In this document: piece by piece, positions 1-34,283 of the stretch
Layout: each line of letters begins with the position of its first letter
How positions within the stretch are numbered: position 1 is the stretch's first letter
Source: Candidatus Altimarinota bacterium
Lineage (GTDB): Bacteria > Patescibacteriota > Gracilibacteria > UBA4473
Direction: 5' to 3'
Length of the DNA: 34,283 nt
Assembly (NCBI GenBank): GCA_027028725.1
Contig: JALVIB010000030.1
Location: forward strand, 1 to 34,283
Program-made: the position numbers and the translations under genes
Notes under the pieces: model-generated
The model's input: the letters and a program-made list of their open reading frames with translations, nothing else
Told to the model about the DNA's origin: nothing
The model's database searches: none

Positions 1-408
1 AAGTTCTCAGCAGAAAAAACAGGAACAAAAAAAACAATAAAAAACTTTCCTTTGGCTCCCTCTTTTTTGAAAGAGGGCGGGGGGTGATTTTCCTTTTTCG
101 CGGGATTTTGCTACTTCTTTCTAAAAATCCCCCTCAGTCCCCCTTTGAAGAAAGGGGGAGTGCTCAGCAAGGGAAACAGAAGAAGAAAAAAACAATAAAA
201 CACTTTTCCTTTTGGCTCCCTCTTTTTCTAAAGAGGGCGGGGGGTGATTTTCCTTTTTTCGCGAGATTTTACTGCTTCTTTTTAAAATCCCCCTCAGTCC
301 CCCTTTGAAGAAAGGGGGAAGTTCTCAGCAAGAAAAACAGGAACAAAAAAACAATAAAACAGTTCCTTTTGGCTCCCTCTTTTTCTAAAGAGGGGTGGGG
401 TGATTTTA
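1..408. repeat. Tandem ~160-bp BIME-like units (about 2.5 copies) built from inverted pairs of REP-like hairpins
   Basis: Near-identical units at ~1-159, 160-320 and 321-408. Each carries TCCCTCTTTTT..AAAGAGGG; the two full units also carry AAATCCCCCTCAGTCCCCCTTTGAAGAAAGGGGGA with a TTCGCG(G/A)GATTTT motif between the hairpins. Confidence 0.9.
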
Positions 409-423
409 AAAAAATAAAAACAC

Positions 424-456
424 AAAAAAACCCCCTCACTCGCGTGAGGGGGTTTT
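424..456 (-). terminator. Intrinsic terminator of the S-layer gene
   Basis: AAAACCCCCTCAC-GCGA-GTGAGGGGG-TTTTTTT on the minus strand, ~90 bp after the stop codon. Confidence 0.85.
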
Positions 457-464
457 AAATTATC

Positions 465-492
465 AAGTCCGGACTTCGGAAAGTCCGGACTT
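465..492. repeat. Pair of 12-bp palindromes AAGTCCGGACTT
   Basis: Exact copies at 465-476 and 481-492; others at 8637, 8671, 14702, 14734, 27243, 31228 and 31262. Confidence 0.9.
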
Positions 493-546
493 AAGATAAT
501 TTTTTGAACTTTTGAAGAGTTCTAACTTTTTACAGCAATGACGCCA

Positions 547-3500
547 TTACTGTTCAGAAGCACCAGCCAAAGTGCCGCTAGGAATAGTTAACTCGTATCC
601 ATTTAAGAATGGATAAGCACCAGTATTATCTGACCGATCAGACCAAACAATATCAGCTGGGGCAGCAGCAGTAACAGGAGTATCTAACACTCCGTCACCA
701 TTACCATCAGTCCCCGCACCAGCATTATCTGTAGCATCAACTGTTTCGTAAGCTGCAGCAGCTGTTGCTTCGTTAACAAATGAGAATGAAAGAGAATCAA
801 CCCCATCTGTTGTGTTAAGAGGGTCTTTAGTTCTTAATTCATAATAGTTAGTATTTTCAATTAAGTCACTAAATCCATCAAATACAAGAGCATCGTATGT
901 TCCAGCTCCGGCAGAATCTAATATAGCTACAGGATTACCTGTGTAACCAGAATCTGCAAATTTAACTAAACTCCAATTTGTGTCTGTGAAATCAGCTGAT
1001 GTATCGTATACATTAGTTGAAGAAGATGTCACAGAGAATGTTAATCTGTTAATGTTAGCATCTCCTGCAGCATCAGTAGAAATAGAGAATCTGAAAACAG
1101 CTTTATCACTTCCACCAGCAGAATCAGCAGTAAATACTGGTTGAGTTGATTTTGGAAGAGCGTTTATTGTTATCTTTGTTTTGTAAGCAATAAATGCATC
1201 ACCAGTAGCTGGTGCACCAGCAATACTTGTTTGGCTAACATCAGTTCCAGTAGCACCTGTTAGCGCCTCAATTCCAGTGCTAGTTGTCCCCGGTATAGAA
1301 GGCATTGTCGTATCTAGTTCTAATTTTAACTGTTTAGCAGTTCTAGCTGCATCGTTAATGTTTCTGACCTTAATTTTAACAGTTACGTCTGCACTACCAT
1401 CCTTCGGAACAATAATCTTATTGGCGTTAAGTTCAAAATGAACTTTTCCGTTTGTCATTTGTTCTGTCCCTAGCAACTGACCAGCTTCGTTGTATAACAT
1501 AAAGTCAGCATGACCATCAAAGTCAGTTCCTATTGCATTAGTTAGGTAAAGATCTTTAACTTGAATTTCATCATATTTAGATTCTAAACGCAATTTCCAT
1601 ACCTCAGCAGTTTGATTTTCAACTAGAACAGTTGATGGATAGATACCTTCTTGTGAAACAGTTAGTGTTCCAGAAGTTGTAAATGTGAATTCTGCTCCAC
1701 ATAAGTAGTTAGGTGTATCTAATGATCCGTCACAAGCACCTGTTAGATCGCCTGGACCAGCCGTATCAGTACCACCTAATAGATCACCAGCTTCGTAAAC
1801 TTTAACACCACTACCATTTTCAGCATTATCAGCATCAACTGCTGTAACTGCCATTCGGATAGTAGATCCACCTGGTGCTTCAGTAACGGCTGTCCCTACT
1901 GGGACTTGTGCACCAAATTCACCAGAATTATTAACAGTTCCTTCATTATTTTTACATGTAACTGTGTTTCCTGTAACATCTTCTACCACACATGTTTCTG
2001 CACCAATAGTTAGAGTATCTCCATCAGAAATGTTATTTGCACTAGCAACAGTAAATCCGGATGAAGCCGCACCAACTGGGTATTCTCGTGAAACGCTATT
2101 AATATCCTGTCCAGTATGATCAACATCAACAGTAGATGGATCAACAACGATAGCTGTAGCTCCAGTACCTGCATCTGCTGTAACAATAATAAAGTCACCA
2201 TTCATTTCAATAACATCTCCTGCTTTTACATCAGCAGTAATACCACTAGTACAGTTAACTGGAGAAGTTGAGTTTGTAGCTGACGCATCAGCTGCTGGAC
2301 AAATAGCCCCTCCTACAACATTTGTTGTACTTGTTCCGTCGTCAACTACAGTTGTATTAGCCAAAGCCTCAGTAGCAACTGCTTCAATAGTATCCATCAC
2401 AACAGTAAATTCTTCTTGTCCTGCTGATGGAATTACAACTGCAATGTCGTTAAAGGCTGCAGTTCCTTTAATTGAAGCATCTGACGAATTATCAAGAGTT
2501 TTACTTGATCCGATTTGTTGTCCGTCCACAAACAATGAAGCTGTGAAGTTTGAGTAGTTAGATTCAGCCGCACCTGTTCCCAATCCTTTGATTGTGATTG
2601 AAGTAATGTTTACATCTCCTGAATCATTGTTGTCTAGAACGAATTTCATAAATGTAGCATCTTGAATACCAGCAACAGCTACCTCTGAAGTAAAGCTATC
2701 TGTTCGTGTAATTGTTAGAACTGATTCCTCAACTTCAACTTTTGAAGCCAATGCTGAACCCAAAAGATCATTTTCTACTACTGTATCCCCTGAAGAAATG
2801 TATTCTGGAGAATCAAAGTCTTTGGCATATAATGCAAATTTAACCCATGATCCTGTAGTAGCTTCATCTTTGATGTTCATTACAAGTTTCATTACTGAAG
2901 CACCTGTAATTTCAAATTGAGAAGAATAATCTAGGTAAGGAGCTGCATCAGTTCCTGATAAAGTGTTTTCTGTATCAACTAGATCGTCGTTCAAGTACAA
3001 TCGGAAGTTGTCGAAGTAGTTGTTCAATGTTGTAAGACTGTGTTGGTCTCCTGCAGTATCTCCATCAATGTCGTATGAATCAACTTTAATTTTAACTCCG
3101 TCAACCATAATTGGTTGTGAAACAACAACTCGTGCTGTCATAGCTACAACATCGTTAGATCCCGGAGCGTATTCTTGGTTTCCTAGAGAGTTAGGGTCTC
3201 GAGAAACATTAATGTCTCCTGAATCAATTGTGTATTTAGCCAAAGTAGCGTTAGCGTCTTCAGCGTTGTTTCCTGATGGGTCAACTGTTTTAACACCGAA
3301 TGCTGTACCGATTTCGATACCTACAATGTCTTCAAAGTTATCAACTTTGAATTCGATGTAATCATTAGCTTCTGCTGAAACAACATCAGCTCGCATTGAG
3401 AAGATTCGAGAATCTCCGTCTTCAATAACATATCCTCCTGTAACTCCGTTATCTAATCGGAATGTTACATAGTCTCCGTCAATAATAGTTTCTGCAGAAA

Positions 3501-4830
3501 CTTGTTCTCCTGAAACATATAGAGCGAAGTTTTCTAGGTCGTTAGCTAGTTCAGCTGTACCTGTGTTTTTGAAAGTAATAGCTCTCAACTCAATATCTTT
3601 GTTTGTAGTTGAAGAGTTTAACATTCGGAATTTACCTAATTCTACAAAAGAATCACCAACATTAACTGTTGTATTTGATCCCAAAGTAGTCATAGTAAGT
3701 TGTGAAACTTGGTAATCAGCAACTTCCATTTCTTCACCTTCAATAGGGAAGTTTCCTACAACATTAGCTGCTGTAGATACGATGTCGTCAGCTGAAACAA
3801 CTGCGAATCGGTTGTGGTGTCCGATGTTACATCCTTCAGCACCAGATGCGTAACAAGTACCATCAGCTGCCAAAGTGTATTTGTTAGAAGCAACAACATC
3901 AGCAACCAAAGTTTGTCCCGCAGGAACTACAATTGGTGGGTTGAATCGTAATTCAACGATATCGTCGTTGTTAACAGATCGGTCGTTTCCAACTTTGAAT
4001 CCGTCAATTTCTAACCAAACTTTGTCGAAATCATCTGAATCACCAAGACCCAAACGAGTCAAAGTAATAGCTGAAATTTCAACATCGCTGTCATCAGAAG
4101 CTGTCAAATCAAGAGTTGTGAAAGGAACTGAAGTAGCATTGTAAGGAATGTTTGTTCCTCGTGGTGTATCAGCAGATAGAGAAACTTCTAGAGTTCCTGC
4201 TGCTGGATTAGTCGCTTCAGTAGCTGCCAGTAAACCTTGGTAAACAACAACTGCTGCTTCAGCACGAGTAACAGTATTTGCTGGTGCAAATGTACCGTCA
4301 CCGTAACCTAACATAATTCCGTGAGCTTTAACTGTTTCTACATATGGGTAGAACCAATCAGCTGGGTCAACATCGCTGAAGCTTGGTCCGTTATCAATTT
4401 CTTCTAATTCGAAGGCATTAACAACTTCTTTAGCTATTTCAGCTCGGTTGATTAGGTTGGCTGGTTTAAATGTACCGTCTGGATATCCGTCGATCCATCC
4501 GTAGTTGTACATTGTTTCTACATAATCGTAGAACCAGTCACCTTCTTGTACATCAGGGAAGTGTGCACCTCCTGTTGTGTCAATAGCTACATCAGCTGCA
4601 AGTACAATAATTTTTGATACTTCAGCACGATTTAGCTCTCTGTTTGGAGCAAAAGAACCATCATCATTACCAGTCATCACATTGATAGCTGCTAATTCTG
4701 AGATAGCCTCGTCTGCCCAAGATGGAATCTCTGCATCGTCAGTGTATGCAAAAGCTGTCGTCGTAACGAAAGCTAGTGCCAAAAATGACAATAGAGCGAC
4801 TCCTTTTTTAATTTTTGATAAAAAATTCAT
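547..4830 (-). CDS. S-layer protein with signal peptide and three N-terminal SLH domains
   Basis: Signal peptide ending AFA; three SLH repeats (LNRAE, INRAE, VTRAE with F.DV...WF); acidic, Thr/Ala/Asp-rich beta-type body of 1427 aa. Confidence 0.9.
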   Translation of the reverse strand: MNFLSKIKKGVALLSFLALAFVTTTAFAYTDDAEIPSWADEAISELAAINVMTGNDDGSFAPNRELNRAEVSKIIVLAADVAIDTTGGAHFPDVQEGDWFYDYVETMYNYGWIDGYPDGTFKPANLINRAEIAKEVVNAFELEEIDNGPSFSDVDPADWFYPYVETVKAHGIMLGYGDGTFAPANTVTRAEAAVVVYQGLLAATEATNPAAGTLEVSLSADTPRGTNIPYNATSVPFTTLDLTASDDSDVEISAITLTRLGLGDSDDFDKVWLEIDGFKVGNDRSVNNDDIVELRFNPPIVVPAGQTLVADVVASNKYTLAADGTCYASGAEGCNIGHHNRFAVVSADDIVSTAANVVGNFPIEGEEMEVADYQVSQLTMTTLGSNTTVNVGDSFVELGKFRMLNSSTTNKDIELRAITFKNTGTAELANDLENFALYVSGEQVSAETIIDGDYVTFRLDNGVTGGYVIEDGDSRIFSMRADVVSAEANDYIEFKVDNFEDIVGIEIGTAFGVKTVDPSGNNAEDANATLAKYTIDSGDINVSRDPNSLGNQEYAPGSNDVVAMTARVVVSQPIMVDGVKIKVDSYDIDGDTAGDQHSLTTLNNYFDNFRLYLNDDLVDTENTLSGTDAAPYLDYSSQFEITGASVMKLVMNIKDEATTGSWVKFALYAKDFDSPEYISSGDTVVENDLLGSALASKVEVEESVLTITRTDSFTSEVAVAGIQDATFMKFVLDNNDSGDVNITSITIKGLGTGAAESNYSNFTASLFVDGQQIGSSKTLDNSSDASIKGTAAFNDIAVVIPSAGQEEFTVVMDTIEAVATEALANTTVVDDGTSTTNVVGGAICPAADASATNSTSPVNCTSGITADVKAGDVIEMNGDFIIVTADAGTGATAIVVDPSTVDVDHTGQDINSVSREYPVGAASSGFTVASANNISDGDTLTIGAETCVVEDVTGNTVTCKNNEGTVNNSGEFGAQVPVGTAVTEAPGGSTIRMAVTAVDADNAENGSGVKVYEAGDLLGGTDTAGPGDLTGACDGSLDTPNYLCGAEFTFTTSGTLTVSQEGIYPSTVLVENQTAEVWKLRLESKYDEIQVKDLYLTNAIGTDFDGHADFMLYNEAGQLLGTEQMTNGKVHFELNANKIIVPKDGSADVTVKIKVRNINDAARTAKQLKLELDTTMPSIPGTTSTGIEALTGATGTDVSQTSIAGAPATGDAFIAYKTKITINALPKSTQPVFTADSAGGSDKAVFRFSISTDAAGDANINRLTFSVTSSSTNVYDTSADFTDTNWSLVKFADSGYTGNPVAILDSAGAGTYDALVFDGFSDLIENTNYYELRTKDPLNTTDGVDSLSFSFVNEATAAAAYETVDATDNAGAGTDGNGDGVLDTPVTAAAPADIVWSDRSDNTGAYPFLNGYELTIPSGTLAGASEQ

Positions 4831-5084
4831 CTTAGTTTTTATTTAGTAAATAAAGAAAATATTCCCCAAAAAGGGGGCTTTCTTGGGTTTGATTTACCAA
4901 TACAAAAAGCTCGCGAAAAAACACGAGAAAATTGGTAAATCGATATATAAGGTAGTTGAAAAAACTCAATATTAAGTTTTCTCATGGATATTCCGCAGAA
5001 TCCCGCGAAAAAATCCACTAAAAGGATTATTTAAATCCCTTAAAAAATTTCTAGAAAGACTATCATTTCATCTTTCCGGCCGTC

Positions 5085-5097
5085 TTTTCAAAGATCA
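5085..5097 (-). promoter_or_regulatory. boxA-like antitermination element in the S-layer leader
   Basis: Minus strand TGATCTTTGAAAA resembles rrn boxA and lies ~70 nt after the predicted transcription start. Confidence 0.5.
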
Positions 5098-5169
5098 AGG
5101 TCATTTGGCGATCCATTACTGGAGCGGGATAAGAGGACACACTCGTCCAAGTTATCCAAACCTGCGCGA

Positions 5170-5198
5170 ATTGTACCTACTTGTCTCCAGAAAGTCAA
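5170..5198 (-). promoter_or_regulatory. Sigma70-type promoter for the S-layer gene
   Basis: TTGACT (5198-5193), 17-bp spacer, TACAAT (5175-5170). Confidence 0.75.
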
Positions 5199-5463
5199 AC
5201 TTTCGTGATTTTCTAGACACATTTAATACAATGCAAGTAGTTAAACGAATTTCGCGGGATTTTGTTACAAAAAAACTTAGATTACGAGTTCACAAGATTA
5301 CAATAAATTCCCGCGAAAATTTACCATCTTCGTCATTGCGAGGAGCGAAGTATGAGCGACGCGGCAATCTACTTCCTTATTTTCAAATCCCCCTTAATCC
5401 CCCTTTCTCAAGGGGGAAATTTAAGGAATTATTTAAAAATCCCGCGAAATCTTCGCAAAAAAT

Positions 5464-5538
5464 GTAGGGACGCCCTTTATAGGCGTCCAAAAAAAATGAA
5501 TTCCAAATTATCGGGCGACCACAAGGAATCGCCCCTAC
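5464..5538. repeat. Inverted pair of GTAG-type REP elements (REPIN-like)
   Basis: GTAGGGACGCCCTTTATAGGCGTCC and the inverted GGGCGACCACAAGGAATCGCCCCTAC; related copies at ~5932, 10822 and 27342. Confidence 0.8.
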
Positions 5539-5568
5539 GAAAAATTTCGCGGGATTTTCCAACAGGGG

Positions 5569-5643
5569 TGGTGGAGCCAAGGAGAATCGAACTCCTATCT
5601 CTGCATTGTCAAGATGAGTATTTTACCATTAAACTATGACCCC
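5569..5643 (-). tRNA. Atypical tRNA with Ala-type acceptor (G3:U70, A73) and irregular anticodon arm (GAC or TGA register); possibly a pseudo-tRNA
   Basis: GGGGTCATAGTTTAATGGTAAAATACTCATCTTGACAATGCAGAGATAGGAGTTCGATTCTCCTTGGCTCCACCA: good acceptor, D and T arms and encoded CCA, but an imperfect anticodon stem. Confidence 0.75.
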
Positions 5644-6339
5644 GACTCCACCAGCGCGGAGTATATAAAAAAAGCTCGCCACAGCAAGCTCTTTTTATTG
5701 ACAATGCAGAGTGGGCCATAACTTTGGCACTCATCACTGGGATAATACCCATTCTTGTTTTATTTGTCAAAAAAAATCCCGCGAAAATTTACCATATTCG
5801 TCATTGCGAGGAGCGAGGTATGAGCGACGCGGCAATCTACTTCCTTATTTTCAAATCCCCCTTAATCCCCCTTTCTCAAGAGGAAAAACTAAGGAATTAC
5901 AAAAAAATCCCGCGAAATCTTCGCAAAAAATGTAGGGACGCCCTTTATGGGCGTCCAAAAAAAGTTAGATTACAAGTTCACGAGTTTACGAGTTCACAAG
6001 ATTACAATAAATTCCCGCGAAAATTTACCATCTTCGTCATTGCGAGGAGCGAGGTATGAGCGACGCGGCAATCTACTTCCTTATTTTCAAATCCCCCTTA
6101 ATCCCCCTTTCTCAAGAGGAAAAACTAAGGAATTACAATAAATTCCCGCGAAAATTTACCATCTTCGTCATTGCGAGGAGCGAAGTATGAGCGACGCGGC
6201 AATCTACTTCCTTATTTTCAAATCCCCCTTAATCTCTTTCTCAAGGGGGAAAACTAAGGAATTATTTTGAAAATTTCGCGGGATTTTCAAAAGGACAGGT
6301 CACGACCTGTCCTTTCTTGTTATCTTATAAACTCGTAAA

Positions 6340-8421
6340 CTATTCCCCGTTTCGTTCAGCGATAATTTTTTCTTCAACACTTTTTGGAACTTTCGCGTAA
6401 TCCGCGAATTCCATTGAATAACTGGCTCGTCCTTGAGTCATTGAACGAAGTTCTGTCGCGTATCCAAACATCTCTCCTAGTGGGATTTTGGCTTTAACAA
6501 AGTTGTTTAGACCGCGTGTCCCAGATTCTTGAATAATTCCTCGTTTTGAAGAAATGTTTCCCATAACATCTCCCAAATAATCTTCCGGAGTAATGACTTC
6601 CACATTCATAATTGGTTCAAGAATTGCTGGATCAGCGCGTTTTCCTCCGTCTTTGAAGGCTTGTGCCGCCGCAATCTTAAAGGCTAATTCAGATGAATCC
6701 ACATCGTGGTAGTTACCATCAACTAGTTCAACTTCCACATCAACTACTGGATATCCCGCGAGAATTCCGCGAGAAGTTGCTTCGTTAAATCCTTTTTCAC
6801 AACCTGGAATATACTCGTTTGGAATTGAAGCTCCTTTAATAGAGTTGATGAATTTAAATCCTGATCCCGGTTCTCCCGGACGAATTTTACAAATAACATG
6901 CGCGAATTGTCCACGACCACCTGATTGTTTCTTGTGAATGTATTCTGCATCAACTTCTTTTTGAATAGTTTCGCGGTAAGCAACTTGTGGTTGCCCGATA
7001 TTCGCTTCAACTTTGAATTCTCGTTTCAAACGATCAACTAGAATGTCTAGGTGAAGTTCTCCCATTCCCGCGATAATTGTTTGTAAAGTTTCTTCGTCAG
7101 TCCAGACTTTGAAAGTTGGATCTTCTTCGGCTAATTTTTGTAGAGCCAATCCCATTTTTTCTTGGTCAGCTTTTGTTTTTGGTTCAATTGAAATCGAAAT
7201 AACCGGTTCTGGGAACTCAATACTTTCTAGCAAGAACTCTTTCCCCATATCACACAAAGTGTCCCCTGTTTTGGTCGCTTTCAAACCAACAACCGCTCCA
7301 ATGTGTCCGGCTTGAATTTCTGGAATTTCTTCGCGGTGATTGGCGTGCATTTGTAATAATCGTCCCACTCGTTCTTTTTTCCCAGAATTAGCGTTGTAGA
7401 TATAAGATCCGGATTTCAAAGTCCCAGCATAAACTCGCACGAAACTAAGTCGTCCCACATACGGATCAGTGGCAATTTTGAAAGCCAAAGCCGCCAAAGG
7501 TCCGTCTTTGTCCGGAGGACAAGCCGTTTTCTTTTCTGGATCATTAACATCTTGCGCCTCAGCTGGTGGAATATCTTTTGGTGAAGGTAGTAATTCGCAA
7601 ACTTTGTCTAACATTGGTTGCACTCCTTTGTTTTTCAAAGCCGTTCCCGTCATAACCGGTACAAATTCTCCGGCAATAACTGCTCGTCGCATTCCCGCGA
7701 TAATTTCTTCTTCGCTCAATTCTTCTCCGTTCAAGTATTTTTCCATCAAAACTTCGTCTGACCCAGCTACCGCTTCCAGCATTTTTTCACGCCATTCTGC
7801 TGCTTCATCAGCCATATCTGCCGGAATATCAACAACATTAATATCCTTTCCAAGATCATCGTTGTAAACAGTCGCTTTCATTGCAATCAAATCAACAATT
7901 CCTTTGAAATCCGCTTCATTTCCGATTGGCAACTGAATTGGGAAAGCGTTTTTGGTCAATCTTTCGACAATTGAGTCATAACTTCGCCAAAAACTAGCTC
8001 CAGTTCGGTCTAGTTTGTTGATAAAACACATTCGCGGAACATTATATTTGTCAGCTTGTCGCCAAACTGTTTCTGATTGTGGCTCAACTCCCGCCACACC
8101 ATCAAAAATACAAACCGCTCCATCCAAAACTCGCAAAGATCGTTCCACTTCCACGGTAAAATCCACGTGACCAGGTGTATCGATAATGTTAATTTGGTGT
8201 CCTTTCCAGAAAGCAGTTGTCGCTGCCGAAGTAATGGTAATACCTCGTTCTTGTTCTTGTTCCATCCAGTCCATAGTAGCTTCACCTTCGTGAACTTCTC
8301 CTAATTTGTGAGATTTCCCAGTATAGAACAAAATTCGTTCTGTTACGGTTGTTTTTCCAGCGTCGATATGGGCAATAATTCCAATATTTCGGACTTGCTC
8401 CAGAGGTAAGATTTTAGTCAT
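6340..8421 (-). CDS. fusA: Elongation factor G
   Basis: [52 protein letters not shown]; 693 aa. Confidence 0.99.
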
Positions 8422-8448
8422 TTTTTAATAATTAATATATCGCGCGAA

Positions 8449-8476
8449 ATTTTAGAAGTAGCGCCAAAAAAGTCAA
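8449..8476 (-). promoter_or_regulatory. Putative fusA promoter
   Basis: TTGACT, 16-bp spacer, TAAAAT on the minus strand, ~28 bp before the ATG. Confidence 0.55.
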
Positions 8477-8515
8477 ATGGATTAAAATCCCGCGAAAAAT
8501 TGTTTTTTTGTTTTT

Positions 8516-8599
8516 GTCATTCTGGCTTGTCCAGAATCAGAAAATCTTTTTGATTCTCGACGAAACTTAAATTACACCTTGATTTTGGCGAGAATGACG
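8516..8599. repeat. Inverted pair of CGTC/TGTC-type REP-like elements
   Basis: TGTCATTCTGGCTTGTCCAGAATC followed by GATTCTCG...CGAGAATGACG. Confidence 0.65.
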
Positions 8600-8603
8600 C
8601 ACT

Positions 8604-8713
8604 AAAAATCCCGCGAAATTTTCAAAAAGAAAAAACAAGTCCGGACTTAACACAGGATAAAAAGCATTTAAAGTCCGGACTTAAGTTTTTTCACAGAAAA
8701 TTTCGCGGGATTT
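8604..8713. repeat. ~110-bp module: inward-facing core motifs enclosing two AAGTCCGGACTT palindromes
   Basis: Inverted homologue of 31196-31305, with the same 34-bp palindrome spacing and a similar linker. Confidence 0.8.
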
Positions 8714-8769
8714 GCCAAAAAAAGCAAAACAAATAAAATTTTCGCAGTTTTCTTTTTAAAACAAATAAA

Positions 8770-10164
8770 ATGCCTCATTATAAACGAAATATTCGCTTCT
8801 TGCTTTTTCTGATTATCCCAATTCTTTCTTTCTTATTGGGATGGAGCTTGAATCAGCAACAACACAAAGAAACTTATTCTCAGCTAGTTGCGGAAAATCC
8901 CGCGAAAAAAAAGAATAATTTTTTTGAAAACATTAAACTTCACCGCAAAAGTGATCCTAAAGATGTTAATCTAAGTTTATTTTGGGAAACTTGGAACACT
9001 CTGGATTCAAATTTTATCTATAAAGATCGTTTTGAAGACCAAAAACAAGTTTACGGAGCAATTAAAGGTTTGGTGAAATCAGTTGACGATCCTTACACCG
9101 TTTTTTTCACACCAGAAGAAACCGCCGAATTTGAAAAATCAATGCAGGACGAGGTTTTTACAGGAATTGGTGCAGAAATCGCGGTTAAACACGGAGTTCT
9201 GACAATTGTTTCACCGCTCAAAGGTTCGCCTGCAGAACTCGCGGGATTGCGCGCCGGAGACAAAGTTTTTTCTATTGATGAAGAACCAAGTTTAGAAATG
9301 TCGGCTGAGGAAGCGGTGACCAAAATTCGCGGACCAAAAGGCGAGCCGGTTGTTTTGGAAGTTTTGCGAGACGATGAAACCAAACCAGTTAAAATCACAA
9401 TTGTTCGCGACGATATTGTGAATAAAAGTTTAACTTGGAAAATGGAGGACGACATTGCAGTAATAGAAATCACGCAATTTGGAGAAGATTTAGAAGCACT
9501 TTTTGCTGAAGCCGTGCCAGAAATTTTACTTAAAAAACCGCGCGCGATGATTATTGATTTACGAAACAACGGCGGAGGGCTTCTCGACACGAGTGTAAAA
9601 CTGATGAACGAATTTTTTGATAAAAAAGTTTTGGTAACAACCAAAGGTCGTAAAGTTGGAGAAACTGGCGATTTAGAAAGTGATAACGGCGGAGCGTTTT
9701 TGGATATTCCAGTCGTGATTTTGGTAAACAAAGGAACCGCTTCGGCTTCGGAAATTTTCGCGGGAGCTTTCCAAGACTACGATCGCGGAGTGATTATCGG
9801 TGAAAAAACTTTCGGAAAAGGAGTTGTCCAAAACCTAATTCCGTTGTCTGGTGGAGCAACTCTGAAAGTTACGATTGCCGAATGGCTGACGCCAAAAGGT
9901 CGTTCGATAAACGATGACGGAATTTCGCCAGATATTGAGGCCGTACGGACAATGGAAGATTACGATAACGACCTTGATCCTGTGATGGACGAGGCGTTTA
10001 GAGTTTTGAATAATGACGGAGCTTACGAGCAGGTTTTTCAAGATAAACAAGAAAAAGCTGACAAATCCCGCGAAATTAGCGAAAATGAGACTGATGAAAA
10101 AATTGTGGACGAAAATTCAGAACCTGTGGAAGAAGATAATTCCGAAACAGAAACAAATGAGTAA
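8770..10164 (+). CDS. ctpA: Carboxy-terminal processing protease (S41A) with PDZ domain
   Basis: DPYT, GIGAEI, PDZ (SPAELAGLRAGD), IIDLRNNGGG, TASASEIFAGA, GEKTFGKG; N-terminal TM. Confidence 0.95.
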   Translation: MPHYKRNIRFLLFLIIPILSFLLGWSLNQQQHKETYSQLVAENPAKKKNNFFENIKLHRKSDPKDVNLSLFWETWNTLDSNFIYKDRFEDQKQVYGAIKGLVKSVDDPYTVFFTPEETAEFEKSMQDEVFTGIGAEIAVKHGVLTIVSPLKGSPAELAGLRAGDKVFSIDEEPSLEMSAEEAVTKIRGPKGEPVVLEVLRDDETKPVKITIVRDDIVNKSLTWKMEDDIAVIEITQFGEDLEALFAEAVPEILLKKPRAMIIDLRNNGGGLLDTSVKLMNEFFDKKVLVTTKGRKVGETGDLESDNGGAFLDIPVVILVNKGTASASEIFAGAFQDYDRGVIIGEKTFGKGVVQNLIPLSGGATLKVTIAEWLTPKGRSINDDGISPDIEAVRTMEDYDNDLDPVMDEAFRVLNNDGAYEQVFQDKQEKADKSREISENETDEKIVDENSEPVEEDNSETETNE

Positions 10165-10804
10165 AAATCCCGTGAAAAAATCAACCTCACCCCAACCCTC
10201 CAGAGAACTCGGGACTAGAAGGAGAGGGAGGAAAAAAGGAAAGATTTTCTTTATTTCTGGTCCGTCAGGAGTGGGCAAAGGTACACTTATCTCGGCACTT
10301 CGCGAAAGACATCCCGACTGGGCATTCCCGCCGAGTTGTACAACTCGTGATCCGCGAGCGGGCGAGGTTGATGGAATTACTTACTATTTTATTTCGCGGG
10401 AAAAATTCCGCGAAAAAATTGAAGCCGGTGAGTTTCTGGAATACGCCGAAGTTCATCAGGGGAACCTTTACGGGACTTTGCGCGACAAACTCTTAAATCC
10501 CGCGAAAAATGGGAAAATCGTTATTCGTGAATTTGATGTGCAGGGATTTGACCAAGCCCGCCGGAAACTAAATCGCGAAGATTATATTTCGATTTTTCTG
10601 CAAACCGAAGGTGGAGTTGAGGAATTGGTAAAACGCATCACTTCTCGCGCGCCAATTTCTGAGGAAGAACTCGCGCACCGTATTGAATCGATGAAAAACG
10701 AGTTCGCCCACGCGAAATTGTACGACTATATCGTTTTTTCGCGGGAAAATAAAATTCAGGAAATGGTGGAGGAAGTGGAAGGAATTATTGCGGAAAATAG
10801 CTAG
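10157..10804 (+). CDS. gmk: Guanylate kinase
   Basis: ISGPSGVGKGT, TTRDPRAGEVDG..YYF, FLEYAEVH..YGT. Start placed at ATG 10157, overlapping the S41 stop; the N-terminus is repeat-derived. Confidence 0.93.
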   Translation: MSKNPVKKSTSPQPSRELGTRRRGRKKGKIFFISGPSGVGKGTLISALRERHPDWAFPPSCTTRDPRAGEVDGITYYFISREKFREKIEAGEFLEYAEVHQGNLYGTLRDKLLNPAKNGKIVIREFDVQGFDQARRKLNREDYISIFLQTEGGVEELVKRITSRAPISEEELAHRIESMKNEFAHAKLYDYIVFSRENKIQEMVEEVEGIIAENS

Positions 10805-10966
10805 GAATAGTTCACAAACTTGTAGGGATCCCGAGTACTCGGGACGACCTGTCCACAAAAATCCCGCGAAATTTTGAAATTATTCCTTAATTTTCCCCCC
10901 GCCTTGCGGGGGGACGAGATGCAAGATGAAAAATTAAGGGGGATTTATTTAAAATCCCGCGCCCCC

Positions 10967-11767
10967 CTACACCGAAAAAACATCACAAATTTTCAATTTC
11001 CTCTGCAAAATCTGCTCGGCGCGTTTTTTGGTGAAATTGAGATCGTCGTCCGTGGCAATTTGAAAACTTTTTTTCGCCACCGCCTTGCGGGGCACAGCGG
11101 GATTTTTTTCTACCTCACCCCCGCCCTCTCCTGCTAGAAGAGGGAGTAAAGGAGAATCCTTTAAGTCCGGATTTTGGTCGGAAATCCCCCCAACCCACTT
11201 TATCAAGGGGGAGTTATCGGTAAGTAAATCTGTTAAAAAATAAACTTTCAACTGCGTGCCGGCGAGTTTTTGTAAAATTTGGCGCGTTCTTTTTTCCGCG
11301 AAAATTCCTTCGAGAAAAATCAGCGAATCCACGCGCCAAGTTTTGGCTCGGCGGATGTGTTTCCGTGCTAAACGGCGAAATTCTACGGAGTCGGCTAATC
11401 CTTCGTTCGCCATTTCTCGTAAAATCTGTGTTTCCAAAATGGAAAATTTCGCGGATTTTTCCGCACGCGGATTTTTTTGTCTGTAAGCGAAATTTTGTTT
11501 TGCAAGTTTATTGCAAAAACTCCGCGCATCCTTATTTTTTCTATCAAAAACAATTCCAACTCGTCCGAACTTAGTTTTTTCTTCAACAATTTTTTTAACT
11601 AACAGAAACCAGAAATCTTTTTCTGAAATAGCGTCTTTTTTATCAAAATCCCGCGATTTATTCTCCGAAGCTTTAGCGCAGGAGGAAATTTTTATCCAAA
11701 TTTTTTCCGCCGGATAATTTTTCGCCAAGGCGATTATTCCGAAGTCCGTTCCAACGAATTTTTTCAT
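10967..11767 (-). CDS. Degenerate glutamate racemase (MurI)-like protein lacking the catalytic Cys motifs, with in-frame repeat insertions
   Basis: FVGTDFG resembles IGVFDSG; GRVGIV; MANEGLADS...VDSLIFLEGIF resembles VEEG..D.LILGCTHYP; FQIATDD resembles FYTTGD. Visual similarity only. Confidence 0.55.
   Translation of the reverse strand: MKKFVGTDFGIIALAKNYPAEKIWIKISSCAKASENKSRDFDKKDAISEKDFWFLLVKKIVEEKTKFGRVGIVFDRKNKDARSFCNKLAKQNFAYRQKNPRAEKSAKFSILETQILREMANEGLADSVEFRRLARKHIRRAKTWRVDSLIFLEGIFAEKRTRQILQKLAGTQLKVYFLTDLLTDNSPLIKWVGGISDQNPDLKDSPLLPLLAGEGGGEVEKNPAVPRKAVAKKSFQIATDDDLNFTKKRAEQILQRKLKICDVFSV
11078..11098. mobile_element. 21-bp small dispersed element inserted in the core motif
   Basis: TTTCGC[CACCGCCTTGCGGGGCACAGC]GGGATTT, giving NPA[VPRKAVA]K. 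Confidence 0.85.
11656..11685. mobile_element. 30-bp small element inserted in the core motif
   Basis: AAAATCCCGCG[ATTTATTCTCCGAAGCTTTAGCGCAGGAGG]AAATTTT, giving KIS[SCAKASENKS]RDF. Confidence 0.75.
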
Positions 11768-11835
11768 TTCCCCGCGAAATTAGCAAAAAATTTGTCAAAA
11801 AGCCAATCTTTCCTTTACAATTACAAAAAAACAAA

Positions 11836-12369
11836 ATGAATATAGATTTAGCCGATACAAAATACCAAAAACCAGTTTCTAAAACCACGAAAAATTCGCG
11901 GGATTTTTTGAAAACTTTTCTAATTCTCGCTTTTTTGGGAATTTTGGTCTGGTTTGGAATTCTTTTTTATCAAAAAACCACTTTAGAAAAGGAAAATGCA
12001 CGCTACCAAACTTCAATTGAAACGACAACAGAACGAGTCAAAAAGCTACTTAATTCAGATAATCCCGCGAAAAAAATCGCCGTTGCCAAGACTTTAAACA
12101 AATTAGAAAAAAGACGAATTTTGTGGTCCGAAGTGATGGCGAAAATTATTAAATTAGAAATTCCCGGAATTACTTTTCGTGATTTTTCTGTCGGCGACAA
12201 AGGGCAAATTTCAGCAACTGTTTCCGCGCGAAGTTTCAATTCTGTTCAGCAGTTCGTCAAAAAATTAAATTCCGATGAAAATGTGTCGCAAGTCGTTATC
12301 AATTCGATTCGTTTGGATGAAGCGACTGCGGGCTTGCTGGTGGATTTAAATTTTAACTTTAAATACTAA
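11836..12369 (+). CDS. Type IV pilus assembly protein, PilN-like
   Basis: Single TM, coiled coil, WSEVM..I, ferredoxin-like C-terminus; lies upstream of PilO-like and PilC genes. Confidence 0.7.
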   Translation: MNIDLADTKYQKPVSKTTKNSRDFLKTFLILAFLGILVWFGILFYQKTTLEKENARYQTSIETTTERVKKLLNSDNPAKKIAVAKTLNKLEKRRILWSEVMAKIIKLEIPGITFRDFSVGDKGQISATVSARSFNSVQQFVKKLNSDENVSQVVINSIRLDEATAGLLVDLNFNFKY

Positions 12370-12890
12370 TGAAAACTTGGAAAATTTTATTCATTGTGAT
12401 TTTGATTAGCGCGATTGGGTTTGGAGTTTTTCCTTTGCGGAAAAAAATCGCGGGATTACGAACAGAAAACCAAAAACTCGCCAAAATTCGCGAGCAAAAA
12501 ATCGCGGAATACGAAGAACTTACTAGCAAGATGCAAAATCCTGATCAAGGAATTGCTGATCCCGAATTAAAAATCCCGCGAAAATTAGCGCAAACGGAAT
12601 TATTGATAGATTTACAAAAAATCGCTTCTCAAACTGGAATTGAATTGCCAGATTCGTGGTCATTTTCCGTCACCAAAGATGCTGATTTGGATATTTCTCA
12701 GTTGGGCGTGTCTTTCTCGATCAAAGGAAGTCGCGGGAATATTTATAAATTTTTACAACTTGTCGAGCAAAACGAAAGATTTATGGATGTCGAAAGATTG
12801 GCTTTGCGGACTTTTTCTGATAACGGAGTACCAACGATAGAAATGCCAATTAATTTAACTGCTTATGCACAAGAAATTGTCGAAAAATAA
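12369..12890 (+). CDS. Type IV pilus assembly protein, PilO-like
   Basis: N-terminal TM, coiled coil, IP......LL..L..IA..TG, KG....I..FL..VE...RFM.V pattern. Confidence 0.75.
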   Translation: MKTWKILFIVILISAIGFGVFPLRKKIAGLRTENQKLAKIREQKIAEYEELTSKMQNPDQGIADPELKIPRKLAQTELLIDLQKIASQTGIELPDSWSFSVTKDADLDISQLGVSFSIKGSRGNIYKFLQLVEQNERFMDVERLALRTFSDNGVPTIEMPINLTAYAQEIVEK

Positions 12891-12902
12891 TCCTGTGGAC
12901 TA

Positions 12903-14087
12903 ATGAATTTGAATTTTAAAATCTCTCCCAAGAATAAAATCCCGCTGCGCCCCGCAAGGCGGCGGCGAAAAATTATTTACGGGGTGACTGATCGGTCAAA
13001 TGATTCTTTGTGGCAAAAAATAAACGACTTTTTAATCGATAATTCACCAATTACCAAGAAAGAAAAAATGGTTTTTTTTAATTCCCTTAAACTTTTAGTC
13101 ACTTCGGGAGTTAATTTTACCAAAGCCATTCACATGATGGCGGAGCGGAGCAAAAATGAGCATTTGAAACGAATTTTACATACCATTGAATACGATATGT
13201 TGAACTCGGGGATGAGATTTTCTGAAGCAATGGCAAAATATCCGCGAGTTTTTAGTGTTTCAGAAATGAAAATGATTTATTCTGGAGAAATCGCGGGGCG
13301 GTTAGAAGAAGTTTTGGAAGCAGTAGCAACGCGAATTCAGAAAAATATCGAAATGGAAATTCGCGTGAAATCGGCGATGATGTATCCGATTACGGTTTTT
13401 ATCGCGATAATTTTGGCGGGAATAGTGGTGATGCTTTTTGTCGTGCCAAAATTTGAAGCAATGTTCGCGAGTTTTGGGAGTGATTTGCCGATTGCGACCA
13501 AAATTATGATTGGAATGTCGCGCTTTTTTCAAGACTACTGGTGGTTTTTGTTATTAATTTTAATTAGTGCTTGGGTAATTTTCCAAAACTGGAAAAAAAG
13601 CGAAGACGGAAAATATCAATGGGACGAGTTTTTATTGAATTTGCCGGGGATTGGTCCATTAATTCGCGATATTCAAACTGCAAAAATCGCGGGAAATTTT
13701 TCCACTCTCTTGGAGTCTGGAATTCCGATTGCCAAAGCGATTCATGTTTTGGGAGAAATTATTGATAACGATGTAATTTCGCAGGTTTTACTGCAAATTG
13801 AACACGAAGTTCGCAAAGGAAAACAAGTTCACGAAGCTTTTGCAGAACACCCAGAACTAGACCCGATTCTGGCAGAAGTGATAGAAATTGGGGAACAATC
13901 GGGAGCAATTCCGCAAGTTTTGCATAAAGTTGGAATGCAGTATGATTTAGAAGTTGACGCGCAGTTGAAAAATTTATCGGCGATGATTGAGCCACTGGTG
14001 ATTTTAATTGTAGGGCTGGCGGTCACCTTTATGGCGTTGGCGATTATGACACCAATTATGAAAATGCAATCGCTTTTTGCCGGCTAA
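12903..14087 (+). CDS. pilC: Type IV pilus platform protein PilC / T2SS F family
   Basis: Two T2SSF domains: SGV....A, GE.AG.LE.VL, KSAMMYP, LLESGIPI, IGEQSG, IEP. Confidence 0.93.
   Translation: MNLNFKISPKNKIPLRPARRRRKIIYGVTDRSNDSLWQKINDFLIDNSPITKKEKMVFFNSLKLLVTSGVNFTKAIHMMAERSKNEHLKRILHTIEYDMLNSGMRFSEAMAKYPRVFSVSEMKMIYSGEIAGRLEEVLEAVATRIQKNIEMEIRVKSAMMYPITVFIAIILAGIVVMLFVVPKFEAMFASFGSDLPIATKIMIGMSRFFQDYWWFLLLILISAWVIFQNWKKSEDGKYQWDEFLLNLPGIGPLIRDIQTAKIAGNFSTLLESGIPIAKAIHVLGEIIDNDVISQVLLQIEHEVRKGKQVHEAFAEHPELDPILAEVIEIGEQSGAIPQVLHKVGMQYDLEVDAQLKNLSAMIEPLVILIVGLAVTFMALAIMTPIMKMQSLFAG
12946..12966. mobile_element. 21-bp small dispersed element inserted in the core motif
   Basis: AAAATCCCGC[TGCGCCCCGCAAGGCGGCGGC]GAAA, giving IP[LRPARRR]RK. 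Confidence 0.85.
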
Positions 14088-14155
14088 ACATAACCCCTAA
14101 ATCCCCTTATCAGGGGACTTATCCAGAAAATCCCGCGAAATTTATAAGAAATAAA

Positions 14156-14785
14156 ATGAGTAGTAATTCTAAAAAACAAACTCAAAATAAATTTCCCCCT
14201 GATAAGGGGGTCAGGGGGTTAAATTGTGGATTTACTTTGATTGAATTATTGGTAACAATGTCAATTATCGCGATTTTATTCGCGGTGGGAATGCCGGCGT
14301 TTTCAGATTTTCAAAAAACTTCTCGACTCAAAGAATCCGCGGAAACTTTGGAAACAGCTTTTGGCGAAGCTTTTTCGAGCGCGCGTTCCCGACCGGAATG
14401 TTTTGTGTTTTCGGGATCAGGGAATTCTTTGAAATTAGAAAGTTTTGATAAAACTTGCGAAGGAAATGCAAAAAATTCCCGCGAAATTTCTCTAAACCCT
14501 GGAGTGGAAATTTCTGAAAATTTTAAGATTAAATTCAAACCACCATTTGGTGATTTGGAGCTTGTTGAAGGAGATCTTGAAGATGAAAGTGATGAATTAA
14601 AAATAAAACTGTGTAATAAAGATTGTGTGAATTTTGTGGTTTATCAAAAATCGGGATTGTTGACGAGAAAATCCCGCGAAATTTCGGGGGAGAGTGTTTC
14701 CAAGTCCGGACTTAAAGTCCTGAGTTTTGTCTCAAGTCCGGACTTAGAAAAACACTCGGGAAATTCTAACCACTCAAGACAATGA
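14156..14785 (+). CDS. Minor pilin / pseudopilin (FimT/GspH-like)
   Basis: Prepilin motif G|FTLIELLVTMSIIAIL...P, then A.S.ARS; leader and C-terminal tail are repeat-derived. Confidence 0.85.
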   Translation: MSSNSKKQTQNKFPPDKGVRGLNCGFTLIELLVTMSIIAILFAVGMPAFSDFQKTSRLKESAETLETAFGEAFSSARSRPECFVFSGSGNSLKLESFDKTCEGNAKNSREISLNPGVEISENFKIKFKPPFGDLELVEGDLEDESDELKIKLCNKDCVNFVVYQKSGLLTRKSREISGESVSKSGLKVLSFVSSPDLEKHSGNSNHSRQ

Positions 14786-15258
14786 GAACGAAACAAAAAG
14801 GATTTGCTTTAATTGAAGTGATTGTTTCCATTGTGATTTTGTCGCTGGTTTTGGTAGCTGCGGTGGGACTTTTGTATTCCGTGGGACAAGCGGTAGAAAC
14901 CAACCGCGACCGCTTAACCGCGACTTATTTAGCGCAGGAGTGTTTGGAACTAGTCCGTAACGCCCGCGATACTTCTTGGAAAAACTACGAGCCATGGGAT
15001 TGCGCATGGAAAGAAACAACGCCTTGTGAGGGAAAACAGATTGTAAACCTGATTAAACAAAATCCAGTAATGATAAATGAAGAAAGTACAAAATTTTCGC
15101 GGGATTTTCAGGTAGAATCAATTGAGAATGTTTTGCAAGCACAAAGAAGCAGAACCTTATCGAATTCCGAAGAAGTGAAAATAACTTGCACCGTCTCGTG
15201 GGGCGAGAATTCCAAACTATCCATTTCGGAAATACTTACTAACTGGCGGAAAAGATGA
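14782..15258 (+). CDS. Minor pilin (PilV/GspI-like)
   Basis: KG|FALIEVIVSI, A.YLAQE.LE.VR, ITCTVSW. Confidence 0.85.
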   Translation: MRTKQKGFALIEVIVSIVILSLVLVAAVGLLYSVGQAVETNRDRLTATYLAQECLELVRNARDTSWKNYEPWDCAWKETTPCEGKQIVNLIKQNPVMINEESTKFSRDFQVESIENVLQAQRSRTLSNSEEVKITCTVSWGENSKLSISEILTNWRKR

Positions 15259-15914
15259 GAAAAATTTGGGAAAAAGTTTTTGGTAAAATCCCCCTCAATC
15301 CCCCTTTAAAGAAAGGGGGAGGCTCGCAGCAGGTGAAACAGGATGAAAAAAATAAAAAATTTTCCTTTTTCATCCCCCTTTTTTCAAAGGGGGACAAGAA
15401 GCAGGGAATAAGGCAAAGGGGGATTTTAATCAGAAATTTCGCGGGATTTTCCCTCATCGAATTGCTGGTGGCAATGACCATTGGTGGCGTGATTTTGACC
15501 GCAGTGATGACTAGTTATGTGGCAATGACCAAGACGAGTTTGCGACTGGATTTGGCGCGCCAGATGCAGAAAGAAACAAATTTCGCGGTAATTCGAATGG
15601 TGGATAAAATTCGGAATTATCCGATTAAAAATTGTGATGAGAAAAAATTAGTTTTGCAAAACAGACAAGGACATGAAATTACTTTTAAATTTTTGTTAGA
15701 AAATAAACAACAATTAACTCTCAATGAACAACCGCTTTTTTCGGAAAATATCGCGGTCGATGACGGACATTTTGATTGTAAAGGACTTGATGATGAAGAA
15801 AATCCCGCGAAAATTCAGCCCCGCGTGCAGATTTATCTCCAAGTTTCCGCGAAAAAAGATCCCGAAATCACCAACCGCGTGCAGACGACTATTTCTTCAC
15901 GAATTTTTAACTAA
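15255..15914 (+). CDS. Minor pilin (PilW/GspJ-like) with a long repeat-derived leader peptide
   Basis: AG|FSLIELLVAM at about residue 65; C-terminal QTTISSR. Confidence 0.85.
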   Translation: MRKIWEKVFGKIPLNPPLKKGGGSQQVKQDEKNKKFSFFIPLFSKGDKKQGIRQRGILIRNFAGFSLIELLVAMTIGGVILTAVMTSYVAMTKTSLRLDLARQMQKETNFAVIRMVDKIRNYPIKNCDEKKLVLQNRQGHEITFKFLLENKQQLTLNEQPLFSENIAVDDGHFDCKGLDDEENPAKIQPRVQIYLQVSAKKDPEITNRVQTTISSRIFN

Positions 15915-15967
15915 CCCCTAAATCCCCTTATCAGGGGACTTTAAAAATCCCGCGAAAATATAAAAAA

Positions 15968-16939
15968 ATGAATAAATTAAAAAAACGAATACGAAACATC
16001 TTCCCCCTGACAAGGGGGCGAGGGGGTTTGAAAAACAACGGAATGGTAATCCTCTTGCCGACAATTATTTTATCAGGACTGATTTTGGCGGTAGGACTTG
16101 GTTTGTCGCGGGTTTTGATGACGGAACTAGAATTTTCCGCGGATTTGTTGTTTTCCGAAAAGGCGTATTTCGCGGCGGAATCTGGAGTAGAAAAATCTCT
16201 TTTGGCGCTCAAAGATAAACCGCTTAACTATGTTTCCGAATCGGATAAAGAAGTGGGAACAGGCGCGACTTATGATTTGGAAATTGCTAACTCGGTAAAA
16301 GAATTTCCGTTCGTTTTAGACGAAAACGAAACTATTAAATTCCGCTTGGGAGTGGATACTAATGAGAGTTTCGCGGGATATTCCGTGCGACCGATTACAA
16401 GTTTCAAAGTAGATAATTTAGTGGGAATAAAAAGAAATCTGCACTGGAAAATCCTTTGTTTAGTTGATAGCGGAGGAAATCCCGCCCTTCAACGAAGTTC
16501 AGGGCAAGCCCATCGGCAGAGCTCAGGGCAAGCGAAAAAAACGGTAGCCTTGTCAGGGACAGGAGATAATTTTACCAAAGGAAATTATGATGATGGAGAG
16601 AATGAGATTACAACTGAAACTATAGTGAACTTTTTAGGTAGATATAATTCAGAGGGAAACCCTTGTTTTATGTCGTTATCTAATTTTTCTGAGATAAATG
16701 AAGGAAATTCTAGTCGAACCAACCCTTCAACATTTAACTCACAACAAACTAATAATTCAAAAATTCGCGGGATTTTTAAGCCAATAATTCCCGAAACAAT
16801 CGCTCCAGCAAAAGTGAAAATCACCGCCACGGGAAAAAGTTTTTCCCGCGAAAAAATTGTTTCCTTTGATTATTGGCAAAAGAATCTATCCGCGGTTTAT
16901 GATTTGGGGTTGTATTATACGAAAGATTTAACAGAGTAG
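15968..16939 (+). CDS. Minor pilin (PilX/GspK-like)
   Basis: NG|MVILL hydrophobic helix without Glu5, KAYFAAESGVE, ITATG near the C-terminus. Confidence 0.8.
   Translation: MNKLKKRIRNIFPLTRGRGGLKNNGMVILLPTIILSGLILAVGLGLSRVLMTELEFSADLLFSEKAYFAAESGVEKSLLALKDKPLNYVSESDKEVGTGATYDLEIANSVKEFPFVLDENETIKFRLGVDTNESFAGYSVRPITSFKVDNLVGIKRNLHWKILCLVDSGGNPALQRSSGQAHRQSSGQAKKTVALSGTGDNFTKGNYDDGENEITTETIVNFLGRYNSEGNPCFMSLSNFSEINEGNSSRTNPSTFNSQQTNNSKIRGIFKPIIPETIAPAKVKITATGKSFSREKIVSFDYWQKNLSAVYDLGLYYTKDLTE
16486..16533. mobile_element. Two tandem 24-bp small elements inserted in the core motif
   Basis: AAATCCCGC[CCTTCAACGAAGTTCAGGGCAAGC][CCATCGGCAGAGCTCAGGGCAAGC]GAAAA, giving NPA[LQRSSGQA][HRQSSGQA]K. Confidence 0.85.
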
Positions 16940-16958
16940 AGAAAAATTTCGCGGGATT

Positions 16959-18326
16959 TTACTTAACCTTTTGTCGTAAAAAGACGCCTTTGGGAATTTC
17001 TCTGTCGCATTTCATACTCGCTACTTTGTTATTATTTCCGCCGTGCAAAACCTGTACTTTTTCGTCTCCAAACATTAAATCCCCTGCTTTGAAAGAGAAA
17101 TCGTCCGCGATTTTCGGCATAACTACTTCAATTTCGTTGCCTTCCTGAATTCGGTTTTTGACCATAATCTCAACTCGTCCGTTTCCGCTTTTCAGCACAA
17201 TTCCGCAAAATTCTTTATCTGAAACTGACCGATTCGCCTCGTATTGAATGTCTCCTTCGCGCGGTTTTCCGTGCAAAAATCCCGGAAAAAATCCCCTGTT
17301 GGCAGTAGCGTGAAGTTCTTTCCAAAGCTCGGGATTAAACTTTTTTCCCGCGAAAATATCGTCCAAAGCTTGCCGATACGCTCGCCCAACCGTTGCTAAA
17401 TAATAAGCGGTTTTATTGCGTCCTTCAACTTTTAGCGAACAAACTCCCGCCTCAATAATTTCGTCTAAATACTCAATCATCGCCATATCTCGCGAACTCA
17501 TGATGTGTGTCCCGTGGAAATCTTCCTCAACTTTAATCAGTTCGCCTTGTCTTTTTTCTTCTTCAATTAAGTTTTCGGTTTCAAACTCGTGAATTTCGCG
17601 GGATTTTCCTTCTTTCGGTCCACAACAACCAGCTTTGGCATCGTAATGTTCTGTCACATCAACTTCGTTTTCGCCATCATAAACGCGATAATTCCAGCGA
17701 CAAGTATGATTACAAGTTCCGCGATTGGCGTCTCGTCCTCCCGTAAAATTAGAAAGCAAACACCGCCCCGAATACGCCATACAAACTGATCCATGCACGA
17801 AATACTCAAACTCCATATCCGGAATAAGTTTTTTAATTGTCGCCACTTCTTTAATCGACATTTCCCGCGCCGTAATAATCCGTTCCACGCCTAATTGTTG
17901 CCACATGCGAATAGCAGGCTCGTTCATGGTTGAAGTCTGCACGGAAAGATGTTTGGGAATATCTGGACAAATTTTATTCGCCAATGCTAGCACTCCCCAA
18001 TCGGCAAAAATAATCCCGTCTGGCTTAACTTCGTTTAAAAATTCTAAATGTTTTTTGGTCGCCCCAATCGCAAACTGATGCGGAAAAGCGTTCAAAGTCA
18101 CATAAACTTTCTTTCGTTGTCGTCCGTTGTTTTTTTCTTCTGGTAAACCACGCACATACTCAATAATTTCGCGGATATTATCCTCGGTAAAGTTGTTTTC
18201 GCGAGTTCGCAAAGAGAACATCGGGCACCCGCAGTAAATCGCGTCTGCTCCGTACCGAAAAGCCGTGTAAGCTTTCTCAATTGATCCCGCCGGCAAAAGT
18301 AATTCCGGTAACTCCTTTATTTTCAT
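16959..18326 (-). CDS. Peptidase U32 family protein (TrhP/YegQ-like tRNA hydroxylase)
   Basis: PELLLPAG, YGADAIY, HLSVQ, EYFVHGSVCMAYSGRCLLS, RDANRG.C...CRW.Y, SLKVEGR. Confidence 0.93.
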   Translation of the reverse strand: MKIKELPELLLPAGSIEKAYTAFRYGADAIYCGCPMFSLRTRENNFTEDNIREIIEYVRGLPEEKNNGRQRKKVYVTLNAFPHQFAIGATKKHLEFLNEVKPDGIIFADWGVLALANKICPDIPKHLSVQTSTMNEPAIRMWQQLGVERIITAREMSIKEVATIKKLIPDMEFEYFVHGSVCMAYSGRCLLSNFTGGRDANRGTCNHTCRWNYRVYDGENEVDVTEHYDAKAGCCGPKEGKSREIHEFETENLIEEEKRQGELIKVEEDFHGTHIMSSRDMAMIEYLDEIIEAGVCSLKVEGRNKTAYYLATVGRAYRQALDDIFAGKKFNPELWKELHATANRGFFPGFLHGKPREGDIQYEANRSVSDKEFCGIVLKSGNGRVEIMVKNRIQEGNEIEVVMPKIADDFSFKAGDLMFGDEKVQVLHGGNNNKVASMKCDREIPKGVFLRQKVK

Positions 18327-18403
18327 AGTAAAAAATTATTTCAAGCAGGCGGAATATAGCGAAAAAGCTAAAAAACTCAAAAGTAAAAAAATCCCGCGAA
18401 ATT

Positions 18404-19042
18404 TTATTGTACTTCCTTTAATTTAGAAAAAATCTCTTCACTAACTTCTTCTACGCTTTGCTCCCCATCAACGGAAATAAGTTTTCCTGCTTTTTCCCAT
18501 TCTTCCAAAAGTGGATAAGTGTATTCATCAAAGTTTTTTAGACGATTCATAATAGCGTCTGGATTGTCGTCTTTTCTTCGCGAGATATTTTCTGATCCAC
18601 ACACTGGACAAAGATCTTCGGGACTCCCGAAATTTGCCCCACAATCATTACATTTCGCGCGAATTAAAAGACGATTTAACGCTTCCTCATTGCTTAATTT
18701 GATTTCAATTACCACAAAATCCCGCGAATTTTTTGCCAAAAGTGCTTCCAAAGTCTCTCGTTGCACTTCTGATCGCGGAATTCCGTCAAAAATAACTGGT
18801 GTATTATTGTCTAAAGTTTTCAAGAAGTTTTCCACAATTTTCATCACAATATCGTTGGAAACGAGGTCTCCCCGACTGGTAATATCCAAAACTTCTCGCC
18901 CTAAATCTGTATCCTGCTGAGCAATCTCTCGTAAAGCCGCTCCTGTTTCAAAAATCTTAAACCCCAATTTTTTCGCGAGAATTTTCGCTTGTGTTCCTTT
19001 TCCCGAACCTTGTTTCCCGACGAGGATGATGTCTTTATGCAT
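18404..19042 (-). CDS. adk: Adenylate kinase with Zn-binding LID
   Basis: GKQGSGKGTQ, GDLVS, DGIPR, CxxC..CxxC, RKDD. Confidence 0.95.
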   Translation of the reverse strand: MHKDIILVGKQGSGKGTQAKILAKKLGFKIFETGAALREIAQQDTDLGREVLDITSRGDLVSNDIVMKIVENFLKTLDNNTPVIFDGIPRSEVQRETLEALLAKNSRDFVVIEIKLSNEEALNRLLIRAKCNDCGANFGSPEDLCPVCGSENISRRKDDNPDAIMNRLKNFDEYTYPLLEEWEKAGKLISVDGEQSVEEVSEEIFSKLKEVQ

Positions 19043-19082
19043 TATGTAGTTTTAAGATATTTACGCCGCCAAGAATGGCACG

Positions 19083-19111
19083 CCATCCGAAGCTCGCAGA
19101 GCGAAGGATGG
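19083..19111. repeat. Hairpin of the TCCGAAGC..GCGAAGGA family overlapping the tRNA CCA end
   Basis: CCATCC-GAA-GCTC-GCA-GAGC-GAA-GGATGG; resembles the 30-bp inserts at 11656 and 29073. Confidence 0.65.
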
Positions 19112-19183
19112 TGGGTCGGGAGAGGATCGAACTCTCGGCCAACTGGTTAAGAGCCAGATGCTCTACCACTGAGCTACCGACCC
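19109..19183 (-). tRNA. tRNA-Lys(CTT)
   Basis: GGGTCGGTAGCTCAGTGGTAGAGCATCTGGCTCTTAACCAGTTGGCCGAGAGTTCGATCCTCTCCCGACCCACCA; cloverleaf with CTT anticodon. Confidence 0.93.
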
Positions 19184-19263
19184 ACGCACTCGCATTTTGT
19201 CTTTTTTTCAAAAATTTTCAAGAAAATCCCGCGAAATTTTGAATATTTCTCAATTCCGCTATA

Positions 19264-19836
19264 TTGCCAAAGATGAATTCTGAATATCTGCAAAAATACG
19301 CGCGAAATTTTCCCATCACGACAATTCTTTTGCTGATTAATCTGGTTATTTTCTTTCATAATCAAGTCAGTTATCCCTTTGTGGCGATGCCCGGAGTGAT
19401 TAATTTAAACTCTTTTTTGGCAAACTTTTCACACATTGGGCTAATGCACTTTGGATTTAATATGCTGGTTTTATGGCAAATTTCCCCACTCATTGAAGTA
19501 AAATTTCGCCACCGCCTTGCGGGGCGCAGCGGGATTTTCTATGCGGGAATAATTTTGGCAATTGCGAGTTTGATAACTTTGGGGGTGGCGAAATTTTCTA
19601 ATTATCCGACGCTGGGTTTTTCGGGAATTGGACTGGGAATGATGATTTTCGCGGGATTTTTGTACTGGAAAAATAAACATATTGCCAAACAACTTCTCGG
19701 CTGGGCAGTAGCAAATATTGTATTGGGATTGACTCCAGGGATTTCTTTTGCCGGACATTTCATCGGTGCTTTGGCTGGAGCTTTAATTTTTGGGGTTATT
19801 TATTTTGTTTTTCCCAAAAACGAAAAATCATTCTAA
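19264..19836 (+). CDS. Rhomboid intramembrane serine protease
   Basis: FSHIGLMHFGFNM, GFSG (catalytic Ser), ISFAGHFIGALAG (catalytic His). The real start may be ATG 19273. Confidence 0.92.
   Translation: MPKMNSEYLQKYARNFPITTILLLINLVIFFHNQVSYPFVAMPGVINLNSFLANFSHIGLMHFGFNMLVLWQISPLIEVKFRHRLAGRSGIFYAGIILAIASLITLGVAKFSNYPTLGFSGIGLGMMIFAGFLYWKNKHIAKQLLGWAVANIVLGLTPGISFAGHFIGALAGALIFGVIYFVFPKNEKSF
19510..19530. mobile_element. 21-bp small dispersed element inserted in the core motif
   Basis: AAATTTCGC[CACCGCCTTGCGGGGCGCAGC]GGGATTTT, giving FR[HRLAGRS]GI. Confidence 0.85.
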
Positions 19837-19854
19837 AATCCGCTCCTTTTTTGT

Positions 19855-19950
19855 TCTCCCCCTAGCAGGGGGAGAGCGAGGAGGTAGAAAAAAATATTAA
19901 GAAAGAATCTATAACATACCCCTCCTAACATCCCCTGCAAGGGGAGGAAT
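19855..19950. repeat. Inverted pair of C/G-run REP-like hairpins
   Basis: TCTCCCCCTAGCAGGGGGAGA...GAGGAGGTA and TACCCCTCCTAACATCCCCTGCAAGGGGA. Confidence 0.65.
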
Positions 19951-20079
19951 TCAAGCCCCCACAATTTAGAAAGAATAAACTAGAAAATCCCGCAATTTAA
20001 GTTTTATTCCACGAAGAATGAGTGGCTAAATAAAACTAATGCCGATTTAAAAAGAATGAAATTAAATTCTCGGTAAATT

Positions 20080-20108
20080 TTGACTTTCCCGCGAAAAAAA
20101 AAGATAAT
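20080..20108 (+). promoter_or_regulatory. Putative mscS promoter with the core motif in its spacer
   Basis: TTGACT, spacer TTCCCGCGAAAAAAAAA (17 bp), GATAAT. Confidence 0.55.
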
Positions 20109-20136
20109 TTAGTTGTAATTTAAAAAAAATACAAAA

Positions 20137-20955
20137 ATGAATATTGATCTAGATTTTGCGAAATATAAAGAACTTTTTATTGAAGGTGCTATAAACTATT
20201 TACCAAAACTTGTCTTGGCTTTTTTGGTGCTATGGCTTGGATTTAAAATCATTAAAATTATCATCAAAGCGCTACATAAATTGATGATTAAACAAAAAAT
20301 TGATGTAGCGGCACGCGGATTTTTGGAAAGTCTGATTTCAATCACTCTCAAAATCATTGTTTTCATTATTTTCGCGGGAATTTTAGGTATGCCGATGACC
20401 TCTTTTGTAGCGATTTTGGGGGCGGCTGGTTTGGCAATTGGTCTGTCTTTGCAAGGAAGTCTCGCGAATTTTGCGGGAGGGGTTTTGATTTTGCTTTTTG
20501 AGCCATTTAAAATCGGGGATTATATCGCAACAAGCTCCCACAGCGGGATAGTGGAGAAAATCACGATTTTTAATACTACTTTAGTCACCCTAGATAATAA
20601 AAATATTATTATCCCCAACGGAGATTTGTCGAATAAGGAAATCACCAATTATACTGCTAAAAAAACGCGACGAATTGATATGGTTTTTGGCGTGAGTTAT
20701 GATGACGATTTGGCAAAAGTTCGCGGGATTTTGGAAAAAATCATCAAAGAAGATAAACGAATCCTCAAAGATCCTGAACCGATGGTTGTGGTGGGGGAAC
20801 TCGCGGATAGTTCAGTTAATTTTTTCGTCCGTCCGTGGTGCAAAACTGATGATTACTGGGATATCAAATTTGATTTTATTGAGAAGGTCAAAAACGAATT
20901 TGATAAAGCTAAAATCACCATTCCGTATCCGCAGATGGATGTGCATATGAAATAA
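20137..20955 (+). CDS. mscS: Small-conductance mechanosensitive channel
   Basis: GAAGLAIGLSLQGSLANFAGG, PFKIGD, IPNG, LADSSVNF, IPYPQ. Confidence 0.95.
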   Translation: MNIDLDFAKYKELFIEGAINYLPKLVLAFLVLWLGFKIIKIIIKALHKLMIKQKIDVAARGFLESLISITLKIIVFIIFAGILGMPMTSFVAILGAAGLAIGLSLQGSLANFAGGVLILLFEPFKIGDYIATSSHSGIVEKITIFNTTLVTLDNKNIIIPNGDLSNKEITNYTAKKTRRIDMVFGVSYDDDLAKVRGILEKIIKEDKRILKDPEPMVVVGELADSSVNFFVRPWCKTDDYWDIKFDFIEKVKNEFDKAKITIPYPQMDVHMK

Positions 20956-20969
20956 AATCCCGCGAAATT

Positions 20970-21752
20970 ATGAAAAAAAATAATGCTTTCACTCTTATTG
21001 AATTACTAGTAGTGATTGTCATTATCGGGATTCTGGCAACGATTTCTGTTGTTGCTTATGGCGGATATCAAGAAAAAGCCAGAATTGCAAAAGCCCAAGC
21101 TTTTGCTAAAGATTCCAATATACAAATGCTGGCTGCTCATACGGAAAAGGAATCTTCCATGTTTGGGCATTGGAATTTTGATGGGAGTGATCCAAATGTC
21201 GCCATTGATTATTCTGGAGAAGGACATAATTTAGTTAAAAACACCACAAATATAACATTAGCAGAAAGAGTCTTAGATACTCCAACAGGGATTGGACTTG
21301 CTACTCGAGCTATTTCTAATTATTATGTTTACCACGATCCAAGTGGTACTACTTTTAATGTAGCAGATGGTGGCGGAGTAACATTAAATGGTTGGTTTAA
21401 GGTAGAAGATTTTTCCTCCGCATCTTCCATTCTATTATTTGCAAACAACAAATATCATCTACGCATATATAATAACGGAGTTATTAAGTTTGGAGTAAAT
21501 ACAGAAAATGGCTTAAAGGATATAACTACCCCGTCTAATTCTTTTAAACATAATAAATGGTACTTTGTTTTGGCTACTTATGATGAAGATAGAGGATTAA
21601 TGAAGATATACCTTGATGGAGAATTAGTAAAAAAAGACACACACTCAGGAAAAATTATAGAATTCCCAGGAACAAACCTTGCCTACACTTACGGAAATAC
21701 GTTGTTATTCGATGACTTTTACAAATGGACAATCCCTTATCGTTCCAAATAA
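20970..21752 (+). CDS. Type IV pilin with C-terminal LamG/concanavalin-like domain
   Basis: A|FTLIELLVVIVIIGILA, KAR.AK; then HWNFD..A.DYSG..H, TL.GWFK, W.FV.ATYD...KIYLDG. Confidence 0.9.
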   Translation: MKKNNAFTLIELLVVIVIIGILATISVVAYGGYQEKARIAKAQAFAKDSNIQMLAAHTEKESSMFGHWNFDGSDPNVAIDYSGEGHNLVKNTTNITLAERVLDTPTGIGLATRAISNYYVYHDPSGTTFNVADGGGVTLNGWFKVEDFSSASSILLFANNKYHLRIYNNGVIKFGVNTENGLKDITTPSNSFKHNKWYFVLATYDEDRGLMKIYLDGELVKKDTHSGKIIEFPGTNLAYTYGNTLLFDDFYKWTIPYRSK

Positions 21753-21767
21753 TTTCCCGCGAAATTT

Positions 21768-22760
21768 TTACAAAAAGATATTAAAAGCGTAACCGATAAT
21801 AATTATTCCCAAAGTTACAATTCCAAAAAATATCGCGAGAAGTTGCCATTTCAGAACTTTTTTGAGAATAAACGCTTCCGGTAAAGAAATCCCAACAATC
21901 GCCATCATCAAAGCCAAAGCCGTCCCCAGCGGAACTCCTTTCGCGACTAATGACTGAATAATCGGAATAACTCCACTGGCGTTGGAATACAGCGGAACGG
22001 CGAGTAAAACCGCGAGCGGAACTCCCCACCAACCGGCTTTTTGTAGATATTTTTCAAAAAATCCCTGCGGGACAAAGCCGTGAATAAATCCTCCCAAAGC
22101 GACTCCGCCCAGCACATACCACATAATTTTTCGCGTGATTTCAAAAGCTTCCGCTGATATTTTTTTCCAGACTTGGCGAAACAAAATTTCGCCACCGCCT
22201 TGCGGGGCGCAGCGGGATTTTGCTTTTTTGTGTTCAGAATGAACTTTCCAGACAAAATCTGCCACATATTTTTCTAAATTTAGTTTTCCCATAATAAATC
22301 CGCCCAACATTCCGATGAAAATTCCCGCGAAAATATACGCCAAAGTTATTTTCAAGCCGAACATTCCGATGAATAAGGCAATCGCGACTTCGTTAATCAG
22401 TGGCGAAGTTATCAAAAACGCAAAAGTCACGCCGAGCGGAATCCGCGCTTCGATAAATCCCATAAATAATGGAATCGACGAACACGAACAAAACGGCGTA
22501 ATCGCCCCAAAAATTGTCGCGAGAAAATAATCTAGTCCGTAAAATTTGTGCTTGGAGAGAAAATCTCGGAGTTTTTCAATCGGCAAATAATACCGCATCA
22601 AACTCATTAAGTGTGTGATGATAATTATCAGGAACAAAATTTTCAGCGAATCGTAGATGAAAAAATTCAACGCCTCAGCGAGATGCGTCCCTTTTTCGAG
22701 AGCAAACAGGTCAAAAGTTAGGTAATTCGCCAGCCATTCAAACGGATAAAAGATATTCAT
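21768..22760 (-). CDS. Permease, DUF318/ArsP-like
   Basis: ITPFCSCSSIP, FLITSPLINEVA, GVPLGTALA.MMA..G.SLPE. Confidence 0.9.
   Translation of the reverse strand: MNIFYPFEWLANYLTFDLFALEKGTHLAEALNFFIYDSLKILFLIIIITHLMSLMRYYLPIEKLRDFLSKHKFYGLDYFLATIFGAITPFCSCSSIPLFMGFIEARIPLGVTFAFLITSPLINEVAIALFIGMFGLKITLAYIFAGIFIGMLGGFIMGKLNLEKYVADFVWKVHSEHKKAKSRCAPQGGGEILFRQVWKKISAEAFEITRKIMWYVLGGVALGGFIHGFVPQGFFEKYLQKAGWWGVPLAVLLAVPLYSNASGVIPIIQSLVAKGVPLGTALALMMAIVGISLPEAFILKKVLKWQLLAIFFGIVTLGIIIIGYAFNIFL
22193..22213. mobile_element. 21-bp small dispersed element inserted in the core motif
   Basis: AAAATTTCGC[CACCGCCTTGCGGGGCGCAGC]GGGATTTT, giving KSR[CAPQGGG]E. Confidence 0.85.
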
Positions 22761-22778
22761 GGGTTATTTTTTTAAAAA

Positions 22779-23675
22779 TTAATTACAGTGATGACAATTA
22801 GAAAATTTCGCGGGATTTTGAGGAACAATTTGTATGGTTGTATGTTTAATCTCGTAGTTCTTATGAAGTAAATTTTGAGCTTTTGCTAAAATTTCTTCTA
22901 AATCTCCCAAATTTTTAATTTGCAAATGAACTGAAAGCATCGGCAAATGCGAACTTTCCAACCAAATATGCAAATCACTAACTTTTTCTACTCCTTTAAT
23001 ATTTTCTAAATCTTTTCGTACTTTTTCATAATCAATATTTTCCGGCACAGAATCGATTAAAGCGTTCACCGTTTCTTTAATTAAGTGATAAATACTTTTC
23101 GCGAGAAAAAGAGAAATAAAAATAGAAATAATCGGATCAATAATATTCCAACCAGTAAAATGAATAATAATTGCGCCAACAATAACGCCCAAGGACAGCA
23201 AGGCATCTTGTAAAGAATGTAGCCAAACCGCTTTCATGTTTGTATTATTTTGAGAATCCCGCAAAAGAATCCAAGTTGCCAAACCATTCCCAAGTACTGC
23301 TACAATTCCTACATAAAACATCTGCGAACTAATAACTTCGGCTGGACTAAATAATCGCAAAACTCCTTCATAGAAAATATAAATAGTTGCCAACATTAAA
23401 ATGAGTCCATTCACAAAAGCGGTCACAAATTCTATTTTTTTATAACCATATGTTTTTGTATTATTCGCGGGTTTTACCGCTGTTTTTTCTGAAATATAGC
23501 CCAAAACCATAGAAGAAATATCTGTGATATTGTGAAAGGCATCTGAAATCAGTGCCAAACTATTTGATAGAATTCCTAGAATAATTTCAAAAATCACAAT
23601 TCCGATATTGATAACAATCGCCAGAATTAAACGAGAAAGTGTTTTGGGAGTTTCGTGAGTGTGCGAATGAGACAT
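22779..23675 (-). CDS. Cation diffusion facilitator (CzcD/ZitB-like)
   Basis: His-rich N-terminus, SLALISDAFHNITD, TYGY...E, WLHSLQD, DLHIW, HTTIQ. Confidence 0.93.
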   Translation of the reverse strand: MSHSHTHETPKTLSRLILAIVINIGIVIFEIILGILSNSLALISDAFHNITDISSMVLGYISEKTAVKPANNTKTYGYKKIEFVTAFVNGLILMLATIYIFYEGVLRLFSPAEVISSQMFYVGIVAVLGNGLATWILLRDSQNNTNMKAVWLHSLQDALLSLGVIVGAIIIHFTGWNIIDPIISIFISLFLAKSIYHLIKETVNALIDSVPENIDYEKVRKDLENIKGVEKVSDLHIWLESSHLPMLSVHLQIKNLGDLEEILAKAQNLLHKNYEIKHTTIQIVPQNPAKFSNCHHCN

Positions 23676-23806
23676 AGTATTTTTTTAAGAATTTAATTTT
23701 TTCGCGGGAATTTTAATAATTTCGCGGGATTTTGGAATTTAAGCTATTGATTTTCTGTTTTTCCAGAAGAAGAAAGGAAATTGAACATTTACAAGAAATT
23801 AGTATA

Positions 23807-23984
23807 GGAAACTCTGATAAATAAAAAATCTATGCGATAAAAGAATGTTATAAGCGCTTCATCTTTTTGGTTAATTTTCCCTCGAAATAGCGATTTCCGT
23901 AGCCCGCTACGAAAATCAATTTCTCGAAAAAATTATCTCAAAAATCTTAAAATTTTTTGTTTTGCGTTATTTATCAGAGTTTCC
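23807..23984. mobile_element. 178-bp MITE with 18-bp terminal inverted repeats flanked by TA
   Basis: TA|GGAAACTCTGATAAATAA ... TTATTTATCAGAGTTTCC|TA with a central hairpin CGTAGC-CC-GCTACG; partial second copy at 29790-29835. Confidence 0.85.
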
Positions 23985-24017
23985 TATATTTAAAATGTAA
24001 GATTTTAACTCAAACTT

Positions 24018-24794
24018 ATGATTAAAAAAGGTAATTCTATAGTTCTTTTTCACGAAAAACAAGTTCGTCGTTATTGGGATGAGGAAAAAGAACTTTGGTA
24101 TTTTTCGGTTATTGATGTAATTGCGATTTTGACAGAAAGCACAAATCCAAGAAAATATTGGAGTGTCCTAAAAACAAGGCTTAAAAAAGAAGGAAGTGAA
24201 GTGGCTACAAATTGTAGCCGTTTGAAATTGTTAGCAAGTGACGGAAAAATGAGAATGACCGATGTTGCTGATACGCAAACGCTTTTAAGGCTTATTCAAT
24301 CTATTCCGTCTCCTAAAGCTGAACCTTTAAAAATTTGGTTAGCACAAGTTGGGTATGAAAGAATAGAAGAAACCGAAGATCCAGAACTTGCTTTTGAAAG
24401 GGCAATGCGAACTTATTTACAAAAAGGATATTCCAAAGAATGGATAAATCAGAGATTAAAAACAATCGAAGTTCGTAAAGAACTTACAGATGAATGGAAA
24501 GAGCGAGGTGTAAAAGAAGGATTAGAATTTGCAATTCTTACAAATGAAATTACAAAAGCATGGTCAGGAAAGTCTGTAAAAGCATATAAAAAATTTAAAG
24601 GACTTAAAAAAGAGAATTTACGAGACAATATGACAAATCTTGAATTGATTCTAAACATGTTAGCCGAAGCTACAACAACAGAAATTTCCAAAAAGAAACA
24701 ACCCAAAAATTTTCAGCAAAGCAAAAAGGAAACTAAAATAATTCTACAAACCAAGGAAACTCTGATGGAAATCACCCCATCAAAATTTCCTTAA
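24018..24794 (+). CDS. BRO-N domain protein (phage antirepressor-like), C-terminus possibly truncated
   Basis: VRRYWD....WYFSVIDVI..LT, LKL.A.DGK.R.TD, IQSIPSPKAEP.K.WLA..G.ER, LRDNMT..EL. Confidence 0.88.
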   Translation: MIKKGNSIVLFHEKQVRRYWDEEKELWYFSVIDVIAILTESTNPRKYWSVLKTRLKKEGSEVATNCSRLKLLASDGKMRMTDVADTQTLLRLIQSIPSPKAEPLKIWLAQVGYERIEETEDPELAFERAMRTYLQKGYSKEWINQRLKTIEVRKELTDEWKERGVKEGLEFAILTNEITKAWSGKSVKAYKKFKGLKKENLRDNMTNLELILNMLAEATTTEISKKKQPKNFQQSKKETKIILQTKETLMEITPSKFP

Positions 24795-24942
24795 CTTAAG
24801 ATAAAAATTTCGCGGGATTTTGGAATTTAAACTCTTGCATTTGAGAAAAATATAAAATAGTATTCACCTGACTAAGAACTATTTAAAGTTTGGATAAATT
24901 CTAGTTATCGGAAATAAATTTTATTCTTACAAATATCTAAAT

Positions 24943-25365
24943 ATGAACATTTTCATTCAATACTTTTTAGCCCCAATAACTACAGGAGTGATTATATTCA
25001 TCGCTCAATTCTTTTTACTTCCAAAACTTGAGAGAAACAAAGTTGCTCAAGTTGAATTATGGAGAGAGAAAAAAGATGTATTTATTAAGTCAGTTGAATT
25101 AATAGACGAAAAATATCAGTCTCTTGACTTTGGAAAGGGACACAAAACCACTTTCAGCAAACCAATGGAAGTTAACAAGATATATACAAGATTGCTTATA
25201 CTAAGTGAAAATCAGAAAATACCAGATAAGTTTTGGAAATTTTTTGATAATTCTGTTTTAAAATACACTCCTGCTGAAAGAGGTGAGTTTATTCTACTTC
25301 TTCAAAAAGAACTGGGGCTAAAAAGCGATACTAGACCTAATGAGATTCCTTATATATTCGAATAA
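24943..25365 (+). CDS. Hypothetical protein with N-terminal TM helix (cassette ORF)
   Basis: 140-aa ORF, AT-rich, hydrophobic residues ~3-27; no recognised family. Confidence 0.75.
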   Translation: MNIFIQYFLAPITTGVIIFIAQFFLLPKLERNKVAQVELWREKKDVFIKSVELIDEKYQSLDFGKGHKTTFSKPMEVNKIYTRLLILSENQKIPDKFWKFFDNSVLKYTPAERGEFILLLQKELGLKSDTRPNEIPYIFE

Positions 25366-25375
25366 AATTTACATC

Positions 25376-25520
25376 CGATAACAAAGTATATGAGGTTCAA
25401 GAAAAAGTGCGTTAATAATTTTCAAAGGTTGCGCTTTTTCTTTTACCCAAATTTCGCCTCCTTTTATGATAAACTTAATAAGGAAGTCGGCGAAACTTCT
25501 CATATACTGAAACGTTAAAT
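25376..25520 (+). other. attC-like recombination site (~145 bp)
   Basis: R'' CGATAAC; AGTATATGAG (25385-94) pairs with CTCATATACT (25499-508); R' GTTAAAT; internal hairpins AAGAAAAAGTGC/GCGCTTTTTCTT and TTTCGCC/GGCGAAA. Confidence 0.75.
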
Positions 25521-25573
25521 TTCCCGCGAAATTTCTTGTTATCTCGTGAGCTTGTGAACTCGTAAACTATTTT

Positions 25574-27073
25574 TTAGTGTAAAAAACTTCGTGTTCCGGT
25601 CAAAACCATTTTAATTCCTAATTCGTCAGCTTTGGCGAAAACAATTTCGTCATTTCGTGAACCTCCCGGCTGAATAATCGCGGAAATTTTCGCTGCTCCC
25701 GCCGCCTCCACCGCGTCCGGAAAAGGAAAGAAGGCATCAGAGGCAAGAGCTGCTCCCGCGGCTTTTTCTCCCGCTTGGGCAATAGCATTTTTCATCGCAT
25801 CAACCCGCGAAGTTTGCCCTCCGTTTGCGCCGATTAAAGCGCCGTCTTTAACAATCGCAATGGCGTTTGATTTCACCATTTTGACGATTTTCCAAGCAGT
25901 CAAAAGATCAGTAATTTCTGCTTCGGAAGGCGCTTCTTTGGTCACTGTTTCCAAATTTTCGCGGGAAATTTCCTTCAAATCAATTTCTTGCATTAGTGTT
26001 CCCCCACGAACCCGTTTTAGAGCGAAATCCGGCTCCACTTTATCCATATTTGATACTTCCAAAACTCGTAAATTTTTCTTGGTCCGCAAAATTTCCAATG
26101 CGTCATCATCATACGCCGGCGCCATCACCACTTCGTTGAAAAAGGAGACAATTTGCTCGGCTGTCGCTTTATTTACCTTGCGATTCAGCGCAATAATTCC
26201 ACCAAAAGCCGATAACGAATCACCCATTTCGTAAGCCCGCGAAAAAGCATCTTCAATGGTTTCACCAATCGCCGCACAACATGGTGAAGCGTGTTTGATA
26301 ATGCAGGCAAAAGGTTCTTGGAAACTAATCGCCAATTCCAACGCCCCAGTCGAGTCTCCGAAATTATTGTAAGAAAGCGGTTTCCCGTTTAAAACTTTAG
26401 CTTTAACTAAATTCACTCCTTCCACAAACGGATCTTCCAAAATTACTGCCGATTGGTGCGGATTTTCTCCGTAACGAAGTGGCATTTTTTCGGCATTCTC
26501 CACCCAAAATTTCGCGATTAATAGATCGTAGTGCGCGGTCATTTCAAAAACTTTCGCCGCCAATAATTTTCGTGTTGGCAAAGAAATATCACCTTCTTGT
26601 TTCAATTCCGCGATAATTTTCGCGTAATCTGCCGGATCGACAACTGGCGCACAAAATTCAAAATTTTTCGCCGCCGCCCGAATCATTGACGGACCTCCGA
26701 TATCAATTTGTTCCACTTTTTCGCGGAAATCTTTGGATTCGTCTAGATAATTTTTCTTGAACGGATAAAGATTAACCACGACCATATCGATGTCTTCTAA
26801 ATTATTTTCCGCCATAAATTTCTCGTGAAGCTCGTTTTCGCGCAAATACAAAATTCCCGCGAAAATTTGCGGTGTCAGGGTTTTAATTCGTCCTTCCAGT
26901 CCTTCTGGAAACTTTGTAAAATCAGCAACTTCTTGAAGTTGTTCAATCCCGGCTTCTTTTAGTTTACGGAAAGTTCCGCCCGTGGAAAGAATGTTGTAGC
27001 CAAGCTTTTCCAGCTCTTGGGCAAATTCCACGATACCTGTTTTGTCTGAAACCGAGATTAGTACATTTTTCAT
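25574..27073 (-). CDS. purH: Bifunctional AICAR transformylase / IMP cyclohydrolase
   Basis: ISVSDKTG, STGGT, VVVNLYPF, IDIGGPSMIRAAAKN, LRYGENPHQ, IKH..PC, ASDAFFPF, IIQPGGS. Confidence 0.98.
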   Translation of the reverse strand: MKNVLISVSDKTGIVEFAQELEKLGYNILSTGGTFRKLKEAGIEQLQEVADFTKFPEGLEGRIKTLTPQIFAGILYLRENELHEKFMAENNLEDIDMVVVNLYPFKKNYLDESKDFREKVEQIDIGGPSMIRAAAKNFEFCAPVVDPADYAKIIAELKQEGDISLPTRKLLAAKVFEMTAHYDLLIAKFWVENAEKMPLRYGENPHQSAVILEDPFVEGVNLVKAKVLNGKPLSYNNFGDSTGALELAISFQEPFACIIKHASPCCAAIGETIEDAFSRAYEMGDSLSAFGGIIALNRKVNKATAEQIVSFFNEVVMAPAYDDDALEILRTKKNLRVLEVSNMDKVEPDFALKRVRGGTLMQEIDLKEISRENLETVTKEAPSEAEITDLLTAWKIVKMVKSNAIAIVKDGALIGANGGQTSRVDAMKNAIAQAGEKAAGAALASDAFFPFPDAVEAAGAAKISAIIQPGGSRNDEIVFAKADELGIKMVLTGTRSFLH

Positions 27074-27406
27074 TTTTTAAAGAAAATTGTCGCCCGTATT
27101 TTGTTTTTTTAATGAAAAAAATCTAGCAAAAATCCCGCGAAATAAAATGACACTCTACGAGCTTGCGAGTAGTTAGTGGAATTTTACCCTGAGCGACAAA
27201 TTCTTTTTGAAAATCAGAAGTCGAATGGGTCTCTCTTGTGCCAAGTCCGGACTTGTTTTTCTAAAATTTCGCGGGATTTCTTATTATCTTGTAAACTCGT
27301 AAACTTATTTAATTACTTTCACTTGTTGTCCATAAATATTAGGCAACCACAAAGGATCGCCCCTACAAAAAATTATTAACTTTTAATTGTTAACTATTAA
27401 TTTTCT

Positions 27407-29779
27407 TTACTGCTGTCCATAAATTTCGCGGGGTTTGGCACCGCGACTTGGTCCGATAATTCCGCGTTCTTCCATTTGGTCGAGAATTCGTGCGGCGCGG
27501 GCATAACCAATTTCCAGTCGGCGTTGCAGGAACGAAGCCGATGCTTTTTTATTTTGCAAAACAACTTCCACCGCTTTGGAATAAAGTTTATCCAAATCAG
27601 CATCATCCGTTTCGCGTTGCGGTAAACCAGCCGTCAAAACTTTCCCTTTCGCCATTCCTTCAATGGATTGCTCGGTAATTTCATCGTTTCCAATCGCTTC
27701 CGGGAACTGTAATTTAAGGAAATTCACTAACCGCGAAACTTCTTCGTTAGAAATATAAATTCCTTGCACGCGCGTTAAATTTCCTGAATTTCCGTCGAGA
27801 TACAACATATCTCCTAGACCGAGCAAACTTTCCGCTCCCATTCCATCAATAATTGTCCGCGAATCGATCTGCGAAGAAACCTTGAAGGCAATTCTCGCGG
27901 GCAAATTTGCTTTAATCAAACCAGTTACGACATCAACCGAAGGTCTTTGTGTCGCGATAATTAAATGCATCCCGACCGCTCGCGCCAGCTGCGCAATTCG
28001 GACAATCGCCGCCTCGACATCTTTCCCCGCGACCATCATTAAATCCGCCAACTCATCAACAACAATCACAATCCGCGGTTCCTTTTTTTCCGCGAATTTT
28101 TCGTTGTATTGATCTATATTTACCACTCCGACTTCCGCCAGCATTCGATAACGACGATTCATTTCCGCCACCGCCCACGCCAGTGCGGAAACGGATTTTT
28201 CCGGTTCAACAATCACCGGTGTCAAAAGATGCGGAAGCCCTTTATAACGGCTTAATTCTACGCGTTTCGGGTCTATTAAAATTAGTTTCAAATCTTCCGG
28301 CGAATTATTCCAAAGCAAGGAACACAAAAAAGCGTTCATTCCGACCGATTTCCCCGATCCTGTTTTCCCCGCCATCAGCAAGTGAGGCATTTTCGCGAGA
28401 TTTACAACTACCGGTTTCCCCGAAACATCGCGTCCCACCGCCAATTTCAACGGATCTTCGGATTTTTCCCACGCTTCGGATTCCAAAATTTCGCGCATAC
28501 TGACATTGGCGCGCTTGGCGTTCGGGATTTCAATTCCCACCAAACTTTTCCCACGAATCGGGGCTTCAATTCGGATATTTTCAGCTGCCAAAGCGAGCGC
28601 TAAATCGTTTTTGAGTGAAGTAATTTTGGTTAATTTTACGCCCGCCGCCGGTTCTAGCGTAAATTGCGTGACGGTTGGACCAACATGCACTGATTTCATG
28701 GTTACTTCAATTCCAAACTGGCTTAATTTCTCGCGAATTTTTTCGGCATCGGCGCGCAGTTTTTTCTCGTCTGCAACCACTTTGGATGGCTTGTTTTCCA
28801 ACAAATCCAAAGTTGGCGGTTCCCAAGTTCCCTGCAATTTTTGGTGCATTTTTTCCTCAATTTTTTCCTCGCAAGATTTTTCGCGGGATTTTATAACTTG
28901 TTTTTTCTCGTTCGCATCAACTATTTCCAGCTCATTCTGAAACCGCGAACTCGTTTTTTTCGCGGATTTTTCTTTGGCAATTTCCGCTTTCGCTTCGTCT
29001 AAAATTTTCTTCTGCACCGCTCCGGTAGTATCTTCTATCTTTAACTCATCCTTCTGTCTACTTCCTTTTCGCGCCTGCCCTCCGAAGCCTTGGCGGAGGA
29101 GGGAAAAAATTTCCGACCAATGAATTCGAAACCCAATTGTCGCTGTAATCCACGCCAAACCGAGCAAAAAAACCGCCGTCACCATATCACCAAAAAATTC
29201 GCGGATAAAAAAATCAATCGTAAAGCCCAGCGCTCCTCCGCGTGTTGCCGATAAAGCCAGCGACTCGTTTTGCGGAAGGGATAAATTTATCAGTCCCAAA
29301 ATCGCAGCAAAAAAGACTATCAGTGACAAAATCCGCACCGGTGACCATTCGTAATAAAAAGGATGTTTTTGGTCATCGGGATTTTTGGTGAAAATAAAAA
29401 TTCCCCCAATGGCGATAAAAATCAATGGCACAATCCACAACCCAATCCCGAAAAGCCAGCGAAATCCCGCGAAAATTTGGCGAGAAAGTTCGGCGGAACT
29501 GAAAAAAATCGCTAACAAAATTATCCCCAAACTAATCCAACTCCACCCGACAATTTCCTTATAAATCGGTGTATTTTTGAATTCCGCCACTTTTTTTTCG
29601 CGGGATTTTTGTCTTTCAATTTTCGCTTTGGCTTTGGCCTTGGCTTTTTCACGCAAAGCTTTGGCGCGCTCTTTCTTTTTCTCCGCTTCAAGCATTTTTT
29701 TCGCGGCTTTTTGCGCCTCTTTCCGCAAAACACTGGCGGGAATTCGCACGGTCGGCGATTTTTTCTTTTTTCCAAACAT
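27407..29779 (-). CDS. ftsK: DNA translocase FtsK/SpoIIIE
   Basis: N-terminal TMs, PHLLMAGKTGSGKS, LIDPK, VVDELADLM, ATQRPS, gamma domain LQRRL.IGY.RAAR. Confidence 0.98.
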   Translation of the reverse strand: MFGKKKKSPTVRIPASVLRKEAQKAAKKMLEAEKKKERAKALREKAKAKAKAKIERQKSREKKVAEFKNTPIYKEIVGWSWISLGIILLAIFFSSAELSRQIFAGFRWLFGIGLWIVPLIFIAIGGIFIFTKNPDDQKHPFYYEWSPVRILSLIVFFAAILGLINLSLPQNESLALSATRGGALGFTIDFFIREFFGDMVTAVFLLGLAWITATIGFRIHWSEIFSLLRQGFGGQARKGSRQKDELKIEDTTGAVQKKILDEAKAEIAKEKSAKKTSSRFQNELEIVDANEKKQVIKSREKSCEEKIEEKMHQKLQGTWEPPTLDLLENKPSKVVADEKKLRADAEKIREKLSQFGIEVTMKSVHVGPTVTQFTLEPAAGVKLTKITSLKNDLALALAAENIRIEAPIRGKSLVGIEIPNAKRANVSMREILESEAWEKSEDPLKLAVGRDVSGKPVVVNLAKMPHLLMAGKTGSGKSVGMNAFLCSLLWNNSPEDLKLILIDPKRVELSRYKGLPHLLTPVIVEPEKSVSALAWAVAEMNRRYRMLAEVGVVNIDQYNEKFAEKKEPRIVIVVDELADLMMVAGKDVEAAIVRIAQLARAVGMHLIIATQRPSVDVVTGLIKANLPARIAFKVSSQIDSRTIIDGMGAESLLGLGDMLYLDGNSGNLTRVQGIYISNEEVSRLVNFLKLQFPEAIGNDEITEQSIEGMAKGKVLTAGLPQRETDDADLDKLYSKAVEVVLQNKKASASFLQRRLEIGYARAARILDQMEERGIIGPSRGAKPREIYGQQ
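29073..29102. mobile_element. 30-bp small element inserted in a TTTCGCGAAA site within ftsK
   Basis: TTTTCGC[GCCTGCCCTCCGAAGCCTTGGCGGAGGAGG]GAAAAAAT, giving IFS[LLRQGFGGQA]RK. Confidence 0.75.
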
Positions 29780-29787
29780 CGTGCAAA

Positions 29788-29816
29788 ATTATAGGAAACT
29801 CTGATAAATAACGCAA
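29788..29816 (-). promoter_or_regulatory. MITE-end-derived promoter for ftsK
   Basis: TTGCGT, 17-bp spacer, TATAAT ending 8 bp before the ATG; the -35 and spacer lie in a MITE-end remnant (29790-29835). Confidence 0.65.
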
Positions 29817-30009
29817 AACAGAAAATTTTGAGATTCTCAGAGAAGTCAAAAAGACCAAGAGCATAAAAGCTTAAAAGCAAAAATCCCGCGAAAATTAGGT
29901 GACAGACAAAAAGTTAAAAAGTCGAAAAGATAAAGAGCCAAAGGACGCGCTAGTTTTTATTTTCAAGATTAAAGTACTGGAAAAGCTTTTAATCTTGTGA
30001 GCTTTTTGA

Positions 30010-30282
30010 CTAACGAAAAAGATCCGAATGCGAGCCGGTTCTTTCAAAAATTACAGATTTTTCTTCTAATTTGTAAATCAAAATCCAGTCCGGAGCAAGA
30101 TGTAATTCTCGTCGGTTCTTAAATTTTCCTAATAGTTTATGATCTTTAAATTTTTCATCCAAAACTTTGCCTTTTGCTAACATCTCAACAACTTTTTTAA
30201 ATTCTGTGAAATCTTTGCCAGACTTTTTTTGTTTACGAATGTCTCTTTTAAATTGGGTACGATAAACAACTTTTCGCATCAA
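30010..30282 (-). CDS. yafQ: YafQ-family mRNA interferase toxin
   Basis: QFKRD, DHKL.G....RE.H..PDW.LIY, RTGSHSDLF. Confidence 0.92.
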   Translation of the reverse strand: MMRKVVYRTQFKRDIRKQKKSGKDFTEFKKVVEMLAKGKVLDEKFKDHKLLGKFKNRRELHLAPDWILIYKLEEKSVIFERTGSHSDLFR

Positions 30283-30539
30283 ATTCCTAATTCTTCAAAT
30301 AATTTCGCGGGATTTTCAACATAATTTAAATCTTTTCCTTGATCTGTTTCCCTCAAAACTCGTTCAGTTTCAGCATTAGGAATATTTCTAGTGGGAACAA
30401 CCGTGGCGATTTGAATCCGCCCTGAAGCAAAATCGTTCAAAAGAATTCGCGCTACTGCCGAGACACTCATATCATATTTTTTCGCGACTTTTTGAGCGCG
30501 AGCTTTGGTTGATTTTGGAATTGAAATAGTTGTATTCAT
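30279..30539 (-). CDS. RelB/DinJ-like antitoxin
   Basis: K.RA..V.....MS.S...R..L, PNAET...L.E, LF.EL; overlaps the yafQ start (ATGA). Confidence 0.8.
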   Translation of the reverse strand: MNTTISIPKSTKARAQKVAKKYDMSVSAVARILLNDFASGRIQIATVVPTRNIPNAETERVLRETDQGKDLNYVENPAKLFEELGI

Positions 30540-30614
30540 GGAATTTGTTTAATGAAATCTAATGAAATTATACATTTTTCATTATAAACCGGCAAGGAAA
30601 AATCCCGCGAAATT

Positions 30615-30887
30615 TTACAGCCCTAATTCTGAATGCGTCCCAATATTTTCTAAAACAGCCTTACTGTTATCTTTATCAATCCGCACAATAATTCGCAAAT
30701 CTCCACCGATTTCCAGTTCCTCATACCCAATAAACCTTCCCCTTAATTTTTTTCGATAACAATTTGCTTGCCGTCCTAATTTAGAAAAATCTATCAAAGC
30801 TTTATTTATTTTATCTTTTAAATTCTTTCTAGATTCTACTAATTTTCGCGCGTTTTTTTGGAATTTTTTAGAAAAAATTAACTCCAT
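30615..30887 (-). CDS. RelE/YafQ-superfamily toxin
   Basis: FSKKFQK...K, KL.G...G..E..I.GDLRI, L.NIGTH.EL. Confidence 0.8.
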   Translation of the reverse strand: MELIFSKKFQKNARKLVESRKNLKDKINKALIDFSKLGRQANCYRKKLRGRFIGYEELEIGGDLRIIVRIDKDNSKAVLENIGTHSELGL

Positions 30888-31138
30888 AATGTTTTGTTTA
30901 ACAAATCTTCGGTGATTTCTTCTTGGTTAGGATTTACAGAAACATAATTGTTATTTTCGCCTTTCAGAGACTTTTCGACATTATCCCAATAAATTTTATC
31001 CGCCTTTGCCAAGAAATCCTGTTTATCAAAATACATTTCCAAGGCTTCGTTTATAACACGGCTTTTATTTTTAAATTTAGACAAAATATTCCACAAAGGT
31101 TTTTGCAAAGAAACGCTTGTTTTGACGGTTGTAGTCAT
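30878..31138 (-). CDS. Putative ribbon-helix-helix antitoxin
   Basis: KTSVSL...L...L....NKSRVINEAL..Y; upstream of and overlapping the toxin. Confidence 0.7.
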   Translation of the reverse strand: MTTTVKTSVSLQKPLWNILSKFKNKSRVINEALEMYFDKQDFLAKADKIYWDNVEKSLKGENNNYVSVNPNQEEITEDLLNKTLWS

Positions 31139-31195
31139 TTTTATTTGGTTATAATCCAGGCAAACTATAAAGTATTACTTGGTAGTAGTCAATTA

Positions 31196-31305
31196 AAAAA
31201 TCCCGCGAAATTTTTGAAGAAAAACCTAAGTCCGGACTTAGACAACTTTTTATCTTGTGCCAAGTCCGGACTTGTTTTTTTAAATGCAAAATTTCGCGGG
31301 ATTTT
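31196..31305. repeat. ~110-bp module: inward-facing core motifs enclosing two AAGTCCGGACTT palindromes
   Basis: Inverted homologue of 8604-8713; its right part also matches 27235-27279. Confidence 0.8.
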
Positions 31306-33917
31306 TAGTTTTGATTTTGAGAACTACTAGATCCATTATCTGTATCTGCACCCGTACTACCGCTGCCAGTATTGGAATCAGGGGTGATACCATAATCTGT
31401 TTGTAACATGTTTTTGAAATTGCTCTCAGTCATACCTATTTTTTGTATTACGGTTTTTTGTTTATCTGTCAATTGAGGACTATTTATTATTATTTGAGCC
31501 TGTTCCTTAGTTAATTTACCATTACTATTACCACCAAATTCACTCATATCAAGTGGAGCCCCATTCCTTCTATCAGCGAGATAAACTGCTTGAACCTTGT
31601 TATCATTGTCTTTTTCTTTAAAGACTATTTTATTGCTGTCTACAGTTGTATCCATGCTGTCTCTATTTTTTACACCTGTTAAATCTACTCCATACATTGA
31701 TTTAGCGTATTTTGAATATGATTTAATCAATTCTTCTTCGGATAAATTACTATTCTCCTTCTTGGCAAATGTAGTTAACAACGCCATATCTGTTTTTGAA
31801 AAATCGGCATTCTTTGCTGCTATTTTTAAATTCTCATTATCCTTAATATCAAGATCTTTATTTTTAATTCCAGAATACTCTCCAACAGTAGAATCATTAT
31901 CCTTAATAGTAACACTATTTGGATCAATTTTCGTCTCATTTTCAGGTTTATCATCAGTGCCACTGCCAGAACTCTTATCAATTCCTTTAAAGAAGTCCTT
32001 ACCATTATTGATTTCTCCCTTATGATAAGCCCCTGATGTAAGATATTTAAGCCCTTCTGTTCCTGTGGCATATTTATCAAATCCCTCTGCAACCCCATGT
32101 TCTTCTATGGCTTTCTTTAACCCAGGTGCCCAAGCGGCAGTTGATCTCTCTAACATGTCAATAACCTGACTTTTATGATGTTCTGCATCCGCCTTACTAT
32201 CAAATTTGGTCAAAATATCGTCTTTAAATTTTTCTAATTTATCATCATGTCCAAATTTAGTATCATGTAACAATTTTACTATTTCTGGAGTTTCAAATCC
32301 CAAAGCTTTTCTCAAATTTTCGCGACCTTTATTTCTTACTTCTGCTTGATGTGTCCTAAATAAATCTGGTGCTGCCAAAATATTAGACATAGAAAATTTA
32401 TTATCACTACCTCCTGTTCCAACTGAAAAGATTTGGCGATCAATTGTAGCGGCACGAGCGGCAACTTCTCCTAATGCCTGTGCTCCTGTAAAGATTTTAT
32501 CCGTAATATCATGAGCTAAGTTGCCATCAATTGCCCATTTGGCAGCCATCCAAAATAGGACAATTGTCGCCATTTGCCATAAAAATCCGTATTCCTCAAT
32601 TCCTAAATTTGATAAAGCTGGACCAAAAAGGAAGGCGTCTCCCTGCTGAACAACTTCAAACTCAATCATTCCTGACATCATTACAAATCCTACCGCAAAA
32701 GCAGCCGCGATTTTTAGCGGCATAATTAAATTCTTAACTAGTTGGTCAACTGCTTCTCCGGCTTTCCCTTCACCAAATCCCATAATTGAAGCGGCAATTA
32801 AAAGTGGCGAAAACACCATCGCAATCCACAGCACAATAACCCGCGACAAAAGCGCAATAAATATCGCTACCAAAACAACAACATAAGCAATTCCTAAAAT
32901 TGCCGAGAAAAGCGTATTTAAAAGAACTCCGTTTAGACTATTAATTTTAGCCGCTAAGGCGGGAAGGCGTTCCAAATGCATAAAATTTGTCCCAAAAGCC
33001 ATAAATAAATTTTGTCCCGGTTCATCATCAGGACTCAAAAGTGATTTAAAAGTGTTCTTTTTTAGAACAAACAGACAATCGTCATCTAATTTCTCTTCTT
33101 TAGTATTAGGATCATCATATCCATTTTTTTCCCAGCCGGCACAAAACAAATCATTTACCTGACTACGAAAATTACGACAAGCGTAATAGCGAGTCTTTCC
33201 ATCGACTGATTTAGTAAAAGTTAATACTCCACTAGCATTTCCTATTTGATCTTTATGTTCTTTAGAACAACTTTTCCCGGCTTTAACGCTCTCCTTGTCT
33301 TCTGTATCAAACTCTTTTTTATTTTTTAATTTTTCATAAGACTTTTCTGGCAACATTACCCATGTTTTTGCACTAATCATGGCGTCCTGCTGTTCCGGAT
33401 TGTCAACATCCAGACGAGAGTCGGCAATTCCCAAAATTGCCACCGTTCCTACATTTACCGCATCAATTACTACTCGAAAAGCCAATAAAGAAAAATTTAT
33501 CGCCACCAAAGCAATAATGACTTTTGGTAATTTTTCTTTAATCGTCCAATTTCCACCATTTTCGCCTGAAAAACTCGCGAAAAGATTAGAAAAAGCCAGC
33601 CCAACTAGCACAATTACGAACAGAATATTAGTTAAATTTCGCACCCACACCCACATCGGAGTTAGTGACTGCATAGCTTCTGGCCCCGTTATCATATTTG
33701 TCCCCATCAACTGCCCAAAAAACTTCATCATCAAAAGCGACAAAAAGGTTAAAACACTAATTAAAACTCCTAGAAGTTCCGCTAATGATTCCAAAACTCC
33801 TTTATCACTTGAAGTAGCTGCAAAAGCCATATCCGGAGCGACTATCTGAAAGGCTAAAGCCAGTAAAAACAAAGCCCAAAGCCCGCGAAACGAGAACAAT
33901 TTTTTAAGTAGTTGCAT
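31305..33917 (-). CDS. Large polytopic membrane protein, VirB6/TrbL-like (CPR T4SS-like), with hydrophilic C-terminal tail
   Basis: W..VRNL.N..F..VL, LPK.IIALV..NFS......ID..N, R.I.LW....FSPL; multiple TMs. Family assignment is by pattern only. Confidence 0.65.
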   Translation of the reverse strand: MQLLKKLFSFRGLWALFLLALAFQIVAPDMAFAATSSDKGVLESLAELLGVLISVLTFLSLLMMKFFGQLMGTNMITGPEAMQSLTPMWVWVRNLTNILFVIVLVGLAFSNLFASFSGENGGNWTIKEKLPKVIIALVAINFSLLAFRVVIDAVNVGTVAILGIADSRLDVDNPEQQDAMISAKTWVMLPEKSYEKLKNKKEFDTEDKESVKAGKSCSKEHKDQIGNASGVLTFTKSVDGKTRYYACRNFRSQVNDLFCAGWEKNGYDDPNTKEEKLDDDCLFVLKKNTFKSLLSPDDEPGQNLFMAFGTNFMHLERLPALAAKINSLNGVLLNTLFSAILGIAYVVVLVAIFIALLSRVIVLWIAMVFSPLLIAASIMGFGEGKAGEAVDQLVKNLIMPLKIAAAFAVGFVMMSGMIEFEVVQQGDAFLFGPALSNLGIEEYGFLWQMATIVLFWMAAKWAIDGNLAHDITDKIFTGAQALGEVAARAATIDRQIFSVGTGGSDNKFSMSNILAAPDLFRTHQAEVRNKGRENLRKALGFETPEIVKLLHDTKFGHDDKLEKFKDDILTKFDSKADAEHHKSQVIDMLERSTAAWAPGLKKAIEEHGVAEGFDKYATGTEGLKYLTSGAYHKGEINNGKDFFKGIDKSSGSGTDDKPENETKIDPNSVTIKDNDSTVGEYSGIKNKDLDIKDNENLKIAAKNADFSKTDMALLTTFAKKENSNLSEEELIKSYSKYAKSMYGVDLTGVKNRDSMDTTVDSNKIVFKEKDNDNKVQAVYLADRRNGAPLDMSEFGGNSNGKLTKEQAQIIINSPQLTDKQKTVIQKIGMTESNFKNMLQTDYGITPDSNTGSGSTGADTDNGSSSSQNQN

Positions 33918-33940
33918 AATTTTTTTAAATTAATCCCTAC

Positions 33941-33969
33941 ATTATACCGAAAATCCCGCGAAATTTCAA
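33941..33969 (-). promoter_or_regulatory. Putative promoter with the core motif in its spacer
   Basis: TTGAAA, spacer TTTCGCGGGATTTTCGG (17 bp), TATAAT. Confidence 0.65.
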
Positions 33970-34118
33970 GCAAAAATCCCCTTAACTACTCCGGCAATTT
34001 TCCTCTCTCTGCAAGATATTTGCGGGAACGTAGTTTAAAGAAATTTTCTACCGCCCTTTCGTGCTCTCCTGCAAATGAATTTTTTCGCGGGATTTTAATA
34101 TAAACAAAAAGCAAGGAG

Positions 34119-34153
34119 TCTCCCTCTCCTCCTAGGAGAGGGTGGGGGTGAGG
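34119..34153. repeat. REP-like hairpin of the CCTCACCCC..CCCTCTCC..GGAGAGGG family
   Basis: CTCCCTCTCCTCCTAGGAGAGGGTGGGGGTGAGG; relatives lie inside gmk (10185-10230) and the MurI-like gene (11113-11146). Confidence 0.7.
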
Positions 34154-34283
34154 TGAGAAAATCCCGCGAAATTTTGAAAAATTTCATAAATTCATAAAAA
34201 TATGCTAAATTCTCCGCGCTTGTCCTCCGAAGGATAAAATGTCACCAAATATATTATGAAAATTACTGCTTCTGAACTTCGCG

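Follow-up and report, generated by a model that had tools for sequence, protein, structure and literature searches.

The window, i.e., the whole stretch of 34,283 nt that was analyzed, carries 75 exact copies of TCCCGCGA, the 8-nt core of the motif AAAATCCCGCGAAATTTT, between positions 98 and 34169 (first copy 98-105, last copy 34162-34169), and most of them are embedded in the context AAAA-TCCCGCGA-AA-TTTT. The 42 copies on the plus strand start at positions 5001, 5309, 5440, 5777, 5908, 6013, 6144, 6754, 7066, 7693, 8488, 8609, 8898, 10066, 10498, 10862, 11649, 12063, 12574, 14131, 14477, 14672, 15803, 15948, 16844, 17346, 18392, 18720, 19227, 20087, 20958, 21755, 22323, 25522, 26855, 27133, 29465, 29884, 30603, 31201, 33954 and 34162, and the 33 copies on the minus strand at 98, 5252, 5547, 6276, 8703, 9239, 9758, 10394, 10739, 11896, 12448, 12731, 13687, 15097, 15439, 16371, 16765, 16949, 17596, 19649, 20372, 20721, 22808, 23702, 23722, 24810, 25959, 27269, 28881, 29598, 30305, 31294 and 34085. 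The copies are unevenly spread: none is present in 106-5000 or 31302-33953, and ten are located in the gene-free region 4831-6339. The first of the copy-free stretches, a gap of 4,903 nt and the second largest of the genome, contains a minus-strand gene (547-4830) for a 1,427-aa protein with S-layer homology (SLH) domains (PF00395, E 1e-38), and the other a minus-strand gene (31305-33917) for an 870-aa protein without a Pfam family. The gene-free region is a mosaic in which motif copies alternate with GC-rich, REP-like hairpin modules and a tRNA (5569-5643), and it includes four copies of a 131-194-nt unit, 70-100% identical, with the motif at the unit start. The EF-G gene on the minus strand (6340-8421) carries three copies (6754, 7066 and 7693, read as ILAG, IIAG and IIAG on the coding strand), demonstrating that a highly conserved gene can hold the motif.

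A type IV pilus assembly cluster, which is candidate machinery for reading the motif, occupies 10967-16939. It comprises genes for a possible PilM (10967-11767, minus strand), PilN-like (11836-12369), PilO-like (12369-12890) and PilC/T2SSF (12903-14087) proteins, three prepilin-type genes (14156-14785, 14782-15258 and 15255-15914) and a 323-aa ORF without a Pfam match (15968-16939). Within the pilin gene at 15255-15914, a minus-strand motif copy (15439-15446) encodes FAG directly before the prepilin cleavage site (..RNFAG/FSLIELL, cut at the slash). Further pilin genes of the genome have a similar arrangement, NFAG/FTLIEL, with the slash again marking the cleavage site. Another prepilin-type protein, with a laminin-G/concanavalin-like domain (PF07963 and PF13385), is encoded on the plus strand at 20970-21752.

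Genome-wide, AAAATCCCGCGAAATTTT is a short asymmetric word with about 2,500 copies across the 1-Mb genome of this uncultured Peribacteria (CPR) bacterium, and the sister species of the host likewise carry it throughout their genomes. An earlier note on this DNA, made from the window, had claimed about 70-80 copies at roughly one per 450 bp, with less than one expected by chance; both figures hold, as the 75 exact copies correspond to one per 457 nt and 100 dinucleotide-preserving shuffles yielded a mean of 0.74 (sd 0.80, largest 5), none of them attaining 75. Its statement that both strands are used without strong skew also stands, although its hand count of ~46 and ~36 was off, the actual numbers being 42 and 33. 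In the 1.04-Mb genome, TCCCGCGA occurs 2,472 times (1,247 on the plus and 1,225 on the minus strand; 2.37 per kb), and it and its overlapping neighbors are the commonest 8-mers. The motif is found on 92 of the 94 contigs, so that enrichment confined to one contig is excluded. The A/T flanks noticed in the window are borne out by 2,469 genomic copies, in which A occupies positions -4 to -1 in 71-84%, +8 in 89% and +9 in 83%, and T positions +10 to +13 in 60-68%. The complete signal, AAAA-TCCCGCGA-AA-TTTT, is asymmetric and approximately 18 nt long, and about 4.3% of the genome's DNA falls within it. The asymmetry is pronounced, with 848 occurrences of ATCCCGCGAAAT versus 12 of the palindromic ATTTCGCGAAAT, and the other palindromic form is not among the 20 commonest variants of the motif. 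The tetranucleotide CGCG, a palindrome inside the core, is three times as common in the genome as GCGC (8,101 versus 2,751). Close pairs are under-represented, as 11.8% of the spacings are 100 nt or shorter compared to 21.7% for an exponential distribution, and terminator-like inverted pairs are rare, with five convergent pairs at a 12-nt offset among 2,380 neighbor pairs.

Based on the crude ORF model made for this analysis, 63% of the copies are located inside genes (1,548-1,549), and DNA not called as gene, which makes up 16% of the genome, contains 37% of the copies (923). The motif is densest outside genes, at 5.4-6.7 per kb of spacer. As claimed before, all six reading frames are used, yielding the peptides NPAK, KSRE, IPR, FAG, SRDF and FRGI, and the conserved peptides named for the S41 peptidase (EIFAG), Gmk (ISREK) and FtsK (KPREI) were all recovered. 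The antisense orientation is preferred within genes (835 anti versus 714 same). Residues covered by the motif are identical to those of outgroup orthologues in 36% of cases versus 56% at other residues; the copies occupy poorly conserved, permissive protein positions.

Among 43 genomes of the order, representing 25 genera, the motif is limited to one genus with three genomes: the host (G000) and two congeneric species (G001 and G002), both of which are Candidatus Peribacteria, in line with the earlier assignment to a CPR-type genome. CCGCGAAAT occurs 1,396, 1,156 and 1,098 times in these three species and at most 31 times in the 40 genomes of the 24 other genera. No other abundant 9-mers were detected in 30 samples of at least 14 kb from other genomes, and the best 8-mer enrichment reached at most about 16-fold in 80-kb samples of G003, G016 and G020 compared to 274-fold in G000. 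The survey of related genomes also revealed a dialect: G001 uses a looser form in which TTCCGCGAAA (75 copies) is about as frequent as TCCCGCGAAA (72 copies), with CGCGAAA in common. The species of the genus are ~77% identical to each other, and copies at orthologous sites are 2-3.5 times better kept than random 8-mers. In an unbiased sample of G001, 44 of 113 G000 copies were exactly kept versus 94 of 504 random 8-mers (39% versus 19%), and at G002 loci, which were chosen for holding the 18-mer, the numbers were 247 of 429 versus 292 of 1,760. Only 4-5% of the copies align with gaps in the sister species, indicating that copies arise by substitution. In addition, 55 of 80 metagenome loci with the 18-mer were motif-dense, and 51 of these 55 aligned to G000 at 68-93% identity.

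A part of the intergenic copies is organized differently. In the host, 559 of 904 non-coding copies have flanks that recur at distant copies, being part of the repeated modules also seen in the window's mosaic, and the flanks of 1,393 out of 1,537 coding copies are unique. A search of the genome with the window's 194-nt unit yielded 77 HSPs. The module flanks are GC-rich hairpins in variable order, one of which begins with GTAG; a GTAG start is a trait of classical REPs. The host also carries a Y1 transposase-type gene, and a search for PF01797 in G001 and G002 gave no hit. The motif is genus-wide, but the modules were absent from 155 kb of G001 and G002 and from 928 kb of outgroup DNA. They therefore appear to be a younger, species-specific layer, and some of the intergenic surplus may owe its spread to them and not to uptake bias.

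Regions devoid of the motif include a defense island with a DpnII-type restriction-modification system and AAA_15, which has zero copies, and also the 23S rRNA, part of rpoC and large genes of surface type or of unknown kind. The search for DNA methyltransferases covered four families (PF00145, PF02086, PF01555 and PF02384) in G000 and in G001 and G002, which are 92-93% complete, and identified none that tracks the motif. PF00145 (C5 methyltransferase) and PF02086 were absent in all three genomes. The only full PF01555 gene is located in the motif-free DpnII island and is present in G000 alone of the three, and the only PF02384 gene encodes a Type ISP enzyme that occurs in 5 of the 43 genomes, among them G000 and neither G001 nor G002. 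The proposal that methylation maintains the site is therefore unsupported. With respect to competence, the host possesses ComEC, DprA and the type IV pilus cluster with many pilins, as expected if the motif is an uptake signal. Relatives without the motif have ComEC, DprA and type IV pili equally, so that the machinery does not discriminate. ComEA was not found by a PF12836 search, the sole match being DnaE. Two pilins were followed across the order, and there are ~15 further pilin-like genes in the genome. The pilin encoded at 15255-15914 does not track the motif, since full-length orthologues are present in 40 of the 43 genomes, and for the basic pilin on contig C51, neither G001 nor G002 has a close orthologue. 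Among the genes compared, including these two pilins, ComEC and DprA, none had a distribution that matches that of the motif. Natural transformation that depends on comEC has been demonstrated in Saccharibacteria, another CPR lineage.

Several explanations for this pattern were weighed. That codon or amino-acid usage produces the motif as a by-product, or that it is an artifact of assembly or binning, has next to negligible probability. Synonymous shuffling of the genes does retain 147.7 ± 8.7 copies (20 shuffles), indicating that the proteome is enriched in motif-encodable peptides; however, the 1,548 copies observed exceed this null and that of codon-order shuffling (29.4 ± 5.0, 20 shuffles) by factors of 10 to 50, and the density peaks outside genes. 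An artifact is hardly compatible with copies at orthologous positions of three genomes that were deposited separately and of many metagenome contigs. A polar signal for recombination or chromosome segregation, like Chi or KOPS, is highly improbable as well, even though the core is 8 nt long and G+C-rich. Chi and KOPS lie mostly on one strand per replichore. As the draft genome consists of 94 contigs, GC skew was taken as a proxy for replication direction, and orientation was only weakly linked to it (46.1% forward copies in windows with one sign of GC skew versus 53.9% in those with the other, Fisher p = 0.003; r = -0.20 over 61 windows, not significant), which is far weaker than the polarity of Chi or KOPS and excludes the strong replichore polarization considered beforehand. 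The strands are balanced overall, the forward fraction is 0.38-0.62 on the 25 largest contigs, and the density is several times that of known Chi sites. The small orientation bias fits the frame preference within genes together with the bias of gene strand (r = 0.77 between GC skew and gene strand). It is very unlikely that transposition of small mobile elements (REP, BIME or MITE-like) spread the motif, with the copies being parts of such elements or footprints left by them. The hairpin modules with their shared flanks and the Y1 transposase-type gene are what such spreading would leave, but the genic majority of copies with mostly unique flanks, the rarity of gapped alignments, the outgroup gap fractions, a core that is not a hairpin and the genus-wide occurrence of the motif beyond the modules all argue against it.

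A motif kept inside the cell in the manner of HIP1, i.e., by a sequence-specific repair, nicking or methylation-linked process that turns near-matches into matches (biased gene conversion) and with no role in DNA import, is unlikely. Like HIP1, the motif occurs densely both inside and outside genes, is specific to a lineage and is retained at orthologous sites, and its core contains the over-represented palindrome CGCG; moreover, for HIP1-type motifs similar statistics can arise without a proven link to uptake, which counts against the uptake reading. The strong asymmetry of the signal and the search for four methyltransferase families in the three motif-bearing genomes speak against such maintenance. 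Quite unlikely is an array of sites for a genus-specific DNA-binding protein on the resident chromosome, acting as a nucleoid organizer or as a mark of 'self' against a nuclease or defense system. The footprint of ~18 nt with A-tract and T-tract flanks would suit a protein site, the spacing is more even than random, and the defense island lacks the motif. However, selection per site would have to outweigh changes at the protein level, a candidate protein was not found, the three species retain the signal despite differing restriction-modification content, and we know of no chromosomal site system with one site per 420 nt inside genes.

We somewhat favor the view that the motif is an analogue, in this Peribacteria genus, of the DNA uptake sequences by which certain bacteria import DNA of their own species. 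The suggestion of a self-DNA uptake signal read by the pilus and competence machinery agrees with all pattern predictions that could be computed, as the motif is genome-wide, not explained by codons, non-polar, genus-specific with a dialect, conserved at its sites and absent from the defense island; from this pattern we infer the further parts of the proposal, namely biased uptake, a pilin or another surface protein as the receptor, and subsequent recombination. A competence apparatus consisting of the type IV pilus, ComEC and DprA would act with a surface DNA receptor that binds double-stranded DNA with AAAA-TCCCGCGA-AA-TTTT better than other DNA, CGCGA being the most constrained part of the signal. 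Conspecific fragments would be imported and recombined more often, mutations improving a near-match would be over-transmitted (molecular drive), and with time copies would fill all positions tolerated by protein or intergenic DNA. Evenly balanced, in our judgment, is the broader proposal, drawn from genome sequences, of a DNA uptake sequence system outside Proteobacteria, which would be the first of its kind: an ultra-small CPR genus would mark its own DNA every ~420 nt with a signal that had a single origin at the root of the genus and is already splitting into dialects, with preferential import of conspecific DNA through the type IV pilus and ComEC without secretin, ComP or detectable ComEA. 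Such a route would imply a new kind of sequence-specific DNA receptor.

To our knowledge, two proteobacterial families are the only ones documented to take up DNA with a sequence bias, and what this means in evolution (sex, repair or selfish drive) remains a matter of debate. If the proposal is true, the phenomenon would prove convergent, having originated independently in a CPR genus and with an unrelated signal, and the debate would gain a third natural experiment. CPR bacteria are largely uncultured, with genetic tools reported only for Saccharibacteria. The motif offers a concrete, testable handle on this lineage, since adding it to donor DNA may make transformation work, and it is a ready bait for the DNA receptor. 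It may further serve as a sequence tag by which metagenome contigs of the genus can be recognized, and as a marker of a gene's residence time in these genomes.

The earlier note had stated that the sequence matches none of the comparably dense motifs DUS, USS and HIP1, and the comparison with known systems agrees. HIP1 of cyanobacteria (GCGATCGC) is of comparable density, restricted by lineage and present in coding and non-coding DNA. However, it is a perfect palindrome, which the present motif is not. It is also linked to methyltransferases acting on its inner hexamer; here, no methyltransferase of the four families tracks the motif. REP and BIME elements with RAYT transposases resemble the intergenic copies of G000 among short GC-rich hairpin modules and its Y1 transposase-type gene, but the motif lies mostly in genes, is no hairpin, and is older and wider than the modules. 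The USS of Pasteurellaceae, for which ComN has reportedly been proposed as the receptor in a 2025 preprint, share the G+C-rich core with A/T-rich flanks, frame preferences, enriched encodable peptides and copies preferring poorly conserved residues; sequence and phylum are unrelated, and species-specific hairpin modules surround many of the intergenic copies here. Published shares of USS and DUS inside ORFs are 65%, 49% and 34.5%, and the 63% observed here is close to the 65% of H. influenzae. Inverted pairs, common among DUS and USS, are very few here. The DUS of Neisseriaceae, whose receptor is the minor pilin ComP, differ in that their sequence is unrelated and their hosts are proteobacteria, not CPR; neither strand of AAAATCCCGCGAAATTTT contains the CTG core, which is invariant and required in all eight DUS dialects, a ComP orthologue was not found here, and the uptake role is deduced from sequence. 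Like the present motif, they consist of thousands of copies of a short non-palindromic word on both strands, in genes and spacers, with lineage-specific dialects around an invariant core. USS and DUS copies have been reported at poorly conserved or permissive positions, and DUS are absent from recently acquired DNA; correspondingly, highly conserved copies lie in permissive regions here and the defense island is free of them. The density of the motif falls within the published range for DUS, which extends from about one copy per 1,150 nt in Neisseria up to ~2.5 per kb, with 5,918 DUS in the 2.4-Mb genome of Kingella oralis.

The dense non-palindromic motif that the earlier note had described proved to be real, and stronger than could be seen from the window. 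Its 8-nt core, TCCCGCGA, has 75 copies in the 34,283-nt window (42 on the plus strand, 33 on the minus strand), against 0.74 expected from dinucleotide-preserving shuffles, the largest of which contained 5 copies and none of which (0 of 100) reached 75. The draft genome as a whole (G000; 1,041,106 nt, 94 contigs, 38.2% G+C), of which the window is contig C30, holds 2,472 copies (1,247 in forward and 1,225 in reverse orientation), corresponding to 2.37 per kb, and its three commonest 8-mers are CCGCGAAA, CCCGCGAA and TCCCGCGA. The full signal derived from 2,469 aligned copies is AAAA-TCCCGCGA-AA-TTTT. Positions -4 to -1 of the 5' flank are A in 71-84% of these copies, and on the 3' side A is found in 89% at +8 and 83% at +9, followed by T in 60-68% from +10 to +13 and by background composition farther out. 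The 14-mer AAAATCCCGCGAAA occurs 1,080 times. Within the motif, CGCGA is near-invariant in single-substitution counts, no variant exceeding 8 copies. C-to-T exchanges are tolerated at both C's preceding it (108 and 148 copies). With 848 occurrences of ATCCCGCGAAAT versus 12 of the palindromic ATTTCGCGAAAT, the signal is clearly asymmetric. Because of the motif and its degenerate relatives, the tetranucleotide CGCG is threefold more frequent than GCGC (8,101 versus 2,751).

The earlier note had named, in advance, three findings that would speak against its HIP1- or uptake-sequence-like reading, and all three came out negative. The motif is not restricted to the contig of the window, as it is present on 92 of the 94 contigs; the two that lack it (C69 and C70) are short, at 2.7 kb each, and the density on the 25 largest contigs is 1.5-2.9 per kb. 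Codon and amino-acid usage do not account for it either. In a crude custom ORF model (878 genes, 84% of the DNA), 1,548 genic copies were counted, compared to 147.7 +/- 8.7 upon shuffling of synonymous codons within each gene and 29.4 +/- 5.0 upon shuffling of the codon order (20 shuffles each); Markov nulls of orders 4-6 were left out, being contaminated by the motif itself. Strong replichore polarity is absent, the forward fraction ranging from 0.38 to 0.62 on every large contig. Motif orientation and GC skew gave r = -0.20 (p = 0.13) across 61 windows of 10 kb, and GC skew and gene strand r = 0.77. A weak orientation bias emerged from pooled 5-kb windows, with 46.1% of the copies forward at positive skew versus 53.9% at negative skew (Fisher p = 0.003). 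Its size is far below that of a Chi- or KOPS-type skew, and it fits a mild genic frame preference (835 antisense versus 714 sense copies). For practical purposes, Chi or KOPS function, codon usage and artefact can be excluded as origins of the motif.

Peribacteria form a class within Candidatus Peregrinibacteriota, a CPR lineage. The 12-mer AATCCCGCGAAA was found 1,391 times in G000, 1,012 times in the congeneric species G002 and 281 times in the congeneric species G001, all of one genus, and at most once in each of 38 further genomes from the family and class; a reversed control pattern yielded 0. Counts of CCGCGAAAT in the three congeners are 1,396, 1,156 and 1,098, and do not exceed 31 elsewhere among the 43 genomes (25 genera of one family) that represent the order. 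When 185,579 species genomes were scanned with the full 18-mer, at least 63 stretches matched; among those listed, 47 belong to G001 and G002 and the other 16 to unrelated organisms, each matched once or twice. The dialect of G001 is looser, TTCCGCGAAA (75 copies in 75 kb) being about equal to TCCCGCGAAA (72), and the common core CGCGAAA occurs there at 4.2 per kb, compared to 3.7 in G000 and 3.1-3.2 in G002. In 80-kb samples of three relatives (G003, G016 and G020) no hyper-abundant word was detected, and the best 8-mer was enriched at most about 16-fold over base composition, versus 274-fold in G000. Similarly, the top 9-mer in 30 samples of at least 14 kb from other genomes did not exceed 0.5 per kb, versus 2.0 in both G000 and G002; the small size of six additional samples (2.5-10.6 kb) made them uninformative on abundant 9-mers. 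The best 8-mer in 60 kb of G005, a genome of the sister genus, was enriched 28.6-fold, and the enriched 8-mers there were all A/T-run-rich words that resolved into no discrete longer motif. A slight excess of CCGCGAAAT in this sister genus (31 in G005 and 19 in G050) was rejected as a true motif, since the contexts in G005 lack a common flank, indicating a compositional effect. In metagenomes, 55 of 80 loci with the 18-mer were motif-dense, and 51 of these 55 align to G000 at 68-93% identity, indicating that further relatives carry the motif. A scan of viral contigs with a 16-mer matched 33 contigs once each and revealed no motif-dense phage.

Nucleotide identity of G000 to both congeners is about 76-77%. 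Of 113 G000 copies aligned to an unbiased 75-kb sample of G001, 44 are exactly conserved, compared to 94 of 504 random 8-mers drawn from these alignments. The corresponding numbers for G002 are 247 of 429 versus 292 of 1,760, at loci chosen for holding the 18-mer and therefore with some bias; flank identity at these loci is only 73%. The partners of non-conserved copies are mostly one transition off (TTCCGCGA, TCTCGCGA) and only 4-5% of the copies align with gaps, strongly indicating that copies are gained and lost by point substitution at fixed positions. Judged from these alignments, many motif copies are older than the species split. In 207 protein-genome pairs with outgroup genera, identity is 36.1% at motif-covered residues (n = 1,208), versus 55.8% at the remainder (n = 59,608).

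Under the crude ORF model, 1,549 copies lie in called genes and occupy all six frames (sense 266, 128 and 320; antisense 208, 425 and 202), typically encoding the peptides KSRE, IPR, NPAK, SRDF, FAG and FRGI. Conserved genes are not spared, as the EF-G gene has three copies, read as ILAG, IIAG and IIAG. The other 923 copies (37%) fall within the 16% of the DNA outside called genes. Their density in spacers is 5.4-6.7 per kb regardless of the orientation of the flanking genes, and motif orientation is independent of the adjoining gene (405 versus 396 and 400 versus 391). One in three spacer copies (263 of 791) begins within 20 nt past a stop codon, where TAA may provide some of the A flank; 231 occurrences of the 14-mer TAAAATCCCGCGAA were counted in the genome. 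Neighbouring copies are spaced at a mean of 408 and a median of 278.5 nt, with close pairs under-represented relative to an exponential distribution (11.8% versus 21.7% at up to 100 nt, 2.4% versus 9.3% at up to 40 nt). Convergent pairs at a 12-nt offset, each of which would make a perfect hairpin, number only five genome-wide.

Thirteen stretches of at least 2.5 kb in G000, contigs C69 and C70 included, are devoid of the motif. The largest is a 6.2-kb island (G000:C44:12725-18957, 33.7% G+C), situated immediately upstream of nusA, which encodes a DUF5655 protein, an N6/N4 methyltransferase, a DpnII-type endonuclease and an AAA_15/AAA_21 ATPase. Further motif-free stretches comprise the 23S rRNA (C60), part of rpoC (C73), a DUF285/Ig-like surface protein (C31), four large proteins without Pfam family (C37, C5, C93 and C35) and a second T2SSE/T2SSF cluster with two ORFs of unknown function (G000:C45:18722-22950, 31.8% G+C), which differs in this respect from the pilus cluster of the window. 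The contents of these stretches indicate that copies are absent at very constrained sequence and at DNA that is probably young or fast-evolving. Like other large surface-type genes or genes of unknown function in G000, the two largest genes of the window, encoding a 1,427-aa SLH protein (547-4830) and an 870-aa protein without Pfam family (31305-33917), are motif-free. A BRO-N domain protein (24018-24794) is encoded within a stretch of lower G+C content (34-36%, 20 to 26 kb), which may be phage-related and keeps motif copies at normal spacing. At 30010-31138 on the minus strand, two tandem pairs of a 90-aa YafQ/ParE-type toxin ORF and an 86-aa partner without Pfam match probably represent duplicated type II toxin-antitoxin modules.

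A gene-free mosaic in the window (4831-6339) contains ten motif copies and one tRNA, along with a 131-194-nt unit that is present four times and is composed of GC-rich hairpin modules. One of these modules begins with GTAG, as classical REP sequences do. The tRNA (5569-5643, minus strand) was assigned by ARAGORN as a tRNA-Ser with anticodon tga; bacterial tRNA-Ser normally has a long variable arm, and 75 nt is short for one. The unit yielded 77 HSPs across G000. Flanks common to distant copies occur at 559 of 904 non-coding versus 144 of 1,537 coding motif copies, and one connected module family takes in 608 copies. Neither 155 kb of G001 and G002, in which just the motif parts of the unit match, nor 928 kb of outgroups contain the modules. 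We read them as a probably younger, species-specific REP-like layer that would adjoin the motif or make use of it. The modules may inflate the spacer count but cannot account for the 1,393 copies in genes that have unique flanks. A Y1 transposase-type gene (PF01797) is located at G000:C87:7241-7480, G000 being its sole carrier among the three congeners. As a correlate of the motif this RAYT family was rejected, as it occurs in G000, G003 and G016 and not in G001 or G002.

Methyltransferases were searched for with four Pfam families in the three congeners and two outgroups. PF00145 and PF02086 are absent from G000, G001 and G002. The only full PF01555 gene resides in the motif-free DpnII island, and a weak PF01555 match common to all five genomes is an RMKL/UPF0020-type enzyme that probably acts as an RNA methyltransferase. 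The PF02384 gene encodes a Type ISP enzyme with Type_ISP_C, N6_Mtase and Eco57I domains (G000:C24:4786-7929), carried by 5 of the order's 43 genomes, G001 and G002 not among them; it holds 8 motif copies itself, which suggests long residence in the lineage despite its patchy distribution. Hence, no DNA methyltransferase tracking the motif was found with these families in G000-G002, which, together with the asymmetry of the signal, lowers the probability of a site comparable to HIP1, the iterated palindrome of cyanobacteria. Some room for such a site is left by the small set of families and by the incompleteness of G001 and G002 (92-93% complete).

ComEC (558 aa, with DUF4131 and Competence domains) and DprA are encoded in all three congeners, and also in G003 and G016, both without the motif. 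A search with PF12836 did not identify ComEA, as the matches turned out to be DnaE. The type IV pilus cluster of the window comprises PilN-like, PilO-like and PilC genes and three prepilin-type genes, with a laminin-G pilin farther along. Prepilin-like genes in G000 number about 15 by motif and 22 by search matches; the same pilin query gave 6-8 matches in G001 and G002, and from 1 to 17 elsewhere in the order. The leader end NFAG/FTLIEL of several prepilin genes is encoded by the motif on the opposite strand (window 15439-15446; G000 contigs C17, C82, C91 and C94), so that the glycine and phenylalanine of the cleavage site are written by the motif. Two pilins were compared as receptor candidates, a basic pilin (pI 9.0) on C51 with no close orthologue in G001 or G002, and the conserved minor pilin of the window, which is order-wide; neither distribution singles out a receptor. 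Comparison of these two pilins across the order identified no gene whose presence tracks the motif. For Saccharibacteria, comEC-dependent natural transformation has been described, and com genes are reported to be conserved across the CPR.

The best-supported mechanism, which we favor with moderate confidence, is that of an uptake-sequence analogue, in which biased uptake plus recombination would maintain the motif copies. Its rivals are an intracellular drive, an array of chromosomal binding sites, and spread by a mobile element. A search of main texts in journals open without subscription listed no paper linking uptake sequences with Patescibacteria or Peribacteria, and the motif 8-mer and its complement appeared only in unrelated papers. 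One review of HGT methods mentions both 'uptake sequence' and 'candidate phyla radiation', and the main text of the Peribacteria genome paper contains none of the terms 'motif', 'competence', 'uptake' or 'methyl'.

By sequence, the motif is not a member of the DUS (Neisseriaceae) or USS (Pasteurellaceae) families. DUS of Neisseria are reported to lie about 1,150 nt apart, and K. oralis to have up to 5,918 copies in a 2.4-Mb genome; published shares of DUS or USS copies within ORFs are 65%, 49% and 34.5%. DUS dialects are described as arranged about an invariant core. DUS and USS are reported to be absent from recently acquired genes, to be highly conserved, yet within permissive regions, and to be situated at poorly conserved residues. 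In its evolutionary behavior, the motif of G000 matches these reported properties of DUS and USS.

Follow-up and report, generated by a model that had tools for sequence, protein, structure and literature searches.

A strand-specific 30-bp hairpin element inserted in frame in ftsK and a second gene, with a miniature GIY-YIG nuclease as its probable partner

SsnA binds its hairpin solely as single-stranded DNA, on one strand, and cuts a few nucleotides upstream of it (Chenal et al. 2025, PMC11893778). As described in that paper, the NTS/SRM repeats of SsnA-type nucleases resemble the element reported here in being short (20-50 nt), oriented hairpins present in many copies, with a conserved 5' head beside the palindrome; copies flank the gene of an ~80-95-aa single-domain GIY-YIG protein, and repeat-bearing genomes tend to encode the nuclease. 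The published SsnA cut site, a few nucleotides upstream of the hairpin, corresponds to the position of the left junction here. The same paper gives the source of the hundreds of hairpin copies of Ssn nucleases as an open question, and the spread of short palindromic repeats is still termed poorly understood (PMC8266576).

Repeats tagged with CGTC or TGTC, including Rickettsia RPE-4 and RPE-6 and Neisseria dRS3 (Di Nocera et al. 2013, PMC3733652), are likewise short stem-loops unlinked to a RAYT gene, and in some species they lie in frame within genes. They are described with perfect stems of 8-9 bp that start with AT, loops of 4-5 nt and a CCA tail, whereas here the tag (columns 11-14, TG(T/C)C, with CGTCAT in some copies) overlaps a 6-bp stem, an internal loop is present and there is no tail. 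On the text descriptions compared here, the hairpin may still be identical with one CGTC-tagged family of that paper. REP/BIME elements mobilized with RAYT (TnpAREP), as described in PMC8266576, PMC6006769 and PMC3333891, likewise have a head tetranucleotide, an imperfect palindrome that is irregular inside, stem changes that compensate each other, many copies and a single-strand logic, but their head is GTAG, not CYTG, and they form pairs, whereas the copies here are mostly singletons. Unlike REP/BIME elements, the hairpin is not found on the flanks of this genome's RAYT gene and co-occurs with RAYT weakly.

Rickettsia palindromic elements (Ogata et al.) are reportedly inserted in frame in genes and, like the copies described here, are selfish palindromic repeats tolerated in frame in the housekeeping genes of a small genome. 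RPE-1 is much longer than 30 bp, the unit length here, and the host lineage differs. We know of no link to a nuclease made in that work.

In the window (the whole stretch of DNA analysed, 34,283 nucleotides), the first-pass annotation had described two 30-bp inserts with a common core at 11656-11685 and 29073-29102, and both stretches are found as quoted. Their placement was rightly called ambiguous, but by 1-2 bases rather than by 1, because G and A flank the insert; copy 1 can be placed anywhere within 11655-11686. The coordinates below use the head-plus-hairpin placement, which suits every copy.

11657..11686, + strand: hairpin element copy 1 (48.9 bits, E 7e-9 in the covariance-model scan)
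11652..11656, + strand: target CGCG(A) of copy 1, inside the abundant motif AAAATCCCGCG^AAATTT
10967..11767, - strand: host ORF of copy 1, 266 aa
29074..29103, + strand: hairpin element copy 2 (54.4 bits, E 3e-10 in the covariance-model scan)
29070..29073, + strand: target CGCG of copy 2
27407..29779, - strand: ftsK, host of copy 2, 790 aa
34211..34243, + strand: copy lacking the apical part, after CGCG (CGCG-CTTG-TCCTCC-GAAGG...; 22.4 bits, E 0.027, weak evidence)
19083..19111, + strand: tRNA-trailer hairpin variant, CCATCC-GAA-GCTC-GCA-GAGC-GAA-GGATGG
19109-19183, - strand: tRNA-Lys(CTT)

Copy 1 has the head TTTA, a degenerate CYTG, followed by the 26-nt hairpin TTCTCC-GAA-GCT-TT-AGC-GCA-GGAGGA; copy 2 has the head CCTG and the hairpin CCCTCC-GAA-GCC-TT-GGC-GGA-GGAGGG. 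Excision removes ten residues from each product, as had been predicted: SSCAKASENK (or SCAKASENKS) after residue 27 of the copy 1 host, and approximately ten residues, LLRQGFGGQA, at residues 226-236 of FtsK. The latter segment does lie in the linker past the transmembrane domain: it starts at residue 226, the last residue of the Pfam FtsK_4TM match (106-226), and the alpha domain (322-420) follows downstream. The description of the copy 1 host as MurI-like was not borne out: it has no Pfam or NCBIfam match at default thresholds and only a sub-threshold TsaD/TsaB-type match of 16.7 bits. Its start codon and N-terminus are kept in both congeners, the two same-genus genomes used for comparison.

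Both congeners lack exactly these 30 bp at CGCG^A in both genes; excision restores the uninterrupted site, as first proposed. Their FtsK site reads ...CGCG|AAAAAATTTCYGACCAATG, and in the window precisely 30 more bases separate CGCG from AAAAAA; their copy 1 site reads ...CCGCG|AAATTTTAAT and is exactly 30 bases shorter than the window. All 15 further sites with both flanks alignable are empty in congener G002 (344 kb compared); the gap measures precisely 30 bp at 5 sites and precisely 60 bp at 3. Beyond the 1-2 ambiguous bases, target duplication was absent from filled versus empty sites, and the element is a single hairpin, not a MITE-type unit with terminal inverted repeats and target-site duplication. 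The copies are exact 30-bp additions (60 bp where one nests in another) without target duplication. A short mobile element that enters CGCG without breaking the frame, as had been suggested, matches these comparisons, and in both window genes the copies, like RPE-type inserts, lie in frame in protein genes and are missing from orthologues. The expected 10-aa gap against FtsK orthologues holds as an exact 30-bp indel in DNA, but owing to divergence of the adjoining linker the congener proteins are shorter by just 2 residues. The insert is present in 0 of 28 more distant FtsK orthologues aligned.

Precise excision of hairpin elements is possible in principle, and the FtsK site occurs in both filled and empty versions in contigs from other samples, as would be expected if the copies were ancestral and had been lost by precise deletion in both congeners. 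That history is extremely unlikely: it requires dozens of exact deletions in each of two genomes, the distant FtsK orthologues lack the insert, and a nuclease cassette and other repeat families are likewise missing from the congeners.

A covariance model built from 41 copies gave 63 matches (counted at E<=0.0012) in the 1.04-Mb genome, bearing out the proposed genome scan, and none in either same-genus genome. The unit begins with a 4-nt head (CYTG, with variants CGYG and CTCG), and its 26-nt hairpin is built of a 6-bp stem, the internal loop GWA/GAA and the sequence GCY-TT-RGC; T11 and G12 are present in at least 90% of copies. Stem changes are compensatory, with double changes at 6 of 9 pairs and 96.7% of cells paired; the inner pair reads C-G in 22 copies and T-A in 19, with no mismatch. 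G.T cells outnumber A.C cells (24 versus 4), which identifies the GAA strand as the folding strand, and this strand is antisense in both window genes. The left insertion junction lies 4-5 nt 5' of the stem. The hairpin occurs in many bacterial phyla.

Further CGCG-associated copies had been anticipated, and 38 of the 63 directly follow CGCG or CGCGA, the insertion point being immediately 3' of either. This CGCG lies in a genus-specific, hyper-abundant motif, AAATCCCGCGAAA (1319 copies), which is the source of most targets. All 7 CGCG copies with a 3' GGA lie in the opposite motif orientation, and most of these are of the TCATCC type, as read from the listed copies. This concentration at one motif point, and a correlation of stem subfamilies with the 3' flank, would fit gene conversion or template switching among the roughly 1300 motif copies through flank homology, with no dedicated enzyme. 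We consider such an origin very unlikely, as near-identical 60-bp nested units occur at both 3'-flank kinds and at degenerate sites, nested copies sit inside CCGA^AGC of another copy, outside the motif, and other genera and phyla have the hairpin without the motif.

Most copies are intragenic: 41 of 63 lie in frame within long ORFs (>=150 aa), all six frames are used, and the 42 copies with a spanning ORF of at least 150 aa are oriented 26 opposite to and 16 with the gene. The first-pass annotation stressed that every coding insert is a multiple of 3. Units of 30 nt make up 37 of 41 coding copies and likewise 17 of 22 non-coding copies (other unit lengths are 48 and 60 nt), and the multiple-of-3 length is a property of the element, not of selection at each coding site. 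All six frames of the consensus, read by eye, are free of stop codons; in the T-A apical and GTA loop variants, one frame per strand contains a stop. With a length divisible by three, copies can persist in genes as 10-residue additions.

The stretch at 19083-19111, earlier grouped with the inserts, is a true relative, a tRNA-trailer variant ending in three bases complementary to the CCA of tRNA-Lys(CTT). Trailer hairpins that pair over the CCA stand behind 8 of 41 tRNA genes and the tmRNA gene, the tRNA-trailer position recurs in other phyla, and the loop is conserved in sequence among phyla as well as viral contigs. The hairpin could on these grounds be mainly a host-useful RNA or DNA signal (trailer, terminator or processing site) behind tRNA and tmRNA genes, with coding copies as spill-over. 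This is quite unlikely given that coding copies occur in both orientations and all frames, that the wobbles favour a strand that is antisense in both window genes, that no Rfam family matches the hairpin, that single-sequence folding energies are ordinary (z between -0.7 and -2.9), and that both congeners manage without a single copy.

The tmRNA locus instead connects the hairpin with a nuclease gene. Its layout is tmRNA-CCA, hairpin, spacer, hairpin, 24 nt and then the ATG of a 79-aa GIY-YIG ORF. The protein has a single domain (PF01541, 51.6 bits), matched no NCBIfam model and has the UPF0213 protein 1zg2 as its best solved relative (E 4e-5); the two hairpins ahead of the gene reach just 18.5 bits with the covariance model. 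On these matches the protein is no more than a possible member of cd10448 (GIY-YIG_unchar_3), the clade of Ssn. The cassette is missing in both congeners, in which homology ends at the tmRNA CCA. Small GIY-YIG ORFs were found in 7 of 120 cross-phylum loci chosen solely by the 18-nt hairpin core and in 0 of 119 hairpin-bearing viral loci; the hairpin lies 5-120 nt upstream of the GIY-YIG start in 5 of the 7, and 3 of these 5 follow a tRNA. Conversely, 7 of 30 loci fetched through homologues of the 79-aa protein have same-strand model matches 25-160 nt upstream, and 5 of 9 evaluable close homologues have an upstream hairpin (binomial p 8e-9). Close homologues are encoded by 8 of 40 relatives, every one of them hairpin-bearing, and by 0 of the 25 hairpin-less genomes (p 8e-5). 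A 150-genome phylum sample, with homologues called at E<=1e-12, gave a hairpin/homologue table of 28/9/11/102 (OR 29, p 4.7e-14; like the other co-occurrence tests, uncorrected for phylogeny); 9 of 37 hairpin-positive genomes had no homologue, and 11 genomes had a homologue and no hairpin.

At first we took the inserts for REPs that the genome's RAYT, a REP-associated tyrosine transposase, mobilizes by IS200/IS605-type single-strand cut-and-paste. Duplication-free insertion 3' of a fixed tetranucleotide, as seen here, is typical of the IS200/IS605 family, and the hairpin is laid out like E. coli REP, which has a 4-nt head, an outer stem, a 3x3 internal loop and a short GC inner stem. The REP family layout is described in PMC3733652, and the hairpin head occupies the position of the IS200/IS605 guide tetranucleotides as given in PMC8266576. 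The genome encodes one intact RAYT (NF047646 at 89.6 bits, cut-off 80; HxH and Tyr aligned to E. coli TnpAREP 4ER8), whose unit is missing from the syntenic loci of both congeners, and of 41 relatives, 14 of the 16 with the hairpin and 11 of the 25 without it have RAYT-family matches (p 0.008). We rejected this idea, which we now regard as unlikely, because the RAYT gene has ordinary GTAG REPs on its flanks and co-occurrence is weak. The REPs that flank this gene, and that it carries in frame, differ in sequence from the hairpin, in which GTAG appears solely within the loop variant CGTAGC and no GT[AG]G head stands at the palindrome foot. Seven fetched RAYT loci (L001 and 6 others) gave no covariance-model match to the hairpin, in genome G007 the hairpin is near just 1 of 16 RAYT matches, and the two hairpin-adjacent RAYTs share only 23% identity. 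A RAYT-like ORF was found in 1 of 120 cross-phylum loci, 2.8 kb away, and in 0 of 119 viral loci; the RAYT-hairpin association in the 150-genome sample was OR 2.1 (p 0.056); and near-complete genomes with 4-9 hairpin copies gave no Y1 transposase match.

The evidence points to the small GIY-YIG nuclease as the driver of the hairpin family, although candidate drivers are inseparable within the genus because the genome gained both RAYT and nuclease, each missing in the congeners. Each of the two inserts is probably a lone copy of a small DNA hairpin element that is strand-specific and has as its partner an Ssn-like, single-domain miniature GIY-YIG nuclease. If it behaves like published SsnA, this enzyme would bind the folded GAA strand as single-stranded DNA and cut a few bases to the 5' side of the hairpin, at the position of the left junction; copies might next be released, or else copied, and become joined to CG sites that are exposed in single-stranded form. 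To our knowledge GIY-YIG nucleases have no DNA-joining activity, so insertion would need other steps. More tentatively, nuclease and 30-nt hairpin might form an undescribed minimal mobile system, in which a nuclease acting only on single-stranded DNA drives precise, duplication-free insertion 3' of CG sites, including those in other copies and in ORFs, across many phyla and their viruses, with tRNA/tmRNA 3' ends as the home site of the autonomous cassette; we consider this broader reading less likely than not.

The system differs from SRM in several respects. The published SRM search pattern has no match in the genome and overlaps 0 of 63 copies. Compared with the account in PMC11893778, the hairpin here has another sequence and a 3x3 internal loop, two thirds of its copies are intragenic, exact insertion boundaries are visible, and its cassette lies at tRNA/tmRNA 3' ends, the word 'tRNA' being absent from the main text of that paper.

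This genome provides natural before-and-after pairs for more than ten insertions. The pairs fix the inserted unit (head plus hairpin, 30 bp), its junctions, the lack of duplication, the CG-type target and self-nesting at one fixed position. Annotators should treat low-complexity stretches of 10 residues in proteins of these bacteria, SSFAKASEDK for example, as repeat-derived. The family ties together in-frame protein inserts of reduced genomes, hairpin trailers of tRNA and tmRNA genes, a hairpin found across bacteria and in viral contigs, and a tiny nuclease gene, and the hairpin and the 79-aa nuclease constitute a directly testable enzyme-substrate pair.

Hairpin elements, each a 4-nt head (CYTG) followed by a 26-nt hairpin, occupy two genes in the window that are uninterrupted in two same-genus genomes (G001 and G002). 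The genome is 1.04 Mb with 38% G+C in 94 contigs, the window being contig 30. Both 30-bp stretches named in the first-pass annotation were found, at 11657-11686 (copy 1) and 29074-29103 (copy 2), in the following hosts:

10967-11767, minus strand, 266-aa ORF hosting copy 1, unmatched in Pfam and NCBIfam at default thresholds
27407-29779, minus strand, ftsK hosting copy 2, with FtsK_4TM, alpha, motor and gamma domains

The 'MurI-like' label given earlier to the first host is unsupported because the ORF has just a sub-threshold TsaD-family match. FtsK proteins of both congeners are 87-88% identical to that of the window, and their empty ftsK site reads CGCG followed directly by AAAAAATTTCYGACC, the point at which the window carries 30 additional bases, CCTG plus the 26-nt hairpin. 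The copy 1 ORF has exactly 30 bases fewer between CCGCG and AAATTTTAAT in both congeners, and its N-terminus 5' of the insert is conserved, placing the insert within coding sequence, where it adds SSCAKASENK. The proposed 30-bp inserts at CGCG therefore correspond to an exact 30-bp absence from both genes in both congeners. The 10-aa gap predicted against close FtsK orthologues holds at the DNA level, as a clean 30-bp indel, but not in the proteins, which differ by 2 residues net owing to divergence of the adjoining linker. Contigs from other samples (assemblies rather than reads) include both filled and empty FtsK sites, and in these contigs no junctions or indels were detected at the site within any single run.

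Copies were first gathered by scanning for the structure and by fuzzy matching of the core. Forty-one of them, aligned without gaps, support a hairpin that combines a 6-bp stem, G(A/T)A facing GAA, and GC(C/T)-TT-(G/A)GC. Paired cells make up 96.7%, a figure partly due to the selection filter (≥4/5 outer pairs), and 6 of 9 pairs have two-sided changes; covariation of the inner stem is independent of the filter, the third inner pair being C-G in 22 copies and T-A in 19 with no mismatches. G.T cells outnumber A.C cells (24 versus 4), indicating that the GAA strand is the folding strand. A replication-strand bias is at best tentative: the GAA strand lies on the C-rich strand in 41/61 copies with 10-kb flanks (P = 0.01), but in only 37/61 with 6-kb flanks and 35/61 with 3-kb flanks. 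Single-sequence folding returned the expected hairpin as the minimum-energy fold, with unremarkable z-scores. A covariance model, a check of the kind proposed in the first-pass annotation, yielded 63 hits in the genome at E ≤ 0.0012, 41 of them the training copies. Length variants include 48-nt units, whose apical loop is 18 bases longer, and seven 60-bp units, each with one copy lodged in CCGA^AGC of another; the nested pair recurs at CGCG sites that differ in their flanks. A weakly scoring, truncated copy 3' of CGCG (window 34211-34243) is without the apical half and could derive from deletion between the element's two CGAAG direct repeats. Rfam returned no family for the window copy at E ≤ 10, nor for seven loci at the gathering score, and hairpin core 13-mers appear as literal text in only one, unrelated, paper.

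All 63 model hits were compared with 344 kb of G002. Some match was found for 36 copies and both flanks were alignable for 15, and the element is missing from G002 at all 15. The gap is exactly 30 bp after CGCG in five cases, exactly 60 bp in three and ambiguous in seven because of local divergence; the FtsK site is among the last and was settled by the separate DNA comparison. No target duplication was detected at the compared filled and empty sites (G002, FtsK and the copy 1 ORF), where boundaries are ambiguous by 1-2 bases.

Further CGCG-associated copies, as anticipated in the first-pass annotation, are abundant: 38/63 lie directly 3' of CGCG or CGCGA, and the remainder follow near-variants (7), lie in C-rich context (9), are nested (6) or follow unrelated sequence (3). 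CGCG is part of a hyper-abundant motif: this genome has 1319 copies of AAATCCCGCGAAA, the congeners have 956 and 244, and each of 38 other relatives has at most one. The full motif, AAAATCCCGCGAAATTT (for example, window 11645-11662 and 29064-29073), is genus-specific, and its 13-mer core is found equally on both strands; no more than about half of the copies lie in long ORFs, and its density is reminiscent of DNA-uptake sequences or HIP1-type words. Three hairpin copies of 48-50 nt have the abundant motif (AAAATCCCGCGAAATTTT) within their apical loop, so that here the motif itself acts as an 18-bp insert would:

contig 6, 30534-30595, copy with apical loop AAAATCCCGCGAAATTTT
contig 90, 3533-3594, copy with apical loop AAAATCCCGCGAAATTTT
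contig 62, 5438-5501, copy with apical loop AAAATCCCGCGAAATTTT

ORFs of ≥150 aa with an upstream start hold 41/63 copies in all six frames, 19 of them in one frame reading like SSFAKASEDK. Of the genome, 78% lies in long ORFs, as do 54% of motif sites and 42/63 copies, so depletion of copies from coding sequence is at most a mild effect (P = 0.03 versus genome, P = 0.06 versus motif sites). Inserts in multiples of three had been noted earlier; the 30-nt length stands, but selection at coding sites does not, as 30-nt units account for 37/41 coding and 17/22 non-coding copies alike, so that a length divisible by three is a property of the element itself.

Hairpins of this kind extend well beyond the genus. 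An 18-nt core with three degenerate positions matched at least 120 contigs from many phyla; the bare count means little because ~140 chance matches are estimated for that collection. However, 117 of the 121 core matches listed extend the stem by at least three of four additional complementary pairs, and the head CTTG, CCTG or TTTG is present in 54 of these 117. At least 119 viral contigs carry the hairpin together with its head, with an extended stem in 113 of 129 matches listed; two or three copies occur in several of them, and some bear the giant-virus bin label GVMAG. Neither a nuclease nor a RAYT ORF was detected near the hairpin in the 119 viral contigs listed, and ORFs of ≥100 or 90 aa revealed no recurrent neighbour family around the 120 genomic and 119 viral loci listed.

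A REP-associated tyrosine transposase (RAYT), an earlier candidate driver, was dropped. A single RAYT in the genome exceeds the NCBIfam cut-off, and its HxH and Tyr motifs align with those of E. coli TnpAREP:

contig 87, 7199-7765 (1459-2025 of locus L001), RAYT unit of ~650-690 bp, missing at the syntenic locus in each congener

Co-occurrence with the hairpin reaches P = 0.008 in 41 relatives but is weak in 150 genomes (odds ratio 2.1, P = 0.056). Canonical GTAG REPs lie on either side of the gene and, in frame, within it, an arrangement described for subclass 2.4 (PMC6006769). Hairpins of the present family were absent from the searched RAYT loci save for a single case in one relative (G007), the two RAYTs with a hairpin nearby are only 23% identical, and almost no RAYT lies near the cross-phylum and viral hairpin loci among the matches listed. 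The GTAG REPs flanking the unit (GTAG-GCGCGGTCAC/GTGACCGCGC, ~29 copies genome-wide) are accompanied by a 'double-foot' REP, and one REP lies in frame between the HxH and Tyr motifs. Two more repeat families, spread over many contigs, are absent or nearly so from 340 kb of the congener: the palindrome AAGTCCGGACTT, with ~131 copies here versus one there, and CCCCTTTCTCAAGGGG-type hairpins, which host an element subfamily with stem TCGGTC/GACTGA.

The family hairpin also lies 3' of 8/41 tRNA genes and of the tmRNA gene, its arm including the encoded CCA, and these trailers share a CAC(A/G)(G)CCAG tail. They could be the home site of a cassette, or trailers that act in RNA processing. Four small GIY-YIG ORFs are present in the genome, one of them preceded by tmRNA; these genes are:

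19083-19183 of the window, tRNA gene with trailer hairpin
contig 6, 40777-41197, tmRNA gene preceding the 79-aa GIY-YIG gene
contig 3, 5588-5824, minus strand, 79-aa GIY-YIG ORF
contig 3, 5363-5575, small GIY-YIG ORF of another subtype
contig 49, 77-384, small GIY-YIG ORF of another subtype
contig 56, 2503-2718, small GIY-YIG ORF of another subtype

Of the last three, one directly follows tRNA-Asn, another has direct repeats on both sides, and a UPF0213-like ORF adjoins the 79-aa gene. The tmRNA locus runs from the CCA, through an opposite-orientation hairpin overlapping it, a spacer, a gene-orientation hairpin and 24 nt, to the ATG. A 108-bp tandem duplication (hairpin plus spacer) 5' of the GIY-YIG gene lies at the ends of contigs 6 and 3, which overlap, so that the contigs probably join. 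This cassette is absent 3' of tmRNA in G001 and G002, where homology ends at the CCA.

So small a nuclease had been missed in neighbour clustering because of the ORF size cut. With ORFs of ≥55 aa, small GIY-YIG ORFs surfaced in 7 of the 120 listed cross-phylum loci, five with an exact-core hairpin 5-120 nt upstream of the start codon, three of which follow a tRNA. Close homologues of the 79-aa protein (E ≤ 1e-17) occur in 8/40 relatives, all eight hairpin-positive, and in 0/25 hairpin-negative genomes; at 7/30 homologue loci fetched, a model hit precedes the gene by 25-160 nt on its own strand. Across 150 genomes, 28 have both, 9 the hairpin alone, 11 the homologue alone and 102 neither (odds ratio 29, P = 4.7e-14, statistics that ignore phylogeny). 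The hairpin fails the SRM search pattern published in PMC11893778, which describes Ssn, small GIY-YIG ssDNA nucleases with SRM hairpin repeats. The 79-aa protein is at most a candidate member of cd10448, the Ssn clade; it matches no NCBIfam model, and its best solved relative is a UPF0213 protein (E = 4e-5). We read the element as a candidate class of hairpin, new but of the Ssn kind, in which natural insertion events are unusually clear and many copies burden genes in frame.

Follow-up and report, generated by a model that had tools for sequence, protein, structure and literature searches.

An in-frame double-hairpin repeat in the predicted leader of a minor prepilin gene of a Gracilibacteria genome

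The window analysed here is the complete 34,283-nt contig JALVIB010000030.1 (C30) of a draft genome (1.04 Mb, 38% G+C) of a Candidatus Altimarinota bacterium, with genes called by a simple ORF caller written for this analysis. PilN-, PilO- and PilC-like ORFs at 11836-14087 are followed by four prepilin-type genes starting at 14156, 14782, 15255 and 15968, for which the labels FimT, PilV, PilW and PilX are our own and are based on gene order and profile matches. The third gene (15255-15914) matches the Pfam N_methyl profile (PF07963) at 31.9 bits against a cut-off of 21.2, and TIGR02532 above its cut-off; among NCBIfam models, the PpdB-type PRK10557 scores best but stays below its cut-off. The gene product has Gly at -1, a hydrophobic stretch and Glu at +5, and the predicted leader is basic and hydrophilic (16 K/R vs 4 D/E; best 19-residue hydropathy, -0.31). 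A gene for an A24 prepilin peptidase is present in the genome.

Table 1 Features of the prepilin locus and related in-frame domains. Positions are those of the window unless a genome and contig are named (G000, this genome; G002, a congener).
Feature	Position	Strand	Remarks
PilW/PpdB-like minor prepilin gene	15255..15914	+	219 aa; third of four in the minor-pilin operon; orthologues
ATGA, start codon overlapping the stop of the PilV-like gene upstream	15255..15258	+	sole in-frame ATG ahead of the cleavage site
Host-derived leader codons 1-11, MRKIWEKVFGK	15255..15287	+	resemblance to G002, L175 and G005
Double-hairpin repeat, 143 nt	15285..15427	+	11-bp perfect terminal inverted repeats (12 bp with flanking T/A); in-frame read-through
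Hairpin 1, C-run/G-run stem	15300..15319	.
A-rich linker	15320..15373	+	common to the 11 intergenic long copies aligned
Hairpin 2	15374..15393	.
Right-end module of a second sub-family: 23-nt spacer and terminal arm	15394..15427	+	lacks the TGA of the usual right end
Word copy AAATTTCGCGGGATTTT, spelling N-F-A-G|F	15434..15450	+	genus-specific, genome-wide
Predicted prepilin peptidase site Gly64|Phe65, Glu at +5	15444..15449	+	PF07963, TIGR02532; A24 peptidase gene in genome
Family hairpin of the first prepilin (14156), inside its leader (25 aa)	14195..14218	.
Family hairpin of the PilX-like gene (15968), inside its leader (25 aa)	16003..16018	.
In-frame DUF559 domains	G000 C60:8525-8963; G000 C5:5284-5657; G002 C17:12569-12889

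Most of the leader consists of a 143-nt repeat built of two hairpins. The repeat strand has a predicted folding energy of -34.6 kcal/mol (z -6.1), and the surrounding mRNA region is also strongly folded (z -4.8). A search of Rfam over 14000-16700 found nothing near threshold (four matches at 20-23 bits vs thresholds of 60-95). The first-pass annotation of this DNA had described the repeat as homologous, linker included, to an intergenic unit at about 285-405. This holds for 15284-15393, which is 79% identical to 283-394 over 112 columns (E 9e-22) and 86% identical to a copy on C79, with the linker alone scoring above 2000 of 2000 shuffles, and for the last 11 nt. It fails for 15394-15416, which is without counterpart in the 285 unit and follows a sub-family with a 23-24-nt spacer (C17, C19, C45, C68 and C84). 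The repeat is thus a mosaic whose final 34 nt come from a second sub-family. Since this module is found at five other places as well, we do not take 15394-15416 to be left over from an earlier leader. A TA flanks the leader copy and the copy at 283 but not the other aligned copies, and the orthologues are too diverged to give a clean empty site.

About 13 long copies occur in the genome (the leader copy and 12 others), and all 11 that were aligned lie outside called genes. The wider hairpin family has 235 members in this genome, of which 166 are intergenic and 69 coding. Elsewhere, there were eight hairpins in 798 kb of G002 and one in each control. The full-length repeat was found in none of 40 related genomes, 15 of which had half-unit matches. 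Tandem intergenic repeat copies occupy 5-410 of the window. Between an SLH-domain gene and that of EF-G (5302-6330) lie four copies of a 194-nt unit with a family hairpin and a copy of the word described below.

The assembly of the leader copy was compared with contigs from other runs; among the seven runs listed, none is from RNA, which is uninformative about expression. A contig from another study (X4) covers 15354-15484 with three differences and no gap, and joins the right half of the repeat to the mature pilin. In the likely source run (X1), the region lies in two identical contigs with a 23-nt overlap, which are hence not independent. Among the matches listed, no independent read contig spans the left junction of the repeat with the PilW start. 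Contigs of X2 and X4 also contain two joins, one between the end of the PilW gene and 15279 and one between 15449 and 16031 (region 15908-16031), a hint of a related strain with the same repeat and word in its PilX leader; the sides of these joins are short (30-40 letters, 80% likeness), and other copies may be their source.

The ORF from 15255 translates as KIPLNPPLKKGGG...IPLFSKGD, and its predicted leader has 64 residues. At the 19 orthologue loci with a printed start, leaders have 5-28 residues (median 7); this count leaves out the weak hits L023-L025 and two loci without a printed start (L003 and L007). The 143-nt repeat lies in none of these 19 leaders. Congener PilW leaders have 24 and 30 residues, the longer one at locus L175. 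Prepilin leaders are given as 6-26 residues and their length is called variable in reviews (PMC4471445; PMC10191384), and the leader of 15255-15914 is far above that range. It shares with the class III signal peptides described there (PMC10191384, PMC4471445) a basic leader, Gly at -1, Phe at +1 and Glu at +5, and differs in length.

Several lines of evidence point to translation from 15255. The first 11 codons are identical to those of G002 at 23 of 33 nt without gaps, and the genes at L175 and in G005 start alike. An overlap of the form TGG-N9-TGA (Trp-x-x-x-stop/ATGA) is found at 11 of the 19 orthologue loci with a printed start and also at L175. The only in-frame GTG of the leader (15333) lies within the repeat, and there is no in-frame ATG, GTG or TTG between the repeat and the cleavage site. 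The repeat is free of stops in the leader frame, whereas the 10 other long copies are open in only 3 of 30 same-orientation frames and stops are present in all eight other long copies read in the register of this leader. Shine-Dalgarno-like words are depleted upstream of ATG genes throughout the genome (14/697 vs 57/697 control windows inside genes), which makes translational coupling the likely route to a start at 15255: ribosomes would restart at the ATGA overlap and read through the repeat. A MAFFT alignment that placed the congener N-terminus at hairpin 2 was rejected, as the best match there is 16 of 33 nt vs 23 of 33 at the ATG.

Alternatively, the repeat could be an untranslated intercistronic hairpin, with a near-cognate start after it (ATT 15423 or ATC 15429) and a leader of 6-8 residues. 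Such a leader would fit the family median, the strong fold of the mRNA region would be expected of such a hairpin, and N-terminal REPs often reflect misannotated starts according to one study (PMC3733652). We nonetheless consider this improbable, given the missing conventional start codon after the repeat, the overlap and the 11 codons kept in relatives, a stop-free frame that only about one in ten frames of other copies would allow, and a genome without Shine-Dalgarno signals able to rescue a weak start. The start at 15255 and the unusual length of the leader, as annotated at first pass, are therefore retained: neither of the refuting outcomes named there, a true start downstream of the repeat or repeat-free orthologues with equally long leaders, was observed.

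The first-pass annotation also had the repeat motif itself encode the G|F of the cleavage site. The codons concerned (TTC GCG GGA TTT = F-A-G|F, 15438-15449) are outside the repeat, 10 nt past its right end. They form part of another element, a word of 17-18 nt that is spread over the whole genome. Its exact 13-mer has 1,319 copies in 1.04 Mb (654 forward, 665 reverse), i.e., more than one per kb. Two congeners have 244 and 956 copies and 58 other relatives 0-1, which confines the word to the genus among the 61 genomes. Matches to its 9-mers fall inside genes in 1,255 of 2,199 cases, and of 980 copies aligned with G002, 568 are unchanged there, a raw figure without a neutral baseline. The word encodes 124 of the 130 FAGF peptides of the genome, vs 5% expected from codon usage, and 124 of all 1010 Gly-Phe pairs (12%). 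Further copies in the window lie at 14127-14143 and 15944-15957.

We compared the cleavage site across relatives. All 18 orthologues outside the genus have a Gly/Ala cleavage site without the word, and the congener locus L175, whose mature part matches G001, keeps the site without it as well (ACG GGA TTT). In G002 the word is present at the same site and the hairpin repeat is absent, so the word is likely older than the insertion. Judged from these sequences, the word did not create the cleavage site, which likely predates both word and repeat. The simplest reading is that the word accreted on a site already supplying GGA TTT T; because these letters already give part of the word, it could have arisen by substitutions in two or three free codons ahead of the Gly.

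These comparisons bear on the earlier proposal that the motif was co-opted, i.e., that the word was selected as a processing site after the insertion destroyed or displaced the old one. The genome-wide count of prepilins suggested along with that proposal gave the word at G|F in 6 of the 24 parsed and in 6 of the 15 with Gly at -1 (24 of 25 PF07963 matches were parsed; C91, with G|E, was left out). The excess over all Gly-Phe pairs (6/15 vs 124/1010; raw p=0.006) and the use of the word by three of nine parsed prepilins in G002 would agree with selection. The excess fades to p=0.08 against Gly-Phe pairs in a similar K/R/N context (37/191, 19%), GF[ST] pairs have the word in 42 of 157 cases (27%), and none of the eight parsed prepilins of G001 uses it. 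Five of the six word-bearing prepilins have leaders of 9-10 residues and no hairpin. Since G002 has the same word and site without the repeat, and L175 and the 18 outside orthologues have the site without the word, co-option is largely refuted by the orthologues and we regard it as very improbable.

Our preferred reading, which we consider probable from the sequence comparisons, is that the 143-nt double-hairpin repeat is a non-autonomous selfish element inserted in frame. It would add some 48 residues to the translated leader, and these would likely be lost on cleavage at a Gly|Phe site that predates the element. A prepilin leader remains cytoplasmic and is removed by the prepilin peptidase, so in such a leader only the frame and the absence of stops would be under selection.

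Cleaved leaders had been proposed as safe havens for repeats. Family hairpins occur in 3 of 26 prepilin leaders, vs expectations of 0.09 from the coding rate and 1.0 from the intergenic rate; the three belong to one operon, with 0 of 23 others, so they do not represent independent events, and this locus was chosen post hoc. The operon leaders of congeners contain other palindromic repeats (PilW at L175; PilV in G002, 37 aa; PilX in G002, 33 aa, and in G001, 24 aa), and a family hairpin is found in the first prepilin leader of G018, a member of another genus. More generally, a hairpin precedes the N-terminal hydrophobic segment in 6 of 241 genes, whereas 4 of 601 other N-termini contain one (p=0.004); leaving out the index gene and a gene of doubtful status raises this to p=0.04. 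The layout of the index leader recurs in a gene with a class I-type signal (C77:4675-7257, minus strand), which has nine conserved residues, a 36-residue paired-hairpin gain relative to G002, a word-encoded FAGF and a hydrophobic signal. On the other hand, 55 of the 235 hairpins lie deep in coding regions, inside mature parts, and tolerance thus does not need cleavage. The data lend the safe-haven idea modest support, at a rate of gain like that of intergenic DNA, without making leaders the exclusive place for repeats.

Three further arrangements were seen at leaders. The first and fourth prepilins each have an inverted pair of hairpins around the start codon (14092-14218 and 15915-16030): one arm lies in intergenic DNA, the other is read as part of the leader, and the word lies between them. 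Paired hairpins also lie in the n-region of a lipoprotein-type signal (C61 near 700-920, plus strand). On C25 (near 7090-7152, plus strand), a CA microsatellite encoding a His-Thr repeat extends a pilin leader to 21 residues, where a G002 pilin has a short HTH.

The insertion could instead be adaptive, with the hairpin or the long basic leader tuning minor-pilin expression, stoichiometry or processing. This would fit the recurrent gains in this operon, which are seen in three congeners and in G018 and in none of 20-odd scattered pilins, and the presence of the repeat in samples of a second study. The inserts are, however, unrelated in sequence between species; the genome has 332 internal insertions of at least 6 aa vs 90 in G002 (592 gene pairs), so bulk tolerance suffices; and, as the overlapping genes have no spacers between them, free space exists only in leaders and tails. 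We give an adaptive role little weight relative to the selfish, tolerated insertion.

A candidate source of the repeat was found in genes with a DUF559 domain. Each of the four DUF559 matches of this genome lies within 400 nt of a family hairpin; one, a stand-alone protein gene on C84, neighbours a long copy, and two are in frame inside long ORFs. The association extends across the class: over the 61 genomes, a hairpin lies within 250 nt at 23 of the best 30 DUF559 loci (on both sides at 16) and at 0 of 23 in control intervals 1.0-1.27 kb away; kin are not independent in this count, which spans several families and establishes co-location only. The in-frame domains lie within ORFs of 820-1400 aa and have hairpins at one or both edges. 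We infer that the DUF559-hairpin cassette is the parent or mobiliser of the repeat, and the leader copy would then represent the paired-hairpin layout minus the gene, as in a non-autonomous derivative. A RAYT appears a poor candidate for the mobiliser, as the single Y1 match of the genome (PF01797) is without a family hairpin within 400 nt.

Hairpins also lie close to the word. With a relaxed pattern, the word is found within 40 nt of 116 of the 166 intergenic hairpins and of 33 of the 69 coding ones (random, 46% and 30%). At tightly mapped insertion events, the empty site of the congener has the word in 17 of 28 cases; the corresponding figures are 12-15% for equal windows, whatever their conservation level, and 27% (163/614) for small indels. 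The count as printed is 31 of 47 rows, with one event doubled, and 18 hairpins without net insertion were set aside. As the word is also enriched at ordinary small indels, a shared preference for loose regions may account for some of the adjacency. The order of events suggested by these sequences reverses that of the first-pass annotation: the word would have been at G|F first and may then have attracted, or licensed, the insertion of the repeat. A fuller scenario, which we regard as a doubtful possibility, is that an undescribed mobile family (a Vsr-like DUF559 nuclease between C-run hairpins) spreads nuclease-less derivatives near the word, that the FAGF-spelling word steers insertions into cleaved leaders, and that the peptidase still processes 64-residue prepilin leaders.

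The closest parallels by description are the Rickettsia palindromic elements, which are described as stem-loop repeats of 105-146 nt, mostly intergenic (PMC2229807). They and intragenic REPs are reported in in-frame fusions within conserved genes, with near-neutral effect (PMC2229807; PMC10969869; PMC3733652). The likeness to the Rickettsia elements, compared by description only, lies in an in-frame stem-loop repeat of 100-150 nt in conserved genes; the differences from these elements and REPs are the lack of CGTC/GTAG, an insert in a part that is removed after translation, the tie to DUF559 and the adjacency to the word.

BIMEs have a layout of inverted palindromes and linkers in a mosaic. 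The repeat shares with them and with GTAG-REPs this architecture, a mainly extragenic distribution and tandem intergenic copies, and to this extent the label BIME-like given at first pass is apt. GTAG and CGTC tags are absent from both strands of 15284-15428, and the partner gene is DUF559 rather than RAYT; with no GTAG tag and no hairpin near the Y1 match, the repeat is not a BIME in the strict sense. Like MITEs, it is short (143 nt, below 200), has terminal inverted repeats, is multicopy, codes for no transposase and forms an in-frame fusion; in contrast to them, it has no clear target duplication, and its ends are common to DUF559 nuclease cassettes, with no known cognate transposase. The Yersinia YPAL/RU-2 MITE is reported to form part of a predicted signal peptide (PMC2229807). 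That element creates part of a signal peptide, whereas the leader repeat pads an existing one.

The word resembles an uptake sequence or a HIP-type word. DNA uptake sequences occur about once per kb on both strands and within genes, in genomes with competence genes; the word is alike in density, strand balance and genic copies, ComEC is present, and uptake is a candidate function. It is also like HIP1 of cyanobacteria as reported (PMC5861425, PMC4390886), in occurring about once or more per kb, strand-symmetrically, in genes and in a restricted lineage, but it is an imperfect palindrome that is symmetric only in its CGCG core and A/T flanks. A search for a C5 methyltransferase (PF00145) that might act on the word found none in G000, G001 or G002.

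In a literature search that reached few subscription papers, we found no report of repeats in prepilin leaders or of a 64-residue prepilin leader, none of DUF559 with inverted repeats or hairpins, and nothing describing the word among uptake sequences in Patescibacteria. Palindromic repeats in frame within proteins are known; cleaved signal leaders as their place were not found in print. If the leader is translated and processed, it would redefine the practical range of prepilin peptidase substrates, and start-site and pilin predictors would truncate such genes. The DUF559 cassettes and the hyper-abundant word offer a testable route for repeat movement and site choice.

Two other observations were made in the window. 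The C-terminal tail of the first prepilin (14668-14785) consists of the word and two copies of another palindrome, which occurs 131 times in the genome. On the minus strand at 30010-31138, there are two pairs of short overlapping ORFs (86-90 aa), which we take to resemble RelBE-type toxin-antitoxin modules.

What the first reader, a model, noticed from the sequence alone, without database searches (positions are those of the whole stretch)
16477..16540. Second micro-element family: two tandem 24-bp inserts at the identical GC position, inside the PilX-like pilin
Seen: AAATCCCGC[CCTTCAACGAAGTTCAGGGCAA-GC][CCATCGGCAGAGCTCAGGGCAA-GC]GAAAA. The sequence is unrelated to the 21-mer but uses the same insertion point and GC duplication, and its length is a multiple of 3 (NPA[LQRSSGQA][HRQSSGQA]K). 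The two copies differ at 7 of 24 positions, which suggests two successive insertions rather than recent slippage. Inference: the motif is a reusable landing pad that can diversify surface proteins.
Basis: partly seen in the sequence, partly recalled or inferred. Interest (0 to 1): 0.85.

Follow-up and report, generated by a model that had tools for sequence, protein, structure and literature searches.

The report
Tiny in-frame hairpin insertion elements
Two copies of a 24-base hairpin-forming mini-element sit in frame inside a pilus-associated gene, at the centre of a 9-base motif that litters this small genome; relatives lack them, and the same mini-element turns up in many other bacterial phyla.

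Summary
Window 16486-16533 is two head-to-tail 24-nt units, differing at 6 of 24 positions (not 7), between the halves of TCCCGC^GAA. That 9-mer occurs 2199 times in the 1.04-Mb genome.

The units belong to a real family of 16 units at 11 loci. After removing the units, all 11 junctions restore the 9-mer or a variant with 1-2 mismatches, always cut at the same point. At 5 of 5 loci tested, congeners have an exact 8- or 16-codon gap, and 0 of 28 homologues of the host protein carry the insert. Sixteen units support a hairpin by compensatory changes.

All 11 loci are sense-oriented inside ORFs, and 10 share the frame A-L-Q-x-S-S-G-Q. The hosts are mostly housekeeping enzymes (RNase J, GDH, PGI, Fmt), so "diversifies surface proteins" is not supported.

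The same 24-mer occurs in 36 reference-genome stretches and at least 118 metagenome contigs across phyla. It is missing from both congeners and 26 of 28 further relatives.

Best reading: a very small non-autonomous insertion element. It resembles cyanobacterial SDRs that land in HIP1, REPs, and Rickettsia in-frame palindromic elements. The mobilising enzyme is unknown. A RAYT transposase found only in this genome is a weak candidate.

The parts
16477..16485 (+). Left half of the hyper-abundant motif (AAATCCCGC), directly 5' of the insert
   Evidence: the motif has 67 copies in the window and 2199 in the genome
16486..16509 (+). Unit 1 (alpha type) of the 24-nt element. With the preceding GC it folds as a 5-bp + 3-bp hairpin. 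It encodes (A)LQRSSGQ.
   Evidence: identical to the unit at G000:C17:19808-19833
16510..16533 (+). Unit 2 (beta type: inner stem GGC/GCT instead of AAC/GTT). It encodes (A)HRQSSGQ.
   Evidence: beta-type units follow alpha units at two other loci of the genome (C6, C60)
16534..16540 (+). Right half of the motif (GAAAAAA). The GC that ends unit 2 is also found just before unit 1, so there is either a 2-bp target duplication or no duplication.
15968..16939 (+). Host ORF of 323 aa. It is pilus-associated: an N-terminal hydrophobic helix followed by a beta domain, lying downstream of three prepilin-motif ORFs. The insert is residues 173-188, a low-confidence loop.
14156..15914 (+). Three upstream ORFs with the N-terminal methylation (prepilin) motif. 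These are context for the host gene.

Best explanation
The 48 bp are a heterodimer (alpha unit + beta unit) of a 24-nt, hairpin-forming, non-coding, non-autonomous insertion element. In this genome the element lands at the central GC of the CGCG core of the genus-specific hyper-abundant motif TCCCGCGAA. This can be read as a 24-nt insertion 3' of CGC, or as a 22-nt core plus a 2-bp GC duplication. It entered the pilus-associated gene in this lineage after the split from its congeners.

Copies survive only where they do little harm. The length is 8 codons. Two of the three antisense frames carry stops. The sense frame that dominates encodes a small polar peptide, A-L-Q-x-S-S-G-Q, which is modelled as a disordered loop.

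Shown: the family, the fixed insertion point, the empty orthologous sites, covariation in the hairpin, the strand and frame bias, the patchy cross-phylum distribution. Inferred: that it moves by a trans-acting enzyme that recognises the hairpin in single-stranded DNA (HUH/Y1 type or unknown), that the frame bias is due to purifying selection, and that the insert has no adaptive role in the pilus protein.
For: Family: 13 matches to the pattern with up to 3 mismatches in G000 against 1 for the reversed control. In all there are 16 units at 11 loci.

Fixed target: 5 of 11 junctions restore the exact 9-mer (3 forward, 2 reverse), 3 restore it with 1 mismatch and 3 with 2 mismatches, always with the cut after CGC. 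Of random 16-mers, 1.7%, 2.9% and 6.1% hold such sites.

Empty sites: the pilus gene, PGI, GDH, Fmt and RNase J, so 5 of 5 loci tested show exact 24- or 48-nt gaps in G001 and/or G002. Of 28 homologues of the host protein, 0 have the insert. The pattern gives 0 hits in G001 and G002 and one hit each in 2 of 30 relatives.

Hairpin: 87.5% of cells are paired, against at most 47.5% when the partner is slid. Four of 8 pairs have compensatory changes, and 0 of 500 shuffles reach the covariation score.

Not slippage: alpha units at different loci differ by a mean of 2.6 positions, while tandem partners differ by 6-9.

Selection filter: stops occur in 16 of 16 and 11 of 16 units in two antisense frames. 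All 11 loci are sense-oriented and 10 of 11 share one frame (P = 2.5e-8 against all motif sites).

Horizontal spread: 36 stretches in reference genomes of several phyla, at least 118 in metagenome contigs, and reversed-pattern controls of 0 in 25 genomes.

Precedent for the process in this genome: one 21-mer at the same motif point is precisely absent from contigs of 3 runs of another study.
Against: No mobilising enzyme is identified. The only Y1/RAYT gene is flanked by a different, GTAG-type REP family. Y1_Tnp is found in 17 of 25 other genomes that hold the 24-mer and in 15 of 30 relatives, so there is no clear association.

There are no terminal inverted repeats beyond the hairpin itself.

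No copy is intergenic, although 37% of motif sites are. Even among sense-strand coding motif sites the frame bias is stronger than expected: 10 of 11 against 45%, P about 0.002, my hand calculation from the counts. This could mean function rather than mere tolerance.

In two other genomes the element at one GroEL site is 26 of 26 identical while the flanks are 69-77% identical. That fits constraint on the element's nucleotides.

No read-level presence/absence was seen for the 24-mer itself, because contigs break at it. The folding energy of unit 2 is not better than shuffles (z = -0.42).
Confidence: 0.65

Rival explanations
1. Passive copy-and-paste without a dedicated enzyme. Any sequence lodged in the centre of the motif is copied to other motif copies by short-homology recombination or replication template switching, with the two motif halves (8-9 nt each) serving as arms. 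Natural transformation might help.
For: Several unrelated mini-inserts share the same point of the same motif: the 21-mers in three registers, loop variants, a 20-mer and 27-mers. In other genomes the 24-mer has no such target. So the motif preference is a property of this genome rather than of the element.
Against: Two of 11 copies sit in the motif in reverse orientation and 6 of 11 sit in degenerate motif versions whose flanks match the sister species rather than a donor. The arms are very short. This rival does not explain how the element reached the genome or why it occurs across phyla.
Confidence: 0.15
2. A functional module kept by selection. The hairpin (in mRNA or DNA) or the 8-residue peptide has a role, and the copies are retained or recruited for it.
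For: There is strict sense orientation, one dominant frame and no intergenic copy. Hairpin covariation is present. The element is 26 of 26 identical at the same GroEL site in two genomes whose flanks are 69-77% identical, and it recurs at one MiaA site in three contigs. The same frame dominates in other low-GC contigs: 12 of 19 units that lie in ORFs of 120 aa or more.
Against: The hosts are functionally unrelated. Congeners and 28 homologues do without it. The insert is modelled as a disordered loop. Variation among units is not concentrated at third codon positions but in the loop. No Rfam family matches.
Confidence: 0.1
3. Local minisatellite. One unit was inserted or arose once, and the second came from replication slippage and then diverged.
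For: The arrangement is head-to-tail with a shared GC. Arrays of 2-3 units occur here and arrays of up to about 12 units occur in another genome. At the C6 locus both units share a change (CAGGC), which hints at local homogenisation.
Against: Unit 1 has 0-2 differences from units at three other loci but 6 from its neighbour. The alpha-then-beta order recurs at three loci. Mixed alpha/beta arrays also occur in other phyla.
Confidence: 0.07
4. An ancestral segment deleted in the relatives, or an assembly artefact.
For: With only three congeners, the polarity of each gain or loss rests on parsimony.
Against: Exact unit-sized gaps at 5 of 5 loci in both congeners and in 28 of 28 homologues down to 30% identity would need many precise deletions. 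The family is not found in the congeners. Eleven in-frame loci and contigs of a public run that reproduce both sides of the site (records 5 and 6) argue against an artefact, although that run may be the source of the assembly.
Confidence: 0.03

Closest known systems
Small dispersed repeats (SDRs) of Nostocaceae, especially SDR5 inserted in the hyper-abundant palindrome HIP1 (Elhai et al. 2008, as cited in PMC5861425)
   Same: These are very small dispersed repeats thought to be mobile, and a hyper-abundant short motif serves as their insertion site (passage of PMC5861425 read). The size range of 21-27 nt and their hairpin nature are recalled by me; the 2008 paper was not held.
   Different: The lineage, motif and sequence are all different. 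Here the copies are inside genes and translated in frame, the same element is found across phyla, and tandem heterodimers occur. Sequence relatedness to SDRs was not tested because I had no SDR sequence.
REP / REPIN elements mobilised by RAYT (Y1 HUH) transposases
   Same: Both are short imperfect palindromes in many copies and too small to encode anything. A RAYT is present in this genome only among the three congeners. REPINs are described as non-autonomous mobile DNA (passages of PMC3116915).
   Different: The 24-mer lacks the GTAG/CTAC head that the genome's own REPs carry. It is intragenic rather than extragenic, it does not flank the RAYT gene, and it is not organised as inverted doublets.
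Rickettsia palindromic elements (RPEs) inserted in frame in protein-coding genes
   Same: These are selfish palindromic repeats tolerated inside ORFs of housekeeping genes because they keep the frame. This is my own knowledge; only titles and abstract starts of Rickettsia genome papers were seen.
   Different: RPEs are about 100-150 bp (recalled) and confined to Rickettsia. Here the unit is 24 nt, is cross-phylum and has a defined target motif.
Mitochondrial GC clusters / 'byp' elements of yeasts
   Same: These are small GC-rich palindromic mobile inserts in AT-rich genomes, some of them inside coding regions (recalled; no paper was read).
   Different: They are in organelles. Byps are skipped by the ribosome and need not be multiples of 3. 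Here the lengths of 21 and 24 nt suggest plain read-through.
PARCEL palindromic amphipathic repeat coding elements (PMC2996958)
   Same: A palindromic repeat coding sequence that is horizontally distributed among diverse microbes (title and start of abstract seen).
   Different: PARCELs are longer intragenic tandem repeats of surface proteins. There is no target motif and no single-unit insertions in housekeeping enzymes. The paper was not read beyond the listing.

Membership tests
REP/REPIN-RAYT system | Short imperfect palindrome able to form a hairpin | tested here: met
REP/REPIN-RAYT system | Conserved GTAG (CTAC) tetranucleotide next to the hairpin | tested here: not met
   It is absent from all 16 units and present in the genome's two true REP families. 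That GTAG is a defining feature is recalled.
REP/REPIN-RAYT system | Predominantly extragenic | tested here: not met
   11 of 11 loci lie inside long ORFs
REP/REPIN-RAYT system | Copies flank the cognate RAYT gene | tested here: not met
   The RAYT at G000:C87 is flanked by other hairpins. Across genomes Y1_Tnp is found in 17 of 25 genomes with the 24-mer against 15 of 30 relatives.
Very small mobile repeats (SDR-like) | Length about 20-30 nt, dispersed, multi-copy | tested here: met
   16 units of 24 nt at 11 loci
Very small mobile repeats (SDR-like) | Present or absent at orthologous sites of relatives | tested here: met
   5 of 5 loci; 0 of 28 homologues
Very small mobile repeats (SDR-like) | Insertion into a hyper-abundant short motif (as SDR5 in HIP1) | tested here: met
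   the precedent was read
Very small mobile repeats (SDR-like) | Sequence homology to the cyanobacterial SDR families | not tested
   No SDR sequence was available; the paper was not held
MITE | Terminal inverted repeats, target-site duplication, 50-500 bp | tested here: not met
   The unit is 24 nt and has no TIRs apart from the hairpin stem. A 2-bp GC duplication is possible but cannot be told from no duplication.
Slippage minisatellite | Tandem partners are each other's closest relatives | tested here: not met
Diversity-generating retroelement target | Reverse transcriptase and template repeat in the genome | tested here: not met
   No RVT_1 match in G000, G001 or G002. The differences between units are not adenine-specific.
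PilX-like minor pilin (host gene) | PilX_N Pfam domain | tested here: inconclusive
   The window protein matches 0 families even at E <= 5. The G001 orthologue matches PilX_N at E = 0.17, 12.3 bits against a cut-off of 25.5.
PilX-like minor pilin (host gene) | Pilin-like architecture and pilus gene neighbourhood | tested here: met
   Long N-terminal helix 26-83 followed by beta strands. Three upstream ORFs carry N_methyl motifs. However, no solved structure matches at E <= 0.001.

The most novel reading that the evidence does not exclude
The 24-mer is a horizontally spreading 'nano-element', possibly the smallest translated mobile element, and it is shared by Patescibacteria, Acidobacteriota, Planctomycetota, Spirochaetia and others. 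It is kept as a hairpin and integrated at GC sites by a mechanism that needs no element-encoded or lineage-specific transposase. One possibility is capture of nuclease-resistant hairpin single strands taken up from the environment, at nicked sites. In this genus its landing pad is a 2-per-kb motif that is itself maintained by an uptake-signal-like or HIP1-like process.
Probability: 0.2. Interest if true: 0.9.

Novelty: new variant of a known kind. Interest (0 to 1): 0.66.

Why it matters
If this is right, core enzymes of a 1-Mb genome (RNase J, GDH, PGI, Fmt and others) carry 7- or 8-residue inserts made by 21-24-nt elements. These elements all home to one point of a genus-specific motif present about twice per kilobase.

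This gives a second, independent case of the SDR5-in-HIP1 phenomenon. Both the mechanism of that phenomenon and the reason for the hyper-abundant motif are still unexplained. Here there are clean empty and filled orthologous sites, and an element shared across phyla. That makes phylogenetic profiling for the responsible enzyme feasible.

It also matters in practice. Such inserts create spurious 'lineage-specific loops' in protein alignments and structure models. They also break short-read assemblies at the repeated unit.

Tried and rejected
- Tandem Repeats Finder on 16300-16700 gave only a period-11 row, so it is not useful for two diverged units.
- Rfam with the E-value threshold gave 6 rows, all far below gathering scores (best 16.4 bits against 45). 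No known RNA family matches.
- blastn of the 63-nt site against phages found nothing that covers 80% of the query; the best hits were partial with E = 0.1.
- The same query against plasmids gave a best partial hit with E = 0.009.
- The pattern scan of viral contigs gave 0 matches. No vehicle was found.
- RAYT as the mobiliser was not supported by co-occurrence or by flanking repeats. I keep it only as a weak candidate.
- A reverse-transcriptase or DGR route is rejected: there is no RVT_1 match.
- Read laying could not judge the 24-mer site, because the contigs of the runs end or overlap within the repeated unit (records 5 and 6) and no indel row was listed there.
- No RNA holder was listed by the look-up of sequencing runs.
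- Foldseek against the PDB gave no match at E <= 0.001 for the host protein. pdb_via_wide was not tried.
- My first clustering of interrupted motifs by shared 9-mers failed because A-rich words linked everything. I replaced it with a length-sorted listing.
- RNAalifold on units from other genomes returned no structure. Those units were selected by a fixed pattern and so cannot show covariation in the outer stem. I used only the 16 units of G000 for the pair counts.
- ORF context in high-GC metagenome contigs is unreliable, since long ORFs appear in every frame. I therefore counted frames only in contigs under 48% GC.
- Literature: searches gave no description of this 24-mer, of its peptide strings, or of an uptake-type motif in Patescibacteria. 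Elhai et al. 2008 was not held.
- Gene calls for the whole genome come from my crude longest-ORF caller, not from a gene finder.
- In one search I aligned 29 of the 31 proteins found, dropping the two that cover only 61% of the query.

Full report
**1. The observation**

Window 16477-16540 reads AAATCCCGC, then two 24-nt units (16486-16509 and 16510-16533), then GAAAAAA. The units differ at 6 of 24 positions, not 7.

No other place in the window has adjacent 24-mers that agree at 18 or more of 24 positions. Shuffles give a mean of 0.01 such places. The segment lies in frame in the ORF 15968-16939 and adds residues 173-188, ALQRSSGQ-AHRQSSGQ.

**2. The landing pad**

TCCCGCGAA occurs 67 times in the window against 0.21 expected. 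It occurs 2199 times in the 1,041,106-bp, 38% GC genome. That is 2.1 per kb, and it is the commonest 9-mer.

By my crude ORF caller, 817 copies are intergenic and 1382 lie in ORFs. The ORF copies are spread over all six frames.

The 12-mer AATCCCGCGAAA has 1391 copies in G000, 281 in G001 and 1012 in G002. It has 0-1 copies in each of 28 further relatives of the same family or class. The motif is therefore genus-specific.

In five orthologous gene sets, motif copies line up without indels with identical or near-identical copies in the congeners: 4 same, 7 within 2 mismatches, 4 none and 2 gaps, out of 17 comparisons. So motif copies arise by substitution. At two sites the motif lies in the opposite orientation in a congener.

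**3. The 24-mer family**

A pattern built from the units finds 13 places in G000 with up to 3 mismatches, against 1 for the reversed control. With manual additions there are 16 units at 11 loci: 7 single units, 3 pairs and 1 triplet.

After removing the units in silico, 5 junctions restore the exact 9-mer (3 in forward and 2 in reverse orientation). Three more restore it with 1 mismatch and three with 2 mismatches. The junction is always directly after CGC. Random 16-mers of the genome hold such sites in 1.7%, 2.9% and 6.1% of cases.

The GC that ends each array also precedes it, and empty sites hold it once. So the event is either a 24-nt insertion without duplication or a 22-nt core with a 2-bp GC duplication at the centre of the palindromic CGCG.

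**4. Empty sites**

- The G001 orthologue of the host gene (64% identity) reads ...LCLVD-DNSAKKT... over an uninterrupted near-motif.
- PGI, GDH, Fmt and RNase J orthologues in G001 and/or G002 each show an exact 8-codon gap at the unit.
- That makes 5 of 5 loci tested. The other 6 loci were not tested.
- Of 28 homologues of the host protein (30-81% identity), none has the insert.

**5. Hairpin**

With the preceding GC, each unit can fold as a 5-bp outer stem and a 3-bp inner stem.

On the 16 units, 87.5% of cells pair, against 9-47.5% when the partner is slid. Four of 8 pairs show changes on both sides; for example, the outer stem GCCCT/AGGGC becomes GTTCT/AGAAC in one unit. None of 500 shuffles reach the covariation score or the count of double changes per cell.

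The thermodynamic signal is modest. Unit 1 folds as DNA at -4.8 kcal/mol (z = -2.2) and unit 2 at -3.3 kcal/mol (z = -0.4).

**6. Coding context**

All 11 loci lie in long ORFs in sense orientation. Ten share the frame A-L-Q-x-S-S-G-Q. The exception is in PGI. Against the distribution of motif sites, P is 2.5e-8 for the plain motif and 1e-6 for its A-rich variant.

Two antisense frames carry stops, in 16 of 16 and 11 of 16 units. That explains part of the strand bias.

The hosts are:
- RNase J
- a 1929-aa ORF (Pfam not run on it)
- formyltransferase
- a lamin-tail-domain protein
- PSP1
- the pilus-associated ORF
- an ATP-grasp/MATCAP protein
- an M23 peptidase with SLH domains
- FemAB
- glutamate dehydrogenase
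- PGI

This is not a surface-protein set.

In an AlphaFold2 model of the host protein (mean pLDDT 81.4), the insert falls in the two 10-residue blocks with pLDDT 51 and 54, between two strands.

**7. Tandem structure**

Unit 1 is identical to the single unit on C17 and differs by 1-2 positions from units on C60 and C6. It differs by 6 from unit 2. Alpha units at different loci differ by a mean of 2.6, and tandem partners by 6-9.

Beta-type units follow alpha units at three loci. Mixed arrays also occur in other phyla. So the pair is not a recent local duplication. Either two insertions occurred, with the end of a unit offering the GC again, or a preformed dimer was inserted.

**8. Beyond this genome**

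The pattern is not found in G001 or G002. It is found once each in 2 of 30 relatives.

Even so, an exact-pattern scan of one genome per species found 36 stretches. I estimate about 4 by chance (hand calculation). The stretches come from Patescibacteria lineages, Pirellulales, Acidobacteriota, Spirochaetia, Ignavibacteria and Thiocystis. In 25 of those genomes there are 1-12 copies and 0 for the reversed control.

The flanks of these copies show no common target.

In contigs under 48% GC, 12 of 25 units lie in the same sense frame in ORFs of 120 aa or more. Four lie in another sense frame, 3 are antisense and 6 are in no such ORF.

The element sits at the same GroEL position in two genomes. There it is 26 of 26 identical, while the flanks are 77% and 69% identical. 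It also sits at one MiaA position in three contigs.

**9. Mechanism**

No reverse transcriptase is present.

One REP-associated tyrosine transposase is present in G000 (Pfam Y1_Tnp 33-34 bits; NCBIfam REP_Tyr_transpos 89.6 bits against a cut-off of 80). It was not found in G001 or G002.

G000 alone among the three congeners also holds two GTAG-type REP families at 44 sites. It holds 79 of the 81 21-mer cores found in the three genomes.

However, the RAYT is flanked by the GTAG-type REPs, not by the 24-mer. Across genomes, Y1_Tnp is no commoner with the 24-mer (17 of 25) than in relatives (15 of 30).

For the 21-mer, contigs of three runs from another study lack one copy exactly and restore the motif. 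That shows recent gain or loss at this motif point.

I therefore commit to a trans-mobilised, hairpin-recognised mini-element with purifying selection on frame. The enzyme is left open.

**10. Comparison and novelty**

The nearest precedent is the report that HIP1, the hyper-abundant cyanobacterial palindrome, may be the insertion site of the small dispersed repeat SDR5 (passage of PMC5861425). REP/REPIN-RAYT elements (passages of PMC3116915) and Rickettsia in-frame palindromic elements (recalled) share other traits.

The 24-mer fails the REP criteria that I could test: the GTAG head, extragenic location and RAYT flanks. It is far smaller than RPEs and MITEs.

My searches found no description of it. 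I rate it a new variant of a known kind.

Noticed in passing
whole window, e.g. 16370-16378, 16764-16772, 16844-16852; genome-wide: TCCCGCGAA (extended AAATCCCGCGAAAWTT) occurs 2199 times in 1.04 Mb on both strands and in all frames, and 37% of copies are intergenic. It is abundant only in the three species of this genus. Copies arise by substitution and can flip orientation at the same site between species. In density and architecture it resembles uptake signal sequences or HIP1. No cause is known.
   Followed up: partly
window 11073-11102 (-), 12940-12969 (+), 19505-19548 (-), 22188-22217 (-); 87 copies genome-wide: A 21-nt hairpin family is inserted at the same motif point in three registers, in all frames and in intergenic DNA. 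The copy at 12944-12964 is exactly missing from contigs of three runs of another study.
   Followed up: partly
G000:C87:7199-7765 (L061:1459-2025): A RAYT gene (REP-associated tyrosine transposase) is flanked by perfect GC-rich palindromes with a CTAC/GTAG head. One such REP lies in frame inside the RAYT gene itself and another in the next ORF. There are 44 such sites in G000 and none in the two congeners.
   Followed up: partly
G000:C87:15247-16581 (L048): The phosphoglucose isomerase gene carries three 21-mer inserts and one 24-mer insert, and is still an open 444-aa frame.
   Followed up: no
genome-wide listing of interrupted motifs: Further mini-inserts sit at the motif centre: 21-mers with other loops, a 20-mer hairpin in 2 copies, 27-mers in 3 copies, and several inserts that end in GGCAGGC.
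   Followed up: no
window 4830-6340: A 1.5-kb stretch without long ORFs holds 131-bp tandem units (95% matches). Each unit carries the motif, a GC-rich segment and a C-rich hairpin.
   Followed up: no
L020 and L033 (GroEL); L004, L008, L070 (MiaA); L012 (nucleotidyltransferase-like; protein names from my reading of the translations): In other small low-GC genomes the same 24-mer sits at identical positions of conserved enzymes, always just before an Ala codon. The GroEL copies are 26 of 26 identical despite 23-31% flank divergence.
   Followed up: partly
window 15968-16939 and homologues P0002-P0031: The host protein family (about 250-360 aa) has no Pfam family, a strongly conserved segment after the N-terminal helix, and no solved structural relative at E <= 0.001. 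It is an uncharacterised pilus-associated family. Several members have variable N-terminal extensions that look like further mini-inserts.
   Followed up: partly

Follow-up and report, generated by a model that had tools for sequence, protein, structure and literature searches.

A type IV pilin-like gene with a C-terminal LamG domain lies, in a Candidatus Altimarinota genome, between two direct copies of an 18-nt word, and in a congener the corresponding junction holds a single word and no gene. The crossover between the two forms falls within the word in their alignment, and word-bounded insertions and deletions (indels) occur in excess of expectation across the genome. The difference in gene content was probably produced by short-homology recombination at word copies, not by a dedicated pilin-cassette system, a reading to which we assign a probability of about 0.55. 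The locus is part of a 34,283-nucleotide (nt) stretch of contig JALVIB010000030.1, hereafter the window; the genome that contains it is denoted G000, and its two congeners G001 and G002.

A pilin-LamG gene between two word-only gaps

The initial annotation described an mscS stop codon, a gap made up of the word only, an open reading frame (ORF) from ATG to TAA, a second word-only gap and a permease stop codon, with the two word copies in direct orientation, and this layout is borne out (Table 1). The cores of the flanking copies are at 20958-20966 and 21755-21763, both on the + strand. Pfam assigns MS_channel domains (E 6e-22) to the mscS product and ArsP_1 (E 1e-61) to the permease. Two further word copies lie antisense within mscS (20371-20379 and 20720-20728), and the copy in the permease gene that is split in G000 is intact at the equivalent place in G002. 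The spacer of the promoter-like site upstream of mscS also holds a word copy (core 20087-20095). This site is the likely promoter for both mscS and the pilin gene, in a region where the number of promoter-like sites is not above that of shuffles. The pilin gene leaves no room for a promoter or Shine-Dalgarno sequence of its own and is probably co-transcribed with mscS. No terminator-like site was found between the pilin gene and the permease, and the only Rfam matches in the window are two tRNAs.

Table 1 Features of the mscS-pilin-permease locus, in window coordinates
Feature	Position	Strand	Basis or remark
Promoter-like site TTGACT-17-GATAAT	20080..20108	+	Upstream of mscS; 10/12 consensus positions
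mscS mechanosensitive channel gene, 272 aa	20137..20955	+	Stop TAA 20953-20955; ORF list, Pfam
Word copy 1, AAAATCCCGCGAAATT	20954..20969	+	First two bases are part of the mscS stop codon
Gap mscS-pilin, AATCCCGCGAAATT, 14 nt	20956-20969		Whole gap is word only
Type IV pilin-like gene with C-terminal LamG/concanavalin-like domain, 260 aa, 783 bp	20970..21752	+	ATG at 20970, stop TAA, intact
Word copy 2, TTTCCCGCGAAATTTT	21753..21768	+	Same orientation as copy 1
Gap pilin-permease, TTTCCCGCGAAATTT, 15 nt	21753-21767		Word only, between convergent stop codons
ArsP_1-family permease gene, 330 aa	21768..22760	-	Convergent with pilin gene; reverse-strand stop TTA at 21768
Word copy in permease gene, core split by 21-nt in-frame insert	22187..22217	-	Sequence comparison with G002

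The pilin product carries an N_methyl domain (PF07963, residues 1-26, E 8e-9), which identifies a type IV prepilin, and a Laminin_G_3 domain (PF13385, residues 133-237, E 8e-16, 58.9 bits against a cut-off of 27.6), which identifies the LamG part. The FTLIELL motif is invariant across an alignment of six pilin homologs; its Phe is preceded by Ala in the focal pilin, as in three of the five other aligned sequences. The G000 genome encodes 17 more pilin-like N-termini, and the pilin-LamG family makes up 5 of its ~1012 genes, all 5 with the word right behind the stop codon. The paralogs are 29-36% identical to the focal pilin in the alignment and 33-42% in a genome search.

Pilin genes are poor in the word (7 copies in 12 kb, P = 0.0015), and the focal gene contains no core copy, as had been stated at the outset. 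The AT-richness noted with it is real, at 34.5% GC versus 36.8% for mscS and 41.5% for the permease, but mild in degree: among 665 genes of 450 bp or more the gene ranks at the 18th percentile, and its GC3 of 24.9% at the 16th. Among 5.8 billion proteins, the best homolog other than the protein itself has 38% identity, and no ortholog was found in G001 or G002. The gene would be, as part of the preferred reading, an accessory, lineage-specific pilus or adhesin gene.

A single-word empty site in a congener

In G002, mscS and the permease gene (86% and 85% amino-acid identity to G000, respectively) are adjacent, convergent and intact, and the 14-nt gap between them is one single word. A metagenome scan with mscS returned 66 loci, of which only contig L083 (92% identity) extends to the junction; its junction has the G002 form, and it is probably from the same species and hence not independent. 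Relatives had been expected to show either an empty site with one word or a different cargo gene: the former is what both records hold, and no relative examined carries other cargo between mscS and the permease. The refuting outcome named in advance, a gene kept in synteny whose breakpoints bear no relation to the word, did not occur.

Two blastn matches between G002 and G000 share 30 nt, which lie on the single word. In G000, the two copies make up a repeat that matches at 18 of 20 positions (AAATAA, AA or TT, then TCCCGCGAAATT), and in the alignment the G002 copy is a hybrid, with the left flank of copy 1 and the right flank of copy 2. By this alignment, the crossover is located inside TCCCGCGAAATT. 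The locus is rearranged in G001 and gives the indel no polarity, as dnaG follows mscS there (79% identity for the mscS ortholog) and a permease match is absent at E <= 1e-20. The three genomes are about equally distant from one another, and three-species signals conflict.

Abundance, placement and conservation of the word

The consensus of the word, AAAATCCCGCGAAATTTT, is 18 nt long, asymmetric and only quasi-palindromic, with AT-rich arms in its logo. The 1.04-Mb G000 genome holds 2199 copies (2.1 per kb), 1117 on the + strand and 1082 on the - strand, and the window holds 67 core copies against 0.21 expected and a maximum of 2 among 100 shuffles. Copies are found in all six frames. Counted as a 10-mer, the word occurs 1925 times in G000, 1408 times in G002, 610 times in G001, where TCCGCGAAATTTT-like forms are a spelling variant, and 0-16 times in each of 38 other genomes. 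Within aligned blocks, 401 of 655 word copies (61%) are identical in G002, versus 437 of 3507 control 9-mers (12.5%). Judged by such comparisons, the word is a maintained DNA-level element that is confined to the genus.

With 1012 genes called as greedy ORFs, the core is present in 484 of 918 intergenic gaps, 36 of the 65 gaps of 10-20 nt consist of the word only, and 216 of 719 genes (30%) have a core no more than 6 nt past the stop codon. The word lies on both sides of 238 of 826 interior genes (29%) and does so in direct orientation at 117 (14%), 38 of which have no internal copy; a lack of internal copies is seen in 55 of 182 genes of 600-1000 bp (30%). Both gaps are tight and word-only at 3 of 826 genes, versus 1.27 expected (Poisson P = 0.14). 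A second tight cassette, G000:C52:13027-14229 (DUF2207_C), belongs to a block that as a whole has no ortholog in 687 kb of G002. The word is in sense in 15 of 18 tight co-directional gaps, and in 13 of 13 where the start codon is ATG, and this sense rule fixes the orientation of copy 1. Tight convergent gaps divide 11 versus 7 by word orientation, and the direct orientation of the two focal copies is close to a coin toss. Given these genome-wide habits, the flanking of the pilin gene is far less beyond chance than the word itself; being word-flanked, taken alone, is weak evidence for a cassette.

Absence of the word was considered as a marker of foreign origin and is not diagnostic: genes without a G002 ortholog still carry 1.33 words per kb, versus 1.64 in genes with one. 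Adjacent copies 300-2000 nt apart form 525 direct and 516 inverted pairs. Frequent deletion between direct repeats would predict depleted direct pairs, and the lack of depletion at these distances counts against it. Symmetric cutting and ligation in the CGCG core is likewise unsupported, as hybrid palindromic words are rare and unbalanced (TCCCGCGGGA, 3 copies; TTTCGCGAAA, 85 copies).

Word-bounded indels across the genome

Chaining of blastn matches, a procedure that favours junctions whose conserved word extends the match, was used to list nucleotide-level differences of G002 from G000 in which a segment of 150 bp or more in one genome faces no more than 25 bp in the other. It gave 23 such indels, 9 of which have an exact core at the empty junction. 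Direct word copies lie within 25 nt of both insert ends in 6 of the 23, against a null of 0.6-2.75% (binomial P = 3e-5), an excess of about ten-fold over a null in which both ends are placed in intergenic gaps. Single-gene indels with a cargo of 100 aa or more provided 11 usable cases; the word stands on each side of 8 of them, and at 6 the copies are direct, compared with backgrounds of 29% and 14% (P = 0.003 and 0.002). Direct and inverted copies at indel ends number 6 versus 3 in the 23-indel set and 6 versus 2 in the single-gene set, which is not significant. Junctions inspected by eye agree with the word-bounded pattern.

Pilin-LamG genes account for three of the 11 single-gene indels, and paralogs at G000:C60:3322-4116 and C94:8491-9354 show the same word-bounded presence/absence pattern as the focal gene, the C60 site being empty in G001 too. 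Nothing about the pattern is specific to pilins or hints at a dedicated cassette mechanism. Inserts other than pilin genes are word-bounded too, and the single-word empty form extends to non-genic inserts of 185-511 bp. Within valyl-tRNA synthetase, a DUF559 domain (E 1e-25) is inserted in frame between two word copies, and the synthetases of G001 and G002 have a single in-frame word at its position. An identical 21-nt insert splits 35 word copies in G000 versus 2 in G002. Insertions do occur at word sites. There are also counter-examples: at the tight cassette G000:C87:5871-6392 the G002 empty site has no word and the flanking genes overlap by 4 nt, at C21:7393-7740 the word is absent from the empty site, and at C6:6720-7253 the copies are inverted.

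Possible routes to the two forms of the locus

In the preferred reading, the pilin gene is enclosed by two direct copies of an 18-nt 'gene-end' word that is conserved and specific to the genus, and the presence or absence of the gene would result from in-register recombination between word copies with ~12-20 nt of homology. The word itself would be a passive, very abundant short-homology substrate and an insertion hot spot for any DNA. By one route, a word-ended fragment would have been integrated at the resident word behind mscS in the G000 lineage; by the other, the segment between two direct copies would have been deleted in the G002 lineage. Gain is slightly favoured over deletion: the 38% best homolog, the lack of a G001 or G002 ortholog, the low GC3 and the absence of an internal word all point to it. 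The earlier proposal of recombination between copies holds in so far as the single-word empty site, the crossover in the word and the genome-wide indels bear it out, and falls short in that neither excision joints nor swapped cargo were seen. The word on both ends of an accessory gene may partly reflect gene-end punctuation, because 29% of genes are flanked by it and 30% end with it.

A considerably less probable account makes such punctuation the whole explanation. The word would have a function as a signal at gene ends or between genes, for instance as an uptake tag, protein-binding site or terminator-like element. The two focal copies would then be the signals at the 3′ ends of mscS and of the pilin gene, and the latter would have moved without using the word, by homologous exchange within the neighbouring genes following transformation or by illegitimate recombination that selection then trimmed. 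The cores just past stop codons (216 of 719 genes), the word-only short gaps (36 of 65) and the word behind all five pilin-LamG genes fit a signal of this kind, and the sense bias at tight operon junctions (15 of 18) suggests a strand-specific function; the non-significant difference between direct and inverted copies at indel ends and the wordless empty site of the C87 cassette agree with it too. However, such a signal does not readily account for exactly one in-register word with hybrid flanks being left at the empty site, or for the single-word form at non-genic inserts and within valyl-tRNA synthetase, where a gene-end signal is not needed. The ~ten-fold excess of word-bounded indels, moreover, is measured against a null that already places both ends in intergenic gaps.

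Excision joints, duplicates and recombinases

Four sequencing runs were searched as assembled Logan contigs, from which rare variants are dropped: X1, the probable source, and X5 are from one study, X2 and X4 from a second. The pilin gene is present in all four, at ~95-100% identity. The circular junctions proposed in the initial annotation were not found in these contigs, nor were empty-site joints, and because assembled contigs cannot show rare variants, this absence says nothing against excision. Six candidate joints were rejected, since their sides span only 20-30 nt and match word copies elsewhere. When G000 was compared with itself by blastn, 303 pairs of repeats of 150 bp or more emerged, 47 with the word at both ends and 113 with it at one; no recent gene-size duplicates bounded by the word were among them, and the long pairs are mostly not word-bounded. 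No recombinase was found near the pilin gene; the one PF00589 tyrosine recombinase of the genome is on contig C94, and the lone tyrosine recombinase gene of G002 adjoins a C94-type pilin-LamG gene. Three of four DUF559 copies are bounded by direct word copies and GC-rich hairpin repeats. The genome encodes a ComEC competence channel, and a search for the C5 cytosine methylase family PF00145 found no member in it.

It is unlikely, in our view, that the word is recognised by a DNA exchange system specific to the genus, whether as an integration-anchoring uptake 'self' tag or as a DUF559-type nuclease target, with word-bounded modules being swapped between strains. Similarly unlikely is a genus-specific enzyme that would recognise or cut the word and move word-bounded cassettes, adhesin pilins included, between sites or strains; candidates would be the DUF559 Vsr-like nuclease, the single tyrosine recombinase or uptake-coupled integration. 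The words and hairpins around DUF559 copies, the many G000-lineage insertions exactly at or in the word, ComEC, the G002 recombinase gene beside a pilin-LamG gene and the share of this family among single-gene indels (3 of 11, though 5 of ~1012 genes) are what such an enzyme might leave. Yet no enzyme is tied to the word, the contigs of the four runs hold no excision, empty-site or circle joint, the 303 repeat pairs include no recent word-bounded gene-size duplicate, the paralogs share only 29-36% (alignment) or 33-42% (genome search) identity with the focal pilin, and hybrid palindromes expected from symmetric CGCG cutting are scarce and lopsided (3 versus 85). Wrong joining or loss of the pilin gene at repeated words during metagenome assembly is very improbable: the word does recur ~2000-fold in each genome, and each of the two genomes is a fragmented metagenome bin (94 and ~90 contigs), but normal assembly k-mers are longer than an 18-nt repeat, the filled form recurs on a 2121-nt X1 contig (window 20300-22212, 0 differences), a 300-nt contig from a different study (X4, record 20) bridges the mscS-word-pilin junction, and the empty form is on two separate records, G002:C1 and L083.

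Comparison with known systems

Short-homology recombination at the word resembles the deletion between short direct repeats that arises by slipped mispairing or short-homology recombination (Bzymek and Lovett 2001, as cited in PMC5861425). The pilin locus bears the classical signature of that process: the filled allele has, at both ends of the segment, direct repeats that agree at 18 of 20 nt, and the empty allele has one hybrid copy. Unlike in ordinary deletions of this type, the repeat here is a selected word in thousands of copies, which therefore sets possible indel positions across the whole genome, and some word events are insertions (DUF559 in valyl-tRNA synthetase; the 21-nt split).

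The DUS of Neisseriaceae and the USS of Pasteurellaceae occur about once per kb, on both strands and in all frames, with enrichment at gene ends and in intergenic regions and with lineage-specific variant spellings. The word resembles them: it is hyper-abundant (2.1 per kb), strand-neutral, present in all frames, gene-end enriched, lineage-specific with variant spellings and conserved at the DNA level, in a genome that encodes ComEC. We know of no case in which DUS or USS define indel end points, and a literature search found no paper on uptake sequences in this bacterial group beyond a general review.

HIP1 (GCGATCGC, cyanobacteria), the precedent named in the initial annotation, is a sound one as regards plasmids: recombination between Synechococcus plasmids has been located at HIP1 (Akiyama 1998, as cited in PMC9239245 and PMC5861425). 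HIP1 improves transformation in a homology- and methylation-dependent manner, according to a preprint (bioRxiv 10.1101/2024.09.10.611283). Like the word, HIP1 is hyper-abundant and short, lies within and between genes, and is kept at orthologous positions. Unlike HIP1, a perfect palindrome with cognate orphan methyltransferases, the word is an asymmetric 18-mer with AT-rich arms, found in one genus only and concentrated right past stop codons; symmetric hybrids are rare, and PF00145 was not found.

The pilin gene shares with integron cassettes a single promoterless ORF set tightly between repeated sites, an upstream promoter and presence that varies among relatives. In contrast to integrons, the locus has no attC-like structured site of 57-141 bp, because its gaps measure only 14-15 nt (the 3′ one is, in full, TTTCCCGCGAAATTT), no nearby integron integrase or attI and no cassette array, and the sole PF00589 match lies outside the window, on C94. 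A transposon or insertion sequence, with a transposase and terminal inverted repeats in a duplicated target, is not what is found either: the segment is exactly one pilin ORF, ATG to TAA, and so leaves no room for inverted ends.

Implications for genome flux

Patescibacteria-like bacteria have tiny genomes and need pili for reaching hosts or DNA; to our knowledge, little is known of how they acquire and lose surface genes. At the loci described here, a genus-specific 18-nt word marks the ends of gene-size and smaller indels, that is, points of DNA gain or loss, among them those of three pilus-adhesin genes and of an insert in a tRNA synthetase, an essential enzyme. Genome flux in this uncultured lineage can thereby be approached in a concrete and testable way, be the word an uptake tag, a nuclease target or mere abundant microhomology. 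If the reading as an exchange system were true, an ultrasmall, probably host-attached bacterium could change its attachment repertoire by means of adhesin cassettes.

An intact pilin-LamG gene between two copies of a repeated word

The segment 20940–21790 and its ORFs read as the initial annotation described them: mscS, an 18-nt repeat built around a 9-nt core (hereafter, the word), a pilin-LamG gene, a second word and the stop of a permease gene, with all three gene names backed by Pfam domains. The genome, G000, comprises 1.04 Mb in 94 contigs at 38% GC, and the window is its contig C30. The pilin-like protein is intact and has the FTLIELL helix common to its relatives in an alignment of homologs. 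Because the 14-nt upstream gap leaves no room for a promoter and a promoter-like site precedes mscS, the pilin gene is probably co-transcribed with mscS. The gene had also been described as AT-rich; it is mildly so, with 34.5% GC and 24.9% GC3, but at the 18th and 16th percentiles among 665 genes it is no outlier.

Coordinates of the locus, of other features of the window and of compared segments in the genus
Feature	Genome:contig	Position	Strand	Details
Promoter-like site	G000:C30	20080-20108		before mscS
mscS	G000:C30	20137-20955	+	ends TAA; MS_channel domains (Pfam)
Gap mscS/pilin (copy 1)	G000:C30	between stop and ATG 20970		14 nt, entirely AATCCCGCGAAATT
Pilin-LamG ORF	G000:C30	ATG 20970 to TAA 21752		260 aa; N_methyl (E 8e-9) and Laminin_G_3 (E 8e-16), Pfam; word-insert-word in G000, single word in G002
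Gap pilin/permease (copy 2)	G000:C30	up to TTA at 21768		15 nt, entirely TTTCCCGCGAAATTT
Permease	G000:C30	21768-22760	-	convergent; stop is TTA at 21768; ArsP_1 (E 1e-61), Pfam
Split word inside permease	G000:C30	22187-22217		21-nt in-frame insert in core
Further 21-nt-split words	G000:C30	11072-11102, 12940-12970, 19504-19534
Tight co-directional junctions	G000:C30	20956-20969, 16940-16958
Low-GC block	G000:C30	22779-25365		about 29-33% GC
Non-coding stretch	G000:C30	4831-6339		1.5 kb; tRNA gene 5572-5643
Pilin-LamG paralog	G000:C60	3322-4116		word-insert-word vs single word
Pilin-LamG paralog	G000:C94	8491-9354		word-insert-word vs single word
171-aa ORF	G000:C21	2351-2866		word-insert-word vs single word
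Non-genic insert	G000:C25	2099-2308		word-insert-word vs single word
Non-genic insert	G000:C80	14704-14890		word-insert-word vs single word
Non-genic insert	G000:C20	8821-9011		word-insert-word vs single word
Insert held by G002	G002:C19	5997-6266		word-insert-word vs single word; empty in G000
Tight cassette	G000:C87	5871-6392		G002: two genes overlapping 4 nt, no word
Indel	G000:C21	7393-7740		word absent at empty site
Indel	G000:C6	6720-7253		word copies inverted
C94-type pilin-LamG	G000:C94	5138-10302
C94-type pilin-LamG	G002:C3	10108-14090
C94-type pilin-LamG	G001	loci L155, L156
DUF559 insert in valyl-tRNA synthetase	G000:C5	5203-5715		locus L146 1204-1716; residues 262-372
Variant words	G001	locus L014 4063-4164		TCTCCGCGAAATTTT and TTTCCGCGAAATTTT

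An empty mscS–permease junction with a single word, sought in relatives as the counterpart of a movable pilin gene, is present in the congener G002. On its contig C1, the mscS and permease orthologs (86% and 85% identity; mscS of the second congener, G001, 79%) are convergent and adjacent across a 14-nt gap, AATCCCGCGAAATT, that holds one word; blastn matches from either side of the G000 locus both reach this word, where they overlap by 30 nt. In a three-way alignment of these junctions, the two G000 words make up a repeat with 18 of 20 positions identical, and the G002 word has the left flank of copy 1 and the right flank of copy 2, which places the exchange point inside TCCCGCGAAATT. The empty junction recurs on a metagenome contig (mscS 92% identical), but this contig seems to belong to the species of G002 and is probably not an independent case.

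No close relative of the focal protein was found in a collection of 5.8 billion proteins, in either congener or among the G000 paralogs: the best non-self match among 398 homologs is 38% identical, the best matches in G002 and G001 reach 37% and 34%, and four full-length pilin-LamG paralogs in G000 show 33–42% identity. The 18 pilin-like genes of G000 carry the word at about one-third the density of other genes (7 copies over 12 kb), and 17 of them have no reciprocal best match in G002, suggesting fast evolution or quick turnover. A second, conserved pilin-LamG gene, the C94 type, occurs in all three species; its location with respect to an MFS transporter gene and a single tyrosine recombinase gene differs between them, and in G002 the recombinase gene directly adjoins it. 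Beside the permease, the window has a second variable segment, a low-GC block with a cation-efflux gene, a Bro-N domain gene and a 140-aa ORF that have no ortholog at the same place in G002, where 143-aa (weak ArsP_1 match) and 169-aa ORFs are found instead.

The word is a conserved DNA-level signal of the genus

No 9-mer is commoner in G000 than the core, TCCCGCGAA, which has 2199 copies (1117 on the plus and 1082 on the minus strand; 2.1 per kb); the window alone contains 67 of them where 0.21 would be expected. The consensus of the whole word is AAAATCCCGCGAAATTTT. Copies inside genes fall in all six frames and encode many different peptides, so the word is a DNA-level signal. On a rough greedy ORF calling that gave 1012 genes and 87% coding DNA, core density is 5.76 per kb in non-coding and 1.58 per kb in coding DNA, and the core is present in 484 of 918 gaps. 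Gaps of 10–20 nt are essentially the word alone in 36 of 65 cases, and 216 of 719 genes have a core within 6 nt past the stop. The word is restricted to the genus: a 10-mer from it, counted 1925 times in G000, 1408 in G002 and 610 in G001, appears 0–16 times per genome in 38 further genomes from the same family or class. The word is also conserved: in aligned blocks of 76.8% mean identity, 401 of 655 copies are identical in G002, compared with 437 of 3507 control 9-mers, and its density in the fetched 687 kb of G002 is 1.9 per kb. The variant spellings at one G001 locus, with so few exact 10-mers in that genome, may represent a dialect within the genus. A non-coding stretch of the window holds 131-nt tandem units that each start with the word, and a word spacing of 131 nt occurs three times.

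In abundance, conservation and lineage specificity the word resembles the cyanobacterial iterated palindrome HIP1 or an uptake sequence; a search of the literature, supplementary files aside, turned up no publication on uptake-type words for this group of bacteria. A HIP1-like link to methylation is unsupported, because a profile search for the C5 methylase family gave no match in G000.

Flanking of the pilin gene by the word is not very unusual. Among 826 interior genes of G000, 238 have the word in both gaps and 117 have it on both sides in direct orientation; 38 of the latter also lack an internal copy, as do 30% of genes of 600–1000 bp. Genes in the tightest form, whose two gaps are each no longer than 20 nt and consist of the word only, number 3 of 826 versus 1.27 expected under independence (P = 0.14). 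The word lies in sense at 15 of 18 tight co-directional junctions (P = 0.008; 13 of 13 with ATG starts) and splits 11 to 7 at tight convergent ones, so that direct orientation at the focal locus is close to a coin toss. The word-flanked arrangement alone is weak evidence for a cassette. The sense-strand bias suggests that the word acts, or is constrained, in a strand-specific way at the level of mRNA or template; tight co-directional junctions (10–20 nt) leave no room for a Shine–Dalgarno sequence.

Word-bounded indels between species

Our comparison with G002 covers 687 kb in 58 contigs and yields 512 reciprocal best hits at 77% mean amino-acid identity. Gene order is heavily scrambled, beyond what assembly breaks in 94 contigs alone explain: 396 ortholog pairs are adjacent in G002, 184 of which are adjacent in G000 and 172 on different G000 contigs. 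Chained blastn matches define 23 nucleotide-level indels (150 bp or more in one genome facing 25 bp or less in the other). In nine, the empty junction contains the exact core. In six, a word lies no more than 25 nt from each insert end with the two copies direct, against a null of 0.6% for random segments and 2.75% for those with both ends in gaps (P = 3e-5); three more have inverted copies. Single-gene indels with a cargo of at least 100 aa number 13, two of which were left out before the count (an N run; a 537-nt 'empty' gap); eight of the 11 counted are flanked on both sides and six in direct orientation, over backgrounds of 29% and 14% (P = 0.003 and 0.002). Junctions inspected by eye show word–insert–word facing a single word at genic and non-genic sites, including one insert held by G002.

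Other results point the other way, among them three loci at which the word is missing or inverted (Table). Direct and inverted copies at indel ends stand at 6:3 and 6:2, which is not significant, and neighbouring word pairs 300–2000 nt apart in G000 are 525 direct and 516 inverted. When G000 was compared with itself, no gene-size duplicates of recent origin with the word at their ends came up. In the assembled contigs of four sequencing runs, the pilin gene is present throughout, a 300-nt contig of a second study spanning mscS, word and pilin start, and no credible empty or circular joint was found; the joints listed are not credible because their sides of 20–30 nt fall on the repeated word. 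Word pairs 100–300 nt apart are mostly inverted (591 versus 235 direct) and those less than 60 nt apart mostly direct (59 versus 11), a pattern that hints at small elements, or modules between genes, that begin and end with the word.

Mechanism and direction of change

The best-supported mechanism is recombination in register between word copies over 12–20 nt of homology, which could either delete a segment or integrate a fragment ending in the word; the focal indel has the classical signature of short direct-repeat indels. Imported DNA of the genus pool, carrying the same word, would be a plausible substrate because ComEC is present in G000. A dedicated system acting on the word is a candidate alternative: three of four DUF559 genes have direct word copies together with hairpin repeats at their borders, and the tyrosine recombinase gene beside the C94-type pilin gene of G002 is the only one, but nothing ties DUF559 or the recombinase to the word. 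Hybrid palindromes are rare and unbalanced (3 versus 85), which makes symmetric cutting within the CGCG core improbable. The focal locus fails the defining features of both integron cassettes and transposons.

At the focal site G001 has two variant words after mscS and then dnaG, and a permease was not found in that genome, so G001 does not polarise the indel; the three species are about equally distant, with nearest pairs that conflict between genes. Neither congener has an insert at the C60 pilin site. The 1097-aa valyl-tRNA synthetase of G000 contains an in-frame DUF559 domain (Vsr-like nuclease; E 1e-25) between word copies, also bounded by GC-rich hairpin repeats, and its G001 and G002 counterparts have one in-frame word at the same place and no insert. 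Since the presence of a nuclease-like domain within this enzyme is surely a derived state, at least one insertion at a word site has taken place. The split word inside the permease is intact at the G002 position, and words split by a near-identical 21-nt insert number 35 in G000 and 2 in the fetched G002. Contig depth in sequencing run X1, the probable source of G000, climbs from 22 to about 1000 over 22146–22216, which fits a multi-copy element. The DUF559 insert and the 35 versus 2 split words mark the G000 lineage as one in which the word readily receives insertions; this, together with the missing ortholog, leads us to favour gain of the pilin gene in G000 over loss at about 60:40, short of proof.

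The proposal that recombination at motif copies could move adhesin pilins is thus supported in part, by the single-word empty site that it predicted; word-bounded indels are better seen as a general feature of the genus than as a device specific to pilins.
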